A stretch of 64,000 nt of DNA. It comes from an uncultured Gemmatimonadaceae bacterium. Lineage in GTDB: Bacteria; Gemmatimonadota; Gemmatimonadetes; Gemmatimonadales; Gemmatimonadaceae. This document shows, in pieces, positions 1 to 64,000 of this stretch. The translations under genes were made by a program, and so were the position numbers. The stretch's first letter is position 1. Each line of letters begins with the position of its first letter. The notes under the pieces were generated by a model. It made no database searches and had not been told where the DNA came from. It was given only the letters and a program-made list of their open reading frames with translations. The stretch lies in contig CAWHHI010000016.1 in assembly GCA_963829055.1 (NCBI GenBank), positions 800,001 to 864,000 on the forward strand, read 5' to 3'.

Positions 1-291
1 GGTCGCTTCGCGCATGGCGGGGTACTCGTCAGGCAGCACCGGCGACAGCACGAGGATCGGACGCGTGATTCCGGCGGCGCGGAGCTCCACGCCCTCGGCG
101 ACCGTGGCCACGCCGAATCCCCACGGCGTGAGTGACTCGAGGGCTCGCGCCACGGGCACTGCCCCGAGCCCGTACCCGTCGGCTTTGATGACGGCGAGAA
201 GCGGCACACCGGCGCGCCTGGCGAGCGCGGCTCCATTTCGTCGCAGCGCGCCGAGGTCGACTTCGACCCAGGCGCGCGGAGGGGTAAGCAT
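1..291 (-). CDS. alr: Alanine racemase, N-terminal part (runs off the window edge)
   Basis: Hand translation from ATG 291: MLTPPRAWVEVDLGALRRN...AVIKADGYGLGA, which carries the PLP-lysine motif of Alr. An alternative in-frame ATG lies at 306. Confidence 0.9.
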   Translation of the reverse strand, partial: MLTPPRAWVEVDLGALRRNGAALARRAGVPLLAVIKADGYGLGAVPVARALESLTPWGFGVATVAEGVELRAAGITRPILVLSPVLPDEYPAMREAT

Positions 292-342
292 CGGTTGACG
301 TGACATTCGAAGAGCGGGTATGATACCCAGCCCGGGGAGGCT

Positions 343-1131
343 ATGCAAGACAAATCAACGCTTGAAGATACGCTCGCGCTGATGCGCGATTTGCGCGCCC
401 GCTGCGAGTGGGACGCGAACCAGACCCACGATTCGCTGCGGCCGTACCTGATCGAGGAGGCACACGAGCTCGATGAGGCGATCCGCGACCGCGACGACCG
501 TCAGATGCGCGAGGAGCTTGGCGACGTGCTGCTGCAGGTGCTCTTCCACTCCGTGGTGGCGGAGGAGCGCGGCGCGTTCGACATCGGCGATGTGGCGGCT
601 GGGTTGATCTCGAAGATGCGACGCCGTCATCCACACCTCTACGAGGGAGGTGAGCGGCAGCCGTGGGAGCAGATGAAGGCGAAGCGCCGAACGTCGATCG
701 CGGAGGGGCTTCCGGCGAACCTCCCGTCGCTGCACCGCGCTCATCGCCTGCAGGATAGAGCGGCGGGTGTGGGCTTCGATTGGCCGGACGTGGATGGTCC
801 GGCGGCGAAGGTCGATGAAGAGATGGCGGAGGTGCGCGCGCAGCTACGCGATCACCCGATCGAGCGCACCCCTCAGGGTGCACCGATCCACGACGAGCGT
901 CACGCGGCGCTGGAGGGCGAGCTCGGCGACCTCCTGTTCGCGGTCGTGAACCTGTGCCGAAAGGCGGGCGTCCACGCGTCGCTCGCCCTCGATCGCGCGA
1001 ACGAGAAGTTCATTCGCCGCTTCGGAGAAGTAGAGAGGATCGCCGCGGATCGAGGCCTGGTGGTCGGCGAGGCGAGCCTCGAGCAACTCGACGCGATCTG
1101 GGACGAGGTGAAGAAAGTGGAGGTTCGTTAG
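343..1131 (+). CDS. mazG: Nucleoside triphosphate pyrophosphohydrolase MazG
   Basis: CEWDANQTHDSLRPYLIEEAHE, EELGDVLLQVLFHS and a second ELGDLLF domain; GGAGG Shine-Dalgarno upstream. Confidence 0.95.
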   Translation: MQDKSTLEDTLALMRDLRARCEWDANQTHDSLRPYLIEEAHELDEAIRDRDDRQMREELGDVLLQVLFHSVVAEERGAFDIGDVAAGLISKMRRRHPHLYEGGERQPWEQMKAKRRTSIAEGLPANLPSLHRAHRLQDRAAGVGFDWPDVDGPAAKVDEEMAEVRAQLRDHPIERTPQGAPIHDERHAALEGELGDLLFAVVNLCRKAGVHASLALDRANEKFIRRFGEVERIAADRGLVVGEASLEQLDAIWDEVKKVEVR

Positions 1132-1148
1132 GAGACGTACGATTGCGT

Positions 1149-1541
1149 GGAATCCAGATCATCGCGGATCTCGGAATCCAGATCATCGCGCCGGGGTCGG
1201 TGGGAACTACGATTGGGCGGATCTGTACGGCGAAACTACCGGATACGGCTTTGCATTCAGGCCTCATCGCGCCGCGGCTTGGGGGAACGGCGATTTCGCG
1301 GATGACGCGGAAGAAGCAGGATATCGCGTTCGGTAGATCCGGCTCCTCGCGCAACGAGCCGGGATTCTCTGGGAACGGCCGCTCGGGACGCAGGAGTCTC
1401 CCGAGCGGCCGTTCCCATTGTTTCAGAGTCCGGCGAGAGCCAGCGTCGATGCAAAGCCGGATCCGGCCGTTTTCCGTGTCATCCGCAAAATCGTCGTTCC
1501 CACCGGCCCCGGCGCGATGATCTGGATTCCGAGATCCGCGA
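1149..1541. repeat. Nested palindromic intergenic element (about 90-bp imperfect terminal inverted repeats with internal hairpins)
   Basis: 1162-~1255 is the imperfect reverse complement of ~1450-1541; perfect 19-bp stem 1370-1388/1399-1417; 18-bp direct repeat at 1149 and 1173. Confidence 0.85.
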
Positions 1542-1556
1542 AAATCGCTACACGCG

Positions 1557-2870
1557 CTATGGCCGCAAGCGATTCATCAGCCTTGGGAAGGCGCCGGTCT
1601 CGCGGATGTGCGGGGTCCCGCAGATCCACGCGACCGTGCGCTCGAGCCCCAATCCAAATCCCGAGTGTACGAACGTCCCGTACTTCCGAAGATCGAGGTA
1701 CCAGCCGTACGCGTCGAGCGGGAGTCCTTCCTCCTTGATGCGCGCGAGCAGCTTGTCGTAGTCGTCCTCGCGCTGTGAGCCGCCAATGATCTCGCCGTAG
1801 CCTTCTGGCGCGAGGCAGTCGTTGCACAGCACCGTCCGCGGATCGGCCGGGTTTTCCTTCATGTAGAAGGCCTTCGCCTCCTTCGGGTAATTCATGACGA
1901 ACACCGGCTTGTCGTAGTCCGCGACGATCAGCGATTCATCGTCCGCGCCAAGGTCATCGCCCCATTTGATCTCGCTTCCCTTGCCCTGCAGCAGCGTGAT
2001 GGCATCGCCGTAATCGAGTCGCACGAACGGCGGGACGACCCGCTGCAGTGCCGACGTGTCTCGCTCGAGCTCCTTGAGCTCTGCCTGCCTGCGATCGAGG
2101 CAGCGACGCACGAGGAAGGACACGAAGTCCTCCTGCAGCCGCATGTTGTCTTCCGAGTCGTTGAACGCCACCTCGGGCTCGATCATCCAGAATTCCGTGA
2201 GATGCCGGCGCGTCTTCGACTTCTCGGCGCGGAACGTTGGTCCGAACGTGTAGATCCGACCCAGCGCCGCGGCTGCGGCCTCGCCGTAGAGTTGCCCGGT
2301 CTGTGCGAGATAGGCGTTGCCTTCGTCGAAGTACTCGGTCGAGAACAGGCCGCTGCGCTCACCGATGGCCGCGGTGAGGATCGGCGTATCCACGCGAACG
2401 AACCCGCGCTCGTAGTAGAAATCGTGGATCGCCTGCTCGATCTCGTGCCTGACGCGGAGGATCGCCTGCTGGCGCGGGCTGCGCAGCCAGAGGTGGCGAT
2501 GGTCCATCAGGAAGTCGACGCCGTGCTCCTTGGGCTGGATCGGGTAGTCGATCGGGCTCGCACCCAGAATCTCGAGGTCCGCCACTCCGATTTCGACGCC
2601 GCCCGGCGCGCGCGCATCCAGACGCACTTCCCCGGTAATTGCGATCGACGTTTCTTGGGTGAGCTGCGCAAAGCGCTCCCACGCCTGAGGTGGCACCACC
2701 GACTTCACGACAACGGCCTGGAGCGTCCCCGTCCCATCGCGCATGACGATGAACGCGACCTTGCCGGATGACCGAACATGGGTCACCCAGCCGCGAACGG
2801 TCACGGAGGCGCCGGCATAGCCGGACAGATCGACGATGCGGGCTGACGGGACGGTCGACGGAACAGTCAC
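1557..2870 (-). CDS. asnS: Asparagine--tRNA ligase
   Basis: N-terminal OB fold (VRGWV...SGKVAF), FRAEKSKTRRHLTEFWMIEPE, EIIGGSQRE, HSGFGLGLER. Confidence 0.95.
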   Translation of the reverse strand: MTVPSTVPSARIVDLSGYAGASVTVRGWVTHVRSSGKVAFIVMRDGTGTLQAVVVKSVVPPQAWERFAQLTQETSIAITGEVRLDARAPGGVEIGVADLEILGASPIDYPIQPKEHGVDFLMDHRHLWLRSPRQQAILRVRHEIEQAIHDFYYERGFVRVDTPILTAAIGERSGLFSTEYFDEGNAYLAQTGQLYGEAAAAALGRIYTFGPTFRAEKSKTRRHLTEFWMIEPEVAFNDSEDNMRLQEDFVSFLVRRCLDRRQAELKELERDTSALQRVVPPFVRLDYGDAITLLQGKGSEIKWGDDLGADDESLIVADYDKPVFVMNYPKEAKAFYMKENPADPRTVLCNDCLAPEGYGEIIGGSQREDDYDKLLARIKEEGLPLDAYGWYLDLRKYGTFVHSGFGLGLERTVAWICGTPHIRETGAFPRLMNRLRP

Positions 2871-3040
2871 AGGGCTCTCGTAACGGACGGAACGGACATG
2901 GGATCGCGGCGTGAGGGACGGGCCGGAAAGCTATGAGGGGCAGTATAGCGGATCAACGCCGCCGCACTGCCGCATCAACGCCGCGCGGTCGCCACGCTAA
3001 CTTTGGTCGCATGCACCGAATCACATCTCGGCGCTGACGC

Positions 3041-4588
3041 GTGACCCTTCGCTCACGCCTCGCGCTCGCGCTCGTCACGATGGCCGCGATTCTCGTGGCC
3101 CCGCTGTTCATCGCGTACGATTCGCTGAACAGCATGCGTGCGGCGGTGCGTGGAGTGCAGGAGCAGGATCTCAATGCGACGCTCATGCTCGCGCGTATCA
3201 GGACCGCGGCCGAGGAGCTTCGTCAGGCGGAGTTGCAGCTGGTCTACGCGACGGACTCCGGCGGTGGCACGCGGCCCGACACGAGAATCGCGACGGCGTT
3301 GACGACGCTTCGCGCGCTGTCCGATTCACTTCCCCACTTCGGGCTCGAGAACTCCCGCGAGGAAATCCAGGCGACGCTCGACCACGTCGATGCCGCGCTC
3401 CCCGCGGAACTCTCGGCGGTGCAGCGCGGCAAAGGCGAGCGCGCCGATAGTCTCTCGAAGTTGCTGCAGCCAGTCATGCTGCGGGTCGACTCCATCGTCG
3501 AGCAGACGGGCGTGTTCCTGCAAGGGCGCACCGCGCAGAAAGTGGAGCAGGCGAACAGCGAAGCAGGCACCGCGCAGCAGGTGACGACGACGACGTTCGG
3601 CGTCGCCGTGGCGCTCGCCGGCCTCATCGCGATCTGGCTGACGACGACGATCAGTCGCCCGGTTCGCGATCTCGAGAGCGGCATGGAGGCCGTCGCGGAC
3701 GGTGACTTCTCGTACCGCCTGTCGATCGAGCCAATGCGGCACGACGAGTTCGGACGGCTGGCCGAGAGTTACCAGACGATGGCGCAGCAGCTCAAGCAGC
3801 TCGATGAGCTCAAGGCGGAATTCGTGTCGGTTGCCTCGCACGAGCTCAAGACGCCGATCAACGTCATCATCGGGTACCTCCAGCTGCTGCAGGAGAACGT
3901 GTACGGCGAGCTCACGCCGAAGCAGCGGGAGATCTGCCTGACGCTCGCGTCGCAGGCGCAGGCGCTCTCGCGCCTCGTGCGGCAGCTCCTGGACGTGAGT
4001 CGGTTCGAGGCTGGCGGAGGAAAACTCGAGCTTCGTCCAATGCCGCTCGGCCCGTTTCTCGCGGAGCTGGAAACGACGTTTCGCGTGCTCGCCATTCAGC
4101 GAAACGTTCGGTTCCAGGTGGATCGCGGGGCGCGGTTGCCCGATCAGGTCGTGTGGGATGAGGATCGCATGAGCGAAGTGCTCGGCAACTTGCTGTCGAA
4201 CGCGTTCAAGTTCACAGAGCGTGGCGGAACCGTGGAGCTGTCAGTCATGGCTCGCGAGGACAGCATCCAGATGCGGGTGCGTGACAACGGCGCTGGCATT
4301 CCGCCAGCGAATGTCCCGTACATTTTCGAGAAGTTCTTTCAGGCCGACAACCAGGCATCGGCCTCGGCAAAGGGGACCGGGCTCGGACTCGCGATCGCGA
4401 AGAGCATCGTGAGTGCGCATGGCGGCTCGATCAGCGTCGAAAGCACGTTAGGCAAGGGGACGACGTTCTCCATCATTCTGCCGATCCGCGCGAGTGGCGG
4501 ACGCCATCACGCTCTCGAGGAACAACGGGCGGCGGAGCGATCGGCGGAACACCGGACCGAACGTCTCCCGGAGCTGTCGGCCTCGTGA
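3041..4588 (+). CDS. Membrane HAMP-domain sensor histidine kinase
   Basis: Two TM segments, HAMP (DEFGRLA), H-box ASHELKTP, N-box NLLSNAFKFT, G boxes DNGAGI and GTGLGL. Confidence 0.92.
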   Translation: MTLRSRLALALVTMAAILVAPLFIAYDSLNSMRAAVRGVQEQDLNATLMLARIRTAAEELRQAELQLVYATDSGGGTRPDTRIATALTTLRALSDSLPHFGLENSREEIQATLDHVDAALPAELSAVQRGKGERADSLSKLLQPVMLRVDSIVEQTGVFLQGRTAQKVEQANSEAGTAQQVTTTTFGVAVALAGLIAIWLTTTISRPVRDLESGMEAVADGDFSYRLSIEPMRHDEFGRLAESYQTMAQQLKQLDELKAEFVSVASHELKTPINVIIGYLQLLQENVYGELTPKQREICLTLASQAQALSRLVRQLLDVSRFEAGGGKLELRPMPLGPFLAELETTFRVLAIQRNVRFQVDRGARLPDQVVWDEDRMSEVLGNLLSNAFKFTERGGTVELSVMAREDSIQMRVRDNGAGIPPANVPYIFEKFFQADNQASASAKGTGLGLAIAKSIVSAHGGSISVESTLGKGTTFSIILPIRASGGRHHALEEQRAAERSAEHRTERLPELSAS

Positions 4589-5133
4589 CCGCGTGGAGGC
4601 TGGTCGCGGCCCTCGTCCTCACGACCGCCTGTCACCACCGGACTGCCGCGCCCCTGCCGGTCGTCAACGAAGTCGCCGTGCCGTCGCTACCTCCGGCCGA
4701 ACCTCCGTGGGTCGGGACGCTCGCGGCGGTGCGAGCGGCGGTGGACTCGGGCCGATTCGCCGCGGCCGATACGATCCTCGCCTCGTTCGAACAGGCCCAG
4801 GCGGGAACGAGCGATGTGAACGAGAGCGCATTCTGGCGCGCGATGCTTCGCGCAGACCCGCGCAACCCGGCATTCACGCCGGCGGATGCACGCGCGGCTC
4901 TCGAGGGATACCTAACGCTGGAGGGAGCCCAGCGGCGGACAGAGGCAGGGGTGATGCTACGCCTGCTGGCGCTGTCCGATTCCCTCCGCACGGTGCACGT
5001 GGGGCAGCGGGCGGCAGCGGCGGCGGAGATCCGGAGCCGCGACGAAGAGCTTCAGAAGCTGCGGGACGACCTGGCTCGGACGCAGGCGGAGCTCGACCGA
5101 ATCAAGCGGAGACTCGGGGCCCCGCGACCGTAG
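4585..5133 (+). CDS. Putative alpha-helical lipoprotein with C-terminal coiled coil
   Basis: Signal ending LVLTTAC (lipobox-like); GTGA overlap with the kinase stop; coiled-coil tail EELQKLRDDLARTQAELDRIK. Confidence 0.7.
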   Translation: MTAWRLVAALVLTTACHHRTAAPLPVVNEVAVPSLPPAEPPWVGTLAAVRAAVDSGRFAAADTILASFEQAQAGTSDVNESAFWRAMLRADPRNPAFTPADARAALEGYLTLEGAQRRTEAGVMLRLLALSDSLRTVHVGQRAAAAAEIRSRDEELQKLRDDLARTQAELDRIKRRLGAPRP

Positions 5134-5142
5134 GTCGCGGGT

Positions 5143-5318
5143 GGGAGCGGGGAACCGGGAACCGGGAACTGCCGCTGGTTGCTGGGTGGTCGTGCTTGTT
5201 GCTGGGTGGCGCTGCGGGCAGCGGCAGCGGGCAGCGCGTGGGTCGCTGGGCGCTAATAGCAGCAGCGGGCAGCGTGCGGCCGCAGCATGCAGCCGTCGGC
5301 AACAGCAGCGTGCAGCAT
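5143..5318. repeat. About 175-bp heptamer-built repeat element, copy 1
   Basis: GGGAACC-type heptamers at 5143-5170, then GCTGGGT/GCAGCGG-like units; reverse complement aligns with 8465-8640. Confidence 0.85.
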
Positions 5319-7436
5319 TTACCCAACCCTGAACAACTCGAGACTGCGTTCGTATCGCTCGCCTAACACGCGCCGCATTGGCTCGTGCTCCGGGTCGTTC
5401 AGTTCCGGGTCTTTCGCCAGCACCTCGGTCGCCGCCGCGTGCGCCGACTGACTCAGGTGCTCATCGCGCAATGGGTCCGCCACACGGAACGTCGCGACGC
5501 CACTCTGGCGTTCGCCGAACAGGTCGCCCATGCCACGCAGGCGCAGGTCCGCGCGCGCGATCTCGAAGCCGTCCTCCGTGCCGACGAACACGGACAGCCG
5601 CTCAGCCGCCTCGGGGCTGACATTGCCTAACAAGATGCAGTACGACGCCTCGGCCCCACGGCCTACCCGGCCCCGCAATTGGTGCAGCTGCGAGAGGCCG
5701 AAGCGTTCCGGATGCTCGACCAGCATGACCGTCGCGTTCGCGACGTCGATACCGACCTCGATCACCGTCGTCGCAACGAGCACGTCGACTTCGCCATCCC
5801 GGAATCGGCGCATGATCGCATCCCGCTCCTCCGCTGGAATCCGACCATGCAACAGCGCCACACGGCGCGTAGCGAATGGGCCTGCGGCGAGCGCGGCGTA
5901 CATGGTGGTCGCCGCCTTCATATCGGTCTTCTCCGACTCGTCGATCACCGGATACACGACATAGGCCTGCCGTCCCTTCGCCACTTCGCCGTCGATGAAC
6001 TGCAGCACGCGCTCGCGCGCCGCCTCCGGTCGCAGCGCCGTGGTGATCGGCAAGCGACCCGGCGGACGCTCATCGAGCACGCTCACGTCGAGATCACCGT
6101 ACAGTGTGAGCGCGAGCGAGCGCGGGATGGGCGTCGCGCTCAACAACAGCACGTCCGGCCGATCCCCTTTGGCACCGAGTGCCTTCCGCTGCTCGACACC
6201 GAAGCGATGCTGCTCGTCGACGGCCACGAACCCCAGCTTGGCGAACGATGTTCGGTCCTGCACCAGGGCGTGCGTGCCGATCGCGAGCAGCGGCTCGCCG
6301 GACCGAAGGTGCGCGTCCGCCTCACGTCGAGCCTTGGCCGCGAGGCTCCCGGTCACGACAATAGGACGGATGCCTAACGGCTCCAGCAATCGCGTCACCG
6401 TACCCGCGTGCTGCTCCGCGAGCAGCTCGGTGGGCGCCATCAGCGCGGCCTGGTAGCCGTTCTCGATCGCAAGCAGCGCCGCGAACAGCGCGACGATCGT
6501 CTTGCCGCTACCCACGTCACCCTGCAACAGCCGATGCATGCGGTGCGGGCTGCACATGTCGACAACAATCTCGCGCACCGCTCGCGTCTGGGCGGTTGTC
6601 AGCGCGAACGGCATCGACGACTTGAGCTTGGACGTGAGATCGCGACGGTTCTCGAACGCGATGCCCTCACGCTTCTCGCGTGCGAGGATGTGCGCGCGAT
6701 GCCGCAGGAGGTGGACGAAGAACAGCTCCTCGAACGCGAGCCGCTCGCGTCCCTGCATGGCCTCCACCATGGTGCGCGGCCGGTGCACCATCCGCAGCGA
6801 GTCCGCCAGCGGGGCCACCGCCGCGAATCGCAGGACCTCCGCCGGCAGATACTCCTCGACGAGCGCAAGTAACCCGTCGAGATGCGCGTCGATGAGGCCC
6901 CGGATGACCTTGAACGACAGCCCCTCGGTCGCCGGATACACGGCGAGCACCCGTCCCTTTCCGGTGCCCTCGTCATCGTCGCCAAGGTTGATGAACTCGC
7001 GCGGCTGGAGCTGCCGCCCATGGAAGAAGCGCACGGTGCCGGTGAGCAGCAACACGTCGCCCTTCGCGATCGACCGATCCAGGAACGGCTGGCCGGGCCA
7101 CGAGACCTCGATCATCCCGGTCTCGTCCTTCACGACAGCTTGAAAGATCCGCAGCCCCTTTCGCGTCGGCAGCACGCCCTTGGAGATGACGCGTCCGATG
7201 ATCGTGGCGTCCATCCCGGTCTCGATGGACGCAATGGGCTTGATGGTGCTCGCGTCCTCGTAGCGGTGCGGGATGTGGAACAACAGCTCGCCCGCCGTGA
7301 ACACACCGAGCCGCTTCAACGCCTCGGCGCGTACGGGTCCGACGCCTTTCAGGAACTTCGCCGGCGTCGACAGCGTGAGCGGCGGCGTGGGCCCGGGGGC
7401 GTCGCGTGGGTCGGCCACGGGGGCGCGCCTATCCAC
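5319..7436 (-). CDS. recG: ATP-dependent DNA helicase RecG
   Basis: RLLQGDVGSGKT, DEQHRFGV, SATPIPRSL, QLHQLRGRVGRG. Confidence 0.97.
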   Translation of the reverse strand: MDRRAPVADPRDAPGPTPPLTLSTPAKFLKGVGPVRAEALKRLGVFTAGELLFHIPHRYEDASTIKPIASIETGMDATIIGRVISKGVLPTRKGLRIFQAVVKDETGMIEVSWPGQPFLDRSIAKGDVLLLTGTVRFFHGRQLQPREFINLGDDDEGTGKGRVLAVYPATEGLSFKVIRGLIDAHLDGLLALVEEYLPAEVLRFAAVAPLADSLRMVHRPRTMVEAMQGRERLAFEELFFVHLLRHRAHILAREKREGIAFENRRDLTSKLKSSMPFALTTAQTRAVREIVVDMCSPHRMHRLLQGDVGSGKTIVALFAALLAIENGYQAALMAPTELLAEQHAGTVTRLLEPLGIRPIVVTGSLAAKARREADAHLRSGEPLLAIGTHALVQDRTSFAKLGFVAVDEQHRFGVEQRKALGAKGDRPDVLLLSATPIPRSLALTLYGDLDVSVLDERPPGRLPITTALRPEAARERVLQFIDGEVAKGRQAYVVYPVIDESEKTDMKAATTMYAALAAGPFATRRVALLHGRIPAEERDAIMRRFRDGEVDVLVATTVIEVGIDVANATVMLVEHPERFGLSQLHQLRGRVGRGAEASYCILLGNVSPEAAERLSVFVGTEDGFEIARADLRLRGMGDLFGERQSGVATFRVADPLRDEHLSQSAHAAATEVLAKDPELNDPEHEPMRRVLGERYERSLELFRVG

Positions 7437-7490
7437 GCCTCACCGTCCCGTCGTTAGGTGCCTCGCGACGGTCACGCGACGCGCACGGGG

Positions 7491-8423
7491 TCATCCCTCC
7501 AGCAACTCCGCGGAGAACTGACGGGGATCGAACGACTCGAGGTCCGTGACCTTTTCGCCGACCCCGATGAACTTCACCGGTACGTCGATGGCGTCGTGCA
7601 CCGCGACGACGATGCCACCACGCGCCGTGCCGTCGACTTTCGTGACCACGAGGCCACTGATGGGCACTGCCGCCGAGAACGTCTTCGCCTGCGCGATCGC
7701 GTTCTGTCCAATGGTGCCATCGAGCACGAGTAGCGTCTCGTGGGGCGCATCCGCACGTCGCTTCTTGATGACGCGCACGATCTTTTTCAGCTCGTCCATC
7801 AAGTTGTCGCTCGTGTGAAGACGACCGGCCGTGTCGATGATGACCACGTCCGCATCGCGGTTGTGCGCGGCGTCGATTGCGTCGAATGCGACGGCGGCCG
7901 CATCGCCACCCGGTTTCCCTCCAACGAATTCCGCGCCGGTCCGCTCGGCCCACAGTCGCAGTTGATCGATGGCGCCAGCTCGGAACGTGTCACCGGCCGC
8001 GACGACGACCCGCTTCTTCTCGGCGCGAAATTTCGCGGCGAGCTTCCCGATGAACGTCGTCTTGCCCGCGCCGTTCACACCGATGACGAGGATGATCATC
8101 GGCTTGTCGGCAGGCACGAACAACGTCGGATCACTGTAGCCGCTTCGAAGCGCGTTTTCGACGCTCTGTCGCAGCGCCTCGTGGAACTCGTCCTCGGTAA
8201 CGATCTGACCGCGTTGCGCGAGTCGCTCGACGTCGGCGATGAGCCGCATCGATGTGGTGACCCCGAAATCCGCTTCGAGCAGCAGTTCCTCGAGCTGCTC
8301 GAGCGATCCAGCCTTCACGCCGCCGCGCGCGATGACGCCGACGTCGGTGAGTGCGATATCCTTGATGCGCTGCCAAAGCGACCGCTTCGGTACGTCGCCG
8401 GCGCGCTGAATTATTCTCGGCAT
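7491..8423 (-). CDS. ftsY: SRP receptor FtsY (NG domain only)
   Basis: GVNGAGKTT, DTFRAGA, DTAGRLH, TKVDGTARGG; start placed at ATG 8423, downstream of the repeat element. Confidence 0.93.
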   Translation of the reverse strand: MPRIIQRAGDVPKRSLWQRIKDIALTDVGVIARGGVKAGSLEQLEELLLEADFGVTTSMRLIADVERLAQRGQIVTEDEFHEALRQSVENALRSGYSDPTLFVPADKPMIILVIGVNGAGKTTFIGKLAAKFRAEKKRVVVAAGDTFRAGAIDQLRLWAERTGAEFVGGKPGGDAAAVAFDAIDAAHNRDADVVIIDTAGRLHTSDNLMDELKKIVRVIKKRRADAPHETLLVLDGTIGQNAIAQAKTFSAAVPISGLVVTKVDGTARGGIVVAVHDAIDVPVKFIGVGEKVTDLESFDPRQFSAELLEG

Positions 8424-8441
8424 ACGGGTAAAGTAAGCAAC

Positions 8442-8640
8442 GGGGACTAGGGACTGGGGACTACGCTGCACGCTGCGCACATCTGCCGACGGCTGCATGC
8501 TGCGGCTGCACGCTGCCCGCTGCTGCCATTACCGCCCGGTCGCCCACGCGCTGCTGCTGCTGCAACAGCACCAGCGTCACCCAGCACCCAGCACGACCAC
8601 CCAGCCACCAGCTTCTTCAGTTCCTCAGTCCCCAGTCCCT
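8442..8640. repeat. Heptamer-built repeat element, copy 2 (inverted), bounded by GGGGACT and AGTCCCC arms
   Basis: (R)GGGACT x3 at 8442-8462; AGTCCCY x2 at 8627-8640; interior matches the reverse complement of 5165-5318. Confidence 0.85.
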
Positions 8641-10438
8641 ACCGTAGTCCCAACCGTCTCCTCAGCAACCACTCCGCGCACAGTGCGATGATCACCAGCG
8701 CGTAGACCCAGCCCAGAGACCGTAATCGCGGGGCGTCGGCCAACGAACTGCCGCGCCCGACTGCGCCCGAGCGAATGGCGCGTCGCGGGAAGAACTCTCG
8801 AGACGGGTTCACCGCCAGGACCGACTTGCCGCCCGCGGTCGCAACGTCGTATACACCCGGCGACAGCGGCCTGCTCTCGACGATATTATCGCCTTCGCTG
8901 AATCGCAGCGTCATCGAATCAGCGCGCGCGGGAGCGCCGCGCCGCGTTATGACGAGCGCAACCACCGAGTCATCGCCGGAGCCGCGGCGCCAGCGCACTG
9001 CATCGCCCGCATGCACGATCGCATCCGCGCTCACCGCCGCACGCGCATCCGTCCGGCCAGCCGACAACCAGTCGAAGAGCCCGCCCCAGAGCGCACCGAA
9101 CGCGTCCGCGGCGACGCCGCCGTGCACGCGCCATCGCCAGAAGCCTGACGCACCAACGATCACCGTTCGCCGCGCCGCTTCGCGGCCGACGATTGCTCTC
9201 CGCTCCTCGAACCGACGACCACGCCGAGTCTCCAGCGCGACCCAGTCACCCGCGGGGACGTCGCCGGCTACATCGAGCGGGGGCAAGCTGTCCCACGCCG
9301 CCGCTGACAGCGAAGCGGAGACTGGTGACGCCGGCGCGCCAGTCGCGTACCAATCCGCACTCCCCTCGGGCGGGGGCGCGAACAGCGCGAGGGCGCCCTT
9401 CGTCACGCCGCGCGGTGCACCAAAGACGGCGGTGTCACCGTGCAGAACGACGAGCGGCGCTTCGCGCACGATCGCGCGAATTTCCGTTTCCGTCGCCGGT
9501 GCGAAGGAGCCATCCTGTCGCCAGACGCCGGGGGCGATCCGATAGAAGCCACGCGTGGGCAACGCGAGCGCGCCGCGCAGGAGTGCCAGCGCCTCACGCG
9601 AATCGAGGTCGGGGGACGTCGAGACGAGCACCGCGCCCGCCGCCGGCGAGACTTCCAGCACCGTCGTTAGGGTGTCGTTCCGCGGCTCCCGGTCACCCGC
9701 GGACGAAACCACCGCGCGAACGAGACTCGCGCCGGGAACGTTAGGCACGCGCGCCCGCGCGGTCACCGTACGGTCGCCAAACGGCGCGAGCGCCTGCAGC
9801 GGCATCGACGCGACCCGCTGGTCGCCGATGACGAGAGCAACCGTGCCCGCGCTCGCCCCACCTCGTCCGGTCGCGACCTGAATCCTGAACTCCGCCGTGT
9901 CGTTGCCGATCACAGCGCGCGGGGCCTGAATGTCGGCGACGGCGGCGTCCGTGCCGGCCGTTCCGTCGATCACCACGACCTGCGAGCCGGCGGGGACCGT
10001 GCTCAGTGCGTCGGGATCATCGAGCTCGCCGTCCGTGAACAGACGGAGCGGACGTCCCGTGGATAGTGCGCGCTCCACGAGTGGTCGCAGGCGCGATGCC
10101 GCGTCCCCTGGCCGCTCCGGCATCGCGCCGACGCGTACGGAGTCGCCCATGAGGAACAGCGAATCGGTGGCGGCAGCGCGTGCCTGACGCCGCGCGGTGT
10201 TCCACGCCGTGGAGTCGGCGCCGCGTAGCCAGCTCTCGGAAACGTCGAGCGCTACCAGCGGCGGAACGGGCCGAGGCAGTCCCGCTACGGCGTCGAGAAG
10301 TAGCGCGATGAGCAACGTCAACGCGAGCGCGCGCAGCACCGCGACGAGAGCGGTCTTTACCGCGGACGCGCCCCGCCACCGATATGAAAGGAGGGCGAGG
10401 AAAACCCCGCCCACCAACGCAACCAGCCAGATCGTCAT
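8639..10438 (-). CDS. Hypothetical membrane protein (N- and C-terminal TM helices; degenerate vWA-like LDVSES...FTDGE motifs)
   Basis: 599-aa ORF with hydrophobic ends and C-terminal AEWLLRRRLGLR. Confidence 0.7.
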   Translation of the reverse strand: MTIWLVALVGGVFLALLSYRWRGASAVKTALVAVLRALALTLLIALLLDAVAGLPRPVPPLVALDVSESWLRGADSTAWNTARRQARAAATDSLFLMGDSVRVGAMPERPGDAASRLRPLVERALSTGRPLRLFTDGELDDPDALSTVPAGSQVVVIDGTAGTDAAVADIQAPRAVIGNDTAEFRIQVATGRGGASAGTVALVIGDQRVASMPLQALAPFGDRTVTARARVPNVPGASLVRAVVSSAGDREPRNDTLTTVLEVSPAAGAVLVSTSPDLDSREALALLRGALALPTRGFYRIAPGVWRQDGSFAPATETEIRAIVREAPLVVLHGDTAVFGAPRGVTKGALALFAPPPEGSADWYATGAPASPVSASLSAAAWDSLPPLDVAGDVPAGDWVALETRRGRRFEERRAIVGREAARRTVIVGASGFWRWRVHGGVAADAFGALWGGLFDWLSAGRTDARAAVSADAIVHAGDAVRWRRGSGDDSVVALVITRRGAPARADSMTLRFSEGDNIVESRPLSPGVYDVATAGGKSVLAVNPSREFFPRRAIRSGAVGRGSSLADAPRLRSLGWVYALVIIALCAEWLLRRRLGLR

Positions 10439-10490
10439 GCGGACAATCTATCGTCGCGACCGTCGAGAAGCGGTCTGGCGCGCGTGTTCG

Positions 10491-11807
10491 CTACGGGCGG
10501 GCCGCGAGTCGCGTCGGCGACTCGCGATCGAGCACCGCCATCAGTGCGCCGCGCGTACGGAAGAACTCCTCGCGCTCGGACGCCGGCAGCGGCTCGCCGC
10601 CCTTGAGGGCCAGCGCCACGCGGGGATTCTTCTGCACGCCGCCGACGAGTACCTCGAAGTGCAGATGCGGCGCGGTCGCGAGTCCGGTCATGCCGACGAA
10701 TCCGATGGTCTGACCGATGCCGACGCTCGCACCGCGCCTGGTCGTGCGCGCGAAACTGCGCAGGTGCCCGTATCGGCTCACGTACCCGTTGCGGTGTCGG
10801 ACCTCGATGACGTTCCCATAGCCGCCCTTGCGTCCGGCGAAGATGACGACGCCGTCGCCCACCGAACGCACCGGGGTCCCCTGAGACGCCGCGTAGTCGG
10901 TGCCTGCGTGTTGACGCCAGATACCGAGGATCGGGTGCTTTCGCATACCGAAGACGCTCGAGATCCGGCGGAACTCGAGTGGCGCGCGAAGAAATGCGGC
11001 GCGCATCGACTTGCCATCCTGATCGAAGTAGCCCGCGCGGGCGTCTCCCACCTGATGGCGGATAGCGTCCGTCTCGGTACCCGCGACACTGAACGTGGCT
11101 GCCAGGATCGCGCCCATGCGAACCGCGCCCTGCGGCCCTCGCTTTCGCTCGACGAGAACCCGAAACACGTCGTTCGGCTGCAGATCGCGACTCATGTCCA
11201 CGCGGTACTCGTAGATGTCCGCGAGCGCCCATCCCAGCTCCGCGCGTGAGCCGGCAGGGATGTCGCTATCAGCCGCATCGAGCGCGTCGTAGAGTGTCGA
11301 GGTGATCTTGCCGCTGACCGCGACCGTATCGGTGGTCCACGGCAACTTCTCGTCGGTGCTGACCCAGCCTGAGTCCGAACGACGCACCGTGAGGATGCGA
11401 TCGACCGCGAGCTGGAAGATCAGTTCCGACGGGACGGAATCGGAGTCGAGCGTGCGAACGGTGAGCGCCAATCCCGCTGGCGCGCGCCGCTCGTCGAGCG
11501 ATGGCGCGGAGCGGAGGATGTTCGCCGCGTGCTCGCCCCGGATGCCGGCGCGCTCGAGGAGCGCGTTCAGCGTCTCGCCGCGCGCGAGCGTGTCGTGACG
11601 CAGCAGCCAGACGGGCGCTCGTGGCTCGATCGCGAGGACGTTGGCAACGGGCGCGCGTTCGGGAAGCGGTGGCGTGAACGCGACCGCGATCGCGCCCAGC
11701 ACGAGCACGGTCGCGTACGTGACGACGCGCGCGAGGAGAGTGCTCCGCGCGCGCGTGCCGGTCGATGCTGTCGGGGTGCTGGAATTCGTCTTGCCAGTGG
11801 TGCTCAA
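10491..11807 (-). CDS. M23 family murein endopeptidase (MepM-like)
   Basis: HAGTDYAA...YGHL...PHLHFEV motifs and an N-terminal TM; probable TTG start overlapping the restored ftsZ stop. Confidence 0.85.
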
Positions 11808-12998
11808 TCCATTCTGCCTCCGAATGAACGTCGGGATCTCCATATCACTGAGATCCTGATCGCCGCGCTCGGCCGGCGGTACCGGTGCGGGACGTCGCGC
11901 GCTGATGTCCGAGCTCGTGGCCGCGGGCCGCGGCGGCAGGTTGTTCAGACGCGCTGCTGCGGCATTCCGCTGCGCGTGCAGCGGAATGACAGGCGCGCCC
12001 TTGGCGACCATGGTCTCGGCGACAGGCGCTGGCGTGATCACCTTGTCGAAACCCGTGGCAATGACCGTGACGCGAATCTCACCCTGCATCGCCGGCTCGT
12101 GCACGGCACCGAAGATGATCTCGGCGTCGTCGCCGACGGCGTCGTGAATGATCTCGTTGATCTGATGAACTTCGCCAAGCGTTAGGTCCGCGCCGCCCGT
12201 GATGTTCACGAGCACGCCCATCGCGCCGGCAATCGAGACGTTGTCGAGCAACGGGCTCGAGATGGCCTGCTGTGCCGCTTCCATCGCACGGTTGTCGCCG
12301 CGGCCGATGCCCGTGCCCATGAGGGCTGAGCCACCGTTGGACATCACGGTGCGCACATCGGCGAAGTCGACGTTCACGAGGCCAGTGACGCTAATGAGCG
12401 ACGAGATGCCCTGCGTCGCGTGCAGCAGCACTTCATCGGCTTTCTTCAGCGCATCCTGGAACGGGATGCCCTTGCCGACGACGGCGAGCAGGCGCTCGTT
12501 GGGCACGACGATCATCGTGTCCACGTGCTTGCGCATCTCACCGATGCCCTGGTCTGCCTGACGCATCCGCTTGCGTCCCTCGAAGAGGAACGGTCGCGTG
12601 ACGATGCCGACGGTGAGCGCGCCCGCTTCCTTCGCGAGCTCGGCGATCACGGGCGCGGCGCCAGTCCCGGTGCCGCCACCCATGCCGCAGGTGATGAACA
12701 CGAGATCAGCACCTTGCAGACAACGGCCGACTTCGTCGCGATTCTCCTCGATGGCCTGACGGCCGATCTCGGGACGCGCACCAGCGCCGAGTCCGCGGGT
12801 GAGCTTCTTTCCGATCTGGATTTTCACGTCGGACTTGGAGCTCAGCAGCGCCTGCGCATCGGTGTTCACCGAGATGAACTCGACGCCCTCGAGACGCTCC
12901 TCGATCATGCGGTTGACGGCGTTGCCGCCACCACCGCCGACGCCCACGACCTTCATGCGGGCGTTCTGTGTTGCGCTCTCTTCGAACTCGAAGATCAT
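11804..12998 (-). CDS. ftsZ: Cell division GTPase FtsZ (apparent read-through into the M23 gene, probably from a 1-nt insertion)
   Basis: [27 protein letters not shown]-terminal [11 protein letters not shown] followed by CAGAATGGATTGA, where removing one A gives QMD*. Confidence 0.95.
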
Positions 12999-13578
12999 TG
13001 CGAGCGTGACTCCACTACGACAAAGAGGAACAACAGATCACCCGGGGGATCACTGCGAGAAACAGCAACGGCGAGGCGCTGTAGCGGGAGCTGCACGGTG
13101 CGCGACGGCAGCACCAACGGCGAGAACTTCGGCGTCCAATATAGCACGATTTGCACTCCATGCTACGGTGCATGACGAGTGATCGTGCGAAAGATTACAC
13201 TCTTTTTGTATCATGTTTTCCACACGCGCGAGCGCTCCGAAACGTTTATGACATTCACCAATGAAACGAACCGTCGCGCGTAGTCGCACCGAACGACTAA
13301 AGACGGCAGAGCCGACGACGCGCCGTCACGCGCCATCGAAGGAAGACGCCATGAGTCAGCGATTGCTCTCGCGCATCATGCGCCGATTGTTGCGGCGCCC
13401 CTGATGCATGAACGCCACCATCACAATGTGGATGGTGGCGTCAGATGAACGTCTGAAGCTTCCCGCTGCTTCGTGTTCAGACGGGACTAATTCGTTCGTG
13501 TCATTCCGAGGGGAGCCAAGCGAGTCGAGGAATGACACCGACTCCCACAAACGCAGATCGAGCTCGGAACAGGACAGC

Positions 13579-14838
13579 TCAGAAGAAATCCTGCAGCCAC
13601 GTCTTCACACGCTGCGCGAGTCGATCCATTCCCGGCGCATTCAACGCGAGTCGCTTTCCACCGACGCCCGCGCCGACGAGTGCGAAACGATGCGCAGCGT
13701 ATTGCGCAAGCCCCGTGACGGTCGCAAATCGAGGTGCTTCTACCGAATCGGCCAGTCCACCGATGTTTTCCGCAGGCACGCCAACACGAACACCAGTGCC
13801 GAAGACATCGCTCGCCAGCTCGACGATGCCCTGCATCGCGGCCGCACCGCCAGTCAGCACGATCCCAGCGCTGAGCTTCCCCGCGTAACCGGCACCAGCA
13901 ATGTCGCGCTGCACGAGATCGAAGATCTCGTCCATGCGCTGATGGATGATGTGCGCGAGCAGCTCGCGTGGAATCTGACGATCGCCCTGCGCGACGGTGC
14001 TCGGAAGCTGGATGACCTCCGACGGATCCACCATCGGCTCGTAAGCGCAGCCATAACGTTCCTTCAGGCGCTCGGCATCCGCCTGCGTGACGCCGAGTCC
14101 GTGCACGATGTCGTTCGTGACGTTGTTGCCGCCGAAGTTCACGGTGCCGAGATGGCGGATCTTCGCCTCGTGAAAGACGGCGATGTCTGTCGTACCTGCA
14201 CCCATCTCGACGAGCGCGACCCCGAGCTCCTTCTCGTCCTCGGTGAGCACCGCGAGCGCGCTCGCGAGCGGCTCGAGCACGAGCTCGCGCACTTTGTAGC
14301 CCGCCTTCTCCACCGCCTTGCGCAGATTCATCGCCGGCGAGCCGCCGATCGTCACGAGGTACATCTCGGTCTCGAGACGCGTGCCGATCATGCCGATAGG
14401 GTCACGGATGCCGTGATTCTTGTCGACCGTGTACTCCTGCGGAATCGCGTGCAGCAGCTCGCGATCCTGCGGTATCGCCTGCGCGCGCGCGACGGCGTTG
14501 GCGCGCTCGACGTCTGCCTTCGTGATCTCATCGCCGTTGATCGCAACGATGCCCTTGCTCGTCATCGCCTGCACATGCTCACCGGCGATCCCCGAGTACA
14601 CCTCGGTGATCTGCGCACCGGCCATGCGCTCGGCGTCGGTCATCGCTTTCTGAATCGAGCGCGTCGTTTCCTCGATGTCCGACACTACTCCCCGGCGAAG
14701 CCCCGTCGTGCGCGCTTGCCCCACCCCAAGAATGCGGATCGAGGGATTTCGCGGGAGATCGCCCACGACTTCCGCGATGACGGCGGTGGTCTTGGCCGAT
14801 CCGATGTCGAGCCCGGCTACGAGTCTTTCGACGTTCAT
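13579..14838 (-). CDS. ftsA: Cell division protein FtsA
   Basis: GLDIGSAK, GAGTTD, AERLK, VLTGGAA and an amphipathic tail WLQDFF. Confidence 0.96.
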   Translation of the reverse strand: MNVERLVAGLDIGSAKTTAVIAEVVGDLPRNPSIRILGVGQARTTGLRRGVVSDIEETTRSIQKAMTDAERMAGAQITEVYSGIAGEHVQAMTSKGIVAINGDEITKADVERANAVARAQAIPQDRELLHAIPQEYTVDKNHGIRDPIGMIGTRLETEMYLVTIGGSPAMNLRKAVEKAGYKVRELVLEPLASALAVLTEDEKELGVALVEMGAGTTDIAVFHEAKIRHLGTVNFGGNNVTNDIVHGLGVTQADAERLKERYGCAYEPMVDPSEVIQLPSTVAQGDRQIPRELLAHIIHQRMDEIFDLVQRDIAGAGYAGKLSAGIVLTGGAAAMQGIVELASDVFGTGVRVGVPAENIGGLADSVEAPRFATVTGLAQYAAHRFALVGAGVGGKRLALNAPGMDRLAQRVKTWLQDFF

Positions 14839-15545
14839 TGGAGTCTGGCGATGACCTGGTCACGAAAACGAAGATCGAGCTCTGCGACGCGGGCTTGCCG
14901 CCTGGCCAGATCGGCTTCGACCGGAAATATCTCCGCTAGTCGGTCCGGCGTCACGTCCAACATTGCCCGAACCGGCAAGGCATCGAAATGAATGACGATC
15001 TCTTTCTCCCCCACGCGAGCCACGTCGCTCAGACGAGCGAACACGGACGGTCGTTGCGCTCGCACACGCGCGAGGAATCCGAATAGCGCCGTATCGCGTC
15101 GTGCCGCGATCGGAAGATCGACGGGAACGCGACTCGGGTCGAGGGGAAGTTGGCGACCGCGCTCGTCGAACACCAGAAAGCCGCGTTCGGTCGACACCAT
15201 GGCGATCGGTAGATTCTCCACGACGTTCACAACCAGTGTTCCGGGAAGCTTGCGACTGATCGAGACGGTGCCGACCTGCGGGTGCGCGGCGACGCGCTGC
15301 TCGAGCGGCGTGGGATCATCCCACACGGAGCGCGTCGTGTCCACCCGCAGGCGAGCGAGAATGTCGCTCGGTGCAACGTAGCGTACTCCGACGATCTCCA
15401 CGCGACGCACGCGAAAAAACGACAGCTGCGATGCGATGAGCCGTCCCCACCACGGGCTCGCGAGCACAACGAACGCGGCGAGTCCTATCGCACCGCGTCG
15501 CAGGCGCGCGCGACCGACCTCGGACAGTGGGCTCAGTGGGCTCAT
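14835..15545 (-). CDS. ftsQ: Cell division protein FtsQ/DivIB
   Basis: TM plus POTRA (SRKLPGTLVVNVVE), C-terminal LDLRFRDQV; lies between murC and ftsA. Confidence 0.88.
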   Translation of the reverse strand: MSPLSPLSEVGRARLRRGAIGLAAFVVLASPWWGRLIASQLSFFRVRRVEIVGVRYVAPSDILARLRVDTTRSVWDDPTPLEQRVAAHPQVGTVSISRKLPGTLVVNVVENLPIAMVSTERGFLVFDERGRQLPLDPSRVPVDLPIAARRDTALFGFLARVRAQRPSVFARLSDVARVGEKEIVIHFDALPVRAMLDVTPDRLAEIFPVEADLARRQARVAELDLRFRDQVIARLQ

Positions 15546-15575
15546 GACGTGAACCTACGCGTTGCGATCGCCGCG

Positions 15576-16955
15576 TCAGGCGTCGCTCGACAGCGCCTGG
15601 AGCAACTCCGGCCCGGTCCTCGTAATGTCTCCGGCCCCGATAGTCAGCACGACATCGCCACCGCGAACGGTCCGGGCAAGTGCACTGGAAAGCCCACCCC
15701 GCGCGCCCTGCCACTCGACCGAGCCACCTGCCTGACGCGTGGAATCGACGATCAACGCGGCGGTGACGCCCGGAATTGCCTGCTCGCGCGCCGGATAGAT
15801 GTCCGCGACGAACACCGCGTCCGCTGCCGCGAGCGCCTCACCGAACTCGCGCGCGAAGTCCCGCGTGCGCGAGTATAGATGCGGCTGGAACGCAGCCACG
15901 ATTCGACGGCCCGGATATGCCGTTCTCGCAGCCGCCAGCGTGGCGCGAATCTCCGTCGGATGGTGGGCGTAGTCGTCGACGACATCGACACCGGCCGCCA
16001 CGCCGAGCCGCTGAAAACGACGCTCCACGCCGCGGAACGCAGCGAGCCCAGGACGCATCGCCTCGACCGTGACACCAAGCGCGAGCCCGCTCCCGATGGC
16101 GGCCAACGCGTTCAACACGTTATGCAGCCCCGGAACGGAGAGCTCGACTTCGCCGAGCATCTCGTCATCGTACTCGACCTCGAATAGCGAGCCTCCGCCT
16201 TCGGTACGCACGTCCACCGCGAGCAATCGCGCGTCAGTTGAATGCATGCCGTATCGAATCACCTCGGCCGTGCTCGGCATGGCGAGCTTGTTCGCGCCAG
16301 CATCGTCCGCACAGAGGACTATCGTTCGAGCCGGCGATGCGAACCGTTCGAACGTTCGGTGGATGTCCGCGAGGTCGGCGTAAATGTCGAGGTGGTCGGC
16401 TTCGACGTTCGTGACGACCGCGACGGTTGGCGTTAGGGCCAGGAACGACCGGTCGTACTCATCGGCTTCGACGACGAACAACCGGTCCGAGCCGTAGCGC
16501 AGGTTGCCACCCCAGGTCCCGACGCGACCACCCACGACTCCAGTCGGCTCGCGTCCCGCTGCGTCAAGCGCTTCCGTCGTCATCACTGTCGTCGTCGTCT
16601 TGCCGTGCGTGCCGGCGATGGCAACGAGCTCCCCACCACTCACCGCTTCGCCGAGCGCCTCCGCGCGACGGATCACAGGGACGCCGAGCTCGCGCGCGCG
16701 CTGCAACTCAGGGTGGTCCTTCGGCAGCGCCGACGTGACGACGACCGCACGCGCGCCATCGACGTGCAATGGATCGTGGCCGGTGTTTACCCCGATGCCC
16801 AACCGGCCCAGGTCACCTGTTGGGTCTCCCGCGGCATCGCAACCGGTGACGACCGTACCGCGCCGAACGAACAGCTCGGCAAGCGCGCTCATGCCGGCGC
16901 CGGAGATTCCCACGAAGTGAACGGGCCGGCGATCGCCGCTATCGAGGAGAGGCAT
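15576..16955 (-). CDS. murC: UDP-N-acetylmuramate--L-alanine ligase
   Basis: HFVGISGAGMS, GTHGKTTT, EADEYD, DDYAHHPTE, FQPHLYSRT. Confidence 0.96.
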   Translation of the reverse strand: MPLLDSGDRRPVHFVGISGAGMSALAELFVRRGTVVTGCDAAGDPTGDLGRLGIGVNTGHDPLHVDGARAVVVTSALPKDHPELQRARELGVPVIRRAEALGEAVSGGELVAIAGTHGKTTTTVMTTEALDAAGREPTGVVGGRVGTWGGNLRYGSDRLFVVEADEYDRSFLALTPTVAVVTNVEADHLDIYADLADIHRTFERFASPARTIVLCADDAGANKLAMPSTAEVIRYGMHSTDARLLAVDVRTEGGGSLFEVEYDDEMLGEVELSVPGLHNVLNALAAIGSGLALGVTVEAMRPGLAAFRGVERRFQRLGVAAGVDVVDDYAHHPTEIRATLAAARTAYPGRRIVAAFQPHLYSRTRDFAREFGEALAAADAVFVADIYPAREQAIPGVTAALIVDSTRQAGGSVEWQGARGGLSSALARTVRGGDVVLTIGAGDITRTGPELLQALSSDA

Positions 16956-16991
16956 AGTGAGGCACGATGATAGGCGGACGGATGATCGCTC

Positions 16992-18098
16992 TCAAGAGCG
17001 AATCTGCTTGAGATCAACCGCGGTAAGTATACGCCGGGCAATGTCCTCAGCTGCCCGAGGTCGTGCTCTTTCTCGGGCGGCCGTGGCGAGCGTTTCGAGG
17101 GTGCCGGGGCTAGTAGCGAGTTCGCGAACGAGTCCATCGAGTCGTTCAACGCTGAGCTCATCCTGTGGCAGCCATCGTGCTGCGCCGACGGCTGCGAGTG
17201 CTTTTGCATTCACCGTCTGATGGTCGGCGGCCGCGGTCGGAAGAGGCACCAGGATGGGCGGGATGCCCCACGCCGCCAGCTCCGCCGTCGTCATCGCACC
17301 CGAACGCGTAACGGCCATGTCCGAGGCCGCGTACGCATCCGCGATGGGAGCGAGGTATGGACGCACTCGCACGTTGGCGGACTCGCGAGCTGAATGGCGA
17401 TCGAAGTGCGCACGGCCGGTCGCCCAGATGAGCTGGACGCCGTCCGGAATTCCGCGCGCTACCCACGCATCGATGACTCCGTTGAGCGCCGCCGAGCCCT
17501 GGCTTCCGCCGAACACGAGCACGACTGTCGAATCGTCGCGGAGGCCCCAGGCGGCCCGAGCAGGACCCTTCGGCGGCAACGGCGATGGAGGAGGTGCGAT
17601 CGGGTTACCAGTGAACACGGCGCGGGAGCGCGCGCGTTCGGGGAGGAGCGCTCCGCCCTCCGGAAAGCCGAGATAGATCTCGCGTGCATAACGACTGAAG
17701 GACCGCACCGTTCGTCCGGGAAAACTGTTCTGTTCCTGGATGAACAGCGGGATGTCGCGACGCGCGGCAAACGCCATGGTGGCGCCCGCGGCGTAGCCGC
17801 CGGTACCAACCACGAAGCGAGGCGAGCTTTCGCGCGCGAGCGCCGCGATCCGCCCCCACGCCGACACGAGGCCGCGAGCGGTGCGCCAATTCTGCCACGG
17901 CTTCGTGCGATACAGCGGGTGGAGATCGAGAAGCTCGTGCTGGAACTCGGTCGTCGGGAGAACGTCGCGCTCTATTCCCCGGCGGGCGCCGATGAACAGT
18001 GGATCGAGCCGCGGCTCGAGCGCGACCAGCGCACGTGCGATAGCCAGCGCAGGGTAGAGATGACCACCGGTTCCTCCACCCGTGACGAAGATCCTCAC
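16992..18098 (-). CDS. murG: Lipid II GlcNAc transferase MurG
   Basis: GTG start 18098 MRIFVTGGGTGGHLYP, EQNSFPG, GGSQG, DHQTVNA. Confidence 0.95.
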   Translation of the reverse strand: MRIFVTGGGTGGHLYPALAIARALVALEPRLDPLFIGARRGIERDVLPTTEFQHELLDLHPLYRTKPWQNWRTARGLVSAWGRIAALARESSPRFVVGTGGYAAGATMAFAARRDIPLFIQEQNSFPGRTVRSFSRYAREIYLGFPEGGALLPERARSRAVFTGNPIAPPPSPLPPKGPARAAWGLRDDSTVVLVFGGSQGSAALNGVIDAWVARGIPDGVQLIWATGRAHFDRHSARESANVRVRPYLAPIADAYAASDMAVTRSGAMTTAELAAWGIPPILVPLPTAAADHQTVNAKALAAVGAARWLPQDELSVERLDGLVRELATSPGTLETLATAARERARPRAAEDIARRILTAVDLKQIRS

Positions 18099-19267
18099 CA
18101 GGCAGGTGCTGCCAGCGGATCCGTAGCGGCGACGCCGTGCACGCGCTCCTTTGTGCTGCCGATGTTCACGAGCATGCCCGTCATGAACAGCGAGAGGACG
18201 AGGTTCGAGCGCCCATAGGAGATGAATGGGAGCGTGAGCCCCGTCGTTGGGAGGAGCCCAACCACCACTCCTATATGAAGGAAGGCGGTGGTGACGACGG
18301 TGACCGTGAGCCCGATGGCAACGAGCTGCAGAAACGGTGACCGGGCCGACCGCGCGATGCGCAGGCCCAGCCATGCGTAGACGGCGAACGCGAGCGTGAG
18401 CAGCGCGAGACCGAAGAATCCCCACTCCTCGCCAATGTTGCTGCCAATGAAGTCGTTGTAGCCGAACGGCACGAAGCCAAGCTGCTGGCGCCCTTCCCCG
18501 AAGCCACGCCCGAAGAGCCCACCAGACCCGACGGCGATCAGCGACTGCCACAACTGATACTTCGCCGACGGCGGCGGGCTTCCCGGATCGAGGAACGTGA
18601 CCAGCCGCAACAGCACATACTGGAGTCGTTCCATCTCGTGCCAGAGCACCGGGATGCCGATGACGCCGAGCACCACGAAGTGGCCGATGCGCACGCCGCC
18701 AGCGAACAACACGATGCCGGCGACGAGCGTGTACATGATGGCGACGGAGAGATCGGGCTCGAGCACGACGAGCAAGTCGAGCACGCCGATGACCACGAGG
18801 AATGGCAGCAGCCCCTTCGTTAGGCGACGCATCTGGTCACCCTTCTTGACGAGCAGCATCGCCGTCCAGACGATCACCGACAGCTTCCCGATTTCCGACG
18901 GCTGTAGCGAGGTACCGAACAGGAATCGACGCGAACCGTTGATGCGTGGCGCGATCGACGTCGTGAACGGCAGGACGATGATCACGAGAAGCGCGATGGT
19001 CACGGTCATGAACGGCCACGCCCACTTGTTCCAGCGTTCCGCGTCCATCTTGGCGCCGACCGCGAACACCACGGCGCCGATCACCAGTCCGGTCAGCTGA
19101 CGCGTGAGGTAATGCGTGCTGCCCAGATTCTGCTCGACCGCGACGATGGCGCTCGCACTGTAGAGCACCGCAAGCCCGAACGCGAGCAACACCGACGTGA
19201 GCAGCATGAGCGCGCGCGCTTCCACGCCCATGCGCCAACGATCGCGCGTTTGTGCAACGGCAGTCAC
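18095..19267 (-). CDS. ftsW: SEDS peptidoglycan polymerase FtsW
   Basis: Polytopic membrane protein; QPSEIGK, EPDL, GEEWG, LPFISYG. Confidence 0.95.
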   Translation of the reverse strand: MTAVAQTRDRWRMGVEARALMLLTSVLLAFGLAVLYSASAIVAVEQNLGSTHYLTRQLTGLVIGAVVFAVGAKMDAERWNKWAWPFMTVTIALLVIIVLPFTTSIAPRINGSRRFLFGTSLQPSEIGKLSVIVWTAMLLVKKGDQMRRLTKGLLPFLVVIGVLDLLVVLEPDLSVAIMYTLVAGIVLFAGGVRIGHFVVLGVIGIPVLWHEMERLQYVLLRLVTFLDPGSPPPSAKYQLWQSLIAVGSGGLFGRGFGEGRQQLGFVPFGYNDFIGSNIGEEWGFFGLALLTLAFAVYAWLGLRIARSARSPFLQLVAIGLTVTVVTTAFLHIGVVVGLLPTTGLTLPFISYGRSNLVLSLFMTGMLVNIGSTKERVHGVAATDPLAAPAW

Positions 19268-20742
19268 GACTTCCTGTCCTCCACAGCGCCGGCGAGTCGC
19301 TTGAACATCGTGCCGCGCTCCTCGTAGTTCTTGAACATGTCGAAGCTCGAGCAGGCCGGAGAGAGTAGCACGGCGTCGCCTGAAATCGCGAGTGCACGAG
19401 CCCGCTCGACGACCTCCTCGAACGACCGACCCATCTCTTCCGTTCGAACCACTGCCCCAATGTCCTTGACGATGATGGGCGCCGCTTCGCCGTATGCAAT
19501 GACAGCCTTCACGGTACGCCGCATCTCATCCGCGAGGCTGGCGTACGATTCACCCTTGTGACGCCCGCCGAGCAGCAGGATCGTCGGCCGCTGCATGCCG
19601 CGGAGCGCGACGAGGGTCGAGCCGACATTCGTCGCCTTCGAGTCGTTGATCCACTGCACACCGTCGTACTCGCCAGCGAGCTCGAGCCGATGCGGAAGTC
19701 CCTGAAAGCTCCGGAGAGAGTCGGCGAGTCGAGCGCGCGCGTCCGGCGTCTCGTGCGCCGGATCTGCGACCATCACTGACAGCAACGCGAACAGGGCGTT
19801 CGCCACGTTATGATCGCCGATCAGCGGAAGGTCCGCGCGCGCCGCGACCGGCTTGCCTAACACGACGAGCTGACCCTGCTCGCGATCGTACCACGCGCCG
19901 CCTTCACGACGCGTGAGCGACACGGGATACATGTCACCGCGCAGTGCTGCGCGCGCGGTAGTCACGCGCGCCGACGCGTCCTTCGCCGCGCGATCCGGTT
20001 GCACGCGTCGCGCGCCACGAGGCGGCGTCGGCGGGCGCCGCTCGGCGAGGCGCATGACGGAGTCTTCGTCTCCGTTGAGCACCCACTTGGAACGATCGGA
20101 CGCGTTGCGGAAGAGCAGCGCCTTGTCGGCGTAGTACTCGTCGACGCTTGCATACCGATCGAGGTGGTCAGCGCTGAGGTTCGTCACAACACCGACCACC
20201 GGATTGATGCTCGGTGTGTCGTGCAACTGGAACGACGATACTTCGAGCGAGACCCAGTCGGGACGTCGGTCGCGCAGTGCCACTTCGGACAACGGCATGC
20301 CAATGTTGCCCGCGGCGACCGCATCAAGCCCGAGCCCGCGCAGCAAATGCGCGGTCAGCGCGGTCACGGTCGATTTCCCGTTCGTCCCGGTGATTGCGAC
20401 GTAGCGCAGCGCGGGGATGGCGTGCAGCGCGACCTCGATCTCGCCAATGATCGGGAGGCCCGCCTCACGTGCGCGCTGCAGCGGAGCCGCGCTCGGAGGC
20501 ACGCCGGGGCTGGCCACCACCAGCGTCGCGCGCGCAACGCGCTCGACATCATGCGTGCCGACGTCGACTTCGACGCCGAGGGGTCTGAGCAAGGCGGCGC
20601 TCGTCTCGACGCCAGACCCGCTGCCGGCGTCGGATGCGTAAACGCGTGCGCCTTCCTTCGCCAGCAATGTGGAGACGGCAGTTCCGCTCTTACCGAGACC
20701 GATGACGGCGATCTCGCCGATGCGCCAGATGTCGGGAATCAC
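19264..20742 (-). CDS. murD: UDP-MurNAc-L-Ala--D-Glu ligase
   Basis: [44 protein letters not shown]. Confidence 0.95.
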
Positions 20743-21881
20743 CGCAGCTTCAACGTCGTTAGGGCGAAAAACGCGCACAGGATGCCGAGAATCCAGAATC
20801 GTGTCACGACCTGAACCTCGTGCCACCCCTTCAGCTCGAAGTGATGATGCAAGGGCGCGCGCCGGAAGAGGCGGCGGGCCTTCGCGTCCTCCAGGCCATA
20901 ACGATATTTGCGGTACTTGAATACTGACCGCTGCAGGATCACGGACAGCGTCTCGGCCACGAACACTCCGCCGACGATCAGCAGCAGGAACTCCGACTTG
21001 AGCAGGATCGCGACGGCGCCGAGCGCGCCACCGAGCGCCAGTGATCCGGTATCGCCCATGAAGACTTCGGCCGGATGCGAGTTGTACCAGAGGAACCCGA
21101 CACACGCTCCGAACATCGCGGAGCAGAAAATAGTCAGCTCTCCAGCGTTTCGCAGATAGAAAATATTGAGGTACGCGCTCGTATCCACTCGGCCCATCAC
21201 GTACGCGAACACCGCGAACGTCACGGCGGCGATCGCCGCGAGACCCGCGGCGAGTCCATCGAGACCATCCGTGAGATTCACTGCGTTACTCGTGCCCGTG
21301 AGAATGAACGTGACGAACGCGACGTAGAGCCATCCGAGCCAGAGCGTCGCGGGCACGATCAGCATCCATTTATAGAACGGGAGCGTCGTGGACGCGCCCG
21401 GGAGAGTCGAGAGCGGATGCTGCCAGACATAGATGCCGAGCGCGATGCCAGCGCTGACCTGGCCAATGAGCTTGTAGCGCTCGACGAGCCCTTCGTTCTT
21501 CTTCCCTTCCCGCTTCTGCTTGAACTTGAGATAATCGTCGAGGAAACCGATGCCACCCATCCAGGCCATGACGAGCAGAGCGCATAACGCGTAGCGATTG
21601 TCGAGTCGCACCCAGAGCAACGTGGGCACGATCGTCGCCGCGAGGATGATGAGCCCGCCCATGGTGGGCGTGGAGCTCTTGACCTTGTGGGAATCCGGCG
21701 TGCCTTCGCGGACGACCTGATTCATCTGCAGGCGTCTCAGCGCGCGGACGATCATCGGACCGACGATGAACGCGACGAGCAGCGCCGTCACCGCCGCCGC
21801 GGCCGCGCGGAAGGAGATGTAGCGGACGATGCGAAACGCCGAGAAATACTTCGTCAGCGGGATGAGGAGGTAGTAAAGCAA
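20739..21881 (-). CDS. mraY: Phospho-MurNAc-pentapeptide transferase
   Basis: [38 protein letters not shown]. Confidence 0.97.
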
Positions 21882-21898
21882 AGTCTTTCCGGAGAGGG

Positions 21899-21945
21899 CG
21901 CTGGTAGCTGGGTGGTCGTGCTTGTTGCTGGGTGACGCTTGTTGC
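21899..21945. repeat. Partial third copy of the heptamer-built repeat element
   Basis: 21907-21934 (GCTGGGTGGTCGTGCTTGTTGCTGGGTG) is identical to 5181-5208. Confidence 0.8.
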
Positions 21946-21967
21946 TTCGGGCTTGCTGATAGCTACT

Positions 21968-23371
21968 TCATTTCCCCTCGATCAGGGGAATCAATCTTTC
22001 CAGCCGCGTTCCGCGAGAGCCCTTCAACAAGATCACCGCGTCAGGCGCCAACCGGGGTGCGAGGGCTGGCCACACCTCGGGCGCGTCGGCCGCGGTCACC
22101 ACTCTCGGATCGTTCGGCGCGGCGTTCAGGAGAGCGCGAGCGAACTCCCCGATGCCCGCTATAATGTGCGCCGGCCCGGACAACGCGAGCCTCGCGATCT
22201 CGTCGTGCAACGCCGGCCCCGCAGCGCCTAACTCCAGCATCGATCCCAGAATCGCCACGCGCTGTCGCGTCGTATCCAACGACGCCAGCATTCGGAGCGA
22301 TTCCCGCGCAGACGCCGGGTTCGCGTTGTACGCATCGTTGATCACCGTACGCGCGCCCATCTGCACCCAGGCGCTGCGCATTGGCAGCACTGGCGTGCGC
22401 GCGATGCCGGCGGCGGCATCCTCCATCGAGACTCCGAGTGCGCGCGCCACCGCGACGGCGAGCATGGCATTTCGGAGGTTGTGCTCTCCTCGGAGCGGCG
22501 GCTTCACCTCGACGTCGCCGAATCGAAGCACGCCCGCACCGTCGGGCGAGATGGTCCACGCGTCGGGCTTCAGGTCACCGGCGTCGAGACCGGCCGACAT
22601 CGTCGCTCGCGCCCGATCGCGCGCGGCACCACCGATCTCCGGCTGTCCCGCGGGCACGATAGCCACATCCACGCCGTCGAACACCGCGGTCTCCTCGCGC
22701 AGCACCCCCGCGAGATCGACCAGTCCCTCGAGATGCTCCTCGCCGATGGATGTAACCACGGCGACGTCCGGCTCGGCGAGCGCTCGCAGCGCCGCGACCT
22801 CCCCCGGATGATTCGTGCCGATCTCCACGACGGCCACGTCCGCCTCATCAGGAATCGCGAGCAGCGTGAGCGGGACGCCGACGTGATTGTTCAGATTTCC
22901 GCGCGTCGCGTACACCGCGAGCCGAGTTCCGAGCGCAGCGCTCGTCAATTCCTTCGTGCTCGTCTTTCCATTGGAGCCTGCGATCGCGACGACGGTCTTG
23001 CCCCAGGCACGACGCCGGTAGCGCCCGAGCAGGCCTAACGCGATCGTCGTGTCCGCCACGACGAACACCGGCACGCCGAGTTGTGCCGCGACAGTCGCGT
23101 CGCTCACGACGACAGCGGAAGCGCCCTTCTTCACCGCCTCGGCGACAAACGTGTGTGCGTCGAAGCGCTCGCCGCGGAGCGCGACGAACAACTCGCCGGG
23201 CGCCACAGTACGTGTGTCAGTGTTCACCGCGGACAGCGCCGTGGATCCGCGGGGAGCCGGCGTCACGGACACGTCCGCGAGCGCGTCCGCGACACGGTCG
23301 AGCGTCCAGAATATCGCGTTCGGGGTGGATTGCGACGTGCCGCTCAGAGGACCTGCCACGACGTGAGTCAC
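21968..23371 (-). CDS. murF: UDP-MurNAc-tripeptide--D-Ala-D-Ala ligase
   Basis: DTRTV, GSNGKTSTK, NNHVGVP, NDAYNANP, LKGSRG; start uncertain. Confidence 0.94.
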   Translation of the reverse strand: MTHVVAGPLSGTSQSTPNAIFWTLDRVADALADVSVTPAPRGSTALSAVNTDTRTVAPGELFVALRGERFDAHTFVAEAVKKGASAVVVSDATVAAQLGVPVFVVADTTIALGLLGRYRRRAWGKTVVAIAGSNGKTSTKELTSAALGTRLAVYATRGNLNNHVGVPLTLLAIPDEADVAVVEIGTNHPGEVAALRALAEPDVAVVTSIGEEHLEGLVDLAGVLREETAVFDGVDVAIVPAGQPEIGGAARDRARATMSAGLDAGDLKPDAWTISPDGAGVLRFGDVEVKPPLRGEHNLRNAMLAVAVARALGVSMEDAAAGIARTPVLPMRSAWVQMGARTVINDAYNANPASARESLRMLASLDTTRQRVAILGSMLELGAAGPALHDEIARLALSGPAHIIAGIGEFARALLNAAPNDPRVVTAADAPEVWPALAPRLAPDAVILLKGSRGTRLERLIPLIEGK

Positions 23372-23375
23372 GCGC

Positions 23376-24854
23376 TCAGGATCGGATCGGTGAATCGGGA
23401 GCGAGCTCGCGGACGATCTCGCGCTCGTCGAATGGATACGCGATCGTCCCGCGAATCTGGTACGTCTCGTGGCCCTTTCCGGCGAGGACGACGACGTCGT
23501 CGGGCGCGGCAATGGTCAGCGCGCGCGCGATGGCGTCGTGCCGGTCGGTGATGCGCTCGTGATTTGCGCCGTGCATTCCCGCTTCGATGTCGTCGATGAT
23601 GCGGTCCGGGTCCTCGGTCCGCGGATTGTCGCTCGTCACGATCGCGAGATCCGCGAGCCGCTCGGCGATTCCGCCCATCACCGGCCGCTTGCCGCGATCT
23701 CGGTCACCGCCGCAGCCGAACACCACGATCAGTCGGCGCTCCGCGAATGGACGCACGGCGAGCAGAGCGCGCTCGAGTGCGTCGGGCGTGTGAGCGTAAT
23801 CGCGAAGGACCGTCGGGCGCTCGTAGACGCGTTCGAGGCGACCGGGTACCTGCGGGAGTGTCGAGAGGCGCTGGGCGATGACGTCCACGCTCAGGCCTAA
23901 CGCCCATGCCGCCGCGGCGGCGCCGAGCGCGTTGGCGACGTTGAAATCACCAACGAGCGGCAGACGAACCGCCGACGCGGCGCCGCCCGCCTCGAGTGTC
24001 CACTCGCTACCGCGCGGAGTGTACCGGACGTCCGATGCACACATGTCGGCATCGTGCCCCGCGAGCGAGAAGTGCACCTGGCGCGGCACACGCGCCAGCA
24101 CTTTCCACGCGTCGTCGTCGGCGTTGACTACCGCGGCCCCTCCCGGCGCGAGGTAGTCGATCAGTCGCGCCTTCGCCGCGACGTACGCTTCCATCGTGCC
24201 GTGATAGTCGAGATGGTCGCGCGTTAGGTTCGTGAACACGGCAGCCGCGAACTCGAGGCCGTCGACGCGACGCTGATCGAGGCTGTGCGACGACACCTCC
24301 ATCGCCACGCTCGTGACGCCGGCGTCGACGAGCGCGCGCAGGACGCGCTGCAGCTCGATCGGGCCGGGCGTCGTGAGGCCACCGCCTCCCTGCTGCGCCG
24401 TCCCTTCACTGCCGACGAGCACGCCGAGCGTTCCGATCGACGCGCTTCGTCCAGCGCGGTCCTCGTCGAGCAGGTGGCGGAGAATCCCGACCGTCGTGGT
24501 CTTCCCGTTCGTGCCGGTGACACCCACGAGCCTCAGCTTCGCTCCGGGCTCACCATAAGCCGCTGCGGCTGCGATCGGCGCCGCACGGCGCGCATCGCGC
24601 ACGACGAACGACGGGAGAGTCGTCCGAGATGCGTCTTCGACAATCGTTGCGCCCGCGCGGTCAGCGATCGCCGCGAGAAAGTCGTGTCCGTCGCGCGCGG
24701 TGCCACGCACGGCAACGAACAGCGCGCCCGGCGTCACCTGGCGGCTGTCGTCGGTGATACCGGTGAGCTGTCCGGGCAGCCTCCCACGAACCTCGACCAG
24801 CAATCCGGCTCGCTCGAGCGCTTCCTGCACGAGGTGCGACGCGAAGGTCGTCAT
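23376..24854 (-). CDS. murE: UDP-MurNAc-L-Ala-D-Glu--DAP ligase
   Basis: TGTNGKTT, MEVSSH, DYAHTPDAL, DNPR (DAP-type specificity motif), AGKGHE. Confidence 0.95.
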   Translation of the reverse strand: MTTFASHLVQEALERAGLLVEVRGRLPGQLTGITDDSRQVTPGALFVAVRGTARDGHDFLAAIADRAGATIVEDASRTTLPSFVVRDARRAAPIAAAAAYGEPGAKLRLVGVTGTNGKTTTVGILRHLLDEDRAGRSASIGTLGVLVGSEGTAQQGGGGLTTPGPIELQRVLRALVDAGVTSVAMEVSSHSLDQRRVDGLEFAAAVFTNLTRDHLDYHGTMEAYVAAKARLIDYLAPGGAAVVNADDDAWKVLARVPRQVHFSLAGHDADMCASDVRYTPRGSEWTLEAGGAASAVRLPLVGDFNVANALGAAAAAWALGLSVDVIAQRLSTLPQVPGRLERVYERPTVLRDYAHTPDALERALLAVRPFAERRLIVVFGCGGDRDRGKRPVMGGIAERLADLAIVTSDNPRTEDPDRIIDDIEAGMHGANHERITDRHDAIARALTIAAPDDVVVLAGKGHETYQIRGTIAYPFDEREIVRELAPDSPIRS

Positions 24855-24864
24855 CGCGTCTGGC

Positions 24865-26884
24865 TCATCGTGGCTGATACAGCCGGACAATGGAGCCGGT
24901 GCGAAGCGACGTGCCCGCCTCCGGCGCCGTGCCTGGCGCGCCCGCGACGACCTGCACGCGGAATCCCGATTCGTGCAACGAGAGCACCGCCGCGCGCAGC
25001 GGGAGACCACTGACGTCCGGGATGGGTCGCAGGCGAATCGGCGCCGCGGGCGCGCGCTGACGCTCCGTGAGGCTTACCACGAACGGCACGCTCGCGCGCT
25101 CGCCGGGATCCCGGAGCGAGTCGCTGCTTACTTCATCGACCAAGCCGGCGGCGACCGTGATCTGTCGCGGCTTCTGCGTATCGGCGGCCGCTTTCGGACC
25201 GCTGTCGCGCGACGCGAACACGGGCTCCGTCCGGCGCCGCGTTAGGGCGTTCCGATCGATGGCTGCGTCGCGCGCCGCGATGGCCGCTTCGAGAACCACT
25301 TTGGACACCGGTGCCGCTGTCTTTCCGCCGTAGTACGATCCCTTCGGGTTGTCGAGCTTCACCAGAATCACGTACTGTGGGTTCTCCGCGGGGAACAGAC
25401 CGACGAACGAGGCTGTGTACGAGCCGGCGACGTACCGCCCGTTCGACATGCCGCGCGAGGTTCCGCTCTTTCCGCTGACTCCGAACGTCGTCATCTCGGC
25501 GTCCTTCGCCGTGCCGCTGTCCACGACCGCCGTGAGCAACGCGCGAAGCTGGGCGGCGCCCTGCGGCGTGAGCACTCGACGCACGACGCGGCGGCCCGGC
25601 GAGTAGACCACACGTCCATCCAGATCCCGCACCTCTTTTATCAGCTGGGGCTCGAGGAGCTCTCCGCCGTTCGCGATCGATGCGTACGCGAGCGCGAGCT
25701 GCAGCGGCGTCACGGAGATCTCGTAGCCCATGGCGAGCGACGCTGGCGACTGCTTGGACCAGCGGCTCGGCGGCCGAAGCGTTCCCGCCGCTTCGCCGGG
25801 ATACGGTACACCGGTGGGCGTGCCGAAACCGAAATCGCGCAGCGATTCGTACTGCTCACGCGGCGTGAGGCGCTCGGCGAAACGCGCGATGCCCGACGTT
25901 GCTCGAGAAGCGAATCACATCCGCGAGCGACAGACGCGGCGCCGCGTGAATGTCGTGAATCGTGCGGCCGAACGTCTTGTACGAGCCGTTGTACGTCTCG
26001 ATCACTTCATCTACCCGGGCCTTGCCGCGAGCGAGCAGCGCCGCCGCCGTGAATGGCTTGAGCGTGGACCCTGGTTGATACGGCTCGTTGATCGCAGTCG
26101 CGGAGCTCGCGAGCGGATCTCGGCGGCGCGACGCCATCGCGCGAATCTCGCCGGTGTTGGGATCGAGCACGACGATGTCGCCACCGTCCGCGCTCATGCT
26201 CGAAACGGCGTTGCCGAGCGCCTGGTCGGCGATCGACTGCAGGCTGCTGTTGATGGTCAGCGAGACGGTGTGCCCGGGCAGCGCGTCCGCGCTCAACTCG
26301 TCAGGCGACTCGAATCGGCGGCCACGCACGTCCTTCACCAGCGAGACCGTGCCTTTCGTGCCGCGGAGCAGGCTGTCGAGCACCAACTCGATGCCGTCGG
26401 TTCCTTCGCCCTGCGGATTCGCGTGGCCGATGATCCGCTGCGCGCCGCCACTCGCCAAGTAAACGCGTTCACCGACAGGCGCCGCATACACTCCGCGCAT
26501 GGAGATGATCGACGCTACGTCACTCGGCACGAAGCTGCCGGGCAGTTGCACCCATTTCCGCTTCGGATCGTTCAGGCGCGTGAGCCAGGACGCATCGAGG
26601 CCAATGCGTTTGAGCTCGCGCGCGAGCTTTTTCGGATCGCGAATTTCTGGCGTCGCGATGCTGATCTGCACGCGCTCGCGGCTTTCCGCGAGCGGGACGC
26701 CCGAGGCGTCGAGAATCAGCCCGCGCGGTGCCGGAATGGACGACGCGGCTACGTGCTGGCGCGTCGCCTTCGCCTGCCATTGTTTGCCCTGCCAGACCTG
26801 GACCTGCGCGGCGCGCACGATGATGGCCGCGGCAAAGACGCCGAGCGCCAGGTGGACCACGGCGATTCGCTTAGTTTGGAGCAT
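24865..26884 (-). CDS. ftsI: Class B penicillin-binding protein FtsI with C-terminal PASTA-like region (frameshift near 25892)
   Basis: PGSTLK (SxxK) and SSN (SxN) in ORF 25856-26884; KSG in ORF 24865-25731; one extra G at SSNVG. Confidence 0.9.
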
Positions 26885-27221
26885 TGCGCGGCGGCAGCGA
26901 AGCGTCTTTTCTCTGGATCACGATGACCTGACTGTCACTCGGCATTCGAAGCCGCAGCCGCTGCTCGACCAGCGGCGTGAGCTTGTCTCGACTCGCGGCC
27001 TCACGGATCTCGCGTTCCAACTGCGCCCGTTGCGCCCGGAGATCCATGCGCTGGCGTTCGAGCTGCTGTACCAGACGTGACTGCGAGTGACCGAACGAGC
27101 GTCTCCAGATGACGCTCGTCGCCACGAGGACGAAACCAAAAAGTGTGAGCGCGACCACGGAACGACCCCGGCGTCGCGTCACGCTGCCGCCACCTCTCCT
27201 GGCTACTGCGCGCTTCGCCAT
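26871..27221 (-). CDS. ftsL: Cell division protein FtsL-like
   Basis: Basic N-terminus, single TM and coiled coil; lies between rsmH and ftsI. Confidence 0.75.
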   Translation of the reverse strand: MAKRAVARRGGGSVTRRRGRSVVALTLFGFVLVATSVIWRRSFGHSQSRLVQQLERQRMDLRAQRAQLEREIREAASRDKLTPLVEQRLRLRMPSDSQVIVIQRKDASLPPRNAPN

Positions 27222-28153
27222 GCTCGGAGCCTCGCGCTGCGCGACCGTGGATTGCGGCTGGCTTCCTCGGGTGATGCGGTGACCGACTTTCGCGTCACGA
27301 GCGTTCCCAGTGCGTGACCGCGACAGGTACACATCGGCTGACGCGGAGGGCAGATGCAGCTGGCACTCCAGTCGCGGAAGGCGTTCTTCACGACTCGATC
27401 CTCGCCCGAGTGATACGCGATCACGGCGAACGTGCCGCCAGGATTGAGTCTGTCGCGGAGCGAGTCCAGCGCGCGTTCGAGGCCCCCGATCTCGTCGTTG
27501 ACGGCGATACGCACCGCCTGAAACAGCCGCGCGAAATCGGCGGGACCTGTGCGCGGCCCGAGTGCGCCTCTGATCGCGCCGACGAGATCATCGCTCGTGA
27601 CGAACGGCCGGTTGCCGCGACGACGTACAATCTCGCGCGCGAGTCGCATCGCGCGATGCTCGTCGGCGTATTCACGGAAGATCGACGCGAGCTCCACTTC
27701 GTCGGCGGTGGACAGCAACGTCGCGGCATCGCTCGTGGCGTCGGTACCCATGCGCATGTCGAGCGGCACGCCTTCTCGAAACGAGAAGCCGCGCGCGGGA
27801 TCATCGAGTTGATGCGACGACACGCCGAGATCCAGAAGGATGCCATCGAACCTCACGCCATCGAGCGCAGGAATCGCGTCGAGATCGGCGTAGTTGCCCA
27901 ACAGCGCGCGGAACCTGCCTTCGCTCTGGTAGGTTGCCAGACGACGCTCCGCGGCACCGATAGCTTCGGGATCGCGATCGATCGCGGTGACATCCGCCCC
28001 GGTCGCGAGCAAGGCCAACGAGTGACCGCCACCACCAAGAGTGCCGTCGAGAATCGACCGCCCACCGGAGAAAAGGGCGACGACTTCGTCGGCCAGTACC
28101 GGTGCGTGGTACGTGCTATCCCATGGCCCGACAGTCGACTCGGGAAGGGTCAT
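27203..28153 (-). CDS. rsmH: 16S rRNA m4C1402 methyltransferase
   Basis: HAPVL, DGTLGGGGHS, DLGVSSHQLD, FQAVRIAVN, NPRSRSARLR. Confidence 0.96.
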   Translation of the reverse strand: MTLPESTVGPWDSTYHAPVLADEVVALFSGGRSILDGTLGGGGHSLALLATGADVTAIDRDPEAIGAAERRLATYQSEGRFRALLGNYADLDAIPALDGVRFDGILLDLGVSSHQLDDPARGFSFREGVPLDMRMGTDATSDAATLLSTADEVELASIFREYADEHRAMRLAREIVRRRGNRPFVTSDDLVGAIRGALGPRTGPADFARLFQAVRIAVNDEIGGLERALDSLRDRLNPGGTFAVIAYHSGEDRVVKNAFRDWSASCICPPRQPMCTCRGHALGTLVTRKSVTASPEEASRNPRSRSARLRAWRSAQ

Positions 28154-28323
28154 GTTACTGACAGCCATTCGACCAGATCAAGCGCCAGATGCCTCCGTAG
28201 GGCCGGTAAGGCCGTGGCCGGTTTTTCGCGTACCTCGACAGCAATGACAACGGCAGATATAACGGCGGCATCGAGGTCGAGGTGGACATTTGCCCCTAAC
28301 GATAAGGTAGCCAACAAGACGCG

Positions 28324-29320
28324 ATGAATGACCGAAGGCGCGGCCAACGCTCGAAGATTGCGGAGCGGCGAACGACCGCGATACGACCCGGGGCACAAGC
28401 CCGGTCGCGACGACACATTGCGATCGTGGTGCACGGTGCGCGTGCGGAATTTCCCGGCCTGCGTCATCTCGTCGAGTGGATGCGAGCGAAGGGTCACAGG
28501 GTGCGTGCTCGGGTGACGTGGGAGTCGGGCGACGGGGCGATGTTCGCGCGCGAGGCCATCGAGGCGGGCGCGGACACCGTTGTCGCCTGCGGCGGCGACG
28601 GCATGGTCAACGAGGTCGTGAATGGACTCGAGGGCACTGACGTCGGACTGGGAATCATTCCGGCCGGAACCGCAAACGATTTCGCGCGACAGGTCGGGAT
28701 CCCCGACGACCCGAGCGCCGCGATGGACATCGTGCTCCGACGAAAGCCGGTGATCATCGATACCGCCGCGATGAACGGCCGCCGATTTCTGAATGTCTCG
28801 TCGGGTGGTATCGGTGCCGAAGCAACCGCCGAGACACCGGCGGACGCGAAGGCGTCGCTCGGCGCCGTCGCGTACTTCATCTCGGGGTTGCGCAAGCTCG
28901 CGGGCTTCGAGCCACGGCGGGCGCTGTTCGAGGCGCCGGGGTTTCGCGTCGAGATGGACTTCCTCCTGTTCGCGGTTGGCAACGCGCGCGCGACAGGTGG
29001 TGGCACGCTGGTCACGCCACGCGCGAGCGTGCGCGACGGCTTGCTCGACGTCTGCATCATTGGCGCGATGCCGAGGAAGGAGTTCGCGACGCTGGTGCTG
29101 CGAGTAAAGCGTGGTGAGCATCTCGAGGCGGACGGTGTTCGCTACATGCAGGTACCGTGGTTTCAGATCACGTCAGACGAACCGATGACGGTGAACGTCG
29201 ATGGCGAGCCCGCAGAGGTGCGCGCAGGTGCGATATGAATCGCGGCCGCGGGATCTGTTGATTCACCTCCCGCGCCTGCCTGGGCATCGTCGCTCGGTCG
29301 AGCGTGATGTGCCTGGTTGA
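28324..29320 (+). CDS. YegS/diacylglycerol kinase family lipid kinase (probable frameshift near 29227)
   Basis: GGDGMVNEV, PAGTANDFAR, DGLLDV, NVDGE; a plausible C-terminus VRYESRPRDLLIHLP continues in another frame to TGA 29320. Confidence 0.85.
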
Positions 29321-29413
29321 GAGTCGGGGTGCTGATCCGAAGGTCGTTGATGACGAAGCGCCCGCCGTCGAAAAGACGGCGGGCGCTTCGCGTTAGGTCC
29401 AATGTCGTGTGGG

Positions 29414-31161
29414 CTATTTGCCCTTACAGAGCGCCTTCACCATCTGGTCGCCGTACGGCGAAAGTTGCTGCAGAGCGCCCATCAGCTTTCCGGCTTCGTC
29501 CTTGAACTGCTGGGCGCCGCGCGGAATGAAGATCTGGGCCTGCGTGAAGTCGTCGGTCGCTTCCTTGGCCATGTCGCAGCTCTTCTTGTCACGTGCCTGC
29601 TCGAGGAGCGCCTGGCCCTTCTGCAGGTGCGTTGCCCCCTGCAGGAACGCGGCGGCCGGCGTCTGCTGCACGCTATCGCTGAACGCGAGTAGTGTCAGAG
29701 CGCGTCTGAACCCTTCGATATCCTTCGGCGTGGCCGCTGCGGCCTTCTTCGATTCCGCCTGCCCGAGCCCGGTCGCGTAGGTGGCGACCAAGCCAGCCGA
29801 GTCGCCAGCCGCGATCGCACTGCGCAGGGACTTCAGAACGGTATCGGGCGGTGCGCCAGCGTCGGACTGTGCCCGCGCGATCGGCAGCCAGATACCCTGG
29901 ATCTTCGGGTTGACGGCCAGAATTCCCTTGGCCTGTTCGATCGCCTGCGCGGTCTGCCCGGTCTGAATGAGCAGCTGCACATAGGTCGACGCGATGCCCA
30001 TGTTGTTCGGGAACTTCGCGCGTCCCTTGGCGAGCGTCTCCGCCGCCTTCTGGAACTGGCTGTCCGCGGCGTACCCAGCCGCCTGACGCATGAAGAACGT
30101 GGTGTCCGCCGACGCCGTGTCGAGCTTCACCATCTCTTCTCCGATGCCGAGCCCGCCCTTCACGTCCTTGGCCGCGAAGTGCACGAGCCACTGGAGCTTC
30201 ACGAGCGAGGCGTCACCGGGGTTGTTCTTGACGGCGTCGTCGACGATCGGCAACGCGAGCGACGCGCGACCGCTGCCGGCGAGCACGTTCACGACCTGCG
30301 CCTGGAGGCGCGTGTTGTTCGGGTCAAGCGAGATGAGGCGCGTCAGCGCTTCGATCTGCTTGTCCTCCATCTTCTTCTCGGCGTACGCGTCGGCCGCAAA
30401 GGCGAGCGCACGCTTGTTGTCCTTGTGGATGTTCAGGATCTGCTCGCTGATCGCGATCATGGAGTCCGCACCGAGCTTCTGCTCGTTGTAGACCTCCGCG
30501 ATGCAGACGCGAGGCATGACCGCGTTTGGATACGCGGCGATCCCCTTGCGAGCTTCGGCGATCGCACCAGCGTAGTTCTTGGCGCGAGACAGCTCGATGC
30601 ACTTCTTCGCCGGGTCGACCTGCTTACGCGCAGCTTCGACGGCGTTCGAGATCGGCTTCGCCGCGTCTGACACTTTCGCGACGTCAACGGGCGGCAATGG
30701 CTGCACCATGCCGTCCGGCCGAATCAGCTGCATGTTCGCGGTGACGCGATAGCCCGTGGGCGTCTTCTCGACGGTGCCTTCGACGTATTCCTCCGCTCGC
30801 AGCAGTTGCGCGAGCGCCCGAGCGTCGTTGGAGCTGAGCGCTTCGGTGGTCGAGTAGCCCGAGTTCACCAGAGTCGTCATGATGTCGGACTTGGGAACGA
30901 TCCAGAGCGTCTTGAGCTGAAAGTCCTGGCCCATTCGCTCGCGGACCGCTTCCGCGGCCTGAAGTCCGAGTCCGCGCTCACTGCTGCGGAACGTCGGCAC
31001 CATGAATCTGGGACCTGCCGTCTGGCCACGTTGCAACGTCTGCGTCTGCGCATTGACCGTCGCGAACGCACCACTGGCCACTGCACCTATGAACAACCCC
31101 ATCAACGTTCGCGCGTGGCGTTGCCGTGCCTTCACAGTCATCTCCTCCGAAACGTTGAACA
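29414..31161 (-). CDS. Exported TPR-repeat protein
   Basis: Signal-peptide-like segment (LFIGAVASGAFATVNA) and repeated TPR turns (AYPNA, LDPNN, NNPGD, KFPNN); start uncertain. Confidence 0.75.
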
Positions 31162-31243
31162 TGGTACCCCCCACCCGGATCACAGGGTCCAGCGTTTACG
31201 AGCACTACTCTGGCGTTTCACTCGCGGTCCAGTCGCATTCCCA

Positions 31244-31317
31244 TGGGCGAAGAGGGACTCGAACCCCCGACATCCTGCGTGTAAGGCAGGCGCTCTAACC
31301 AACTGAGCTATTCGCCC
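31244..31317 (-). tRNA. tRNA-Val (anticodon TAC), CCA not encoded
   Basis: GGGCGAATAGCTCAGTTGGTTAGAGCGCCTGCCTTACACGCAGGATGTCGGGGGTTCGAGTCCCTCTTCGCCCA folds as a cloverleaf. Confidence 0.97.
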
Positions 31318-31412
31318 GCACCTGGCCGCACGCACCTGACTACGACCAAAACGCAATCGCTCTGCCAGCGGCTCCGCGAATCGCTGGCAGGGCAAGAAAA
31401 TGACCAATTCTA

Positions 31413-31583
31413 TTACTTCAGAATCGCCAGCGGGACGAGTACGCAGTACCCGATTACGAGCAGGATCGGCGCGAGCGTTTCGCCCCCGCGAGCCAGATCG
31501 ATATACCCTGCGAGCAGCGTTGCGGCGGCGATCCCCCAGAGGATCAACGGCCGCGACCGTGGAGTGGGTTTTGTGTGGGCCAT
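31413..31583 (-). CDS. Small two-TM membrane protein, 56 aa (DUF3098-like); missing from the ORF track
   Basis: MAHTKPTPRSRPLILWGIAAATLLAGYIDLARGGETLAPILLVIGYCVLVPLAILK*. Confidence 0.7.
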   Translation of the reverse strand: MAHTKPTPRSRPLILWGIAAATLLAGYIDLARGGETLAPILLVIGYCVLVPLAILK

Positions 31584-31746
31584 AATGATCGAAGGAGTCT
31601 ACGAGCCACCCGAAATCATGTCAAGCAAGCGTCACGTCAAGAGTTAGCTCGTAACTAGCCGAGCCGTCAGCGACGCCGCGTTTCGGGAGTCGAGGCTGCG
31701 CGAATCGAAGCCCCGCTATTCGACAACTCCAGACCGGCGGCAGCGG

Positions 31747-32805
31747 TCACCCCGGTTCGGGTTCCCGCGGCGGGCCGGGTAATTCGTCAGGCGGCGGGGT
31801 GGGCGGTGTCGCGTCGCCCGTATTCGGGAGCGACCACGGAAGGCTTCGCAGGAGCGCCTCGATCGCGCTCGCCGCCTCACGCCGCTCGGCTTCCTCATCC
31901 GCCCGCACGAGCGCCGCCATGCGCAGACGGTCGCGACGGCGCCGGATCACGTAGAACGGCATCACGAGGAACAGCGTCAGCGCCGACGCGATGGAAAGAT
32001 CGGCCACGAGCGCGAGACCGCCATAACGCCGCCGGGTCCGCTTGCGCCAGATCTCCTCGAATCCTGGTTGAGTCAGGCCGTAGGCCGCGCGCACGGCGGT
32101 CTCGAACCGACCGCTCTGCTTCCAGTACTTGAAGAACAGCGTTAGGCCCCGTTCGGGATCCTGCGCCGCAAGCTCGGCCACCGCGCGATATGCCAGCGCA
32201 TACGTCCCCTCGGCGCGCAGCGACCCGCCGGCGAAACCGTTATCGAGCGAATCGAGCGACGGCATTCCGCGGAACAGCAGAACGAGGTTCGCTCCCAGAA
32301 TCGCGTCGCGCGCGACCTCGTTCGCGGCATAGCTCGCGTACCCTTCGTCGAACCACCGCGGCGGCAGCTCGCCGAGCGCCTCGTGCAACGCGAGATGCGC
32401 GAGCTCATGGCGGAGCACCTCGATGGGGTCACCGGCGTCGGATCCAGCGCCGCGCCCCTGCATCACGATGCGGTTCGACTCCGGGAACGCGACGGCAGCC
32501 CCCCATTCGGGCGCCGTCGGACCGATCCACTGGCGAAACCGCTCACGATCCGGCGCGACGGCAATGACGACGCGATTGGACGGCCGCGGTAATCCGGGGA
32601 AGGTGTCACGCGCGGTCGCCGACGCGAGAAGCGACTTCGCCAGCTGTTCATCCTGAGGATACGCGGCGACAGTGAATCGGCCGCGGTCGAAGCGCATTGC
32701 TTGCTGCTGCGCGCGCGCCAAGCTCGGCACGCACAGAAGAACGCCAATAAGCGCGCGCAGCAGCCGCGGGAATCGGGAATCGGGAATCGGGAATCGCGGC
32801 CGCAT
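31747..32805 (-). CDS. Exported, membrane-anchored zinc metallopeptidase (peptidase MA-like)
   Basis: HELAH...PRWFDEG gluzincin-type motif, signal peptide and C-terminal TM; ATG 32805 lies in the loop of a repeat hairpin. Confidence 0.8.
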   Translation of the reverse strand: MRPRFPIPDSRFPRLLRALIGVLLCVPSLARAQQQAMRFDRGRFTVAAYPQDEQLAKSLLASATARDTFPGLPRPSNRVVIAVAPDRERFRQWIGPTAPEWGAAVAFPESNRIVMQGRGAGSDAGDPIEVLRHELAHLALHEALGELPPRWFDEGYASYAANEVARDAILGANLVLLFRGMPSLDSLDNGFAGGSLRAEGTYALAYRAVAELAAQDPERGLTLFFKYWKQSGRFETAVRAAYGLTQPGFEEIWRKRTRRRYGGLALVADLSIASALTLFLVMPFYVIRRRRDRLRMAALVRADEEAERREAASAIEALLRSLPWSLPNTGDATPPTPPPDELPGPPREPEPG

Positions 32806-32844
32806 GTTGCTTGGATTCCCGATTCCCGATTCCCGATTCCCGAT
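32768..32844. repeat. (GGGAATC)4-spacer-(GATTCCC)4 inverted heptamer element
   Basis: Arms at 32768-32795 and 32814-32841 are perfect reverse complements. Confidence 0.95.
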
Positions 32845-33692
32845 CAGTCCGGCGTCCCTCCGGCTTCCACGCGAGCCAATACCTCTGCGCACCGCTTTCC
32901 CCATGGATTGAACTTGTTCGCCGCCGCACCGGCGCGCCAAGCCTCGCGCGCGTCATCCGGTTGTTCGGCCAACCAATGCGCACGACCGAGCTCGTAGTAC
33001 GCCTCGAGGAGGTTCGGGCCAAGCGAGAGGCTCTTCCGGAAAAACGTCTGCGCGTCCTCGTACATCTCGCGCTCGAGGTACACGAGACCGAGGTAGTAGT
33101 GCGCGTACAGCGTCGCTTTCGCGTCATTGTCGAGGCGGATCGCCTTCGACAGGTGCTCGATGGCCTCGCCGAAGATGCGCTTCTTCAGACAGATGTACCC
33201 GACGTTGATGCGCGCCAGCGCGTTCGCCGGCTCCTTCATCAGCACGCGCTGGAAGTTCATCAAGGCGTCGTCGTACTTCTCCTGATGCATCTGCGCCCAG
33301 CCGAGCAGCGAGATCGCCTGCGGATCGTTAGGCGAGAGCTCCAGCGCCTTGCCCAGCGCCGCCTCGGCGGCCGGGTAGTCGCCGAGCGAGATGCGCGACC
33401 ATCCTTTCTCGATGAACGTGGATGCGCCAATGTGATCGGCACGCAGCGGTGGGGCGACGGGTTGCGGGCCGGTCGGATACGCGGCACCGCCCGCCGTTTT
33501 CCACCGTTCCGCGAGCTTCTTCACATCCTCTTTGAGGGCCGCGAGCTCGGTGATCTCGCGCTCGACGCCGCGGAACAGCTCGATGATCTCCGCCTTGAGC
33601 GCGGCACGATCGGTCGACGCGTCGGCGGCATCCAGGCGCGCCGACAGTTCGGCATATCGCGCACGCAGGTCGCCGGCGGGCACGTCAGGCAT
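32844..33692 (-). CDS. TPR protein with N-terminal coiled coil
   Basis: TPR units (ALELSPND, VLMKEPAN, AIRLDND, SLSLGPN). Confidence 0.85.
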   Translation of the reverse strand: MPDVPAGDLRARYAELSARLDAADASTDRAALKAEIIELFRGVEREITELAALKEDVKKLAERWKTAGGAAYPTGPQPVAPPLRADHIGASTFIEKGWSRISLGDYPAAEAALGKALELSPNDPQAISLLGWAQMHQEKYDDALMNFQRVLMKEPANALARINVGYICLKKRIFGEAIEHLSKAIRLDNDAKATLYAHYYLGLVYLEREMYEDAQTFFRKSLSLGPNLLEAYYELGRAHWLAEQPDDAREAWRAGAAANKFNPWGKRCAEVLARVEAGGTPD

Positions 33693-34170
33693 TCCGTGCC
33701 GGCTCCTCCGACGGTCGCTCGAGCACGATGCGCTCGTCAGTTGAAAACAGGCGTGGCACATCGAGAAATATGACCAGGCGCTCCCCGCGACGCACGACAC
33801 CGCGCAGGTAGCTCGCGGCGAGGCCGCGGAACAGCGTTGGCGGCGGAGCGAGCCGCGCGGCGTCGAGCACACTCACGTCCAGCACGCCGTCTACCGTTGC
33901 GGCAACCCACTCGTCATCGACGGTCAGCACGAGGATGCGCGCATCGCTCGGAATGGGCGCAGCGGGCAGCTCGAACCGCTTGCGCAGATTGATCACCGGG
34001 ACGACCCGCCCCTGATAGTCGATGACGCCTTCGATCCAGGGCGGGACGTTAGGCACCGGCGTCGGTGCTGCATAGCGAAGCACGCGCTCCACCGAGAAGA
34101 TGTCGGCGGCGAACAGCTCGTCGCCGAGGCGGAACGTCACGATCTGTGACGCGGTCGCGGGTGCGGTCAT
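33685..34170 (-). CDS. cheW: CheW adaptor
   Basis: VTFRLGDELFA, TPVPNVPPWIEGVIDYQGRVVPVINL. Confidence 0.92.
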   Translation of the reverse strand: MTAPATASQIVTFRLGDELFAADIFSVERVLRYAAPTPVPNVPPWIEGVIDYQGRVVPVINLRKRFELPAAPIPSDARILVLTVDDEWVAATVDGVLDVSVLDAARLAPPPTLFRGLAASYLRGVVRRGERLVIFLDVPRLFSTDERIVLERPSEEPARNA

Positions 34171-34883
34171 AACGAGTCCGGTGAAGCGACGGCGAGGCAG
34201 GTGTCCACGACGACATCGGCGTCGAGCAACGTCACGAGCTCGGTGCCACGCCAGACGACACCGAGCACCATGCCGTCGGCGTCAGTATTGGGTACCGGGC
34301 GCACCGTGTCGAGGGACACATCGAAGACGTCATCGACGGCGTCCACGGCCAGCGCTATCCGTGTGGCCGAGGGACGCATAACGAGCGTCATCGTGGGGCT
34401 GCCCATCGACGGGACGGCGAGCACTCGCGCGAGCGCGTACATGGGCAGGGTGCGGTCGCGCAGCGCGAAGATCCCGAGCATCGCCGGGGGAGCGTCGGGG
34501 ATGGCGCGGGCGTCCACGCCCTCTACAGCCTCCTCCACCGCTCGGAGCTCCGTGGCGAACAGCTCCAGCCCTACGCGAAACACGAGTAGATCCGCGTGCC
34601 CCTCCCGCGCCGCAATACGTTCGCGGAACGGCGTGACCGGCGCTGGCGGCGCCGCGAGCTCGAACGGCGGAAGCTCGGTATCGAACTCCTTCGGTCGAGG
34701 CTGCCCGTTGTTCAGTGAGAGTGCCAACGTGCGCAGCGTCATCCGAGCCGCGTGGTCGGCGCGGCTCAACGCTCCCGGCCCGCGCTCGGAGGGCGCAGGG
34801 ATCGCGAGGACAGGCTCGTGGGGGGTCTTTCGACGGAGGCGTGGCATTACCTCAAAGGACAGTCGTGCGATAGGACGCGTCAC
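34167..34883 (-). CDS. cheW: CheW-domain protein with N-terminal extension
   Basis: LLVFRVGLELFA, IPDAPPAMLGIFALR, AVDAVDDV; start uncertain. Confidence 0.8.
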   Translation of the reverse strand: MTRPIARLSFEVMPRLRRKTPHEPVLAIPAPSERGPGALSRADHAARMTLRTLALSLNNGQPRPKEFDTELPPFELAAPPAPVTPFRERIAAREGHADLLVFRVGLELFATELRAVEEAVEGVDARAIPDAPPAMLGIFALRDRTLPMYALARVLAVPSMGSPTMTLVMRPSATRIALAVDAVDDVFDVSLDTVRPVPNTDADGMVLGVVWRGTELVTLLDADVVVDTCLAVASPDSL

Positions 34884-34916
34884 GGGTGACGCCTGGCGGC
34901 GGATGTCCTGCGTGAC

Positions 34917-35990
34917 CTATGCCACACTCGCGCGCGTTCGACCGACCGCGGCGCTGATTTCCGCACCGATGTCCGCGAGCGGCAGCATCCGATCGGCGCC
35001 CGCCGTCGCCAGTGCGGCCTGCGGCATTCCATACACGATCGACGTCGCCTTGTCCTGCACGATGGCGTACCCTCCCCTGTCGCGGATCGCCCGGAGACCC
35101 TCCGCGCCATCACGCCCCATGCCGGTGAGCACGACGCCGACGACTCGCGCGCCGAAGCGCTGGGCCGCCGACCGGAACAACGGATCCGCCGAGGGGCGGA
35201 CCCCCCAGATGGGAGGCGTCTGATCCAGCGCGATCACCGGAGCTCCGGACACGTCGATGACACGCATGTGCATGCCGCCAGGCGCGACGTACACGCGCCC
35301 GTGCTCGATCCGGTCACCGTGGCGTGCTTCCGTCACGCCTAACGCGCTCATCGCGTTGAGCCGCGTCGCGAGGCTGGTCGTGAAGCCGGCCGGCATGTGC
35401 TGCACGACGAGCACCGCGGCATCCATGCCAGCCCGCAGCCTCGGAATCACTTCCGCGAGCGCACGCGGTCCGCCGGTCGATGCCGCGATGACGACGGCCT
35501 GCGTCGCCGCACCGCGCTCGACGAGCGTCGCGCCTCGCTGGACGAGGGACGGGCGTGCGAGCATCGGCACGCCGCGGAGGTTCACGCATGACGCAGCGCG
35601 CAGCGCATCCAGCAAGCGCGCGCCGAGCAGCTCGGCGGTGTCGCGCGCCGACCCATTCGGCTTGTGCACGAAATCGACGGCGCCGAGCTCGAGCGCGCGG
35701 ATCGTGAGCTCTCCACCGTTAGGCGAATCGAGGGCGCTCAGCATCACCACGGGACGCGGCGTCTCGCTCATGATGTAGCCGAGCGCCTGGAGGCCGTCCA
35801 GCTCGGGCATCTCGATGTCGAGCGTGACGATCTCGGGGTCGAGCGCGTGGATCTGCTTCAGCGCGTCATGGCCATTGCGTGCCGTGCCGACGACGCGGAA
35901 CTCGCCGCTCGTCGACAGAATCTCGCTGACCATCTTCCGCATGAACGCACTGTCGTCGACGACAAGGACAGTGCGTGGACTAGAGGACAC
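34917..35990 (-). CDS. cheB: Chemotaxis methylesterase CheB (REC plus esterase)
   Basis: VVDDSAFMR, LDIEMP, ASTGGP, VQHMP, TGMGRDG. Confidence 0.96.
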   Translation of the reverse strand: MSSSPRTVLVVDDSAFMRKMVSEILSTSGEFRVVGTARNGHDALKQIHALDPEIVTLDIEMPELDGLQALGYIMSETPRPVVMLSALDSPNGGELTIRALELGAVDFVHKPNGSARDTAELLGARLLDALRAASCVNLRGVPMLARPSLVQRGATLVERGAATQAVVIAASTGGPRALAEVIPRLRAGMDAAVLVVQHMPAGFTTSLATRLNAMSALGVTEARHGDRIEHGRVYVAPGGMHMRVIDVSGAPVIALDQTPPIWGVRPSADPLFRSAAQRFGARVVGVVLTGMGRDGAEGLRAIRDRGGYAIVQDKATSIVYGMPQAALATAGADRMLPLADIGAEISAAVGRTRASVA

Positions 35991-36498
35991 GCTCTCCCAT
36001 CTTGAGCGACTTCACGACCACGCGGCCATCCGTGACGTGGAAGTACACGCTCCGCCCGTGCTCACCGCCCGTGTCGGACGCGACGAGGGGAATCTCGGCC
36101 AGCCGAAGCACGCGCTTCGTGGCTTCGACGTTACGCTCGCCCATGTTGATACCACCGGACGGCAGCAACGACGCGAACATGCTCGCGCCGCCTACGATCT
36201 TCGCCATCGGCCGCCCCCAGGCGCCGCGCTTCCGCATCTCCTCGACGAGCATCGGGATTGCCGTCGACGGGAACTTCGCGCGGTTTTCGCTGTCGAGCGA
36301 AAGCCCTTCGCTGGGGAGCAGGATGTGCGCGAGACCACCAATCCGCGACGAGCCGTCGTAGAGCATGATGGCCACGCACGAGCCCAACCCGATGGTCGAG
36401 ATGATCGATTCGCCGTTCGCCACGGCGTAGTCGGCGACCTTGACCCGGATCTCCTGCACTTTCGGATCGGTCACATTGGGCTCATTCACGTTAGGCAC
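35980..36498 (-). CDS. cheD: Chemoreceptor deamidase CheD
   Basis: TIGLGSCVAI, GLAHILLP, KIVGGASMF, GERN, DTGGEHGR. Confidence 0.94.
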   Translation of the reverse strand: MPNVNEPNVTDPKVQEIRVKVADYAVANGESIISTIGLGSCVAIMLYDGSSRIGGLAHILLPSEGLSLDSENRAKFPSTAIPMLVEEMRKRGAWGRPMAKIVGGASMFASLLPSGGINMGERNVEATKRVLRLAEIPLVASDTGGEHGRSVYFHVTDGRVVVKSLKMGERVL

Positions 36499-36500
36499 GG

Positions 36501-37319
36501 CTACCGGCGACGAAAGATGCGCTCACGCGGATCGACTGCGGCGAACAGGGAACGAGTCGGGCCCAACAACGTTTCGACCTTACCGAGAATCAGAAAGCCA
36601 CCCGGCGCCAGCGCATCGTAGAAGCGCTGGAAGAGATGCTCCTGCGTTGCACGGTCGAAGTAGATCAGGACGTTACGACAGGTGATGAACTGCATACCGC
36701 CCGGAGACGGATCGACGATCAGATCGCGCCGCTCGAACGACACGAGCGGCCGCACCTCCGGCACGACCTCGAACGGCGGTCGCAGGGAGAAGTAACGGCG
36801 TCGGATATCATCGGGCGTATCGGCGAATGCAGCCTCGGCGAACTGCCCGCGGCGCGCAGCCTCGAGGCTCGCGCGATCGATGTCCGACGCCAGCACCTGC
36901 ACGCGCGACGCGTCGGCCGTTTCACCCCGCATCGCCGCGTGGCGATGCAGCAGAATTGCCAGCGAGTACGGCTCTTCGCCCGACGAGCAGCCCGCGCTCC
37001 ACCCACGGATGGGACGCGTAGCCCCCTCCCAGAGTATCGGCACCACGAGGCGCGCCATGGCATCGAACGTCGACCAGTTTCGGAAAAGTTTGGTGACGTT
37101 AATGGTCAGCGTATCGATCAGCCGTTCGTACTCGACGGCGTCGCGATCGAGGAGCGCAGCGTAGTCGGAGAACACGTGAACGCCTCGCGCGCGCATGCGG
37201 ACGGCAATGCGGCGCCGGAGGCACTTCTCCTTGTAGCTCGAGCAGCCGAACGCGCGCTCGCGGGCGATCTTTGCCGTCAGCGCGGCGAATCCGGCGTCAT
37301 CGACCTCGGTCGTCATCAT
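36501..37319 (-). CDS. cheR: Chemotaxis methyltransferase CheR
   Basis: TINVTKLFR, WSAGCSSGEEPYS, CRNVLIYF, LAPGGFLILG. Confidence 0.95.
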   Translation of the reverse strand: MMTTEVDDAGFAALTAKIARERAFGCSSYKEKCLRRRIAVRMRARGVHVFSDYAALLDRDAVEYERLIDTLTINVTKLFRNWSTFDAMARLVVPILWEGATRPIRGWSAGCSSGEEPYSLAILLHRHAAMRGETADASRVQVLASDIDRASLEAARRGQFAEAAFADTPDDIRRRYFSLRPPFEVVPEVRPLVSFERRDLIVDPSPGGMQFITCRNVLIYFDRATQEHLFQRFYDALAPGGFLILGKVETLLGPTRSLFAAVDPRERIFRRR

Positions 37320-38933
37320 CCCGAGGTTCTCGCCGTCTCCAGATTCGTGCGCGCAATCGCATTCGTCGGCTCGAGCTCGAGCGCGCGCTTCCAGCAGCGG
37401 TTTGCTTCTTCGCGCTCCTGCCGGCGATACCGGAGGTTGCCGAGCTTGAGGTAGACGTCGGCGCCAAGGTTCGGGCGGTGCTTCACGGCGCGGAGGTAGG
37501 ACTCGAGCGCGTCGTCGTAGCGGCCCGACCGGTAGTAGCTGTCGCCGAGATTCTTGTGCAGCTGCGGCAGCGTCGCGTCCTCGAGCGCGCCTCGCTCGAA
37601 GGCCACGGCGGCATCCGGGTTCCGGCCGCGACGCTCGAGGGCGACGCCGAGGTTGTTGAGCAACACCGCCGAGTGCGGATGCGCACTCACACCATTCGAT
37701 AGCAAGGCGATGGCGCGATCGATGTCATTTGCCAGCGCCGCGGTGAGCGCCGCGTAGTGGAACCACGCCGCGGGCTTCGGCCGACGATCCCAGAGCGCCG
37801 CCGCGTCGTTCATCGCGGCGTCCGCCTCGGCGATGTCGCCGCGCCGCAGCGCGAGCACGCCCGCCGCGAGACGCGTGCGTGGATCGTGACCGCCGACGCG
37901 AACGGCCTGCGCCAGCACATCGGCCGCTTCGTCGTACCGTCCGAGACGCTCCAGCGCGTACGCCAGATTGTGATAAACGGCCGGATTGATCGCGCGGCGT
38001 GACACCATCTGCTGGAACAGCGTGACGCCGTCCTGCCATCGCCCCTGTCGCAGCAGCACGAGTCCGGCGTAGAACGTCGCGAGCTCATCGCCCGGACGCA
38101 GCTCGTTCACGCGCCGGAATTCGCGCACGGCTTCGTCGAACATGCCGGCCTTGTAGAACGCGACGCCCAGGTTGCGATGCTCGGCCACACGCGACTCGGA
38201 CGTGACAGCTTCGACGGGCTTCGTCCGACCGACGCGGTGCAGGAAGCCCGCGGTGATGAGACCGTACAGCGCTTTCCCGACGTCGAACTCGCACGAGCCC
38301 GGATTCGTCCACGAGACCGGTGACATCGCGCTTGCCGTCGACGAGCGAGACGAGCGTCTCCTGCTCCGCCGTGAGCGTGGGGGCGCTGTCGGCGAGCCTG
38401 ACGCGATCGACCTCGAAGACGAGGTCGAAGCTCGGAATCTTCTTCTCGATCAGACTCCATTCGTCCACCCGTCGCGCGCCTTCGAGCAGCAGCGACTCTG
38501 GATTGATGGAGACGAGAAAGTCCTGCTCGTCAGGCGCGACGTCCGCCTCGAAGTTGAACGTGCCCTGATTCCACGTGAACAGGTAGAACACCGCCTCTTC
38601 GATCTGCAGGCGGATGTAGCGATGCAGTTCCTCCCGTGCGATGAACTCGCGCTCGACGAGGATCTCGCCGAGCCGCGTGTCGCGCTGCGTGTTCTGTCCG
38701 GCGACCGCCTCGTCGAGCTGCGCCTGGGTGATCAGGCCATTCTTCACGAGGATGTCGCCGAGTCGATCGCGGCGGTTCACGATCGACGCGTAGCAGATGC
38801 GACCCTTGTCGAAATAGATGTAGCCGAAGCTCTGGCGATGGGTGACGCTCAGGCAGCCGCTCTTCTTGCCCATGGAGAGCAGCTGCAACACGTCCGGGAG
38901 ACTCGCCTCGCTGAGGCTTCCCTTGATGGCCAT
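37316..38933 (-). CDS. DUF4388 (PATAN-like) domain plus type II secretion-N-like segment plus TPR protein (frameshift near 38292)
   Basis: [45 protein letters not shown], then TPRs in ORF 37316-38326. Confidence 0.85.
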
Positions 38934-40855
38934 CAGCGCAGTTCCTCGATGACACGGCCATCCAGATCAGGCCATTCCATCACGATCTTTTCCGCGTCGA
39001 GGAACGACTTGTCCCCGATGGTCGGGACGGACACCGGCGTGGCGGCGCCACCGGAGTTGAGCTCACGCCTAACGATGGACATGGTGATCGGCCCGCCAGC
39101 GGCGCGCGCGGAGTGGGCGACGCGGTCGACGACCGACTCCACCTCGCCAGCACCCGACACCGGCAGCTCGGCGAGTAGCGCCGCCACGCCAGGCTCGGCG
39201 TCAGGCGCTCGATCCATGAGCATGCGCGAGTACAGCGCCTCGCGTAGCGTGCGATCCGGCGGCTGGATCGCGACCACGAGGCCGCCGTCGAAGCGCGACC
39301 GAAGGCGCGCCTCGAGCTCCCCGATCTCGGACGGTGGCCGATCGCTCGCGAGCACGACCTGCCGACCCGCGCTGTGAAGCGCGTTGAACAGGTGGAACAG
39401 CTCTTCCTGCGATCGCTCTTTCCCCGCCAGCGCATGGACGTCATCGACGATGAGCGCGCCCGCGGCGCGATAGCGCGAGCGCCACCGGTCGACGGTGCCT
39501 CCCTGTAGCGCGGCGATCAGCTCATCGACGAACTGCGAACCGCTCACGCACGCGACGGGGCCCGACAGCCCTTCCTTCCGACGCAGCGCGTTGCCGACGG
39601 CGTGGACGAGATGCGTCTTGCCCACGCCCGGGCCGCCGTGCACGAACAGTGGATTGTACTGCGAGCCGGGCGCGTTGACAGCCGCGTCCGCGGCGCGCAG
39701 CGCAAGCTGATTGGACTTGCCCGCGAGGAGTGTCTCGAGCGTGTAGGCTGGCCACGGAGCAGGCGGTGGATCGTGAGCGGCGATCGCCTGCTCGACACGC
39801 ACCTCCGCTTCCGCAACGCGCTGTGGGTCGCGAAAGACGTCGAGGCCGGCGAGTCGCGGATCCAGCAGCACGGCCTGCGCCTCGAGTTGTTCGAGACGAG
39901 TCACGCCGCTCGCGAACGCGGCGTCGAGCGCATCCACGTCCGCTTCTTCGGTCAGCGAGAGCGCGCGGTCCAGCATCGTCGTCCGGTAGCCAGCCTTCTG
40001 CCAGTGTGCGATACGCTCGCCGAGTCGCACGCGCCACCCTTCGACGTGCTGGGCGACAGCGACCGCGATGTCCGACAGGAAACCAGCAAACTCGTCGCTC
40101 GCCCCGGGTGTCGCACCGCCGAACTCGGGCGTCACGCGCGCCCCGGAAATGATCGCCCGGACGTTCGCGGGCGTCACGGTGCGCTCGCCTAACGCTTCGT
40201 GGGCCGCCAGCCGGTTGAGCGCGCCCTGCAGCTCGCGCACGCTGCCGCACGGCAGGCGCGCGAGCTCCTCGAGCACACCATTCGCGAACGTCATCTCCCG
40301 TTCCGCGCACTTGTTGCGGAGAATCGCGACGCGGGTTTCGTATTCCGGCAGGCCGATGTCCACGATCAACCCACCGGCGAGGCGCGTCACCAGGCGCTCG
40401 TCGACGTCGGCGATCTCCGACGGAGGCCGATCGCTCGCCATGATGATCTGACGCCCACTGCCCTGCAGCGAGTTGAAGATGCGGAGCATCTCGCTCTGCG
40501 TCTCGCGGCGGCCGGTGAGGAACTGGACGTCATCGAGCAGCAGCAGATCGACGCGCTGGTACAGCTGCTTGAACGCTTCCGCGTGGCCGGCGGAAATCGC
40601 GATGTGGAGTCGGTCGACGAAGTCATCGAGCGGCACGTACTCGATGACGAGCTCCGGCTGCAGCTGCTTGGCGGCGAACCCGATGGCGCCGATCAGGTGC
40701 GTCTTGCCGAGGCCGGACGGGCTGTAGATGAAGAGCGGGTTGTACGTGGCTCCGGGCGACTCCGCGACGGCGCGGCCGGCCGCGACCGCGAGGCGGTTCG
40801 ACGCGCCGACGACGTAGTTGTCGAATCGAAATCGTCCGTCCAGGAGCAGACTCAT
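38933..40855 (-). CDS. Protein with two tandem DnaA-type AAA+ modules and no DnaA domain I or IV
   Basis: Module 1: [10 protein letters not shown]...[17 protein letters not shown]...DDVQ. Module 2: [17 protein letters not shown]...DDVH...[10 protein letters not shown]. Confidence 0.9.
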
Positions 40856-41469
40856 CGTCCCACGGCCACACTCGGCGCAGTGGTCCCGCTCAGGCGGCGC
40901 AGCACGAGCTCCGAAATGCTGCGCAGCGTCTCGAAGACGCCGGTGCCGCGAAGGGCATCGCCGGCGTGAAAGGGCACACCACGAAAGTTGATTGCATCGT
41001 CGAGCTCATCGACATCCACGATGAGCTCGCGAGGCAGATCCTGCTTGTTGTACTGGATGACGAGCGGAACATTCCGCGCGTCAATGCCCTGCTCCGCCAG
41101 ATTCGCGTGCAGGTCCTGCATGCTCTCGATGTTCTCATCGAGCTGGCGCCGCTGACTGTCTCCGACGAACACGACGCCGTCCGCGCCCTGCAGCACGAGC
41201 TTGCGCGTCGTCGCATAGTAGACCTGGCCGGGCACCGTGTACAACTGAAAGCGCGTCGTGAAGCCCGAGATCATCCCGAGGTCGAGCGGCAGGAAGTCGA
41301 AGAACAGCGTGCGGTCGGTTTGCGTCGCGAGCGAGACCATCGACCCTCGGCGCTCGGCCGGCACCTGGTTGTAGATGTAGTGCAGATTGCTCGTCTTGCC
41401 CGAACGGCCCGGCCCGTAATAGACGATCTTGCAGGTGATCTCGCGCGCGGCGTAGTTGACGAGGGACAT
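40852..41469 (-). CDS. mglA: MglA-family small GTPase
   Basis: [45 protein letters not shown], matching Myxococcus MglA motifs. Confidence 0.93.
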
Positions 41470-41471
41470 GG

Positions 41472-41945
41472 TCAGATCCTGTCCGAACAACTTCGCCAGG
41501 TTGCGGTTGAGGTCCGACTCGAAGTCCACGAGACCCGGCGCGACGCTCGCGATCGCGGCCGATGGCGTCGCCGCGGCGAGGCGCGCGCCCAACTCCTTGA
41601 AGTAGAGCCGCACGAGGCCGATCGAGGTGGTGTCGTCGAACACGGTCAGAAGAATGTGCGCTCCACGCGCCGTTGGTAGCTCGCCAAGGAATATTTGTCG
41701 CTGGTTCCCGGGATGGTGCATCGTGGTGAATGCGGCTGCCATCGAGCTGCCGTCCGATCTCCGATCCGGTCGCGTGAATCGCCGCGGCGAGCGCGCAGGC
41801 GGACATGACGTCGATGCGAACGGGTGAACCCGTGTTGGGCAAGCACGCGTCCACTCGACTCGAGCAGCAGCACCAGCCTAACGCGCGAATCGTCGATGAA
41901 CCGGAGCAGCGGCTGCTCCATCCACTGCTCGACGGCGATTCTCAT
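41472..41945 (-). CDS. MglB-like roadblock protein (2-3 apparent indels)
   Basis: Pieced across frames: [40 protein letters not shown], with a C-terminal helix [14 protein letters not shown]; directly upstream of mglA. Confidence 0.75.
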
Positions 41946-41955
41946 GATCGCACGC

Positions 41956-42306
41956 TCACGTGAGCGCCCTCGCGGCGCGCATCATCTCGACCCGCAGAAG
42001 GCCGATGTTCGCGCGCGCTTCCGAGATCGTCACCAGCACGAGGTCGTCGCGGCCGGCAGCACAGATCCCGCCGCGTTCCGCGTCCAGGCGCAGGAACGTG
42101 ACGGTGCCACAACCGGCAGCACCACACGCGAGACGTGCCTTGCGATGCAGCGACGCAGCCAGCGCGGCGACGGCCTCGGCCTGGACGCCGATCTGCACGT
42201 TGGAGTCGATCGAGAGACCGTCGCGCTCCGAGACCACGAAGCTTCCCACCACGCCGCGGTGACGGGAGAGCATCGACAGGAGCTCCGCGTAAGGCGTCTT
42301 GTTCAT
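41956..42306 (-). CDS. Roadblock/LC7 domain protein
   Basis: GVVGSFVVSERDGLSI, AVAALAASL, ANIGLLRVEM. Confidence 0.85.
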   Translation of the reverse strand: MNKTPYAELLSMLSRHRGVVGSFVVSERDGLSIDSNVQIGVQAEAVAALAASLHRKARLACGAAGCGTVTFLRLDAERGGICAAGRDDLVLVTISEARANIGLLRVEMMRAARALT

Positions 42307-43290
42307 GACACCCTCGCGAGCCAGTCACGCGCGCGGCCGAGCGCGCGGTCCAGCAGCAATCGCACGAGACCGACTGGCGTCTGCCGCGATGCGGCGACGA
42401 CGAGCAGGCTGCCCAATGGCGCGGGCGTCATGGCGACGACGGCGGCATCGGCCTCGACGAGCAACGACGTCCACGCACCGAGGCCCAGATGGCGCATCGC
42501 GCGCTCCGCCTCGCTGCTCACCCCCGCCAGCTCGGCTGCAACGATGTCGGCCACGTCGTGGCCGTTCGCGTCCTGGTACGAGCCCGCGAGCACGAGACCG
42601 TCGGCATCCACCAGCAACGCGGTCTGGTCGGGTCCCTCGAGCGCGGGAACGAACAGCTGTCGCGCGCGAGTGGGGTCGGGTGCGGGGTATTCAGGGATCG
42701 CGAACGGCGCAGCGGTTGACTGGTGCGCGCACATCACTCGAAACGGACGGCTCCGCCGGCCGTCGTGAGACGATCGCGTCAGGCGGCGAAGGCATCGATA
42801 CCTCAGCAGGCATTGCCTCCGCAACCATCGTGTGCGCACCGTTGGCCCGTACGCCGTTCGACGCGGTGTTCGCCACATTCGCGGCCTGCGAGCCCCGCGC
42901 GAATCGCACGTGCGCCAGTGCCGCAGCGACCGCGGGGTTCTGCCCGTCGGCAGCGGAGGACGAGAGCCGCCGTTCGGCACTCTCGAAGTCGCCGCGTCGA
43001 AAATCAACGAACCCGAGCCCGAGGCTCGCCTGCGCGTGCGACGGATCCAGACGCAACGCCATCTCCCACTCGTCGGCCGCGCGCTCGACATCACCACGGT
43101 CCGCGTGAATACGCGCTAGCACATCGTGCGCGTCGGCCAGATACGGATGGCGATCCAGGCCACGCAACGCAACACGCAACGCGATATCGAGCTGTCCCGC
43201 GCGACGCAGCGCATCCGCGAGCGGCAGGAACACGAGGCTCGACGGATCGCGCGCCAGGTCATCGCTCAGACGACGAATCTCGTCAGCCAT
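42303..43290 (-). CDS. TPR plus roadblock/LC7 fusion protein (frameshift near 42730)
   Basis: N-terminal DPSSLVFLPLADALRR TPRs (ORF 42691-43329); C-terminal LLVDADGLVLAG...PVGLVRL (ORF 42303-43097). Confidence 0.75.
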
Positions 43291-44432
43291 CATCGACTCC
43301 CTTGAGCAGCGCGCGCAGTCGGACCACACAGTCGAGCATCTCGCGGACGCGGGGCACAGCCGGCCGATCGCCCGCCTCCATCAAGTACCGCTGCCACGAC
43401 AGGATCGCCTGGTCCATCCCCGCGCTGCGCGCCGCGGTCGCGCCAAGCGCGAGCAGCACCTCGGGGTTGCGCGGCTCGATCTGCGCCGCGCGGCGGAGCG
43501 CGTCCAACGCCTCGGACTCGCGCTCGAGCCGCATGAGCGACCGCGCGACAAGCACCTGCGGCTCGGCGCGCGTGGGCGCGGCGCGACTCGCTGACATGGC
43601 GGCCGCGAGTGCCTCGTCGAGGCGTCCGTCGCGAAGTGCCTGACGCGCGAGCTCGATGTGCGGCGCCGGATCATCGCCGGGAAGTGGCTCGACGATCGCG
43701 AGCTTCTCCGCCGACCCGGACCTGAATGATGCCGGTGGAAAGCAGACCGTACGCGATCTTCGCGACGTCGAACTCGCTGCGTCCGAGGCGCATCGCGATG
43801 CCGCGCAGATCGGTCTGGCCGTCGATCATCGCCAGCATCTCCCACTCGTTCGGCAGCAGATCCAGCAGCGACGGATGATCCTCGTCGATCGGCGCGAGTA
43901 CGGGCACGACCGCGAGATTCGGGATCTTGTGCGAGATACGAGCCCACTCATCGATGCGTCGAGCGCCTTCCATGAGGAGCGACTCCGTGGAGATGCGCGC
44001 CACTGCCTCCGTCGTGGCGTCAGAGGACGGCCCCTCGACGAACGAGAAGAATCCTTCCTGCCACGACATGAGCTCGAAGACGACCGTCTCGATCTGGCGT
44101 CGCACCTGCCGCTCCAGCTCGCGCCACGTTAGGCAGCCGGCCTCGACGAGCAGCTCGCCGAGCCGCTTGCCGTCGGCGCGCTGCGCCTGCGCCGTGCGCG
44201 CCCGCTCGAGGTCACCCTCCGAGATCTTCCCGGCCTTCACGAGCAACGCGCCGAGTGGATGCGGGTTGGTGCGGATGGAGGCGGACACGACACGGCCCGA
44301 TTCGAAGCTCACGATGCCTTCGTTGTCGCGCAACGCGGACGTCACGCGCAACGACCCCGTCTTCCGGCTCAGGTCGAGCAGCTGGAAGACGTCATGGATG
44401 CCGAGCTCGCGGAGCGGTCCCTCGATCGCCAT
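43283..44432 (-). CDS. DUF4388 domain plus TPR protein (frameshift near 43717)
   Basis: MAIEGPLRELGIHDVFQLLDLSRKTG, LLMEGARRIDEW; the shifted frame joins the TPR ORF 43283-43597. Confidence 0.82.
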
Positions 44433-47278
44433 TACGCGGCTGGCTCCCGTGCGGCGAAGATCCGTTGCAGGTCGGTGGCCGTCCGCGTGTCTCGACGCGC
44501 ACGCCGCGCGTACTCGCTCGCGGGCTCGAGGTCGACGACTCTGCGCCAGCGATCGATCGCGTCACGGTATCGGTGTTGATCAGCCGCCAACACGCCCTCG
44601 AAGTACAGGGCGCCCACGTGTTCCGGATCGAAGCGCAGCACGCGCGCGAACGCGACGGCGGCGTCACTGCGTCGCGTGCTCTCGAACAGCGTCTCGCCAA
44701 GCGATGTCAGCGCGTCGAGATTGTACGGGTCGCGCTGCAGGAGATCAACGAGCAGCGACATTGACTCCGCGTGGCGCTGCAGTCGGCGGCGCAGCGACGC
44801 GAGCGCGAGCGCTGCCTCGGTGTACGTGGGCACCGAGTCGAGGGCCGACGCGAGCTCCTGCTCGGCGTCGGCGTTCAACCCCTTCATCTCCAGAATCGTC
44901 GCCAGCTGGTACCGCACGACCGCAAAGTCAGGATCGAGCGTGAGCGCATGACGATACGCCTCGATCGCACTCTCGAAGTCGCCGATGGATCGCGCGACGT
45001 CGCCGATCTGCTTCAGTACGTCGGCTCGCGCAGGCGCACCACGACGCGCTCGCTCGAGCGCCTCGAGTGCCGCCGCGGGATCACCACCGTCCGCACGAGC
45101 GGTTGCCGCGAGTATCAGCATCTCCGACATCGGTAGGCGACGGCGCTCAACAGGTCCTCGGCCAGTGGACGCGCTTCGGCGCCGCGCCCAAGCATGATCA
45201 GCACGCGCACCTCTCCCGCGGTGGCGCGCCGAGCGGCGGGAGACGCGACACCGGACGCATCGGTCGCCGCGGAGCGGGCGCCGCGATACCGCTCCAGCGC
45301 TTCGCCGTACGCACCCTGCTTGGCGAACACGTCGCCTAACAACGTCAGCCCCTCCACCGCTTCGCCGCCACGCCCCAGCACTCGGCTCGCTTCCGCGGAC
45401 GCGCGATCGAGCAAGCCTTTCGACAAGTAGTCGGCAGCAGCCGAATACGGGGTGCCCGCCGGAGTGGGCGGCACGGGAGTGGGGGCGACAGGCGCGAGCT
45501 CGGTGAACAACGAGTCGAGCACGCCGATGTCAAACGCGAACTCCTCGACTGATCCGTCGGTGCGCTTCTCGCCGCCGAGATCAGGCACGATCGCGAACTG
45601 TGGATCCTCGAACTCCAGGTCGATCGCGAGCTCGAACTTCTGCTGCACGTAGTACGGATCGATTTCGAGCGCGCGCTTCGTCGCCTTGAGCGCACCCTCG
45701 TAATCGCCGAGGTTCGAAAGCACGAAACTGAGATTGTAGTGCGCCTCGGCGTAGTTCGGCCTGGCCTGAATGGCGCGGCCGTACGCGTTGCGGGCGTCCT
45801 CGAGCTTCTTGAGCTCGACGAGCACGAGCCCCACACCGTTCCAGGCCATGGGCTGTTCGGGCTCGAGCTGAAGCACCTGACGATACGCCTCGAGGCATAA
45901 CGGCAGACGCTTGTTCTTGAACAGCAGGAGCGCGAGGTTGAGCCGCGCCTTGATGAACGACGGCTGCGCCTTGAGCGCGAACCGGAACGCCTCGACCGAT
46001 GCCTCGGCGTTGCCGATGTGATACAGCGCGACGCCGAGGTTGTTGAGACCTAACGCGTACTTCGGATCGCACGCCACGCCGCGCCGGTAACTCTCGGCGG
46101 CTTCGGCGTAGCGGCCGTCCTGATGGAGCGCGATGCCGCGTTCATTCCAGAGCTTCGGGCTGTCCGGACGCGTCGCGAGCAGCTTGTCGTACAGCTGCGC
46201 GGCCATCGCCGGCTCCTTCTTGAGCAGGTGCACCTCGGCCATCGCCTGCAGCACCAGCTCCGCGTCCTCGCCTCGGTCGGCCGCGAGGCGGTATTCGCGA
46301 AGCGCTTCGGCGTAGTAGCCCTTCTGACGGAACGCGAGACCGAGGTTGAAGTGCGCGAGCTGTCCTTCCGGCGCGACGGCCATCTCGCGATCCAGCGCGC
46401 GCGCCGCGCGTTGGGCGACGACGGCTTCGTACGTCTGCGGCGTACTGCGGTCGAGCGACAGATTCGCGTGCGCACGGGATAGCGCGGGATTCAGCTGAAT
46501 CGCGCGCTTGGTCGCTTTCTGCGCTTCGTCGTGACGCCCCATGTCACCGAGCACGAAACCGAGCAGGTAATGCGCGTCGGGATTGTCGGGGGCGAGATCG
46601 ATGGACCGCTTGAGTGCGTGCAGCGCCTCGTCGTTCAGCCCTCGGTTGTACAGCACCTCGCCGACGTAGAACTGGATGACCGCGCTCTGCGGATCGATCG
46701 CGAGCGCGCGGGCGAACCAACGCTGCGCCGTCTCGAGGTCGCCGCTTCCCTTCTCAGCGAGTCCGAGCTGGACGATGGCGCCGATGTCGTCGGGATAGAA
46801 GCGCAGGAGGTCGGTGAACTCCGCGACGGCGTTGTCCACCTGGCCGAGGAGCGCGTACGTGCGGCCGAGCTCCCAACGGGCCTCGCGGTCGTCGCCGTGC
46901 AGCCGCAACCGATCGCGCAGCTCCGACACGCGGCGGTCGTAGTAGCCGGTGTTGAAATAGGCGATCTCGAGATTGCGCTGCGCGACTTGCATTTTCGCGT
47001 CGAGCTCGAGCGCACGCGAGAATGCGGCGACGGCCTCGCCTAACAAGCCCTTGTTGTAGTAGAGAACGCCCAGGTTGTTGTGCGCGCCGGCGTCCGAGGG
47101 ATCAATTCGGCGGGCGAACGAGCGGAGGACGTCGCGGTCGCGCTCGGACGTCAGCTGAGCGTTGGGGACTGGCACTGGGGACTGGGGACTGGGGACTGGG
47201 GACTGGGGACTGCTGCTCGACGAACGAGCAGACGTCGGTTGCGAACAGGTCGTCAGCAAGGGAGTCGGGAATCGTCAT
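44432..47278 (-). CDS. Large TPR protein, about 940 aa (frameshift near 45135; start ambiguous within the heptamer element)
   Basis: Many canonical TPRs (AHNNLGVLYYNKG, AHYNLSFV) across ORFs 45115-47259 and 44432-45130. Confidence 0.82.
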
Positions 47279-47351
47279 GCCGCGGCCTCGGGCACGCAGC
47301 CACCTAACGCGCGTCCCCCAGTCCCCAGTGCCGAGTCCCCAGTCCCCAGTC
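47163..47351. repeat. (GGGGACT)n-spacer-(AGTCCCC)n inverted heptamer element
   Basis: About 7 units at 47163-47211 and about 5 units at 47315-47351. Confidence 0.93.
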
Positions 47352-47354
47352 GGT

Positions 47355-47975
47355 TCATCCCAGACGAACCGCCCTGAGAATCGCCTGAAGCGATGCCACG
47401 TCAGGCAGCAGCAGGAAGAATCCGCGCAGACGCTCGTGCAGGTCGTGCATGTAAAACTCGCTCTCGACGCAGAACACGTAGTCGCGGTCGGTGCCGAACT
47501 GCAGATACGCGGTCGTGAGCACCGCGCTCGACATGTCCACGGCGAGACTCGGCGGCGAGGGCAACAGCATCAGCCCCATGAAGTCGCTCAGCGCATTCAT
47601 GTACGCGCCACTCAGGATGTTGCCCGCTTCCTTGATCGCGGACTGCTCGAGCTCTCCGAGCTCCTTGGACGTCCCAGCTGGCCGACGCAGCATCAGCTCC
47701 GAGAGCCTAACGGCGGTCGACTTCGGAAACACGAGCAGCGTGCGCCCGGTGAGGTCGCCCATCATGTGCATGAGCACCGCGGCGACCGGCTCTTCCGGTC
47801 CGGAGATTTGCGGCGGGACATCCTCGAGCTTGGCGATCGTGATCGTCGGCACGCTGATCATGATCGTGCTGCCGGTCATCTGTGACAGCGCAGTCGCTGC
47901 GTGACCGGCGCCGATGTTCGCCACCTCGCGCAGCGCGTCCACTTGGACCGGCTTCAGATCCCTCAGGTCGTTCAT
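47355..47975 (-). CDS. cheC: CheY-P phosphatase CheC
   Basis: Two ExxN sites: DALREVANIGAGHAATALS and SAIKEAGNIL. Confidence 0.94.
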   Translation of the reverse strand: MNDLRDLKPVQVDALREVANIGAGHAATALSQMTGSTIMISVPTITIAKLEDVPPQISGPEEPVAAVLMHMMGDLTGRTLLVFPKSTAVRLSELMLRRPAGTSKELGELEQSAIKEAGNILSGAYMNALSDFMGLMLLPSPPSLAVDMSSAVLTTAYLQFGTDRDYVFCVESEFYMHDLHERLRGFFLLLPDVASLQAILRAVRLG

Positions 47976-47985
47976 TCGCGCTCCG

Positions 47986-49940
47986 CTAAAAGAGACTGCT
48001 CACATCGAGGATGAGCGCCGGAACCCCGTCGCCGAGGATCGTCGCCCCGCTGAACACGGAGAGACCGTCCCGCACCGCATCGAACGGCTTGATGACGATC
48101 TCCTGTTGTCCCGTCAATTCGTCCACCACCATTCCGGCGCGCCGGTCGGCCACCTCCAATACGACGACTTGGCCACCCCCCGCGTCGCGCCTTGGTAATC
48201 GGACCACGTCGCGGAGATGCATCAGGGGCAGCACATCGCCGCGGAGCACGAGAACTTCGGCCCCCTTCACGTGGCGAATCGTGTTCGCCTCCAGGTGCAC
48301 GGTCTCGTTGACGTGCGTCATCGGAATCGCGTACGTCTCATCACCAACCTTCGCCAGCAACGACCGCACGATCGCGAGCGTCACGGGCAAACGCACCGTC
48401 ACGGACGTCCCCTCGCCTTTGGTCGAGCGGATGTCCACGGTGCCGCCAAGCGCTCGCACTCGGGCATGCACCGCGTCGATGCCGACGCCGCGACCGGAGA
48501 GGTCGGTCACCTGTCTTGCCGTCGAGAACCCGGGGCGTGCAATGAGACGAACCAGCTCGTCATCCGTGAGCTCGGAGCGGCTCGCGTCCATCAGCCCTAA
48601 CTCCTTCGCACGAGCGAGCACGCGGTCGCGGTCGATGCCCTTGCCGTCATCCGTGACGCGGATCACCACCGCGGACCTGTCGCGCGCCGCGGTCAGCGCG
48701 AGCCGCCCGGTTGGAGACTTGCCCGCCGTCGACACGAACGTCCGGCGCTTCGAGGCCGTGATCGATTGCATTCCGCAGCAGATGCACCACAGGATCGCCG
48801 ATCTCATCGAGCAGCGAGCGATCGAGCTCGATCTCCTGGCCTGAGACCACGAAGTCCACCTGCTTGCCCAGCGCGCGTGCGGCATCGCGGACGACTCGCG
48901 GGAATCGATCGAACACCTGCCACACCGGCACCATGCGACTCGTCATGATGCCGTCCTGCAAGTCAGCCACGAGGCGCGATGCCTGCGTGACGGTCTCCGT
49001 CAACGCCGGCTCGTTGATCGTGGCGGCGAGCTGCTGCAGTCGGCCCCGTGTGATCACGAGCTCGCCGATGAGGTTCATCAGCGTGTCGAGGCGGTGGAGA
49101 TCGATGCGGATGTGTCGGTGTTGCCGCGCCGGCGCAAGCTCGCTCGCGCTGCCCGCCGAGATCGGGAGCAGGTCGGGCAGGTCACCGTTAGGCACGGTAG
49201 CCACGTGTCCGTTCGTGCTCGGTGCCGCCCGCGTTATCACGATATCGGCGACGTAGCCGGCTGCCCGAAGCGCGCGGTCGATCTCGTCATCCGGTGCCGA
49301 CGTATCGAGCCCAATCGTTAGGCGTCCAGCGAACGCCTCGTCGCTGAACGTGCTCGGATCAGGCGTGGTGCTCACGACGGTAGCGAGTGCCCGCGCGCGC
49401 TCGAGCACGAGATACGCACGAACGCCTGGCATCGGCGTGTTCGCCTCCTGCGTGACCACGACCGTGACCGGGGCGACGGCGCTCGCGGCGGCGCGCCTGG
49501 ACGAGCGCTTCTTCCGCGGCTTTGCCGTCGCTGTCGGTGCCGGCGAGTGGACGGCTGGGTTCCGTCGCGGCCGCGGCTCTCAGCGCCGCGATGGTCGTAC
49601 TCGCATCGACGTCCGATTCGCGTCCCGCGACCGACAGCTCGATCGCGCGCTCCAGCATGTCGGTGGCGGCGAACAGCGTGTCCATGAGCGGCGCCGAAAC
49701 AGCGCGCTCGCCGCGTCGGACGAGATCGAGCAACGTCTCGAGCTCGTGGGACACCTCGGCGACGACGGCGTAGCCCATCGTCGCGCTCATCCCCTTCACC
49801 GTGTGCACGGCGCGGAACAGTGCGCCGACCGGCTCTCGCGCCGTCGGCGTTCGTTCCAGCTCGAGCAGCGCGTGATTGATCGCCGAGAGATTGTCCTGAC
49901 TCTCGGTCAGGAACAGCTCGGCGTACCGGGAGGTGTCCAC
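47986..49940 (-). CDS. cheA: Chemotaxis histidine kinase CheA (frameshifts near 49480 and 48735)
   Basis: Hpt LFRAVHTVKG; LDTLMNLIGEL; HLLRNAIDHG; DDGKGID; SGRGVG; C-terminal CheW domain. Confidence 0.93.
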
Positions 49941-49980
49941 GGAAAACGCTCAGCGATGAGCGTTCAGAGCGCGATGCGGC

Positions 49981-50343
49981 CTATCCGAGCACGCGCTGCA
50001 CCGCTTCCAGCACGCGACTCGGCTGGAACGGCTTGACCACGAAGTCCTTCGCGCCAGCCTGAATGGCCTCGACCACGAGCGCCTGCTGGCCCATCGCGCT
50101 GCACATGAGCACCTTCGCCTGCGGATCGAACTTCGTGATCTCGCGAACGGCGTCGATGCCGCCCATGTCGGGCATCACGATGTCCATCGTGACCAGGTCG
50201 GGTCGAAGCTGCCGGTATTTCTCGACCGCCTGCACGCCGGTCTCCGCCTCGCCGATGATCTCGAATCCCGCCTGCTGCAGGATGTCGCCGACCATGGTAC
50301 GCATGAAGATCGCGTCGTCACAGATCAAAACGGTATGGCTCAC
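49981..50343 (-). CDS. cheY: Single-domain response regulator CheY (Bacillus/Thermotoga-like)
   Basis: ICDDAIFMR, TMDIVMP, CSAMGQQ, DFVVKPF. Confidence 0.93.
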   Translation of the reverse strand: MSHTVLICDDAIFMRTMVGDILQQAGFEIIGEAETGVQAVEKYRQLRPDLVTMDIVMPDMGGIDAVREITKFDPQAKVLMCSAMGQQALVVEAIQAGAKDFVVKPFQPSRVLEAVQRVLG

Positions 50344-50425
50344 GTTCCACTCCACACCAAAGGACGGGACGATTCGTACCACGTTATGCAGCGACAGATC
50401 TCGACGATGTCTCGCCGGTACTCAG

Positions 50426-50506
50426 GTCGTCAGTCGTGAGTCCTAAGTGATCAGTCGTGAGTCCCAGGGACTGACAACTGATGACAGACGACTGATGACT
50501 GACAAC
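50426..50506. repeat. Degenerate inverted heptamer hairpin (GTCGTSA-type/TGAYRAC-type arms)
   Basis: gtcgtca gtcgtga gtcctaa gtgatca gtcgtga gtccc A gggac tgacaac tgatgac agacgac tgatgac tgacaac. Confidence 0.8.
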
Positions 50507-50560
50507 TTGTCACTCGCCATGCTGACTCGCGTTCTGTCTCTGATGCAACCACTGGTGCAG

Positions 50561-51019
50561 TCACGCCATTACTTGCCGTACGACCGCGGGGATCTCGAGT
50601 ACTATGACGACTCCGTCGTCCAGATGTCCCAAACCGCGCACGATTCCGCCGCGTGCCAGATCACCCGTCGCGGCCTCGAAGCGCTCCGGCGGCATCATCT
50701 GCACGTCGCGCACGTCATCGACCGCCAACCCGACCTGTTTGGTGCCGAATTGGGCGAGCACGATGGACCCGTCGTCTGCGCACGTCGACCCCGCGAGCCG
50801 AGTCGCCAGATCGATTACCGTGACGATGGCGCCGCGGAGGTTGACCAGTCCGCGGACGTACGCCGGGGCGCCCGGGAGCCGGGTCGCATGACGGATCGGA
50901 ACGATCTCTCGTACCGCCGCAATGTCACAGCCGTACACCGTGCCCGCCACCGCGAACAACAGCAGTCGGAGTGCGCCTGTGTGATTCGCGTCAGTCGGTG
51001 CTGTCGCTGTAGAAGCCAA
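50561..51019 (-). CDS. cheW: CheW adaptor
   Basis: VREIVP, TRLPGAPAYVRGLVNLRGAIVTVIDL, GLAVDDV; start uncertain. Confidence 0.92.
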   Translation of the reverse strand: MASTATAPTDANHTGALRLLLFAVAGTVYGCDIAAVREIVPIRHATRLPGAPAYVRGLVNLRGAIVTVIDLATRLAGSTCADDGSIVLAQFGTKQVGLAVDDVRDVQMMPPERFEAATGDLARGGIVRGLGHLDDGVVIVLEIPAVVRQVMA

Positions 51020-52022
51020 AGTGGTCGAGCGGGTCCGGGTGACTCTCGAGCGCGGGATCTCCGGCCGCCGCCGCGAGTGACCGTCTGAGGTCCTCGGGAA
51101 GCGGTGCACGAAGGTCCATCGATTGCCCGGACACCGGATGCCGAAAGCGCAGCCAGGCGGCGTGGAGAAAATGCCGTCGTGCCGACAGCGCCATCAGTCG
51201 CCGACCGCCGCCGCCACCGTACGTATCGTCGCCGACGACCGGATGGCCGACCGACGACAGGTGTACGCGAATCTGATGCGTGCGACCGGTGTGCAGGTTC
51301 GCGCGCAGGAGATCCGTCGCATCGAAGCGGGCGAGGCGGAGAAAGTCCGTCTTCGCCGACCTTCCGGTAGTGACGATCGCCATCCGCGTTCGGTCTCGCG
51401 GATCACGCCCGATCGGGGCGTCGACGGTCAGCGTGTCCCCGTCGATGTGGCCCCACGTGAGCGCGGCGTAGCGTCTGATCACTCGCCGGTCGGCAATCGC
51501 CTTGCTCAGCACGCGGTGAGCGCGCTCACTCTTCGCGACGAGCAGCAGGCCTGACGTGTCCTTGTCCAGCCGGTGCACGATCCCAGCGCGATCGGCGTCA
51601 CCCGACTCGGCCAGTTCGTTCCCGCGCCCCATGAGCGCGTTGACGAGCGTCCCGGTCCAGTTGCCGGGAGCGGGGTGCACGACCATTCCAGCAGCCTTGT
51701 TCACGACCACGAGATCGTCGTCTTCGAACACGACGTCGAGCGGGATCTGTTCCCCGACGATGTCTCGAGATGGAGGCGCAGGCACGTCGACAACGACGAC
51801 ATCGCCAGCGACTGCGCGGTAGCTCGCGCGAGCGAACTGACCGTTGATGGTCACGGCGCGATTCGCGATGAGCGTCGCCGACTGCGTTCGTGAGATGCCA
51901 AGCCGGCCGGCGATGAACAAGTCGAGGCGAACATTGCTGTCCGCCTCGACTGTCAACTCGTGGTGTGCGCCGCGACCGGCCGAGCTGGCGCCGATCGGCG
52001 TGCCCGGACCGGAGTCGGTCAT
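50991..52022 (-). CDS. rluD: RluA/RluD family pseudouridine synthase with S4 domain
   Basis: NKAAGMVVHP, GIVHRLDKDTSG, TGRTHQIRVH. Confidence 0.9.
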   Translation of the reverse strand: MTDSGPGTPIGASSAGRGAHHELTVEADSNVRLDLFIAGRLGISRTQSATLIANRAVTINGQFARASYRAVAGDVVVVDVPAPPSRDIVGEQIPLDVVFEDDDLVVVNKAAGMVVHPAPGNWTGTLVNALMGRGNELAESGDADRAGIVHRLDKDTSGLLLVAKSERAHRVLSKAIADRRVIRRYAALTWGHIDGDTLTVDAPIGRDPRDRTRMAIVTTGRSAKTDFLRLARFDATDLLRANLHTGRTHQIRVHLSSVGHPVVGDDTYGGGGGRRLMALSARRHFLHAAWLRFRHPVSGQSMDLRAPLPEDLRRSLAAAAGDPALESHPDPLDHFGFYSDSTD

Positions 52023-52029
52023 CGGATTC

Positions 52030-52602
52030 TCACGGTGAGTCCTGAGGACGCGCGGCGGCGCTTGCCGCGTTCGATCCCCTGCTGCTCACGCCCGTCGCTT
52101 CAGCAGCGCGAGCGCGTTCGGCACGATCATCACCCCACAACACCCACGCGAGGAGAAACGCGCCTGTGCTCACCGCCATGTCGGCGACGTTGAACGTGGG
52201 CCATCGCATGTCGCGGAAGCCGACATCGATGAAATCGACGACGCCTTCACTCCAGCGGATGCGGTCGATGAGGTTCCCGAGCGCACCCGCGCAGACGAGC
52301 GCGATGGCGAGCGTGCGAGGCACGTCTCCCTCGCGCGTCGATTGATAGAGCCGCCACAGGATGACGAGCGCGCCCACGGTCAGGACCATGAAGATGTACC
52401 GGGAGTAATCCCCGAGGTACAGACCGAAGGCCGCGCCCTTGTTGCGCACCAGTGTGAGCCGGAGCGCATCACCCGCGACTTGCTGCGGCGTGAACAGAGT
52501 CAGCGTGTTCAACGCGATCATCTTCGTCACGACATCCGCGACGACGATGCACGCGACCACCGGCCAGAACACGACCGCGTTGGGGCTACTGCTTCTTGGC
52601 AT
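52030..52602 (-). CDS. lspA: Lipoprotein signal peptidase
   Basis: NKGAAFG, GALGNLIDR, VVDFID, FNVAD. Confidence 0.95.
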   Translation of the reverse strand: MPRSSSPNAVVFWPVVACIVVADVVTKMIALNTLTLFTPQQVAGDALRLTLVRNKGAAFGLYLGDYSRYIFMVLTVGALVILWRLYQSTREGDVPRTLAIALVCAGALGNLIDRIRWSEGVVDFIDVGFRDMRWPTFNVADMAVSTGAFLLAWVLWGDDRAERARAAEATGVSSRGSNAASAAARPQDSP

Positions 52603-52969
52603 CTTCCTCGCGCTGCTTGCATTCGATGCAATACCGCGCGTGCGGAAGCGCATCGAGACGCTCGTAGGCGATCTCCTGTCCACAGTTGTGACACTTGCCG
52701 AACGTATCCGGGGCTCGATAGAGCCGGCGGAGTGCTTCGTCGATGTGCCAGAGGAATCGACCCTCCTGGCTCGCGAACAGGAACGCCTTCTCGCGCTCCA
52801 TCGCGTCGGTGCCCTGATCGGCCATGTGAAACGAGTAGGAGCTCAGATCGCCGTCAGCCGATTGTGGCGTCGACCCAAACGTCTCGTCATAGTGGCCGAG
52901 CTCCTTCAGCACCCGACGGCGCTCTTCGAGCAGCCTCTTCTCGAAGTGCTGAAGGTTCTTCTTGTTCAT
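52586..52969 (-). CDS. TraR/DksA C4 zinc-finger protein
   Basis: HMADQGTD, CHNC...ERLDALPHARYCIEC. Confidence 0.9.
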   Translation of the reverse strand: MNKKNLQHFEKRLLEERRRVLKELGHYDETFGSTPQSADGDLSSYSFHMADQGTDAMEREKAFLFASQEGRFLWHIDEALRRLYRAPDTFGKCHNCGQEIAYERLDALPHARYCIECKQREEDAKKQ

Positions 52970-53010
52970 CGACTTTGCCTTCTTCGTGCCGCCGCTTGCG
53001 GTTGGCATCG

Positions 53011-56000
53011 CTACGGTTCCCTGGTGAGGGTGACGCGGACACTGGACCCGTCGAGATCCACTTCATGCGTCGCCTGTTGACCAGCCGCGGGAGCACCAAA
53101 GGTGATCTCCCGGGCGAGTAATTCATTGGCGATCCAATCATTGTACTCGGTAATCGCCGCTCGCACATCATCGGGAGCGTCGATCCGCACTCGGATTCGG
53201 TCGCTCACCGAAAAACCTAAGTCCCTCCGCAACCGTTGTAGCTGACTCACGAACTCCCGGGCGATTCCCTCACGTTTCAGCTCGGGCGTGACCGCTGGAT
53301 CGATCGCCGCGAACCGACCGTCCTCCTCCTTCACCGTCAGGGCCCCTGTGGCCCGCCGGACGATTGTGAGATCGTCGGCATCGAGCAGGCGCGACTCGTT
53401 GCCGACGGAGACGGCAAGTGGCTGCCCGTGCTCGAACGCCCGCAACTCATCGCTCGTGAACGCGGCAACCGCCTGCGCCGCGAGCGGCGTACTCTTGCCG
53501 AACTTCTTACCCAGCGAACGGAAGTTCGGCTTCGCTTCGAGCGTCACGAGGGAGTCCGCGGACGAAGCCAGTGTCACGCGCTTGACGTTGAGCTCCGCCT
53601 CGAGCAGATCGAACAGCGATGTGACGTCACCGGCGACCTGCTGAGGCACAACGCATACCATCTGCGAGAGTGGCTGGCGCACCTTGATCGCGGCTTCCTC
53701 ACGCGCCGCCCGTCCCAGGCGGGCGAGCGTGCGGATCTCACGCATGGCGCGCTCGAGGGCGACGTCAGGCGCGGGTGCGTCCGAGCGGCGGTAGGGCGCC
53801 AGGTGGACGGACGTGCCGGTCAGCTCGCGGTGCAGCCAGTCGCTCAGGAACGGGGCAAGTGGAGCGAGGAGCCGGGACGAAACGACCAGGACCTCGTGCA
53901 GCGTCGCGAATGCCGCGCGATTGTCGTCGCTGGCGACCTCGTAGAAGCGGCTTCGCGTGCGGCGCACGTACCAGTTGGACACGTCATCGACAACGAAGCT
54001 CATGAGGGTCTTCGCCGCGGCGGTGGCGTCGAATGTCTCCAGCAATGCGTCGACTTCGCGCTCCACAGTGGTGAGGCGCGACAACATCCACCGGTCGATC
54101 GCCGGCCGGTCTTTGGGAGCGGGATCGAGCGAGGACGGCTCCCAGCCAAAGTTCGCGTAGAGCGCGAACATCCCGCTGTAGATGTTCTTGAGCGTGACGA
54201 GGAACTGCGTGACGCCTTCGCGGATCTGCGCCTCGTCGAACGCGCGCGGCTTCCACACCTGGCTGGACGAGACGAGGAACAGCCGCACCGCGTCGGCCCC
54301 GTACTTGGGGATGACGGACCACGGATCGACGATGTTGCCGAGGCGTTTCGACATTTTCACGCCCTCGGCATCGAGAACGAGGTCGTTGACTACCACGGCG
54401 CGGTAGGGAGCGACATCGGGAATCGGCGGGCGCCCGCAGCGGCGGGCAGATGGGAATCGGGAATCGAGGCTGCATGCGGCGCGCTGCTCGCAGCACCGAT
54501 TCCCGATTCCCGATTCCCTGATTCCCTTGTTATTCGGCAACGCGTCACCCAGCCCCGCCGCGATCGCGAGGAGGGAGTAAAACCATCCCCTCGTTTGGTC
54601 CACCCCCTCGGCGATGAAATCCGCGGGGTACTGCGTCGCGAGCATCTCGCGATTCTCGAACGGATAGTGCCACTGCGCGAACGACATCGCGCCTGAATCG
54701 AACCACGTGTCGATGACCTCGCTCACGCGACGCATCGTGCCGCGGCCGCTCTTCGCCGGCCACGTGTAGCGGTCGATGTACGGCTTGTGCGGGTCGAAGT
54801 CGCTGCCTAACGACGCGCCGACACGCTCCGCGAGCGCGGCGTAGGAGCCGATGACCTCGATCTCCGACGGGTCCTCGTCATTCACCCACACCGGCAGCGG
54901 CGTGCCCCAGTAGCGATCGCGCGAGATCGCCCAGTCGATGTTGTTCACCAGCCATTCGCCGAATCGACCCGCACCGACTTCGGGCGGATGCCAGTCGACG
55001 CGCGCGTTGCGCGCCAGCATGTCGTCGCGATACGCCGTCGTGCGGATGAACCACGAGCCGCGCGCGTAGTACAGGAGCGGCGTGCCGCAGCGCCAGCAAT
55101 GCGGATACGCGTGGACGAGTGTTCCCGCCTTCCAGAGGACGTCGCGCCGCTCGAGTTCCTCGATGATGAGCGGGTCCGCCTTCTTCACGAACTTCCCGCC
55201 GACGACCGGCATGTCCGCCGGGAACTCACCGCGCGCGTTCACGGGCTGCACGAACGCGAGCCCGTTGCGCTGGCCCGCTGCGTAGTCGTCGGCACCGAAC
55301 GCCGGCGCCATGTGGACGACGCCGCTGCCGTCGTCGGCGGACACGAAGTCCTCACCGACGATCACACCGTGATCGCCTTCGACGCCATCGAACGACACCC
55401 AGTCCAGCGGCCGCTGGTAGCGCGCGCCGACGAGCATGGAGCCCGGAAACCGCCCGACGGTCTCCCATCGATCGCGATAATCCTCGCCGAGCACGGCGCC
55501 CGCGCGTGCTTCGGCGAGGATGATGGTCCAGTCGGTCCCGGTCTTCTTTTTCAGCTCGACGTAGTCGAGCTCGGGATGCACCGCGAGCGCGACGTTCGAG
55601 ACGAGGGTCCAGGGTGTGGTCGTCCAGACGAGGATTCGCCGTCGGGAATCGGGAATGGGGAATCGGGAATCGGGACGTGCTCGCAGTTGTCCGATTCCCG
55701 ATTCCCGTGTTCCCGAGTCCCCGAAGATCGAACGCCACATAGACACTCGGATCACTCACATCCTGATAGCCTAACGCCACCTCGTGACTCGACAACGTCG
55801 TTCCGCAACGCGGGCAATACGGCAGGATCTTGTGGCCACGTGCGAGCAACCCGCGCTCGTGCATCGTCGCCAGCGCCCACCACACGCTCTCCACGTAGTC
55901 GTTCGTGTACGTGACGTACGCGTTGTCGTAGTCCAGCCAATAGCCGATCCGCTCGCTCAGCTTCTCCCAGTCGCCCTGGTACTTCCACACGCTCTCGCGG

Positions 56001-56428
56001 CAGAGGCGATTGAACTCCTCGACGCCGAACGCCTCGATGAGCTGCTTCCCGCTGCAGCGCTGGATGTCCTCGTCGCTCATCCCGCGCGCCTTGAGCAGCG
56101 CCGGCAACTGCTTCTCGACCTCGATCTCGACCGGCAGGCCGTGCGTGTCCCAGCCCGCTTTTCGCAGCACGCGATAGCCACGCATCGCGCGATGGCGGCA
56201 GAAGAGATCCTTGATCGTGCGCGCGAAGACGTGGTGGATGCCCGGGCGGCCATTCGCTGTGGGCGGTCCCTCGAAGAACACCCACGACGGTGCGTCCGCC
56301 CGCGCCTCGAGCGTGCGCGCGAACAGCCCCTCCTCGCGCCACCGTCCGAGTAGCTCCTCCTCGAGCGCGTTCGCCCCGCCCTCCGGCGGAATCAGTCGGA
56401 ACCGCGTGCCTGATTCAGCGGCGGTCAC
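53011..56428 (-). CDS. ileS: Isoleucine--tRNA ligase, type 2 (two heptamer-palindrome inserts; +1 frameshift near 55720)
   Basis: EGPPTANG, GIHH (HIGH variant), GWDTHGLP, WTTTPWTL, EGVDQTRGWF, KMSKR and an IleRS2-type C-terminus. Confidence 0.95.
54416..54526. repeat. GGGAATC/GATTCCC palindromic element in frame inside ileS
   Basis: GGGAATC at 54418, 54452 and 54459; GATTCCC units at 54498-54526. Confidence 0.9.
55642..55722. repeat. GGGAATC/GATTCCC palindromic element inside ileS
   Basis: (GGGAATS)4 at 55644-55671 and degenerate (GATTCCC)4 at about 55693-55722. Confidence 0.9.
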
Positions 56429-57294
56429 AGACGCTCCACGACGCCGCGCACGAGCGCGGTGAGATTCGGCTCCGCGCGCGACGCGACGGCGATGATCTTT
56501 TCGAGGCTCGCGGGCTCCAGCGCGTCCGGAAGACACTGGTCGGTGATGATCGAGACGCCGAGCACGCGCATGCCGGCGTGAATGGCCACGATCACTTCGG
56601 GCACGGTGGACATGCCGACGACGTCGGCGCCGATCCCGCGGAGGAATCGATACTCCGCTCGCGTCTCCAGATTCGGCCCCGGCACCGCGACGTACACGCC
56701 TTCGTGGAGCGTGAGGCGCAACTCACTCGCCACGGTCTTCGCCAGTGTGCGCAGCTGCCCGCTGTACGGCTCCGACATGTCCGGGAACCGCGGTCCGAGC
56801 CGATCGTCGTTAGGCCCGACCAGCGGATTGTCGCCGAGCAGGTTGATGTGATCGGCGAGGAGCATGAGATCGCCCGGCGCCCACAGCGGATGCATGCCGC
56901 CGCACGCGTTGGAGACCACGAGCGTCGTCGCGCCTAACGCGCGAAGCACGCGCACGGGGAATGTCGCCTGCGACAGCGAGTAGCCCTCGTAGCGATGGAA
57001 CCGGCCCTGCATGGCGACGACGGTCTTCCCCGCGAGCGTTCCGCAGAGCAGGCGCCCCGCGTGCGACTCCACCGTCGACAGCGGGAACCCCGGAATATCG
57101 GTGTACTCGACGGTCGCCTCGACGTCGATGGCCTTGGCCAACCCGCCGAGTCCGGTCCCGAGGATGATCGCGACGTCCGGACGGCGCGAGAAGCGAGCGC
57201 GCACGACGTCAGCGGCGCGCTCCACCCGCTCCACCGTGTGAGGCGCGTCGTCCATCGTCAGGCCGTTGTTCGCCACTGCGTCCACGGCGGCCAC
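56425..57294 (-). CDS. Purine nucleoside phosphorylase (trimeric type)
   Basis: IILGTGLG, GRFHRYEG, GPRFPDM, GPNLET, VGMSTVPE. Confidence 0.93.
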   Translation of the reverse strand: MAAVDAVANNGLTMDDAPHTVERVERAADVVRARFSRRPDVAIILGTGLGGLAKAIDVEATVEYTDIPGFPLSTVESHAGRLLCGTLAGKTVVAMQGRFHRYEGYSLSQATFPVRVLRALGATTLVVSNACGGMHPLWAPGDLMLLADHINLLGDNPLVGPNDDRLGPRFPDMSEPYSGQLRTLAKTVASELRLTLHEGVYVAVPGPNLETRAEYRFLRGIGADVVGMSTVPEVIVAIHAGMRVLGVSIITDQCLPDALEPASLEKIIAVASRAEPNLTALVRGVVERL

Positions 57295-57301
57295 CGACCC
57301 G

Positions 57302-57895
57302 CTACTCCTTCACCAGCGAATCGAGCCAGGCCGGTGTGGGATGGGCTGTCCGCGTAGGCTCCTCGCGCTTCCCCTCGTCGCGTCTCGGCGACGAGGACCC
57401 GCCCCCGGATCCCATGGGAGCCACCGGCAGCGGCGTTGCTTCAGCGGTCTCGATCTCCGCGAGCTGACGTTCCACCATCGTGCGCAGCTGCGACAGGTAC
57501 GTCCGGCGCGCGCGAACGAGACCCTGGATCTCGTCCTCGAGCCGGCGTGCCTCGGCGCGGATGCCCTCGACGTCCTGCTCGACCTGGGCGCGCGCTTCGC
57601 GCATCAGCAGCTGGGCTTCGCGGTCCGCCTGCTCGCGGATCTCGGCGCGGAGCTGTTGCGCGGACACGAGCGCGTCGTTGAGCGCCTTGTCGCGCTCACG
57701 GAACGCGCGGAGCTGCTCGACGAGACCCTTCGTCTTCTGATCGAGCTCCTGATTTGCCCGCGCGAGCCGCTCGACCTCGGCCGCCACCTGATCGCGAAAC
57801 TGGTCGACGCGCGTCTTGTCGTATCCGCGCAGGGCGGAGCCGAAATCGTACCGGCGAATGTCGACCGGTGTGAGGTGAAACGCTTCGTCGCTCAT
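57302..57895 (-). CDS. divIVA: DivIVA domain protein
   Basis: LTPVDIRRYDFGSALRGYDKTRVDQF followed by a long coiled coil. Confidence 0.9.
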   Translation of the reverse strand: MSDEAFHLTPVDIRRYDFGSALRGYDKTRVDQFRDQVAAEVERLARANQELDQKTKGLVEQLRAFRERDKALNDALVSAQQLRAEIREQADREAQLLMREARAQVEQDVEGIRAEARRLEDEIQGLVRARRTYLSQLRTMVERQLAEIETAEATPLPVAPMGSGGGSSSPRRDEGKREEPTRTAHPTPAWLDSLVKE

Positions 57896-58575
57896 GCGTG
57901 CCGCGCCCCGAACAGGACAGTTCCGAGTCTCACCATCGTCGCTCCTTCTTCCACCGCGATCTCGTAGTCGTTCGACATTCCCATCGACAGCTCCGTCGCT
58001 GGATGTCCGAGCGCAGCGAGCCGCTCGCGAACTGCTCGGGCGCCGCTGAACGTCGAGCGCAGAGTGCGCTCGTCAGCGTCCAGTGGCGCCATCGTCATTA
58101 CGCCTTCGACACGCAAACCACGCAACTGGAGCCAGCGTTCGCCTTCCGCGCCGGTCTCGCCTGGTGCAAGGCCACCCTTCGCCTCCTCGCCTGCCACGTT
58201 GACCTGCATGAGCACGCGGATGGGCGCACCTCGATCATCGCCGACGCGTGCAACCGCGTCGGCAAGCCGAGCGCTGTCTACGGAATGGACGAGCGCGAAG
58301 CGGTCGACTGCCTTCGCTTTGTTGCGTTGTAGATGACCGATGAGATGCCAACGGACCGGGACGGCAACTTCACCCATCTTCGACAGCGCTTCCTGCACTT
58401 TGTTCTCGCCGACGTCCGCAATACCCAGCTCCGCCGCCGCTTGCACCGCGTCGGGCCCGTAGGTCTTGGTCACGGCGATAATCGCGACCTGCTGCTCATG
58501 CCCGCCCCGAACGACCGCGGCCGCTATTCGCTCGCGCACCTCGGCGACCCGATCGGCGAGGTCTGGAAATGGCAT
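57892..58575 (-). CDS. yggS: PLP homeostasis protein YggS
   Basis: IAVTK, GENKVQE, WHLIGHLQRNK, LSMGMSND, VRLGT. Confidence 0.95.
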   Translation of the reverse strand: MPFPDLADRVAEVRERIAAAVVRGGHEQQVAIIAVTKTYGPDAVQAAAELGIADVGENKVQEALSKMGEVAVPVRWHLIGHLQRNKAKAVDRFALVHSVDSARLADAVARVGDDRGAPIRVLMQVNVAGEEAKGGLAPGETGAEGERWLQLRGLRVEGVMTMAPLDADERTLRSTFSGARAVRERLAALGHPATELSMGMSNDYEIAVEEGATMVRLGTVLFGARHA

Positions 58576-58589
58576 AACATTACATTTTA

Positions 58590-60584
58590 TCAGAAGTTAC
58601 AACGCGAGGCAAGTAATCGAACCGTGTCGCTGACTGCCCCCTGAGCGACGCGCCGCGCGACCGTCGGACACGTCAACAGGCTGGTGAGGTACCCTCCGGC
58701 CGGATCGTCTATCCGGACTGGGTCGATCGGCCCACTGAACCAGCGCCCGATCAACGCAGCGGTGGAATCTACCGCAGGGACATCGATCGTTGTGGAACGC
58801 AGCGGTCGTGCGCCGAGGCGCTCCAGCGTAGACCAGCCCACGAAACAACCAGTCGGCGCCGAGGGCGCGGCGGAGCTCTGGTTCGAGGCCGACCGATGCC
58901 GCAATCGGTCGGCCGGAACGCTCCACCCGCGCGGCAATGGCGGCGAGCTCGCGCCGCGTACCGCGCCAGCCCGTGGTGTCGGCCGGCTCATACAGGCCCA
59001 GCCGTCGCGCCAGCTCGGCGCGGTACCAGACCGCCGGCAGCAGCGGGACCGTCACGATCGACACATCCGGCCTCACGTGTTCAGCGACCTGCGTGTACCA
59101 CAGGGGGTAGGTGTCGTTGTCGCCGGCGACGAACAGCACCGCCTTTGGCGGCGTCGACTCGAGCGTGGCGCGCGCGAACGCGTTAGGCAGCGAGGCCGCG
59201 GGCTCCCGACGGCGGTCGACCGCATGCCAGTTGAGCGCGATGGGTAACGCGGCGACGACCAGCCCCATCGCCGCGAGACGCGGCCGATCGAATCGCTGCG
59301 CGACGATTCGCCCAAGCAGGATTGCTCCCTGCCCTACCCAGAGGCCAAACACGGCGAAGCCGAGAGCAAAGAAGTAATCCCGTTCACGAGCTTCGCGATC
59401 AGCATCGGGCGGAAGCACGCCGTATCCGAACGACGGCCCCGCGCGCAGGTTGAGGTACACGATCACGCCGAGTGTCGCCGCGCCGAAGAGCACGAGCATT
59501 GCGGCCCAGGATCGCCGGTCGCGCCGCCTGTGCCACGCGCTGCCGGCGAGCCCGAGCGCGAGGAATGCCAACGTGAACGGAGTGCGAAGCCACGATGCTC
59601 CGACAGCGCGATCGAGGCCGAGCGCGAATTGCCAGTCGGTGTACTCGACCAGGTTCCCGACCTGGAGCCAGAATGGTGCGCGTCGCGGCCACAGGCCGGG
59701 CACGTCGTATTGTCTGCGCGCCATGACCTCGATCACGCCACCAGGCGTCATCGGGGCACCCTGGTTGATCGCCGGGTCGAGCCGCGCGCGAAGCAGAAGG
59801 AAGAGGAATGCGGACGCAGCGACCGTCACAATCCCGAGCACGGCCGCCGTTTCGCCGAATGCGCTGTGGTCGCCCGTGCCGAATGAAAGCGAGACGCACC
59901 ACGAGTATGGCCAGCGCCAGCAACGCCAAGGCCGATCGACCCTGTGCCCGCGCCAACGGCGAGAACCGCGGCGCCTGACAACAGCGTGGCCCGAGACCCG
60001 TCGAGTTCGAGGTCGTCGCCAAGGGTGGCGAGCGCGATGGCGCCAGGCGCGGCGACCATGGCACTCAGGTGGAGCGGCGGCGCGAGCGCAAAGAGATACG
60101 CCAGCAGCAGATCCCACCGGCGAGCCTCGGTCGGCTCCCTCCTCCGCGTGTTCGCCTTGAACCCGACCCAGAGCATGACCATCGAGAGTAGCAGCGACGC
60201 CGAATAGACCTCGGTCTCCGTCGCGTTCAACCAGACCGTGGACATTCCGCCGAATGCGAGCCCGGCGCCGACCGCGGCCAGCGTGGTGCGCGTCCAGCGA
60301 GCGACGAGGCTCGCGGCGATCGCGGCCGCAATGGCCGTGGACACGACGGCCAACAGGTTCGTCGCGAGGACGGTGCTCAGAAACGGCAGAAGCAACCGCC
60401 ACGCGCGCGCCACCAGCACGAACAGCGGGGTGCCTGGCGGGTGCGGGATACCTAACGATTCGACGGCCGACGCGAACTCACCGGCGTCCCACAGCGTGAC
60501 GCCTGGGGCCATTGTCGCGAGGTAGACGAGACCGAGCGTGGTGCCGACGAGGAGCGCTGCCCGTCGCGGCGACGCCAGCCTCAC
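58590..60584 (-). CDS. DUF2723/TMEM260-like polytopic membrane glycosyltransferase (frameshifts near 59900 and 58820)
   Basis: WDAGEF...LGIPHPPGTPL, ATETEVY, EARERDYFF, GDNDTYPLWY. Confidence 0.82.
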
Positions 60585-61383
60585 GCGGAAATCTGGGTGA
60601 CCGGGTGCTCGGCCGTCGCACGTCCCATCCGCCCGGATACGATCTCACGGATCTGGGCCGATGTGAGGTTACGCGTTAGGCGCCCCGCGAGCGCGATCGA
60701 GATCGTCGACGTCTCCTCCGACACGACGACGACCAGCGCGTCGGTCTCCTCACTGAGCCCGATCGCCGCGCGGTGCCGTGTGCCGAGTGACCGGTCAGCC
60801 AGCGGCGCCTGTGAGAGCGGCAGGATGCACCCCGCTCCGATGATCGTGTCGCCGCGCAGAATCACCGCGCCATCGTGCAGCGGCGAGTACGGCGTGAAGA
60901 TGGTCGCCAGGAGATCGGCGGAGACCTTGGCCTGCATCTCCGCCCCTGACTGGATGAAATCTCCGAGGGCCATCTCCCGCTCGAGGACGATGATCGCGCC
61001 GATGCCCGACCGCGCGAGACGCTCGACGGCGTCACTCACTTCCTCCGCGACCTCCACTTCCTCCATCCGGCGGAAGAATCGCGTGACGCGCGACTGTCCG
61101 AGGTGCGCGAGCCCGGCGCGAAGCTCGGGCTGAAAGATGATGAGCGCCGCGAACGCACCGTACGTGAACACGAGCTCGAGGAGGTACGTGATCATCGTGA
61201 GCTTCATGAGCCACGCGACGGCGTACACGAGCACGAGCACGACGATGCCGGTGAGCATCTGGACCGCGCGCGTCCCCTGGATCAGGAGCAGCATGCGATA
61301 CAACACGACCGCTACGACCAGCACCTCGATGAGGTCGCGGGGCCGGCATGGAGGAGACGGAGTTGTTCGAGGACCTGCGTCAT
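60581..61383 (-). CDS. cdaA: Membrane diadenylate cyclase CdaA/DacA (frameshift near 61340)
   Basis: TM helices, IFQPELR, PLHDGA, GTRHRAA; ATG 61383 overlaps the folP TGA. Confidence 0.92.
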
Positions 61384-62372
61384 CGGGAATCGGGAATCGG
61401 GAATCGGGAATCGGGAGCCGCCGAATCCCCGGTGTCGCTCGCATACGCCATCCGCCCCGCCTCAAGGATTCCCCAAGCGACATCGAGCGCTTGTCGATTT
61501 GCCGCGACGTCATGAACGCGGAACAAGCGCGCCCCGGTCATGAGAGCGGCCACGTGCGCGCCGACAGTGCCGTACACACGCTCCGCGGCTGATTGCACAC
61601 CCGACAACTCTCCGACGAAACGTTTCCGTGATGCGCCCACAAGGACCGGGAAACCTAACGCTACAATGCGGCCAAGTTGAGCAAGCGTCACCAACGAATG
61701 TTCGCTCCGCTTCGCGAACCCGATTCCAGGGTCGAGGACGATGGCTTGTCGGTTTACCCCAGCGGCCGTCGCAGTGTCGACCGCCACGTGCAATTCGCGG
61801 ACGATCTCGCCGACGACGTCACCGCCATAGCTCGCGTACGCGTACGTGCCCATCTCGGCCACGCCACCACGTGAATGCATCAATACGGTTCCCACCGCGC
61901 TCTTCGCAACAACTCCCGCCATCTGTGCATCGAGACGAAAACCAGAGACATCGTTGATGATATCCGCACCGATAGCAATCGTGGCGTCAGCGACCGCGCT
62001 CTTCGTCGTGTCGATTGACAACAGCGCTTCGGGGAACGCGCGTCGCAGCGCTTCCACAACGGGTGCCACGCGGTGGAGCTCCTCGTCCAGTGAAACGACG
62101 TGCGCCTGCTGTGGCCTCGTCGACTCACCGCCAATGTCGATGATGTCGACCCCCTCCCCGATCATTGCCCCGACGCGATCGACCGCGCGAGGCAATTCCG
62201 CGAAGCTCCCTCCGTCGCTGAACGAGTCTGGCGTGACGTTGAGAATGCCCATGAGCAAGGGTCGATCGATCGCCACCTCACGGTTGCGAACGCGCCAGAC
62301 GGTTGGTGTGGGAGGTGAGCCTTGGGGCAGCGACGAGGCTACATGCAATGGATTGATGTCACGCGGAATCAT
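61380..62372 (-). CDS. folP: Dihydropteroate synthase
   Basis: MGILNVTPDSFSDGG, GGESTRP, DPGIGFAK, SRKRF, RVHDV. Confidence 0.96.
   Translation of the reverse strand: MIPRDINPLHVASSLPQGSPPTPTVWRVRNREVAIDRPLLMGILNVTPDSFSDGGSFAELPRAVDRVGAMIGEGVDIIDIGGESTRPQQAHVVSLDEELHRVAPVVEALRRAFPEALLSIDTTKSAVADATIAIGADIINDVSGFRLDAQMAGVVAKSAVGTVLMHSRGGVAEMGTYAYASYGGDVVGEIVRELHVAVDTATAAGVNRQAIVLDPGIGFAKRSEHSLVTLAQLGRIVALGFPVLVGASRKRFVGELSGVQSAAERVYGTVGAHVAALMTGARLFRVHDVAANRQALDVAWGILEAGRMAYASDTGDSAAPDSRFPIPDSR
61385..61416. repeat. (GGGAATC)4 arm encoding the FolP C-terminal tail
   Basis: Four tandem GGGAATC units; translated PDSRFPIPDSR* on the minus strand. Confidence 0.93.
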
Positions 62373-62452
62373 TCGGTGCTGCGGTTGGCCAGCCGTCTCG
62401 TCAACGTAGCGATAGATCGCCGAGCAAATCCAATCTCCGCCAACCCGACACC

Positions 62453-62812
62453 ATGACCGTCTCCGATCACCGCCAACTCATTGTCTGGCAGAAAGGCGTA
62501 GCCCTCGCCCTCGAGACCTACCGAATTTCGCGATCCTTCCCGCGCGACGAAATGTATGGCCTCACGAGCCAAATTCGACGCGCGTCGGTCTCGATTCCGT
62601 CGAACATCGCGGAGGGAAACGGTCGAAGGCATCGCGCGGAGTACGCTCACCACGTATCGATCGCGCGGGGATCGCTGAGGGAGGTCGAGACTCTCGCGGA
62701 GATCGCGCACGGGTTGGAGTACATACGCAAAGAGGAGCTCGCGATGTTCCGCGAACTCCTCGATCACGTGGGCCGAATGCTGACCCGGCTGCTGAAGGGA
62801 CTGGAGGCTTAG
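62453..62812 (+). CDS. Four-helix-bundle protein (23S rRNA IVS protein / Avd-like family)
   Basis: LIVWQKG, FPRDEMYGLTSQIRRASVSIPSNIAEG, IARGSLREVET. Confidence 0.93.
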   Translation: MTVSDHRQLIVWQKGVALALETYRISRSFPRDEMYGLTSQIRRASVSIPSNIAEGNGRRHRAEYAHHVSIARGSLREVETLAEIAHGLEYIRKEELAMFRELLDHVGRMLTRLLKGLEA

Positions 62813-62818
62813 TGCCTC

Positions 62819-62846
62819 GATTCCCGATTCCCGATTCCCGATTCCC
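62819..62846. repeat. (GATTCCC)4 arm between the four-helix-bundle stop and the ftsH stop
   Basis: Four perfect tandem GATTCCC units. Confidence 0.93.
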
Positions 62847-62849
62847 TAT

Positions 62850-64000
<1,151 letters not shown>

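Follow-up and report, generated by a model that had tools for sequence, protein, structure and literature searches.

Here we describe, in a soil bacterium of the little-studied phylum Gemmatimonadota, a minus-strand run of 19 genes, at 31747..51019 of the window (the whole 64,000-nucleotide stretch of DNA that was analysed), in which chemosensory (Che) genes are interleaved with an MglA/MglB module, TPR proteins and a DnaA-derived ATPase. We propose, with about even chances of being right, that this array is an F1-type Che core built around a dedicated second MglA/MglB/roadblock module, two adaptors and a tandem ATPase, and that it sets the place and timing of type IVa pili. A literature search found no description of the array, in agreement with an earlier sequence-only reading of this DNA, which knew of no characterised equivalent. 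Gemmatimonadota are abundant in soils and, to our knowledge, almost nothing is known of their movement and polarisation. The link from a Che kinase to MglA is still indirect in Myxococcus, and the array offers one compact locus for dissecting it.

Gene calls rest on Pfam and on tblastn with L011, an intact locus from the same genus (each gene 70-99% identical), and they confirm the order and strand that the sequence-only reading had given for all 19 genes. The array opens with cheW1 (50561..51019; Pfam CheW E 2e-29; 77% to L011), whose start overlaps the end of rluD, followed by cheY (49981..50343), a single receiver domain with its phospho-Asp kept, cheA (47986..49940), and the phosphatase gene cheC (47355..47975), which has two ExxN motifs and matches the Thermotogales CheC model at E 1.5e-51. 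There follow a large cytoplasmic TPR-only protein (44432..47358; 954 aa in L011), a PATAN(DUF4388)-MshEN-like-wHTH-TPR protein (PATAN1; 43283..44432), a TPR-roadblock fusion called by Pfam and by tblastn from L011 (42303..43290), a stand-alone roadblock protein of 116 aa (41956..42306; 92% identity to the L011 copy, itself Robl_LC7 at E 5.5e-8), an MglB paralog with a conserved C-terminal helix (41472..41945; E 6.5e-17 in a profile comparison with solved MglB), an MglA paralog (40852..41469; M. xanthus MglA E 1e-71), the 640-aa tandem ATPase (38933..40855) and a second PATAN(DUF4388)-MshEN-wHTH-TPR protein (PATAN2; 37316..38933). The second che half comprises cheR (36501..37319), cheD with its catalytic Cys (35980..36489), cheB with receiver and methylesterase domains (34917..35990) and cheW3 (33685..34170), all called by Pfam, together with cheW2, which has an N-terminal extension (34167..34847; Pfam, and tblastn from L011). 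A protein with a helical N-terminus and TPRs (32844..33692) and a Peptidase MA family metallopeptidase with a C-terminal hydrophobic helix (31747..32840) complete the array; among 45 loci spanning it, the former is kept in 41, che-less ones included, and the latter, the last gene, in 38. In L011 the 18 junctions between rluD and the final TPR gene include 11 with the claimed overlap of start and stop codons, and a single one longer than 60 nt. GC content does not differ between the array and its flanks.

Six of the 19 genes (cheA, which has two frame changes, the large TPR gene, PATAN1, the TPR-roadblock gene, mglB and PATAN2) are interrupted by changes of frame in this assembly. Within the stretch compared with short-read contigs (four runs from four studies) the breaks in five of these genes are assembly insertions, with one extra base at 38291 (PATAN2), at 41480/1, 41733 and 41817 (mglB), at 42720/1 (TPR-roadblock), at 43711 (PATAN1), and at 45124 and 45142 (large TPR gene). 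cheA lies outside that stretch; it is unbroken in all three same-genus loci that span it and encodes 647 aa in L011. Frame changes are likewise seen in ileS, within the window, and in the genuine dnaA elsewhere in the genome.

The array CheA, the only CheA detected in the genome, has the domains Hpt-P2-dimer-HATPase-CheW and no receiver, and CheC and CheD stand alongside CheR and CheB. The best solved match of CheY is Thermotoga CheY (1tmy, E 2e-50), CheA scores best against the haloarchaeal CheA model of NCBIfam (518 bits, against 391 bits for the E. coli type), and the best models for CheC and CheD are those of Thermotoga, both below cut-off. The one receptor tested out of the genome's five aligns without gaps over 305 residues to Thermotoga 2CH7, which we take to be of the 44H class, and with gaps to an E. 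coli-type chimera. By domain make-up and model matches, the Che part is thus classed as Bacillus/Thermotoga (F1)-like with a Dif-like gene order, supporting the Bacillus- and archaea-like typing made earlier from CheC and CheD. FrzE of the Frz system is a CheA-CheY fusion kinase, and a Frz-type kinase was rejected for the array since its CheA has no receiver domain.

The cluster MglA, aligned to 5ymx, carries all the group 1 motifs (G1, the intrinsic Arg, TVPGQ and NKxD) and has a coupled mglB; the Arg and TVPGQ motifs occur in 54 of the 55 loci listed. The MglA and MglB calls of the sequence-only reading therefore hold, but its equation of the pair with the Myxococcus polarity switch needs amending: another MglA, encoded behind dnaX-ybaB-recR-mglB, is closer to that of M. 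xanthus (286 bits, against 244 for the cluster copy), so the cluster copy was rejected as the ortholog and is treated as a paralog. Among the closest known systems is that of M. xanthus in which Frz acts on MglA/MglB/MglC/RomR and SgmX to place type IVa pili. Both have chemosensory input, an MglA of group 1 whose catalytic motifs are all present, MglB with extra roadblock proteins, a large TPR-only protein and pilus genes in the genome. In contrast to M. xanthus, where mglA is not near its partner genes in the account consulted (PMC4316618), the array genes lie in one place; its CheA is unfused to a receiver and accompanied by CheC and CheD, its MglA is the second paralog, there is no RomR gene, and PATAN-MshEN adaptors and a DnaA-derived ATPase are added. 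The large TPR protein has no hydrophobic helix and resembles SgmX in architecture; a TPR-only MglA effector is described as activating pili in M. xanthus (PMC7668184). GltG of the Agl-Glt system gave no match above the model cut-off in the genome.

The two adaptors bring in a putative second-messenger input. PATAN2 carries a tandem RLGxx(L/V/I)(L/V/I)xxG motif (38610-38765) that scores above the c-di-GMP motif model cut-off and keeps its first Arg in 56 of 60 sequences, and it is predicted to be a c-di-GMP-sensing adaptor; the motif of PATAN1 is degenerate, just over the cut-off, with the first Arg in 11 of 54. Genome-wide the model finds three sites only, in the two PATAN genes and at the N-terminus of pilB. 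As in the cyanobacterial PatA-type regulators, PATAN domains here belong to a chemosensory locus of a piliated cell, although their fusion partners are MshEN, a winged helix and TPRs rather than a receiver domain; in Synechocystis such domains are described as binding PilB1/PilC (10.1101/2021.06.11.447907), and mglAB are reported often to adjoin PATAN genes (PMC4316618). Table S2 of Wuichet and Sogaard-Andersen (2014) lists Gemmatimonas aurantiaca GAU_1409 with the row 'PATAN>MglA>-PATAN>', the arrangement of the roadblock-less Gemmatimonas-named loci, and a term search of that paper's main text returned no passage on DnaA, TPR or chemotaxis genes for this locus.

From these parts a course of signalling can be suggested. 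Its components are present in the array, and the flow of signal is modelled on known Che systems: receptors encoded elsewhere would act through CheW-CheA on CheY, with CheC resetting the signal and CheR, CheB and CheD providing adaptation. CheY-P would then bias the cluster MglA, for which MglB and the two extra roadblock proteins may serve as GAP or GAP cofactors, and MglA-GTP, together with the TPR proteins, would put the PATAN adaptors at a pole, where PATAN domains might engage PilB/PilC under c-di-GMP gating through the MshEN motif. The genome encodes pilB-pilT-pilC, a further pilT and pilM, although this co-occurrence does not single out pili, because PilM is found in 142 of the 151 genomes of the phylum, array-less ones included.

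The best-surviving alternative, though an unlikely one, is a Dif-like output, in which exopolysaccharide, adhesion or biofilm formation is what the Che core acts on, together with its embedded module, and pili are an upstream sensor, not a steered motor. The array has the cheW-cheY-cheA-cheC gene order of Dif, shared by Dif of M. xanthus and the F1-type Dif-like clusters of Geobacter, and has CheD and CheR in common with the latter; the tested host receptor falls in the length class of 2CH7, and the c-di-GMP motif of PATAN2 would suit such an output. In the source consulted, the known output of Dif is exopolysaccharide, while 44H receptors accompany Dif-like clusters, which are linked there to matrix production (PMC2577667). 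However, no DifA-like receptor or other chemoreceptor gene was found in the array, the genome's five receptor matches all lying outside the window; the array has nine inserted non-che genes, whereas the Dif clusters described there have no MglA or PATAN genes; and the MglA and PATAN precedents available to us concern motor placement.

The neighbourhood comparison showed that relatives mostly keep the che and mgl genes at one locus: cheA and mglA are together in 39 of the 45 spanning loci, and mglB is present in 32. Across the phylum, 102 genomes have the ATPase linker, and in 84 of them a cheA precedes it by 5-11 kb in the same orientation, a proximity that is not due to chance; in 49 of 151 genomes the linker was not found. 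Interleaving of the genes is maintained throughout the taxonomic order and in some further orders of the class; the array is retained in three families and in orders other than this one, with CheA identity falling as low as 40%. The blocks have also been lost separately. In at least four genera (L048, L049, L050, L253, L254, L256) the che genes are lost or decayed with the Mgl/TPR/DUF4388/ATPase block intact, and no receptors were found in four of five genomes with such loci. Conversely, Mgl-less loci retain che genes (L047, L249, L018), and in L044 and L081 only rluD, the ATPase and PATAN2 remain. A single pathway joining the Che and Mgl parts, as the sequence-only reading had proposed, is likely but unproven, because each block is lost separately in some lineages.

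These losses also bear on the somewhat less probable alternative that two unrelated systems, an F1 Che system and a once-inserted MglA/PATAN/ATPase module, merely share a housekeeping transcript running from ileS-dksA-lspA-rluD onward. Independent loss of each block agrees with it, as does the position of the array after rluD in 45 of 45 loci, a count partly built in by the use of rluD presence as the selection rule; shared descent alone would also give kin like gene order. Against it, the insert splits the che genes with overlapping stop and start codons joining both halves, persists over the phylogenetic range given above, and leaves PATAN2, the sole gene present in all 45 spanning loci, between cheC and cheR in L047 and L249 even after loss of every other embedded gene. 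For the pilus-steering array we infer from this natural deletion series that the adaptor and ATPase would form the stable core, with the Che and Mgl blocks as detachable inputs.

The ATPase consists of a first DnaA domain III AAA+ module, a helical linker (39752..40096, minus strand) with an acidic-aromatic first helix and one repeat copy, a second such module and a conserved C-terminal tail, EKxxWxWP..R.IEELR (38936..39025, minus strand). Its fold superposes on B. subtilis DnaA domain III at 1.6 A, and databases label it a chromosomal replication initiator because it scores above the DnaA model cut-off. In contrast to DnaA and Hda, with which it shares the initiator-clade AAA+ fold and motifs, it has two tandem copies whose filament faces are complementarily lost. 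Among up to 58 aligned orthologs, scored at the functional residues named in PMC6669920, domain 1 retains sensor I (57/58), sensor II (57/57) and F218 (53/58) and has lost H231 (0/58) and nearly always R206 (3/57); domain 2 keeps H231 (45/58), R206 (54/58), R202 (56/58) and R264 (56/58), with F218 in 4/58 and sensor I in 31/58. This pattern suggests complementary surfaces, an ATP site and an arginine-finger face, that make one composite switch: the ATPase would be no initiator, the arginine-finger face of domain 2 would complete the ATP site of domain 1, and the composite would dock on the downstream PATAN2 through two short motifs. The composite site is not forced by the data, because an arginine finger is still present in domain 1 itself (54/58), Walker A/B remain in domain 2, and some loci encode single-domain forms (L041, L043); the structure model, with a pTM of 0.47, does not settle how the domains pack. 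Gene order couples the protein to PATAN2: in 63 of 64 loci the tail-bearing reading frame stops 3-37 nt short of that gene's start. In six loci of three genera a mini-protein of the first linker helix and the tail alone persists, still coupled to PATAN2. Conservation of the tail is partly explained by its last codons, which double as the Shine-Dalgarno site of PATAN2.

The earlier reading had further raised a possible link to the cell cycle, which in its sharpest form would have the ATPase act Hda-like on the real DnaA, lending an arginine finger or capping the filament, so that signals time replication. Besides the fold and the arginine-finger face, domain 2 retains the single-strand-DNA positions (I/V190 in 52/58, K222 in 45/58), and rsmH and a PBP gene follow on the same strand, 3.6 kb downstream. 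We nevertheless consider this improbable, and the idea is weak because the parts of DnaA that recognise DNA are missing from the ATPase and the genome has a true dnaA: the ATPase has no domain I, II or IV (neither domain I nor the DNA-binding helix-turn-helix of domain IV gave a Pfam match or shows in the structure model), a same-genus dnaA aligns through domain III only, domain 1 has lost the single-strand-DNA residues (I190, K222 and T225 in DnaA; I190 0/57, K222 2/58), and a complete dnaA lies beside yidC. In addition, a quick tree separates both ATPase domains, as clades on long branches, from Gemmatimonadota DnaA; the six mini-protein loci, which keep both motifs, do without any ATPase domain; and the linker was not found in the 49 genomes counted above. 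Hda itself was rejected as the identity of this two-domain protein, Hda being a single AAA+ domain, on an NCBIfam score of 164 against a cut-off of 194.8, and no N-terminal clamp-binding motif was apparent on inspection by eye.

It is very improbable that the Che core served flagellar chemotaxis and outlived the flagellum in most lineages. In favour of this reading, CheY is nearest that of Thermotoga, and in 9 of 22 flagellated, cheA-linked genomes no CheA other than that of the array was detected. Against it, FliG was not found in this genome (86% complete), nor in 62 of the 84 linked genomes, all with the core intact and 47 of them with no other CheA hit; nine of the flagellated, linked genomes carry a further cheA no more than 45 kb from fliG; and family f10 has FliG in 9/9 genomes and the linker in 0/9.

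More tentatively than for the array itself, we suggest that the DnaA AAA+ module also serves as a signalling switch, two split-face copies forming a composite ATP switch on a c-di-GMP-sensing PATAN adaptor that joins a Che kinase and a private Ras-like GTPase in pilus steering. If so, the array would expose DNA-blind DnaA ATPases, archaeal ones included, that annotation pipelines name initiators, and it yields residue-level predictions of the ATP-holding domain, the arginine-finger donor domain and the two docking motifs. The parts recur elsewhere, in proteins that databases list as initiators of replication or as ATPases without a name. The linker repeat unit, present once in the ATPase, occurs in 4-23 copies in long Thermoplasmata-type proteins, some of which bear a DnaA ATPase too, together with an N-terminal domain that may be PATAN-like, and in a separate family of three proteins a PilB-type MshEN domain is joined to a pair of DnaA ATPase domains.

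The array of 19 genes at 31747..51019 represents a real and conserved system that is undescribed as far as the literature searched extends. All of its members were found on the minus strand, running from 51019 to 31747 in the order claimed by the sequence-only reading. That reading also knew of no characterised system with such an arrangement, and we found no description in the literature searched, outside the reach of which lie subscription journals and bioRxiv supplements. GAU_1409 is listed as PATAN>MglA>-PATAN in Table S2 of Wuichet and Sogaard-Andersen 2014 (PMC4316618). Six of the 19 genes carry frame changes in this assembly. Because the same six are intact in same-genus loci, because short-read contigs (4 runs, 4 studies) have one base fewer at each of eight places within the five genes compared (cheA lying outside the compared stretch), and because frame changes also occur in ileS and the genuine dnaA of the source genome, these breaks are assembly errors rather than decay, with short-read support for the five genes compared.

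Conservation was examined at several scales. In a first comparison of 20 of 31 genomes, picked by ATPase match, cheA was located upstream in all 20 and mglBA adjoined the ATPase gene in 19. A profile of the ATPase linker, built from 18 rows, matched 102 of 151 sampled genomes, comprising 97/108 of the same order, 5/28 of other orders of the class and 0/15 of other classes. Among the cheA matches listed, cheA lay 5-11 kb upstream of the linker on the same strand in 84 of these 102, the remainder stopping at a contig edge (9) or being unlinked (9). Of 66 loci fetched, 3 duplicates were removed and the 45 spanning rluD to the last genes were retained; these contain cheA in 41, mglA in 41, mglB in 32, the full ATPase in 42 and the adaptor gene PATAN2 in 45, counts that derive from related, non-independent genomes and from loci mostly picked via the ATPase. 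In 39 of the 45, cheA and mglA occur together. That the array forms one pathway, as the sequence-only reading proposed, is likely, but the claim of one obligatory pathway is limited, since the system is modular and its blocks are lost separately. In four genera the che genes are missing or in decay beside an intact Mgl block (no receptor was found in 4 of 5 such genomes), and in other lineages the Mgl block is gone and the che genes are retained. Among the matches listed, named relatives with a full-length ATPase match were Gemmatimonadota and one 'Bacterium HR33', a listing that is no proof of absence elsewhere. Four CheA loci from other classes (L051-L054) differ from the array in arrangement.

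The che genes appear by sequence to be an F1-type system in the Dif gene order. CheA combines the five classic domains without a receiver, and no other CheA was detected in the source genome. CheY is nearest to that of Thermotoga, CheC and CheD are nearest to Thermotoga models, and of five receptors, all encoded outside the array, one aligns gap-free to Thermotoga 2CH7. Dif-like clusters have been described (PMC2577667). FliG was not found in the source genome (7.8 Mb, 86% complete). The same holds, among the matches listed, for 62 of the 84 linked genomes, and in 47 of these 62 no second CheA was seen. In 9 of the 22 flagellated linked genomes a further cheA lies no more than 45 kb from fliG, and in another 9 the array CheA is the only one seen.

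The array MglA retains all catalytic motifs and follows a gene identified as mglB by profile match, which is itself preceded by two further roadblock domains. Since a second mglBA is located behind dnaX-ybaB-recR, with an MglA nearer to that of M. xanthus (286 versus 244 bits for the array copy), and since genomes of the order mostly carry two, the array MglA is classed as a dedicated paralog. The canonical locus (L136:6680-11839, on contig C16 of the source genome) reads dnaX-ybaB-recR-small ORF-mglB-mglA-pgsA-cinA-grpE-dnaJ, and its MglA carries an insertion of ~35 residues after NKRD. Elsewhere mglA is retained where mglB and both roadblock genes are lost (L036-L038, L058-L067, L072, L074, L075), and in most of these loci TRRDR replaces TQTDR ahead of the catalytic Arg, possibly a sign of a GAP-free or re-partnered MglA. 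In genus g43 (L039:10385-10969, L255:10463-11032) the array MglA, the big TPR protein and PATAN1 have diverged strongly or become shorter, and the roadblocks, MglB and ATPase remain.

Both DUF4388 proteins, PATAN1 (43283..44432) and PATAN2 (37316..38933), comprise a PATAN domain interrupted by an MshEN-type insert. A c-di-GMP motif model matches three places in the source genome, PATAN1, PATAN2 and the beginning of pilB. PATAN2 has the motif intact (first Arg 56/60), and in PATAN1 it is degenerate (first Arg 11/54). The genome encodes pilB-pilT-pilC, extra pilT copies and pilM, a gene whose presence does not discriminate genomes with the array from those without. PATAN domains of Synechocystis bind the pilus motor (10.1101/2021.06.11.447907), SgmX is an MglA effector with 14 TPRs that acts on pili (PMC7668184, PMC9811614), and in a STRING search two PATAN proteins co-occur with SgmX (PMC11580455). 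With every interaction and the output being what we infer from the observed components and gene order, the array most likely works like the Frz-MglA-SgmX control of pili, but its parts are an F1 core, an MglA of its own and a DnaA motor put to new use. Agl-Glt gliding machinery was rejected, GltG being below cut-off with one tail-domain match. A PilB/GspE-type ATPase with a C-terminal receiver fusion (L137:7006-9228, contig C12 of the source genome) is a candidate entry point of the signal to the pilus motor.

The ATPase (38933..40855) scores above the DnaA model cut-off and carries the database name 'chromosomal replication initiator'. It has no DnaA domain I, II or IV, and the source genome has a full dnaA next to yidC. 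Its structural model shows two DnaA domain III modules, a helical linker and a low-confidence tail, with good local confidence and a doubtful overall arrangement. Residues are given in B. subtilis DnaA numbering via gap-free alignment and counted over 58 two-domain orthologs; the residue set comes from 10.1101/2022.03.18.484894 and PMC6669920, and its division into two faces follows the order in which a figure legend there names them. Domain 1 retains Walker A/B, sensor I (57/58), sensor II (57/57), F218 (53/58) and G317 (55/58) and has lost H231 (0/58), R206 (3/57), I190 (0/57) and K222 (2/58). Domain 2 retains H231 (45/58), R202 (56/58), R206 (54/58), R264 (56/58) and K222 (45/58), does not retain F218 (4/58) or E183 (2/58), and has an unsteady sensor I (31/58). 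In 20 Gemmatimonadota DnaAs every one of these positions is kept at 19 or 20/20, with I or V at 190. The residue patterns of the two domains are thus complementary, the simplest reading of which is one composite nucleotide site at which domain 2 would serve domain 1 in trans. Against this stand the arginine finger that domain 1 still has (54/58) and the existence of single-domain forms of the ATPase. In a quick, unrooted tree each ATPase domain forms its own clade apart from host DnaA, on long branches, and we claim no donor.

The conserved tail of the ATPase (38936..39025) adjoins PATAN2. A tail-bearing ORF ends 3-37 nt ahead of PATAN2 in 63 of 64 loci (three of them duplicate rows), and separate inspection found the tail in the 64th also. 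Six loci from 3 genera have lost both ATPase domains and retain an ORF of 60-75 residues made up of the first linker helix plus the tail. As PATAN2 is the only gene adjoining the tail in every case, including these mini-proteins and two loci without che or mgl genes (L044, L081), we infer that both motifs would dock on PATAN2. A ribosome site encoded by the tail may explain part of its conservation. A possible resemblance between the tail and the C-terminus of RomR gained no support, with no meaningful PDB match and no NCBIfam match for two mini-proteins.

The linker (39752..40096) has no Pfam or Atlas match. Among the best 150 of 400 matches in a protein search with its profile, 21 long proteins carry 4-23 copies of the linker repeat, 4 of them have a DnaA ATPase domain at their end (accompanied by zinc ribbons in three), and the taxa looked up for 20 clusters included two named Thermoplasmata and one Wallbacteria. 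A search with one repeat-DnaA protein recovered 32 relatives, of which one is assigned by name to Thermoplasmata. Among the DnaA-bearing repeat proteins, just 1 has a named taxon. Three proteins of ~1990 residues without taxon name (P0303, P0304, P0306) combine MshEN, a DnaA ATPase, a long coiled coil and a second DnaA ATPase. Together with the repeat proteins, these fusions indicate a repeated pairing of DnaA ATPases that lack DNA recognition, either with the linker repeat or with a pilus-type c-di-GMP domain. Thermoplasmata-type giant repeat proteins (P0268, P0301, P0124, P0121) end in DUF835, a DnaA ATPase or a zinc ribbon, and the DnaA domains of archaeal type, although they are without domain IV, show nearly complete retention of I190, K222 and T225. 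A PATAN-like archaeal N-terminal domain was not supported, hhalign against PATAN giving a very low probability (E 0.26), no better than controls; high Atlas scores for DUF2226 and, marginally lower, PatA_N are leads only. Metagenome matches to archaeal-type proteins cover the DnaA domain only and were taken as ordinary dnaA loci, and P0141, considered as a linker-DUF4388 fusion, reads as a frameshifted record. A second family outside the array (L248:5363-7360, P0246, P0205) joins a Fe-hydrogenase-large-subunit-like N-terminal domain to the ATPase linker and a tail-like motif.

Upstream of the array, on the same strand (50991-57309), are genes for a purine nucleoside phosphorylase, an ORF without assigned function, ileS, a dksA/traR zinc finger, lspA and rluD, directly followed by the array. 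Since cheW1 overlaps rluD, the array may share a housekeeping transcript. Scans of promoters (4 promoter-like sites versus 1.5 expected, three of them within genes) and of terminators (predicted at chance level) were uninformative. A predicted sigma-70-like site at 31624-31596 is a good match (10/12), and downstream of the array on the same strand (25856-31183) lies the gene of an exported TPR protein (589 aa), followed by rsmH and a gene for a penicillin-binding protein (dcw-like).

Follow-up and report, generated by a model that had tools for sequence, protein, structure and literature searches.

A tandem DnaA-domain protein conserved in chemosensory–MglAB operons of Gemmatimonadales is a candidate signalling adaptor with dispensable ATPase modules

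Analysis of a 64,000-nucleotide window from the genome of an uncultured Gemmatimonadaceae bacterium (GCA_963829055.1, contig CAWHHI010000016.1) identified a protein of two DnaA domain III modules, a helical middle domain and two short linear motifs, encoded in a chemosensory operon directly after mglA (Table 1). Since some relatives have lost both ATPase cores and kept the two motifs, we consider it most likely a signalling adaptor and not a replication factor. We propose that it serves as an adaptor for the DUF4388(PATAN)-TPR protein encoded downstream, with an optional DnaA-derived ATP switch, and acts on type IV pili or polarity; we put the probability of this reading at about 0.5. The established setting of DnaA domain III is the control of replication. 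The tandem family is genuine and conserved, and in the literature searched no paper was found that describes the tandem protein or places DnaA domain III in a chemosensory or polarity system.

Table 1 Features of the tandem DnaA-domain locus (positions within the window)
Feature	Coordinates	Strand	Basis or remark
Tandem DnaA-domain-III protein, 640 aa	38933..40855	−	ORF, Pfam, motifs, AlphaFold
Module 1 (residues 3–238), DnaA domain IIIa/b	40142..40849	−	Walker A/B, sensor I/II and cis face conserved
EFxxFL helix (residues 254–272)	40040..40096	−	Present in 14/14 mini-proteins
All-helical middle domain (residues 276–362), W..EGY/F motif	39770..40030	−	Without Pfam match
Module 2 (residues 363–601), DnaA domain III	39053..39769	−	Invariant arginine finger, trans face kept
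C-terminal tail EKxxWxWP...R.IEE.R (residues 618–640)	38936..39004	−	Most widely retained element
mglA, Ras-like GTPase, group-1 type	40852..41469	−	Stop overlaps start of tandem gene
DUF4388(PATAN) with MshEN-like c-di-GMP motif and TPRs	37316..38933	−	Proposed partner
mglB-like and roadblock/LC7 genes	41480..43097	−	Frameshifted in assembly near 41480 and 41733
TPR proteins (714, 232, 212, 104 aa) and second DUF4388/MshEN-motif protein (43671–44432)	42691..47259	−	
cheY, cheA (three frames here), cheC	47355..50382	−	
cheR, cheD, cheB, cheW (two), TPR protein, peptidase MA	31747..37319	−	

Every motif quoted in the earlier note was located: YNPLF, GLGKT, DDVQ, SDRPP, RLVTR and SVRELQGAL at residues 38, 48, 108, 141, 154 and 205 of module 1, and YNPLF, GVGKT, DDVH, SDRPP, RLRSR and GAGEVES at residues 400, 410, 471, 504, 517 and 568 of module 2. 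Pfam Bac_DnaA matched in two stretches (E 5e-106), and, as that note had anticipated, neither Bac_DnaA_C (domain IV) nor any domain-I family matched at E ≤ 0.01; domain III begins at residue 5, so that the N-terminal domains I/II of DnaA are absent. The modules are only 35% identical to each other, and the tandem is therefore not a recent assembly duplication. AlphaFold predicted two confident AAA+ modules (mean pLDDT 87.5) and a helical middle part, with low-confidence hinges at residues 241–264 and 602–616 and with the arrangement of the modules left unfixed (pTM 0.50). The best solved structural match was domain III of Bacillus subtilis DnaA (8bv3; rmsd 1.8 Å over 232 columns, 40% identity), and the E-values of PDB matches (1e-52 for DnaA vs 1e-8 for Hda) place the modules much nearer DnaA. 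The middle region returned no Pfam match and no usable ESM Atlas match, and the middle domain occurs in 7–8 tandem copies in unrelated long DnaA-III proteins.

The duplication is genuine: a contig from an independent run spans 38976–40507, including both modules, without gaps, and same-genus genomes encode the entire protein at 86–88% identity, which rules out an assembly artefact. One-base insertions at 38291, 41480/41481 and 41733 are missing from independent contigs, hence the frameshifts in neighbouring genes are assembly errors; the insertion near 38291 breaks the DUF4388-TPR gene, which is a single gene (~540 aa in relatives). RNA evidence at the locus consists of a few low-depth contigs from one run. 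The canonical dnaA that the earlier note expected elsewhere in the genome is on C3, next to the sole dnaN and with the sole Bac_DnaA_C match, its domain IV lying in the next frame past one frameshift. DnaA boxes (≤1 mismatch) number five at that locus vs zero at 29–52 kb of the window, in agreement with the claim that dnaN and an oriC-like region are not nearby.

The start of the tandem gene overlaps the mglA stop as ATGA, as had been described, and at its other end the gene runs into the following one through a TGATG stop–start overlap. A group-1 MglA, roadblock proteins and PATAN-domain neighbours are all present at the locus, and an MshEN-related c-di-GMP motif was found in the DUF4388 proteins of the operon. 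The order cheY-cheA-cheC-TPR-TPR-DUF4388-TPR-roadblock-mglB-mglA-tandem gene-DUF4388/TPR-cheR-cheD-cheB-cheW-TPR-peptidase is kept, with minor losses, in 19/20 wide loci. A Gemmatimonas locus, GAU_1409, is given as PATAN>MglA>-PATAN> in the searchable files of a published supplement, where DnaA goes unmentioned (PMC4316618).

The gene is near-universal in the abundant soil order Gemmatimonadales. The survey set comprised 151 genomes of the phylum, with 107 others of the order and 43 from outside it. The full protein was detected at E ≤ 1e-60 in 93 of the 107, and re-examination of the 14 apparent misses revealed six mini forms (described below), one single-module form, three decayed doubles and four true absences, so that some form of the gene occurs in 103/107. 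The four genomes truly without the gene also lack DUF4388b, the downstream gene, and have dnaA. Five of the 43 genomes outside the order gave matches at the same threshold, one of them an ordinary dnaA and one a single-module form. Among 61 full-length loci, mglA is directly upstream in 59 (gap ≤0 nt in 43) and the DUF4388-TPR gene directly downstream in all 61 (gap ≤0 nt in 53); the gene was seen without the latter only as an LptB fusion (L160–L163). Operon order is also kept in most of 20 metagenome loci, and 12 low-GC contigs (29–47%) among the 20 have mglA immediately before the gene or DUF4388-TPR after it, in most cases alongside cheR-cheD-cheB; the metagenome loci were retrieved by a middle-domain pattern, so conservation of that domain among them is by construction. 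The modules are strongly decayed in metagenome and distant lineages, and in the homologue P0194 a receiver domain replaces the tail. Scanning the genome contigs with the distant homologue P0266 recovered only four ordinary Firmicute dnaA loci.

To compare the modules, residues of B. subtilis DnaA, with roles as given in PMC6669920, were mapped via 8btg alignments onto 61 homologues and 20 canonical DnaAs. The 61-sequence counts exclude the canonical DnaA, three duplicate rows, two fragments at contig edges and both parts of the split G150 gene. The unpublished genome G013 was included in the 61- and 80-row alignments and in the same-genus and mini-form tallies, and none of the conclusions depends solely on it. 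Module 1 retains Walker A (61/61), Walker B (61), sensor I (58) and sensor II (59), with the equivalents of F218 (56), G317 (58), R313 and sensor I kept in 56–59 homologues; it has R for H231 in 58, and arginine is not conserved at its R206 site (top residues Q in 26, G in 6, L in 6). Module 2 retains the trans-face equivalents R202 (57), R206 (56), L269 (58) and R264 (within 56–61), and Walker A/B in 57–60; its variable sites are the sensor-I aspartate (27), phenylalanine at F218 (10), G317 (31) and sensor II (42). The arginine finger is present in 57/61 copies of module 1 and in all 61 of module 2. The modules are thus asymmetric, as the earlier note had it, but not through loss of the module 2 sensor-II arginine: that loss holds for the protein in the window, and a family-wide loss is ruled out by the arginine in 42/61 homologues. 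The asymmetry is instead a division of faces: the ATP (cis) face is preserved in module 1, the arginine-finger (trans) face in module 2. In L158 and L164 module 1 is without Walker A and module 2 has it, so a rule that module 1 is the ATP site fails there. All structured parts have a dN/dS of 0.02–0.13 across six same-genus genes, indicating purifying selection.

In some relatives both ATPase modules are lost and a short ORF stays at the same operon position, encoding a mini-protein of 60–80 aa composed of an EFxxF(L/M)xD helix and the tail EKxxWxWP...R.IEE.R. A profile built from seven mini-proteins matched 14 times among 401 genomes (the seven in the model and seven new), and these 14 genomes represent four genera of one family. 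All 14 genes directly precede the DUF4388-TPR gene (DUF4388b), whose product is without the MshEN-like insert in 13/14 cases and has lost the last TPRs in all seven mini-form partners aligned. The mini-protein is under purifying selection, with pN/pS <1 in 19/19 within-genus pairs (0–0.77). A quick tree of the partner gave two origins for the mini form and two for the single-module form. The mini lineages make up one clade of 11 rows and, besides it, G023, so the independent events are few; the tree points to at least two origins of the mini form. Intermediate forms were tallied over the 150 best representatives: 49 are complete, 11 are without module 2, five are without the middle domain, and one is without both and retains the EF helix and tail. 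Three of the 150 have no EF helix or a degenerate one, the helix was undetected in 12 more, and many of the remaining representatives are probably fragments.

The DUF4388-TPR gene is the sole neighbour common to all mini operons. Six of these (L098, L099, L113, L115, L119, L123) are without mglA or mglB, and that of L097 has mglB and no mglA; L094 retains the gene with no nearby che genes, and 0/3 genomes of its genus have an MCP. In a structural model (pTM 0.41) the mini-protein adopts no compact fold: a long helix leads through an extended segment into a short helix, as expected for a ligand peptide. Comparison with Pfam yielded chance-level matches only, and looking for the mini-protein by sequence and by words gave no match. 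The EE codons of the tail coincide in part with the next gene's ribosome-binding site; they double as its Shine-Dalgarno sequence, reading GAG GAG in 55/80 rows, so tail conservation may partly reflect translational coupling. Such coupling cannot account for the tryptophans, the EF helix or tails that extend past the motif.

The domain layout, the operon, the pattern of conserved residues, the natural deletions and the signs of selection are observations, and from them we infer the most likely mechanism. The indispensable function would reside in the EFxxFL helix and the WxWP tail. Both motifs may dock on the co-translated DUF4388(PATAN)-MshEN-TPR protein, a partner suggested by gene neighbourhood and co-retention. 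The two DnaA-derived modules would form an optional ATP-dependent switch, in which module 1 binds ATP and module 2, of the same or a neighbouring chain, contributes the arginine-finger face. Modules paired in this way are predicted to give a DnaA-like dimer or short oligomer in which a single composite site is well formed and which could cluster or expose the motifs. The protein would thereby be an adaptor or scaffold of the chemosensory–MglAB–PATAN system, most likely steering type IV pili or cell polarity. FliG is absent from G000 (86% complete) and from 8/20 full-length genomes, ruling out flagellar output as a requirement in these genomes. Given that FliG is often missing, that PilB/PilT-type ATPases are present, that L151, L157 and L158 have a PilT-like gene just upstream and that PATAN domains were reported to bind PilB/PilC in the cyanobacterium Synechocystis (bioRxiv 10.1101/2021.06.11.447907), the system probably acts on pili or polarity. 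The results support the earlier suggestion of an initiator ATPase repurposed as a signalling switch or scaffold. Running from 640 down to 60 aa, the natural series indicates where the functional residues lie and suggests one likely partner, so that the system can be tested with short peptides and in cultured Gemmatimonas strains.

A more speculative extension, which we hold only tentatively, is that c-di-GMP/PATAN pilus signalling has more than once co-opted the filament chemistry of the initiator as a self-limiting ATP switch. In the present case a DnaA dimer, its ATP face on one side and its arginine-finger face on the other, would be placed on a two-motif adaptor to relay ATP, ssDNA or DnaA status to the polarity system. 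If so, this would be a direct link from replication state to motility, and the fusions of MshEN to two DnaA-III modules and of multiple repeats to DnaA-III would be parallel cases.

Comparison with known systems sets the protein apart from each. It resembles DnaA domain III (PF00308; PDB 8bv3, 8btg, 2z4r, 2hcb, 3r8f) in fold, Walker A/B, arginine finger and initiator-specific motif. However, it has two modules per chain and no domains I, II or IV, adds a helical domain and two linear motifs, divides the cis and trans faces, can dispense with its modules and is encoded in a signalling operon. Its missing domains I and IV and its location away from dnaN and oriC set it outside DnaA, although its ATPase engine is that of DnaA. 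With Hda/HdaA (TIGR03420; PDB 5x06, 3bos) it shares a DnaA-clade AAA+ core with an intact arginine finger and no DNA-binding domain, but it is without the clamp-binding motif, has two modules, is nearer DnaA and belongs to a signalling operon; the clamp motif and the HMM cut-off likewise set it outside Hda. The Myxococcus MglA/MglB–SgmX module and the cyanobacterial PatA/PATAN regulators, as described in the sources consulted, also combine MglA, roadblock, TPR and PATAN/DUF4388 proteins tied to type IV pili, whereas here all are in one operon with CheA/CheC/CheD/CheB/CheR; in the portions of that literature searched, no DnaA-type ATPase was found in either system. Type II AAA+ proteins (p97/Cdc48, Rix7) also have two AAA+ modules per chain, and Foldseek matched them weakly over the whole chain (TM about 0.3, 13–16% identity). 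In contrast to p97/NSF/ClpB, the modules are of the DnaA clade and not Classic/HCLR, with no sign of a ring or of substrate threading, and the resemblance is one of convergent architecture.

An Hda-like or filament-capping regulator of DnaA, which the earlier note had offered as an option, now seems unlikely. The finger face of module 2 would dock on DnaA-ATP and trigger hydrolysis or cap the filament, and the motifs would anchor the protein at the polarity system, placing replication under the control of signalling. This would fit the trans-face residues of module 2, which are essential in B. subtilis DnaA according to PMC6669920, the invariant finger, the identity of about 40–43% between each module and the host DnaA, and the database name of the relatives, 'DnaA/Hda family protein' (assigned to Gemmatimonadaceae). 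However, a string resembling the clamp-binding motif, searched with a pattern for which E. coli Hda was a positive control, occurs in 1/61 homologues, and the TIGR03420 (Hda) score of 162 is under the 194.8 cut-off. Module 2 is repeatedly lost, both modules are gone from 14 genomes with a normal dnaA, and those of distant lineages are heavily decayed. In the phylogeny of both modules, module 1, module 2 and Gemmatimonadota DnaA form clades with SH-aLRT support of 99, 98 and 98, so that the modules stand apart from host DnaA; a single clade of the two modules has a support of only 76. Neither module grouped with E. coli Hda, itself a long branch without firm placement. These results weaken the Hda-like and dominant-negative options.

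The prominence that the earlier note gave to mglA is likewise diminished. An effector or regulator of MglA, whose motifs or modules bind MglA-GTP like SgmX or RomRX in Myxococcus, would account for the position of mglA directly upstream, overlapping or abutting and retained even in distant contigs, and the genomes with mini forms still carry a paralogous mglA elsewhere. Yet the gene persists without this mglA (L097–L099, L119, L123) and is under selection in operons that lost it, its separation from DUF4388-TPR being confined to the LptB fusion, and genomes with only a paralogous mglA and no DUF4388b are without the gene. Known effectors are moreover described as binding through TPRs (PMC11580455), which neighbouring genes supply here. 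We therefore regard this reading as improbable.

A sensor of ssDNA, such as DNA imported by pili, in which module 2 binds through the retained initiator-specific motif and signals to the che/PATAN system, appears quite improbable. Module 2 does keep I or V at the I190 equivalent (54/61) and K222 (47/61), where module 1 has H/R; cinA is downstream in L157 and L158, recA also in L158, and a PilT-like ATPase gene just upstream in L151, L157 and L158. Against this, histidine occupies the ssDNA-binding I190 site of module 1 in 51/61 homologues and would break a continuous ssDNA track, module 2 is lost more often than module 1, and its retained residues may be merely structural.

The idea that the gene is another initiator, or a duplicate of dnaA that is decaying or an artefact, is refuted. 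In its favour the TIGR00362 (DnaA) cut-off is passed (487 vs 343.9), though only when the scores of both stretches are added together; against it, domain IV and DnaA boxes are missing, a separate dnaA exists, the low dN/dS reflects selection and the independent contig supports the tandem. Since the two modules jointly clear that cut-off, members of the family carry the annotation DnaA, and dnaA counts are inflated as a result.

DnaA domain III modules recur in several proteins outside the family of the 640 aa tandem protein. In two long proteins (P0195 and P0199; 1,876-1,990 aa), an N-terminal MshEN domain is followed by two copies of DnaA domain III, which are separated by a very long helical stretch; neither protein carries a domain IV. 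Since these two proteins form a clade separate from the main-protein family, their architecture may reflect a second recruitment of DnaA domain III into c-di-GMP signalling. Four others (P0229, P0238, P0243 and P0260; 1,250-1,420 aa) contain seven to eight tandem units resembling the middle helical domain of the main protein, followed by a single DnaA domain III, to which two of the four add a zinc ribbon. Their N-terminus appears PATAN-like by eye, and Pfam returned no match to it. Further tandem DnaA domain III proteins (P0196, P0256 and P0258) are independent and are placed near E. coli DnaA in the tree; P0196 has two domain III copies and one domain IV. Within the main-protein family, P0194 bears a response-regulator receiver domain in place of the tail, and in four loci (L160-L163) a decayed module 1 and the middle domain are joined to an ABC ATPase in a single reading frame. 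This fusion, found on several contigs, occupies the expected place of lptB in the operon lptC-lptA-[fusion]-rpoN.

Positions of features in the window, elsewhere in the same genome (G000) and in loci of relatives
Sequence	Position	Strand	Feature
Window	31747-50382		che operon (CheA, CheB, CheC, CheD, CheR, CheW, CheY)
Window	47986-49940		cheA, spread over three frames
Window	50561-58575	same as operon	genes preceding the operon
G000, contig C3	~530000		canonical dnaA, frameshifted ahead of domain IV
G000, contig C16	1127460-1128131		second mglA paralogue, 51% identical
L093 (genome G023)	9985-10092		short ORF of five-residue repeat units
L160	9989-11809		fusion with ABC ATPase

Where the main gene is reduced to the mini gene, which lacks both modules, the MshEN-like insert (approximately residues 55-108) is precisely deleted from the DUF4388 protein encoded downstream in 13 of the 14 genomes (L091-L099, L111-L124). 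The short repeat ORF in L093 occupies the space that separates the mini gene from the DUF4388-TPR gene.

No chemoreceptor was found among the scanned genes of the che operon, and the five MCP-domain matches in the genome all lie outside it; a distant locus (L157) has an MCP inside the operon. The frame breaks in cheA and the canonical dnaA are probably assembly indels, like the one-base insertions established at window positions 38291, 41480 and 41733. The second mglA is of a type present in most relatives, including those without the che/mglA operon of the window. The genes preceding the operon resemble, by eye, divIVA, a nucleoside phosphorylase gene, ileS, lspA, a pseudouridine synthase gene and cheW.
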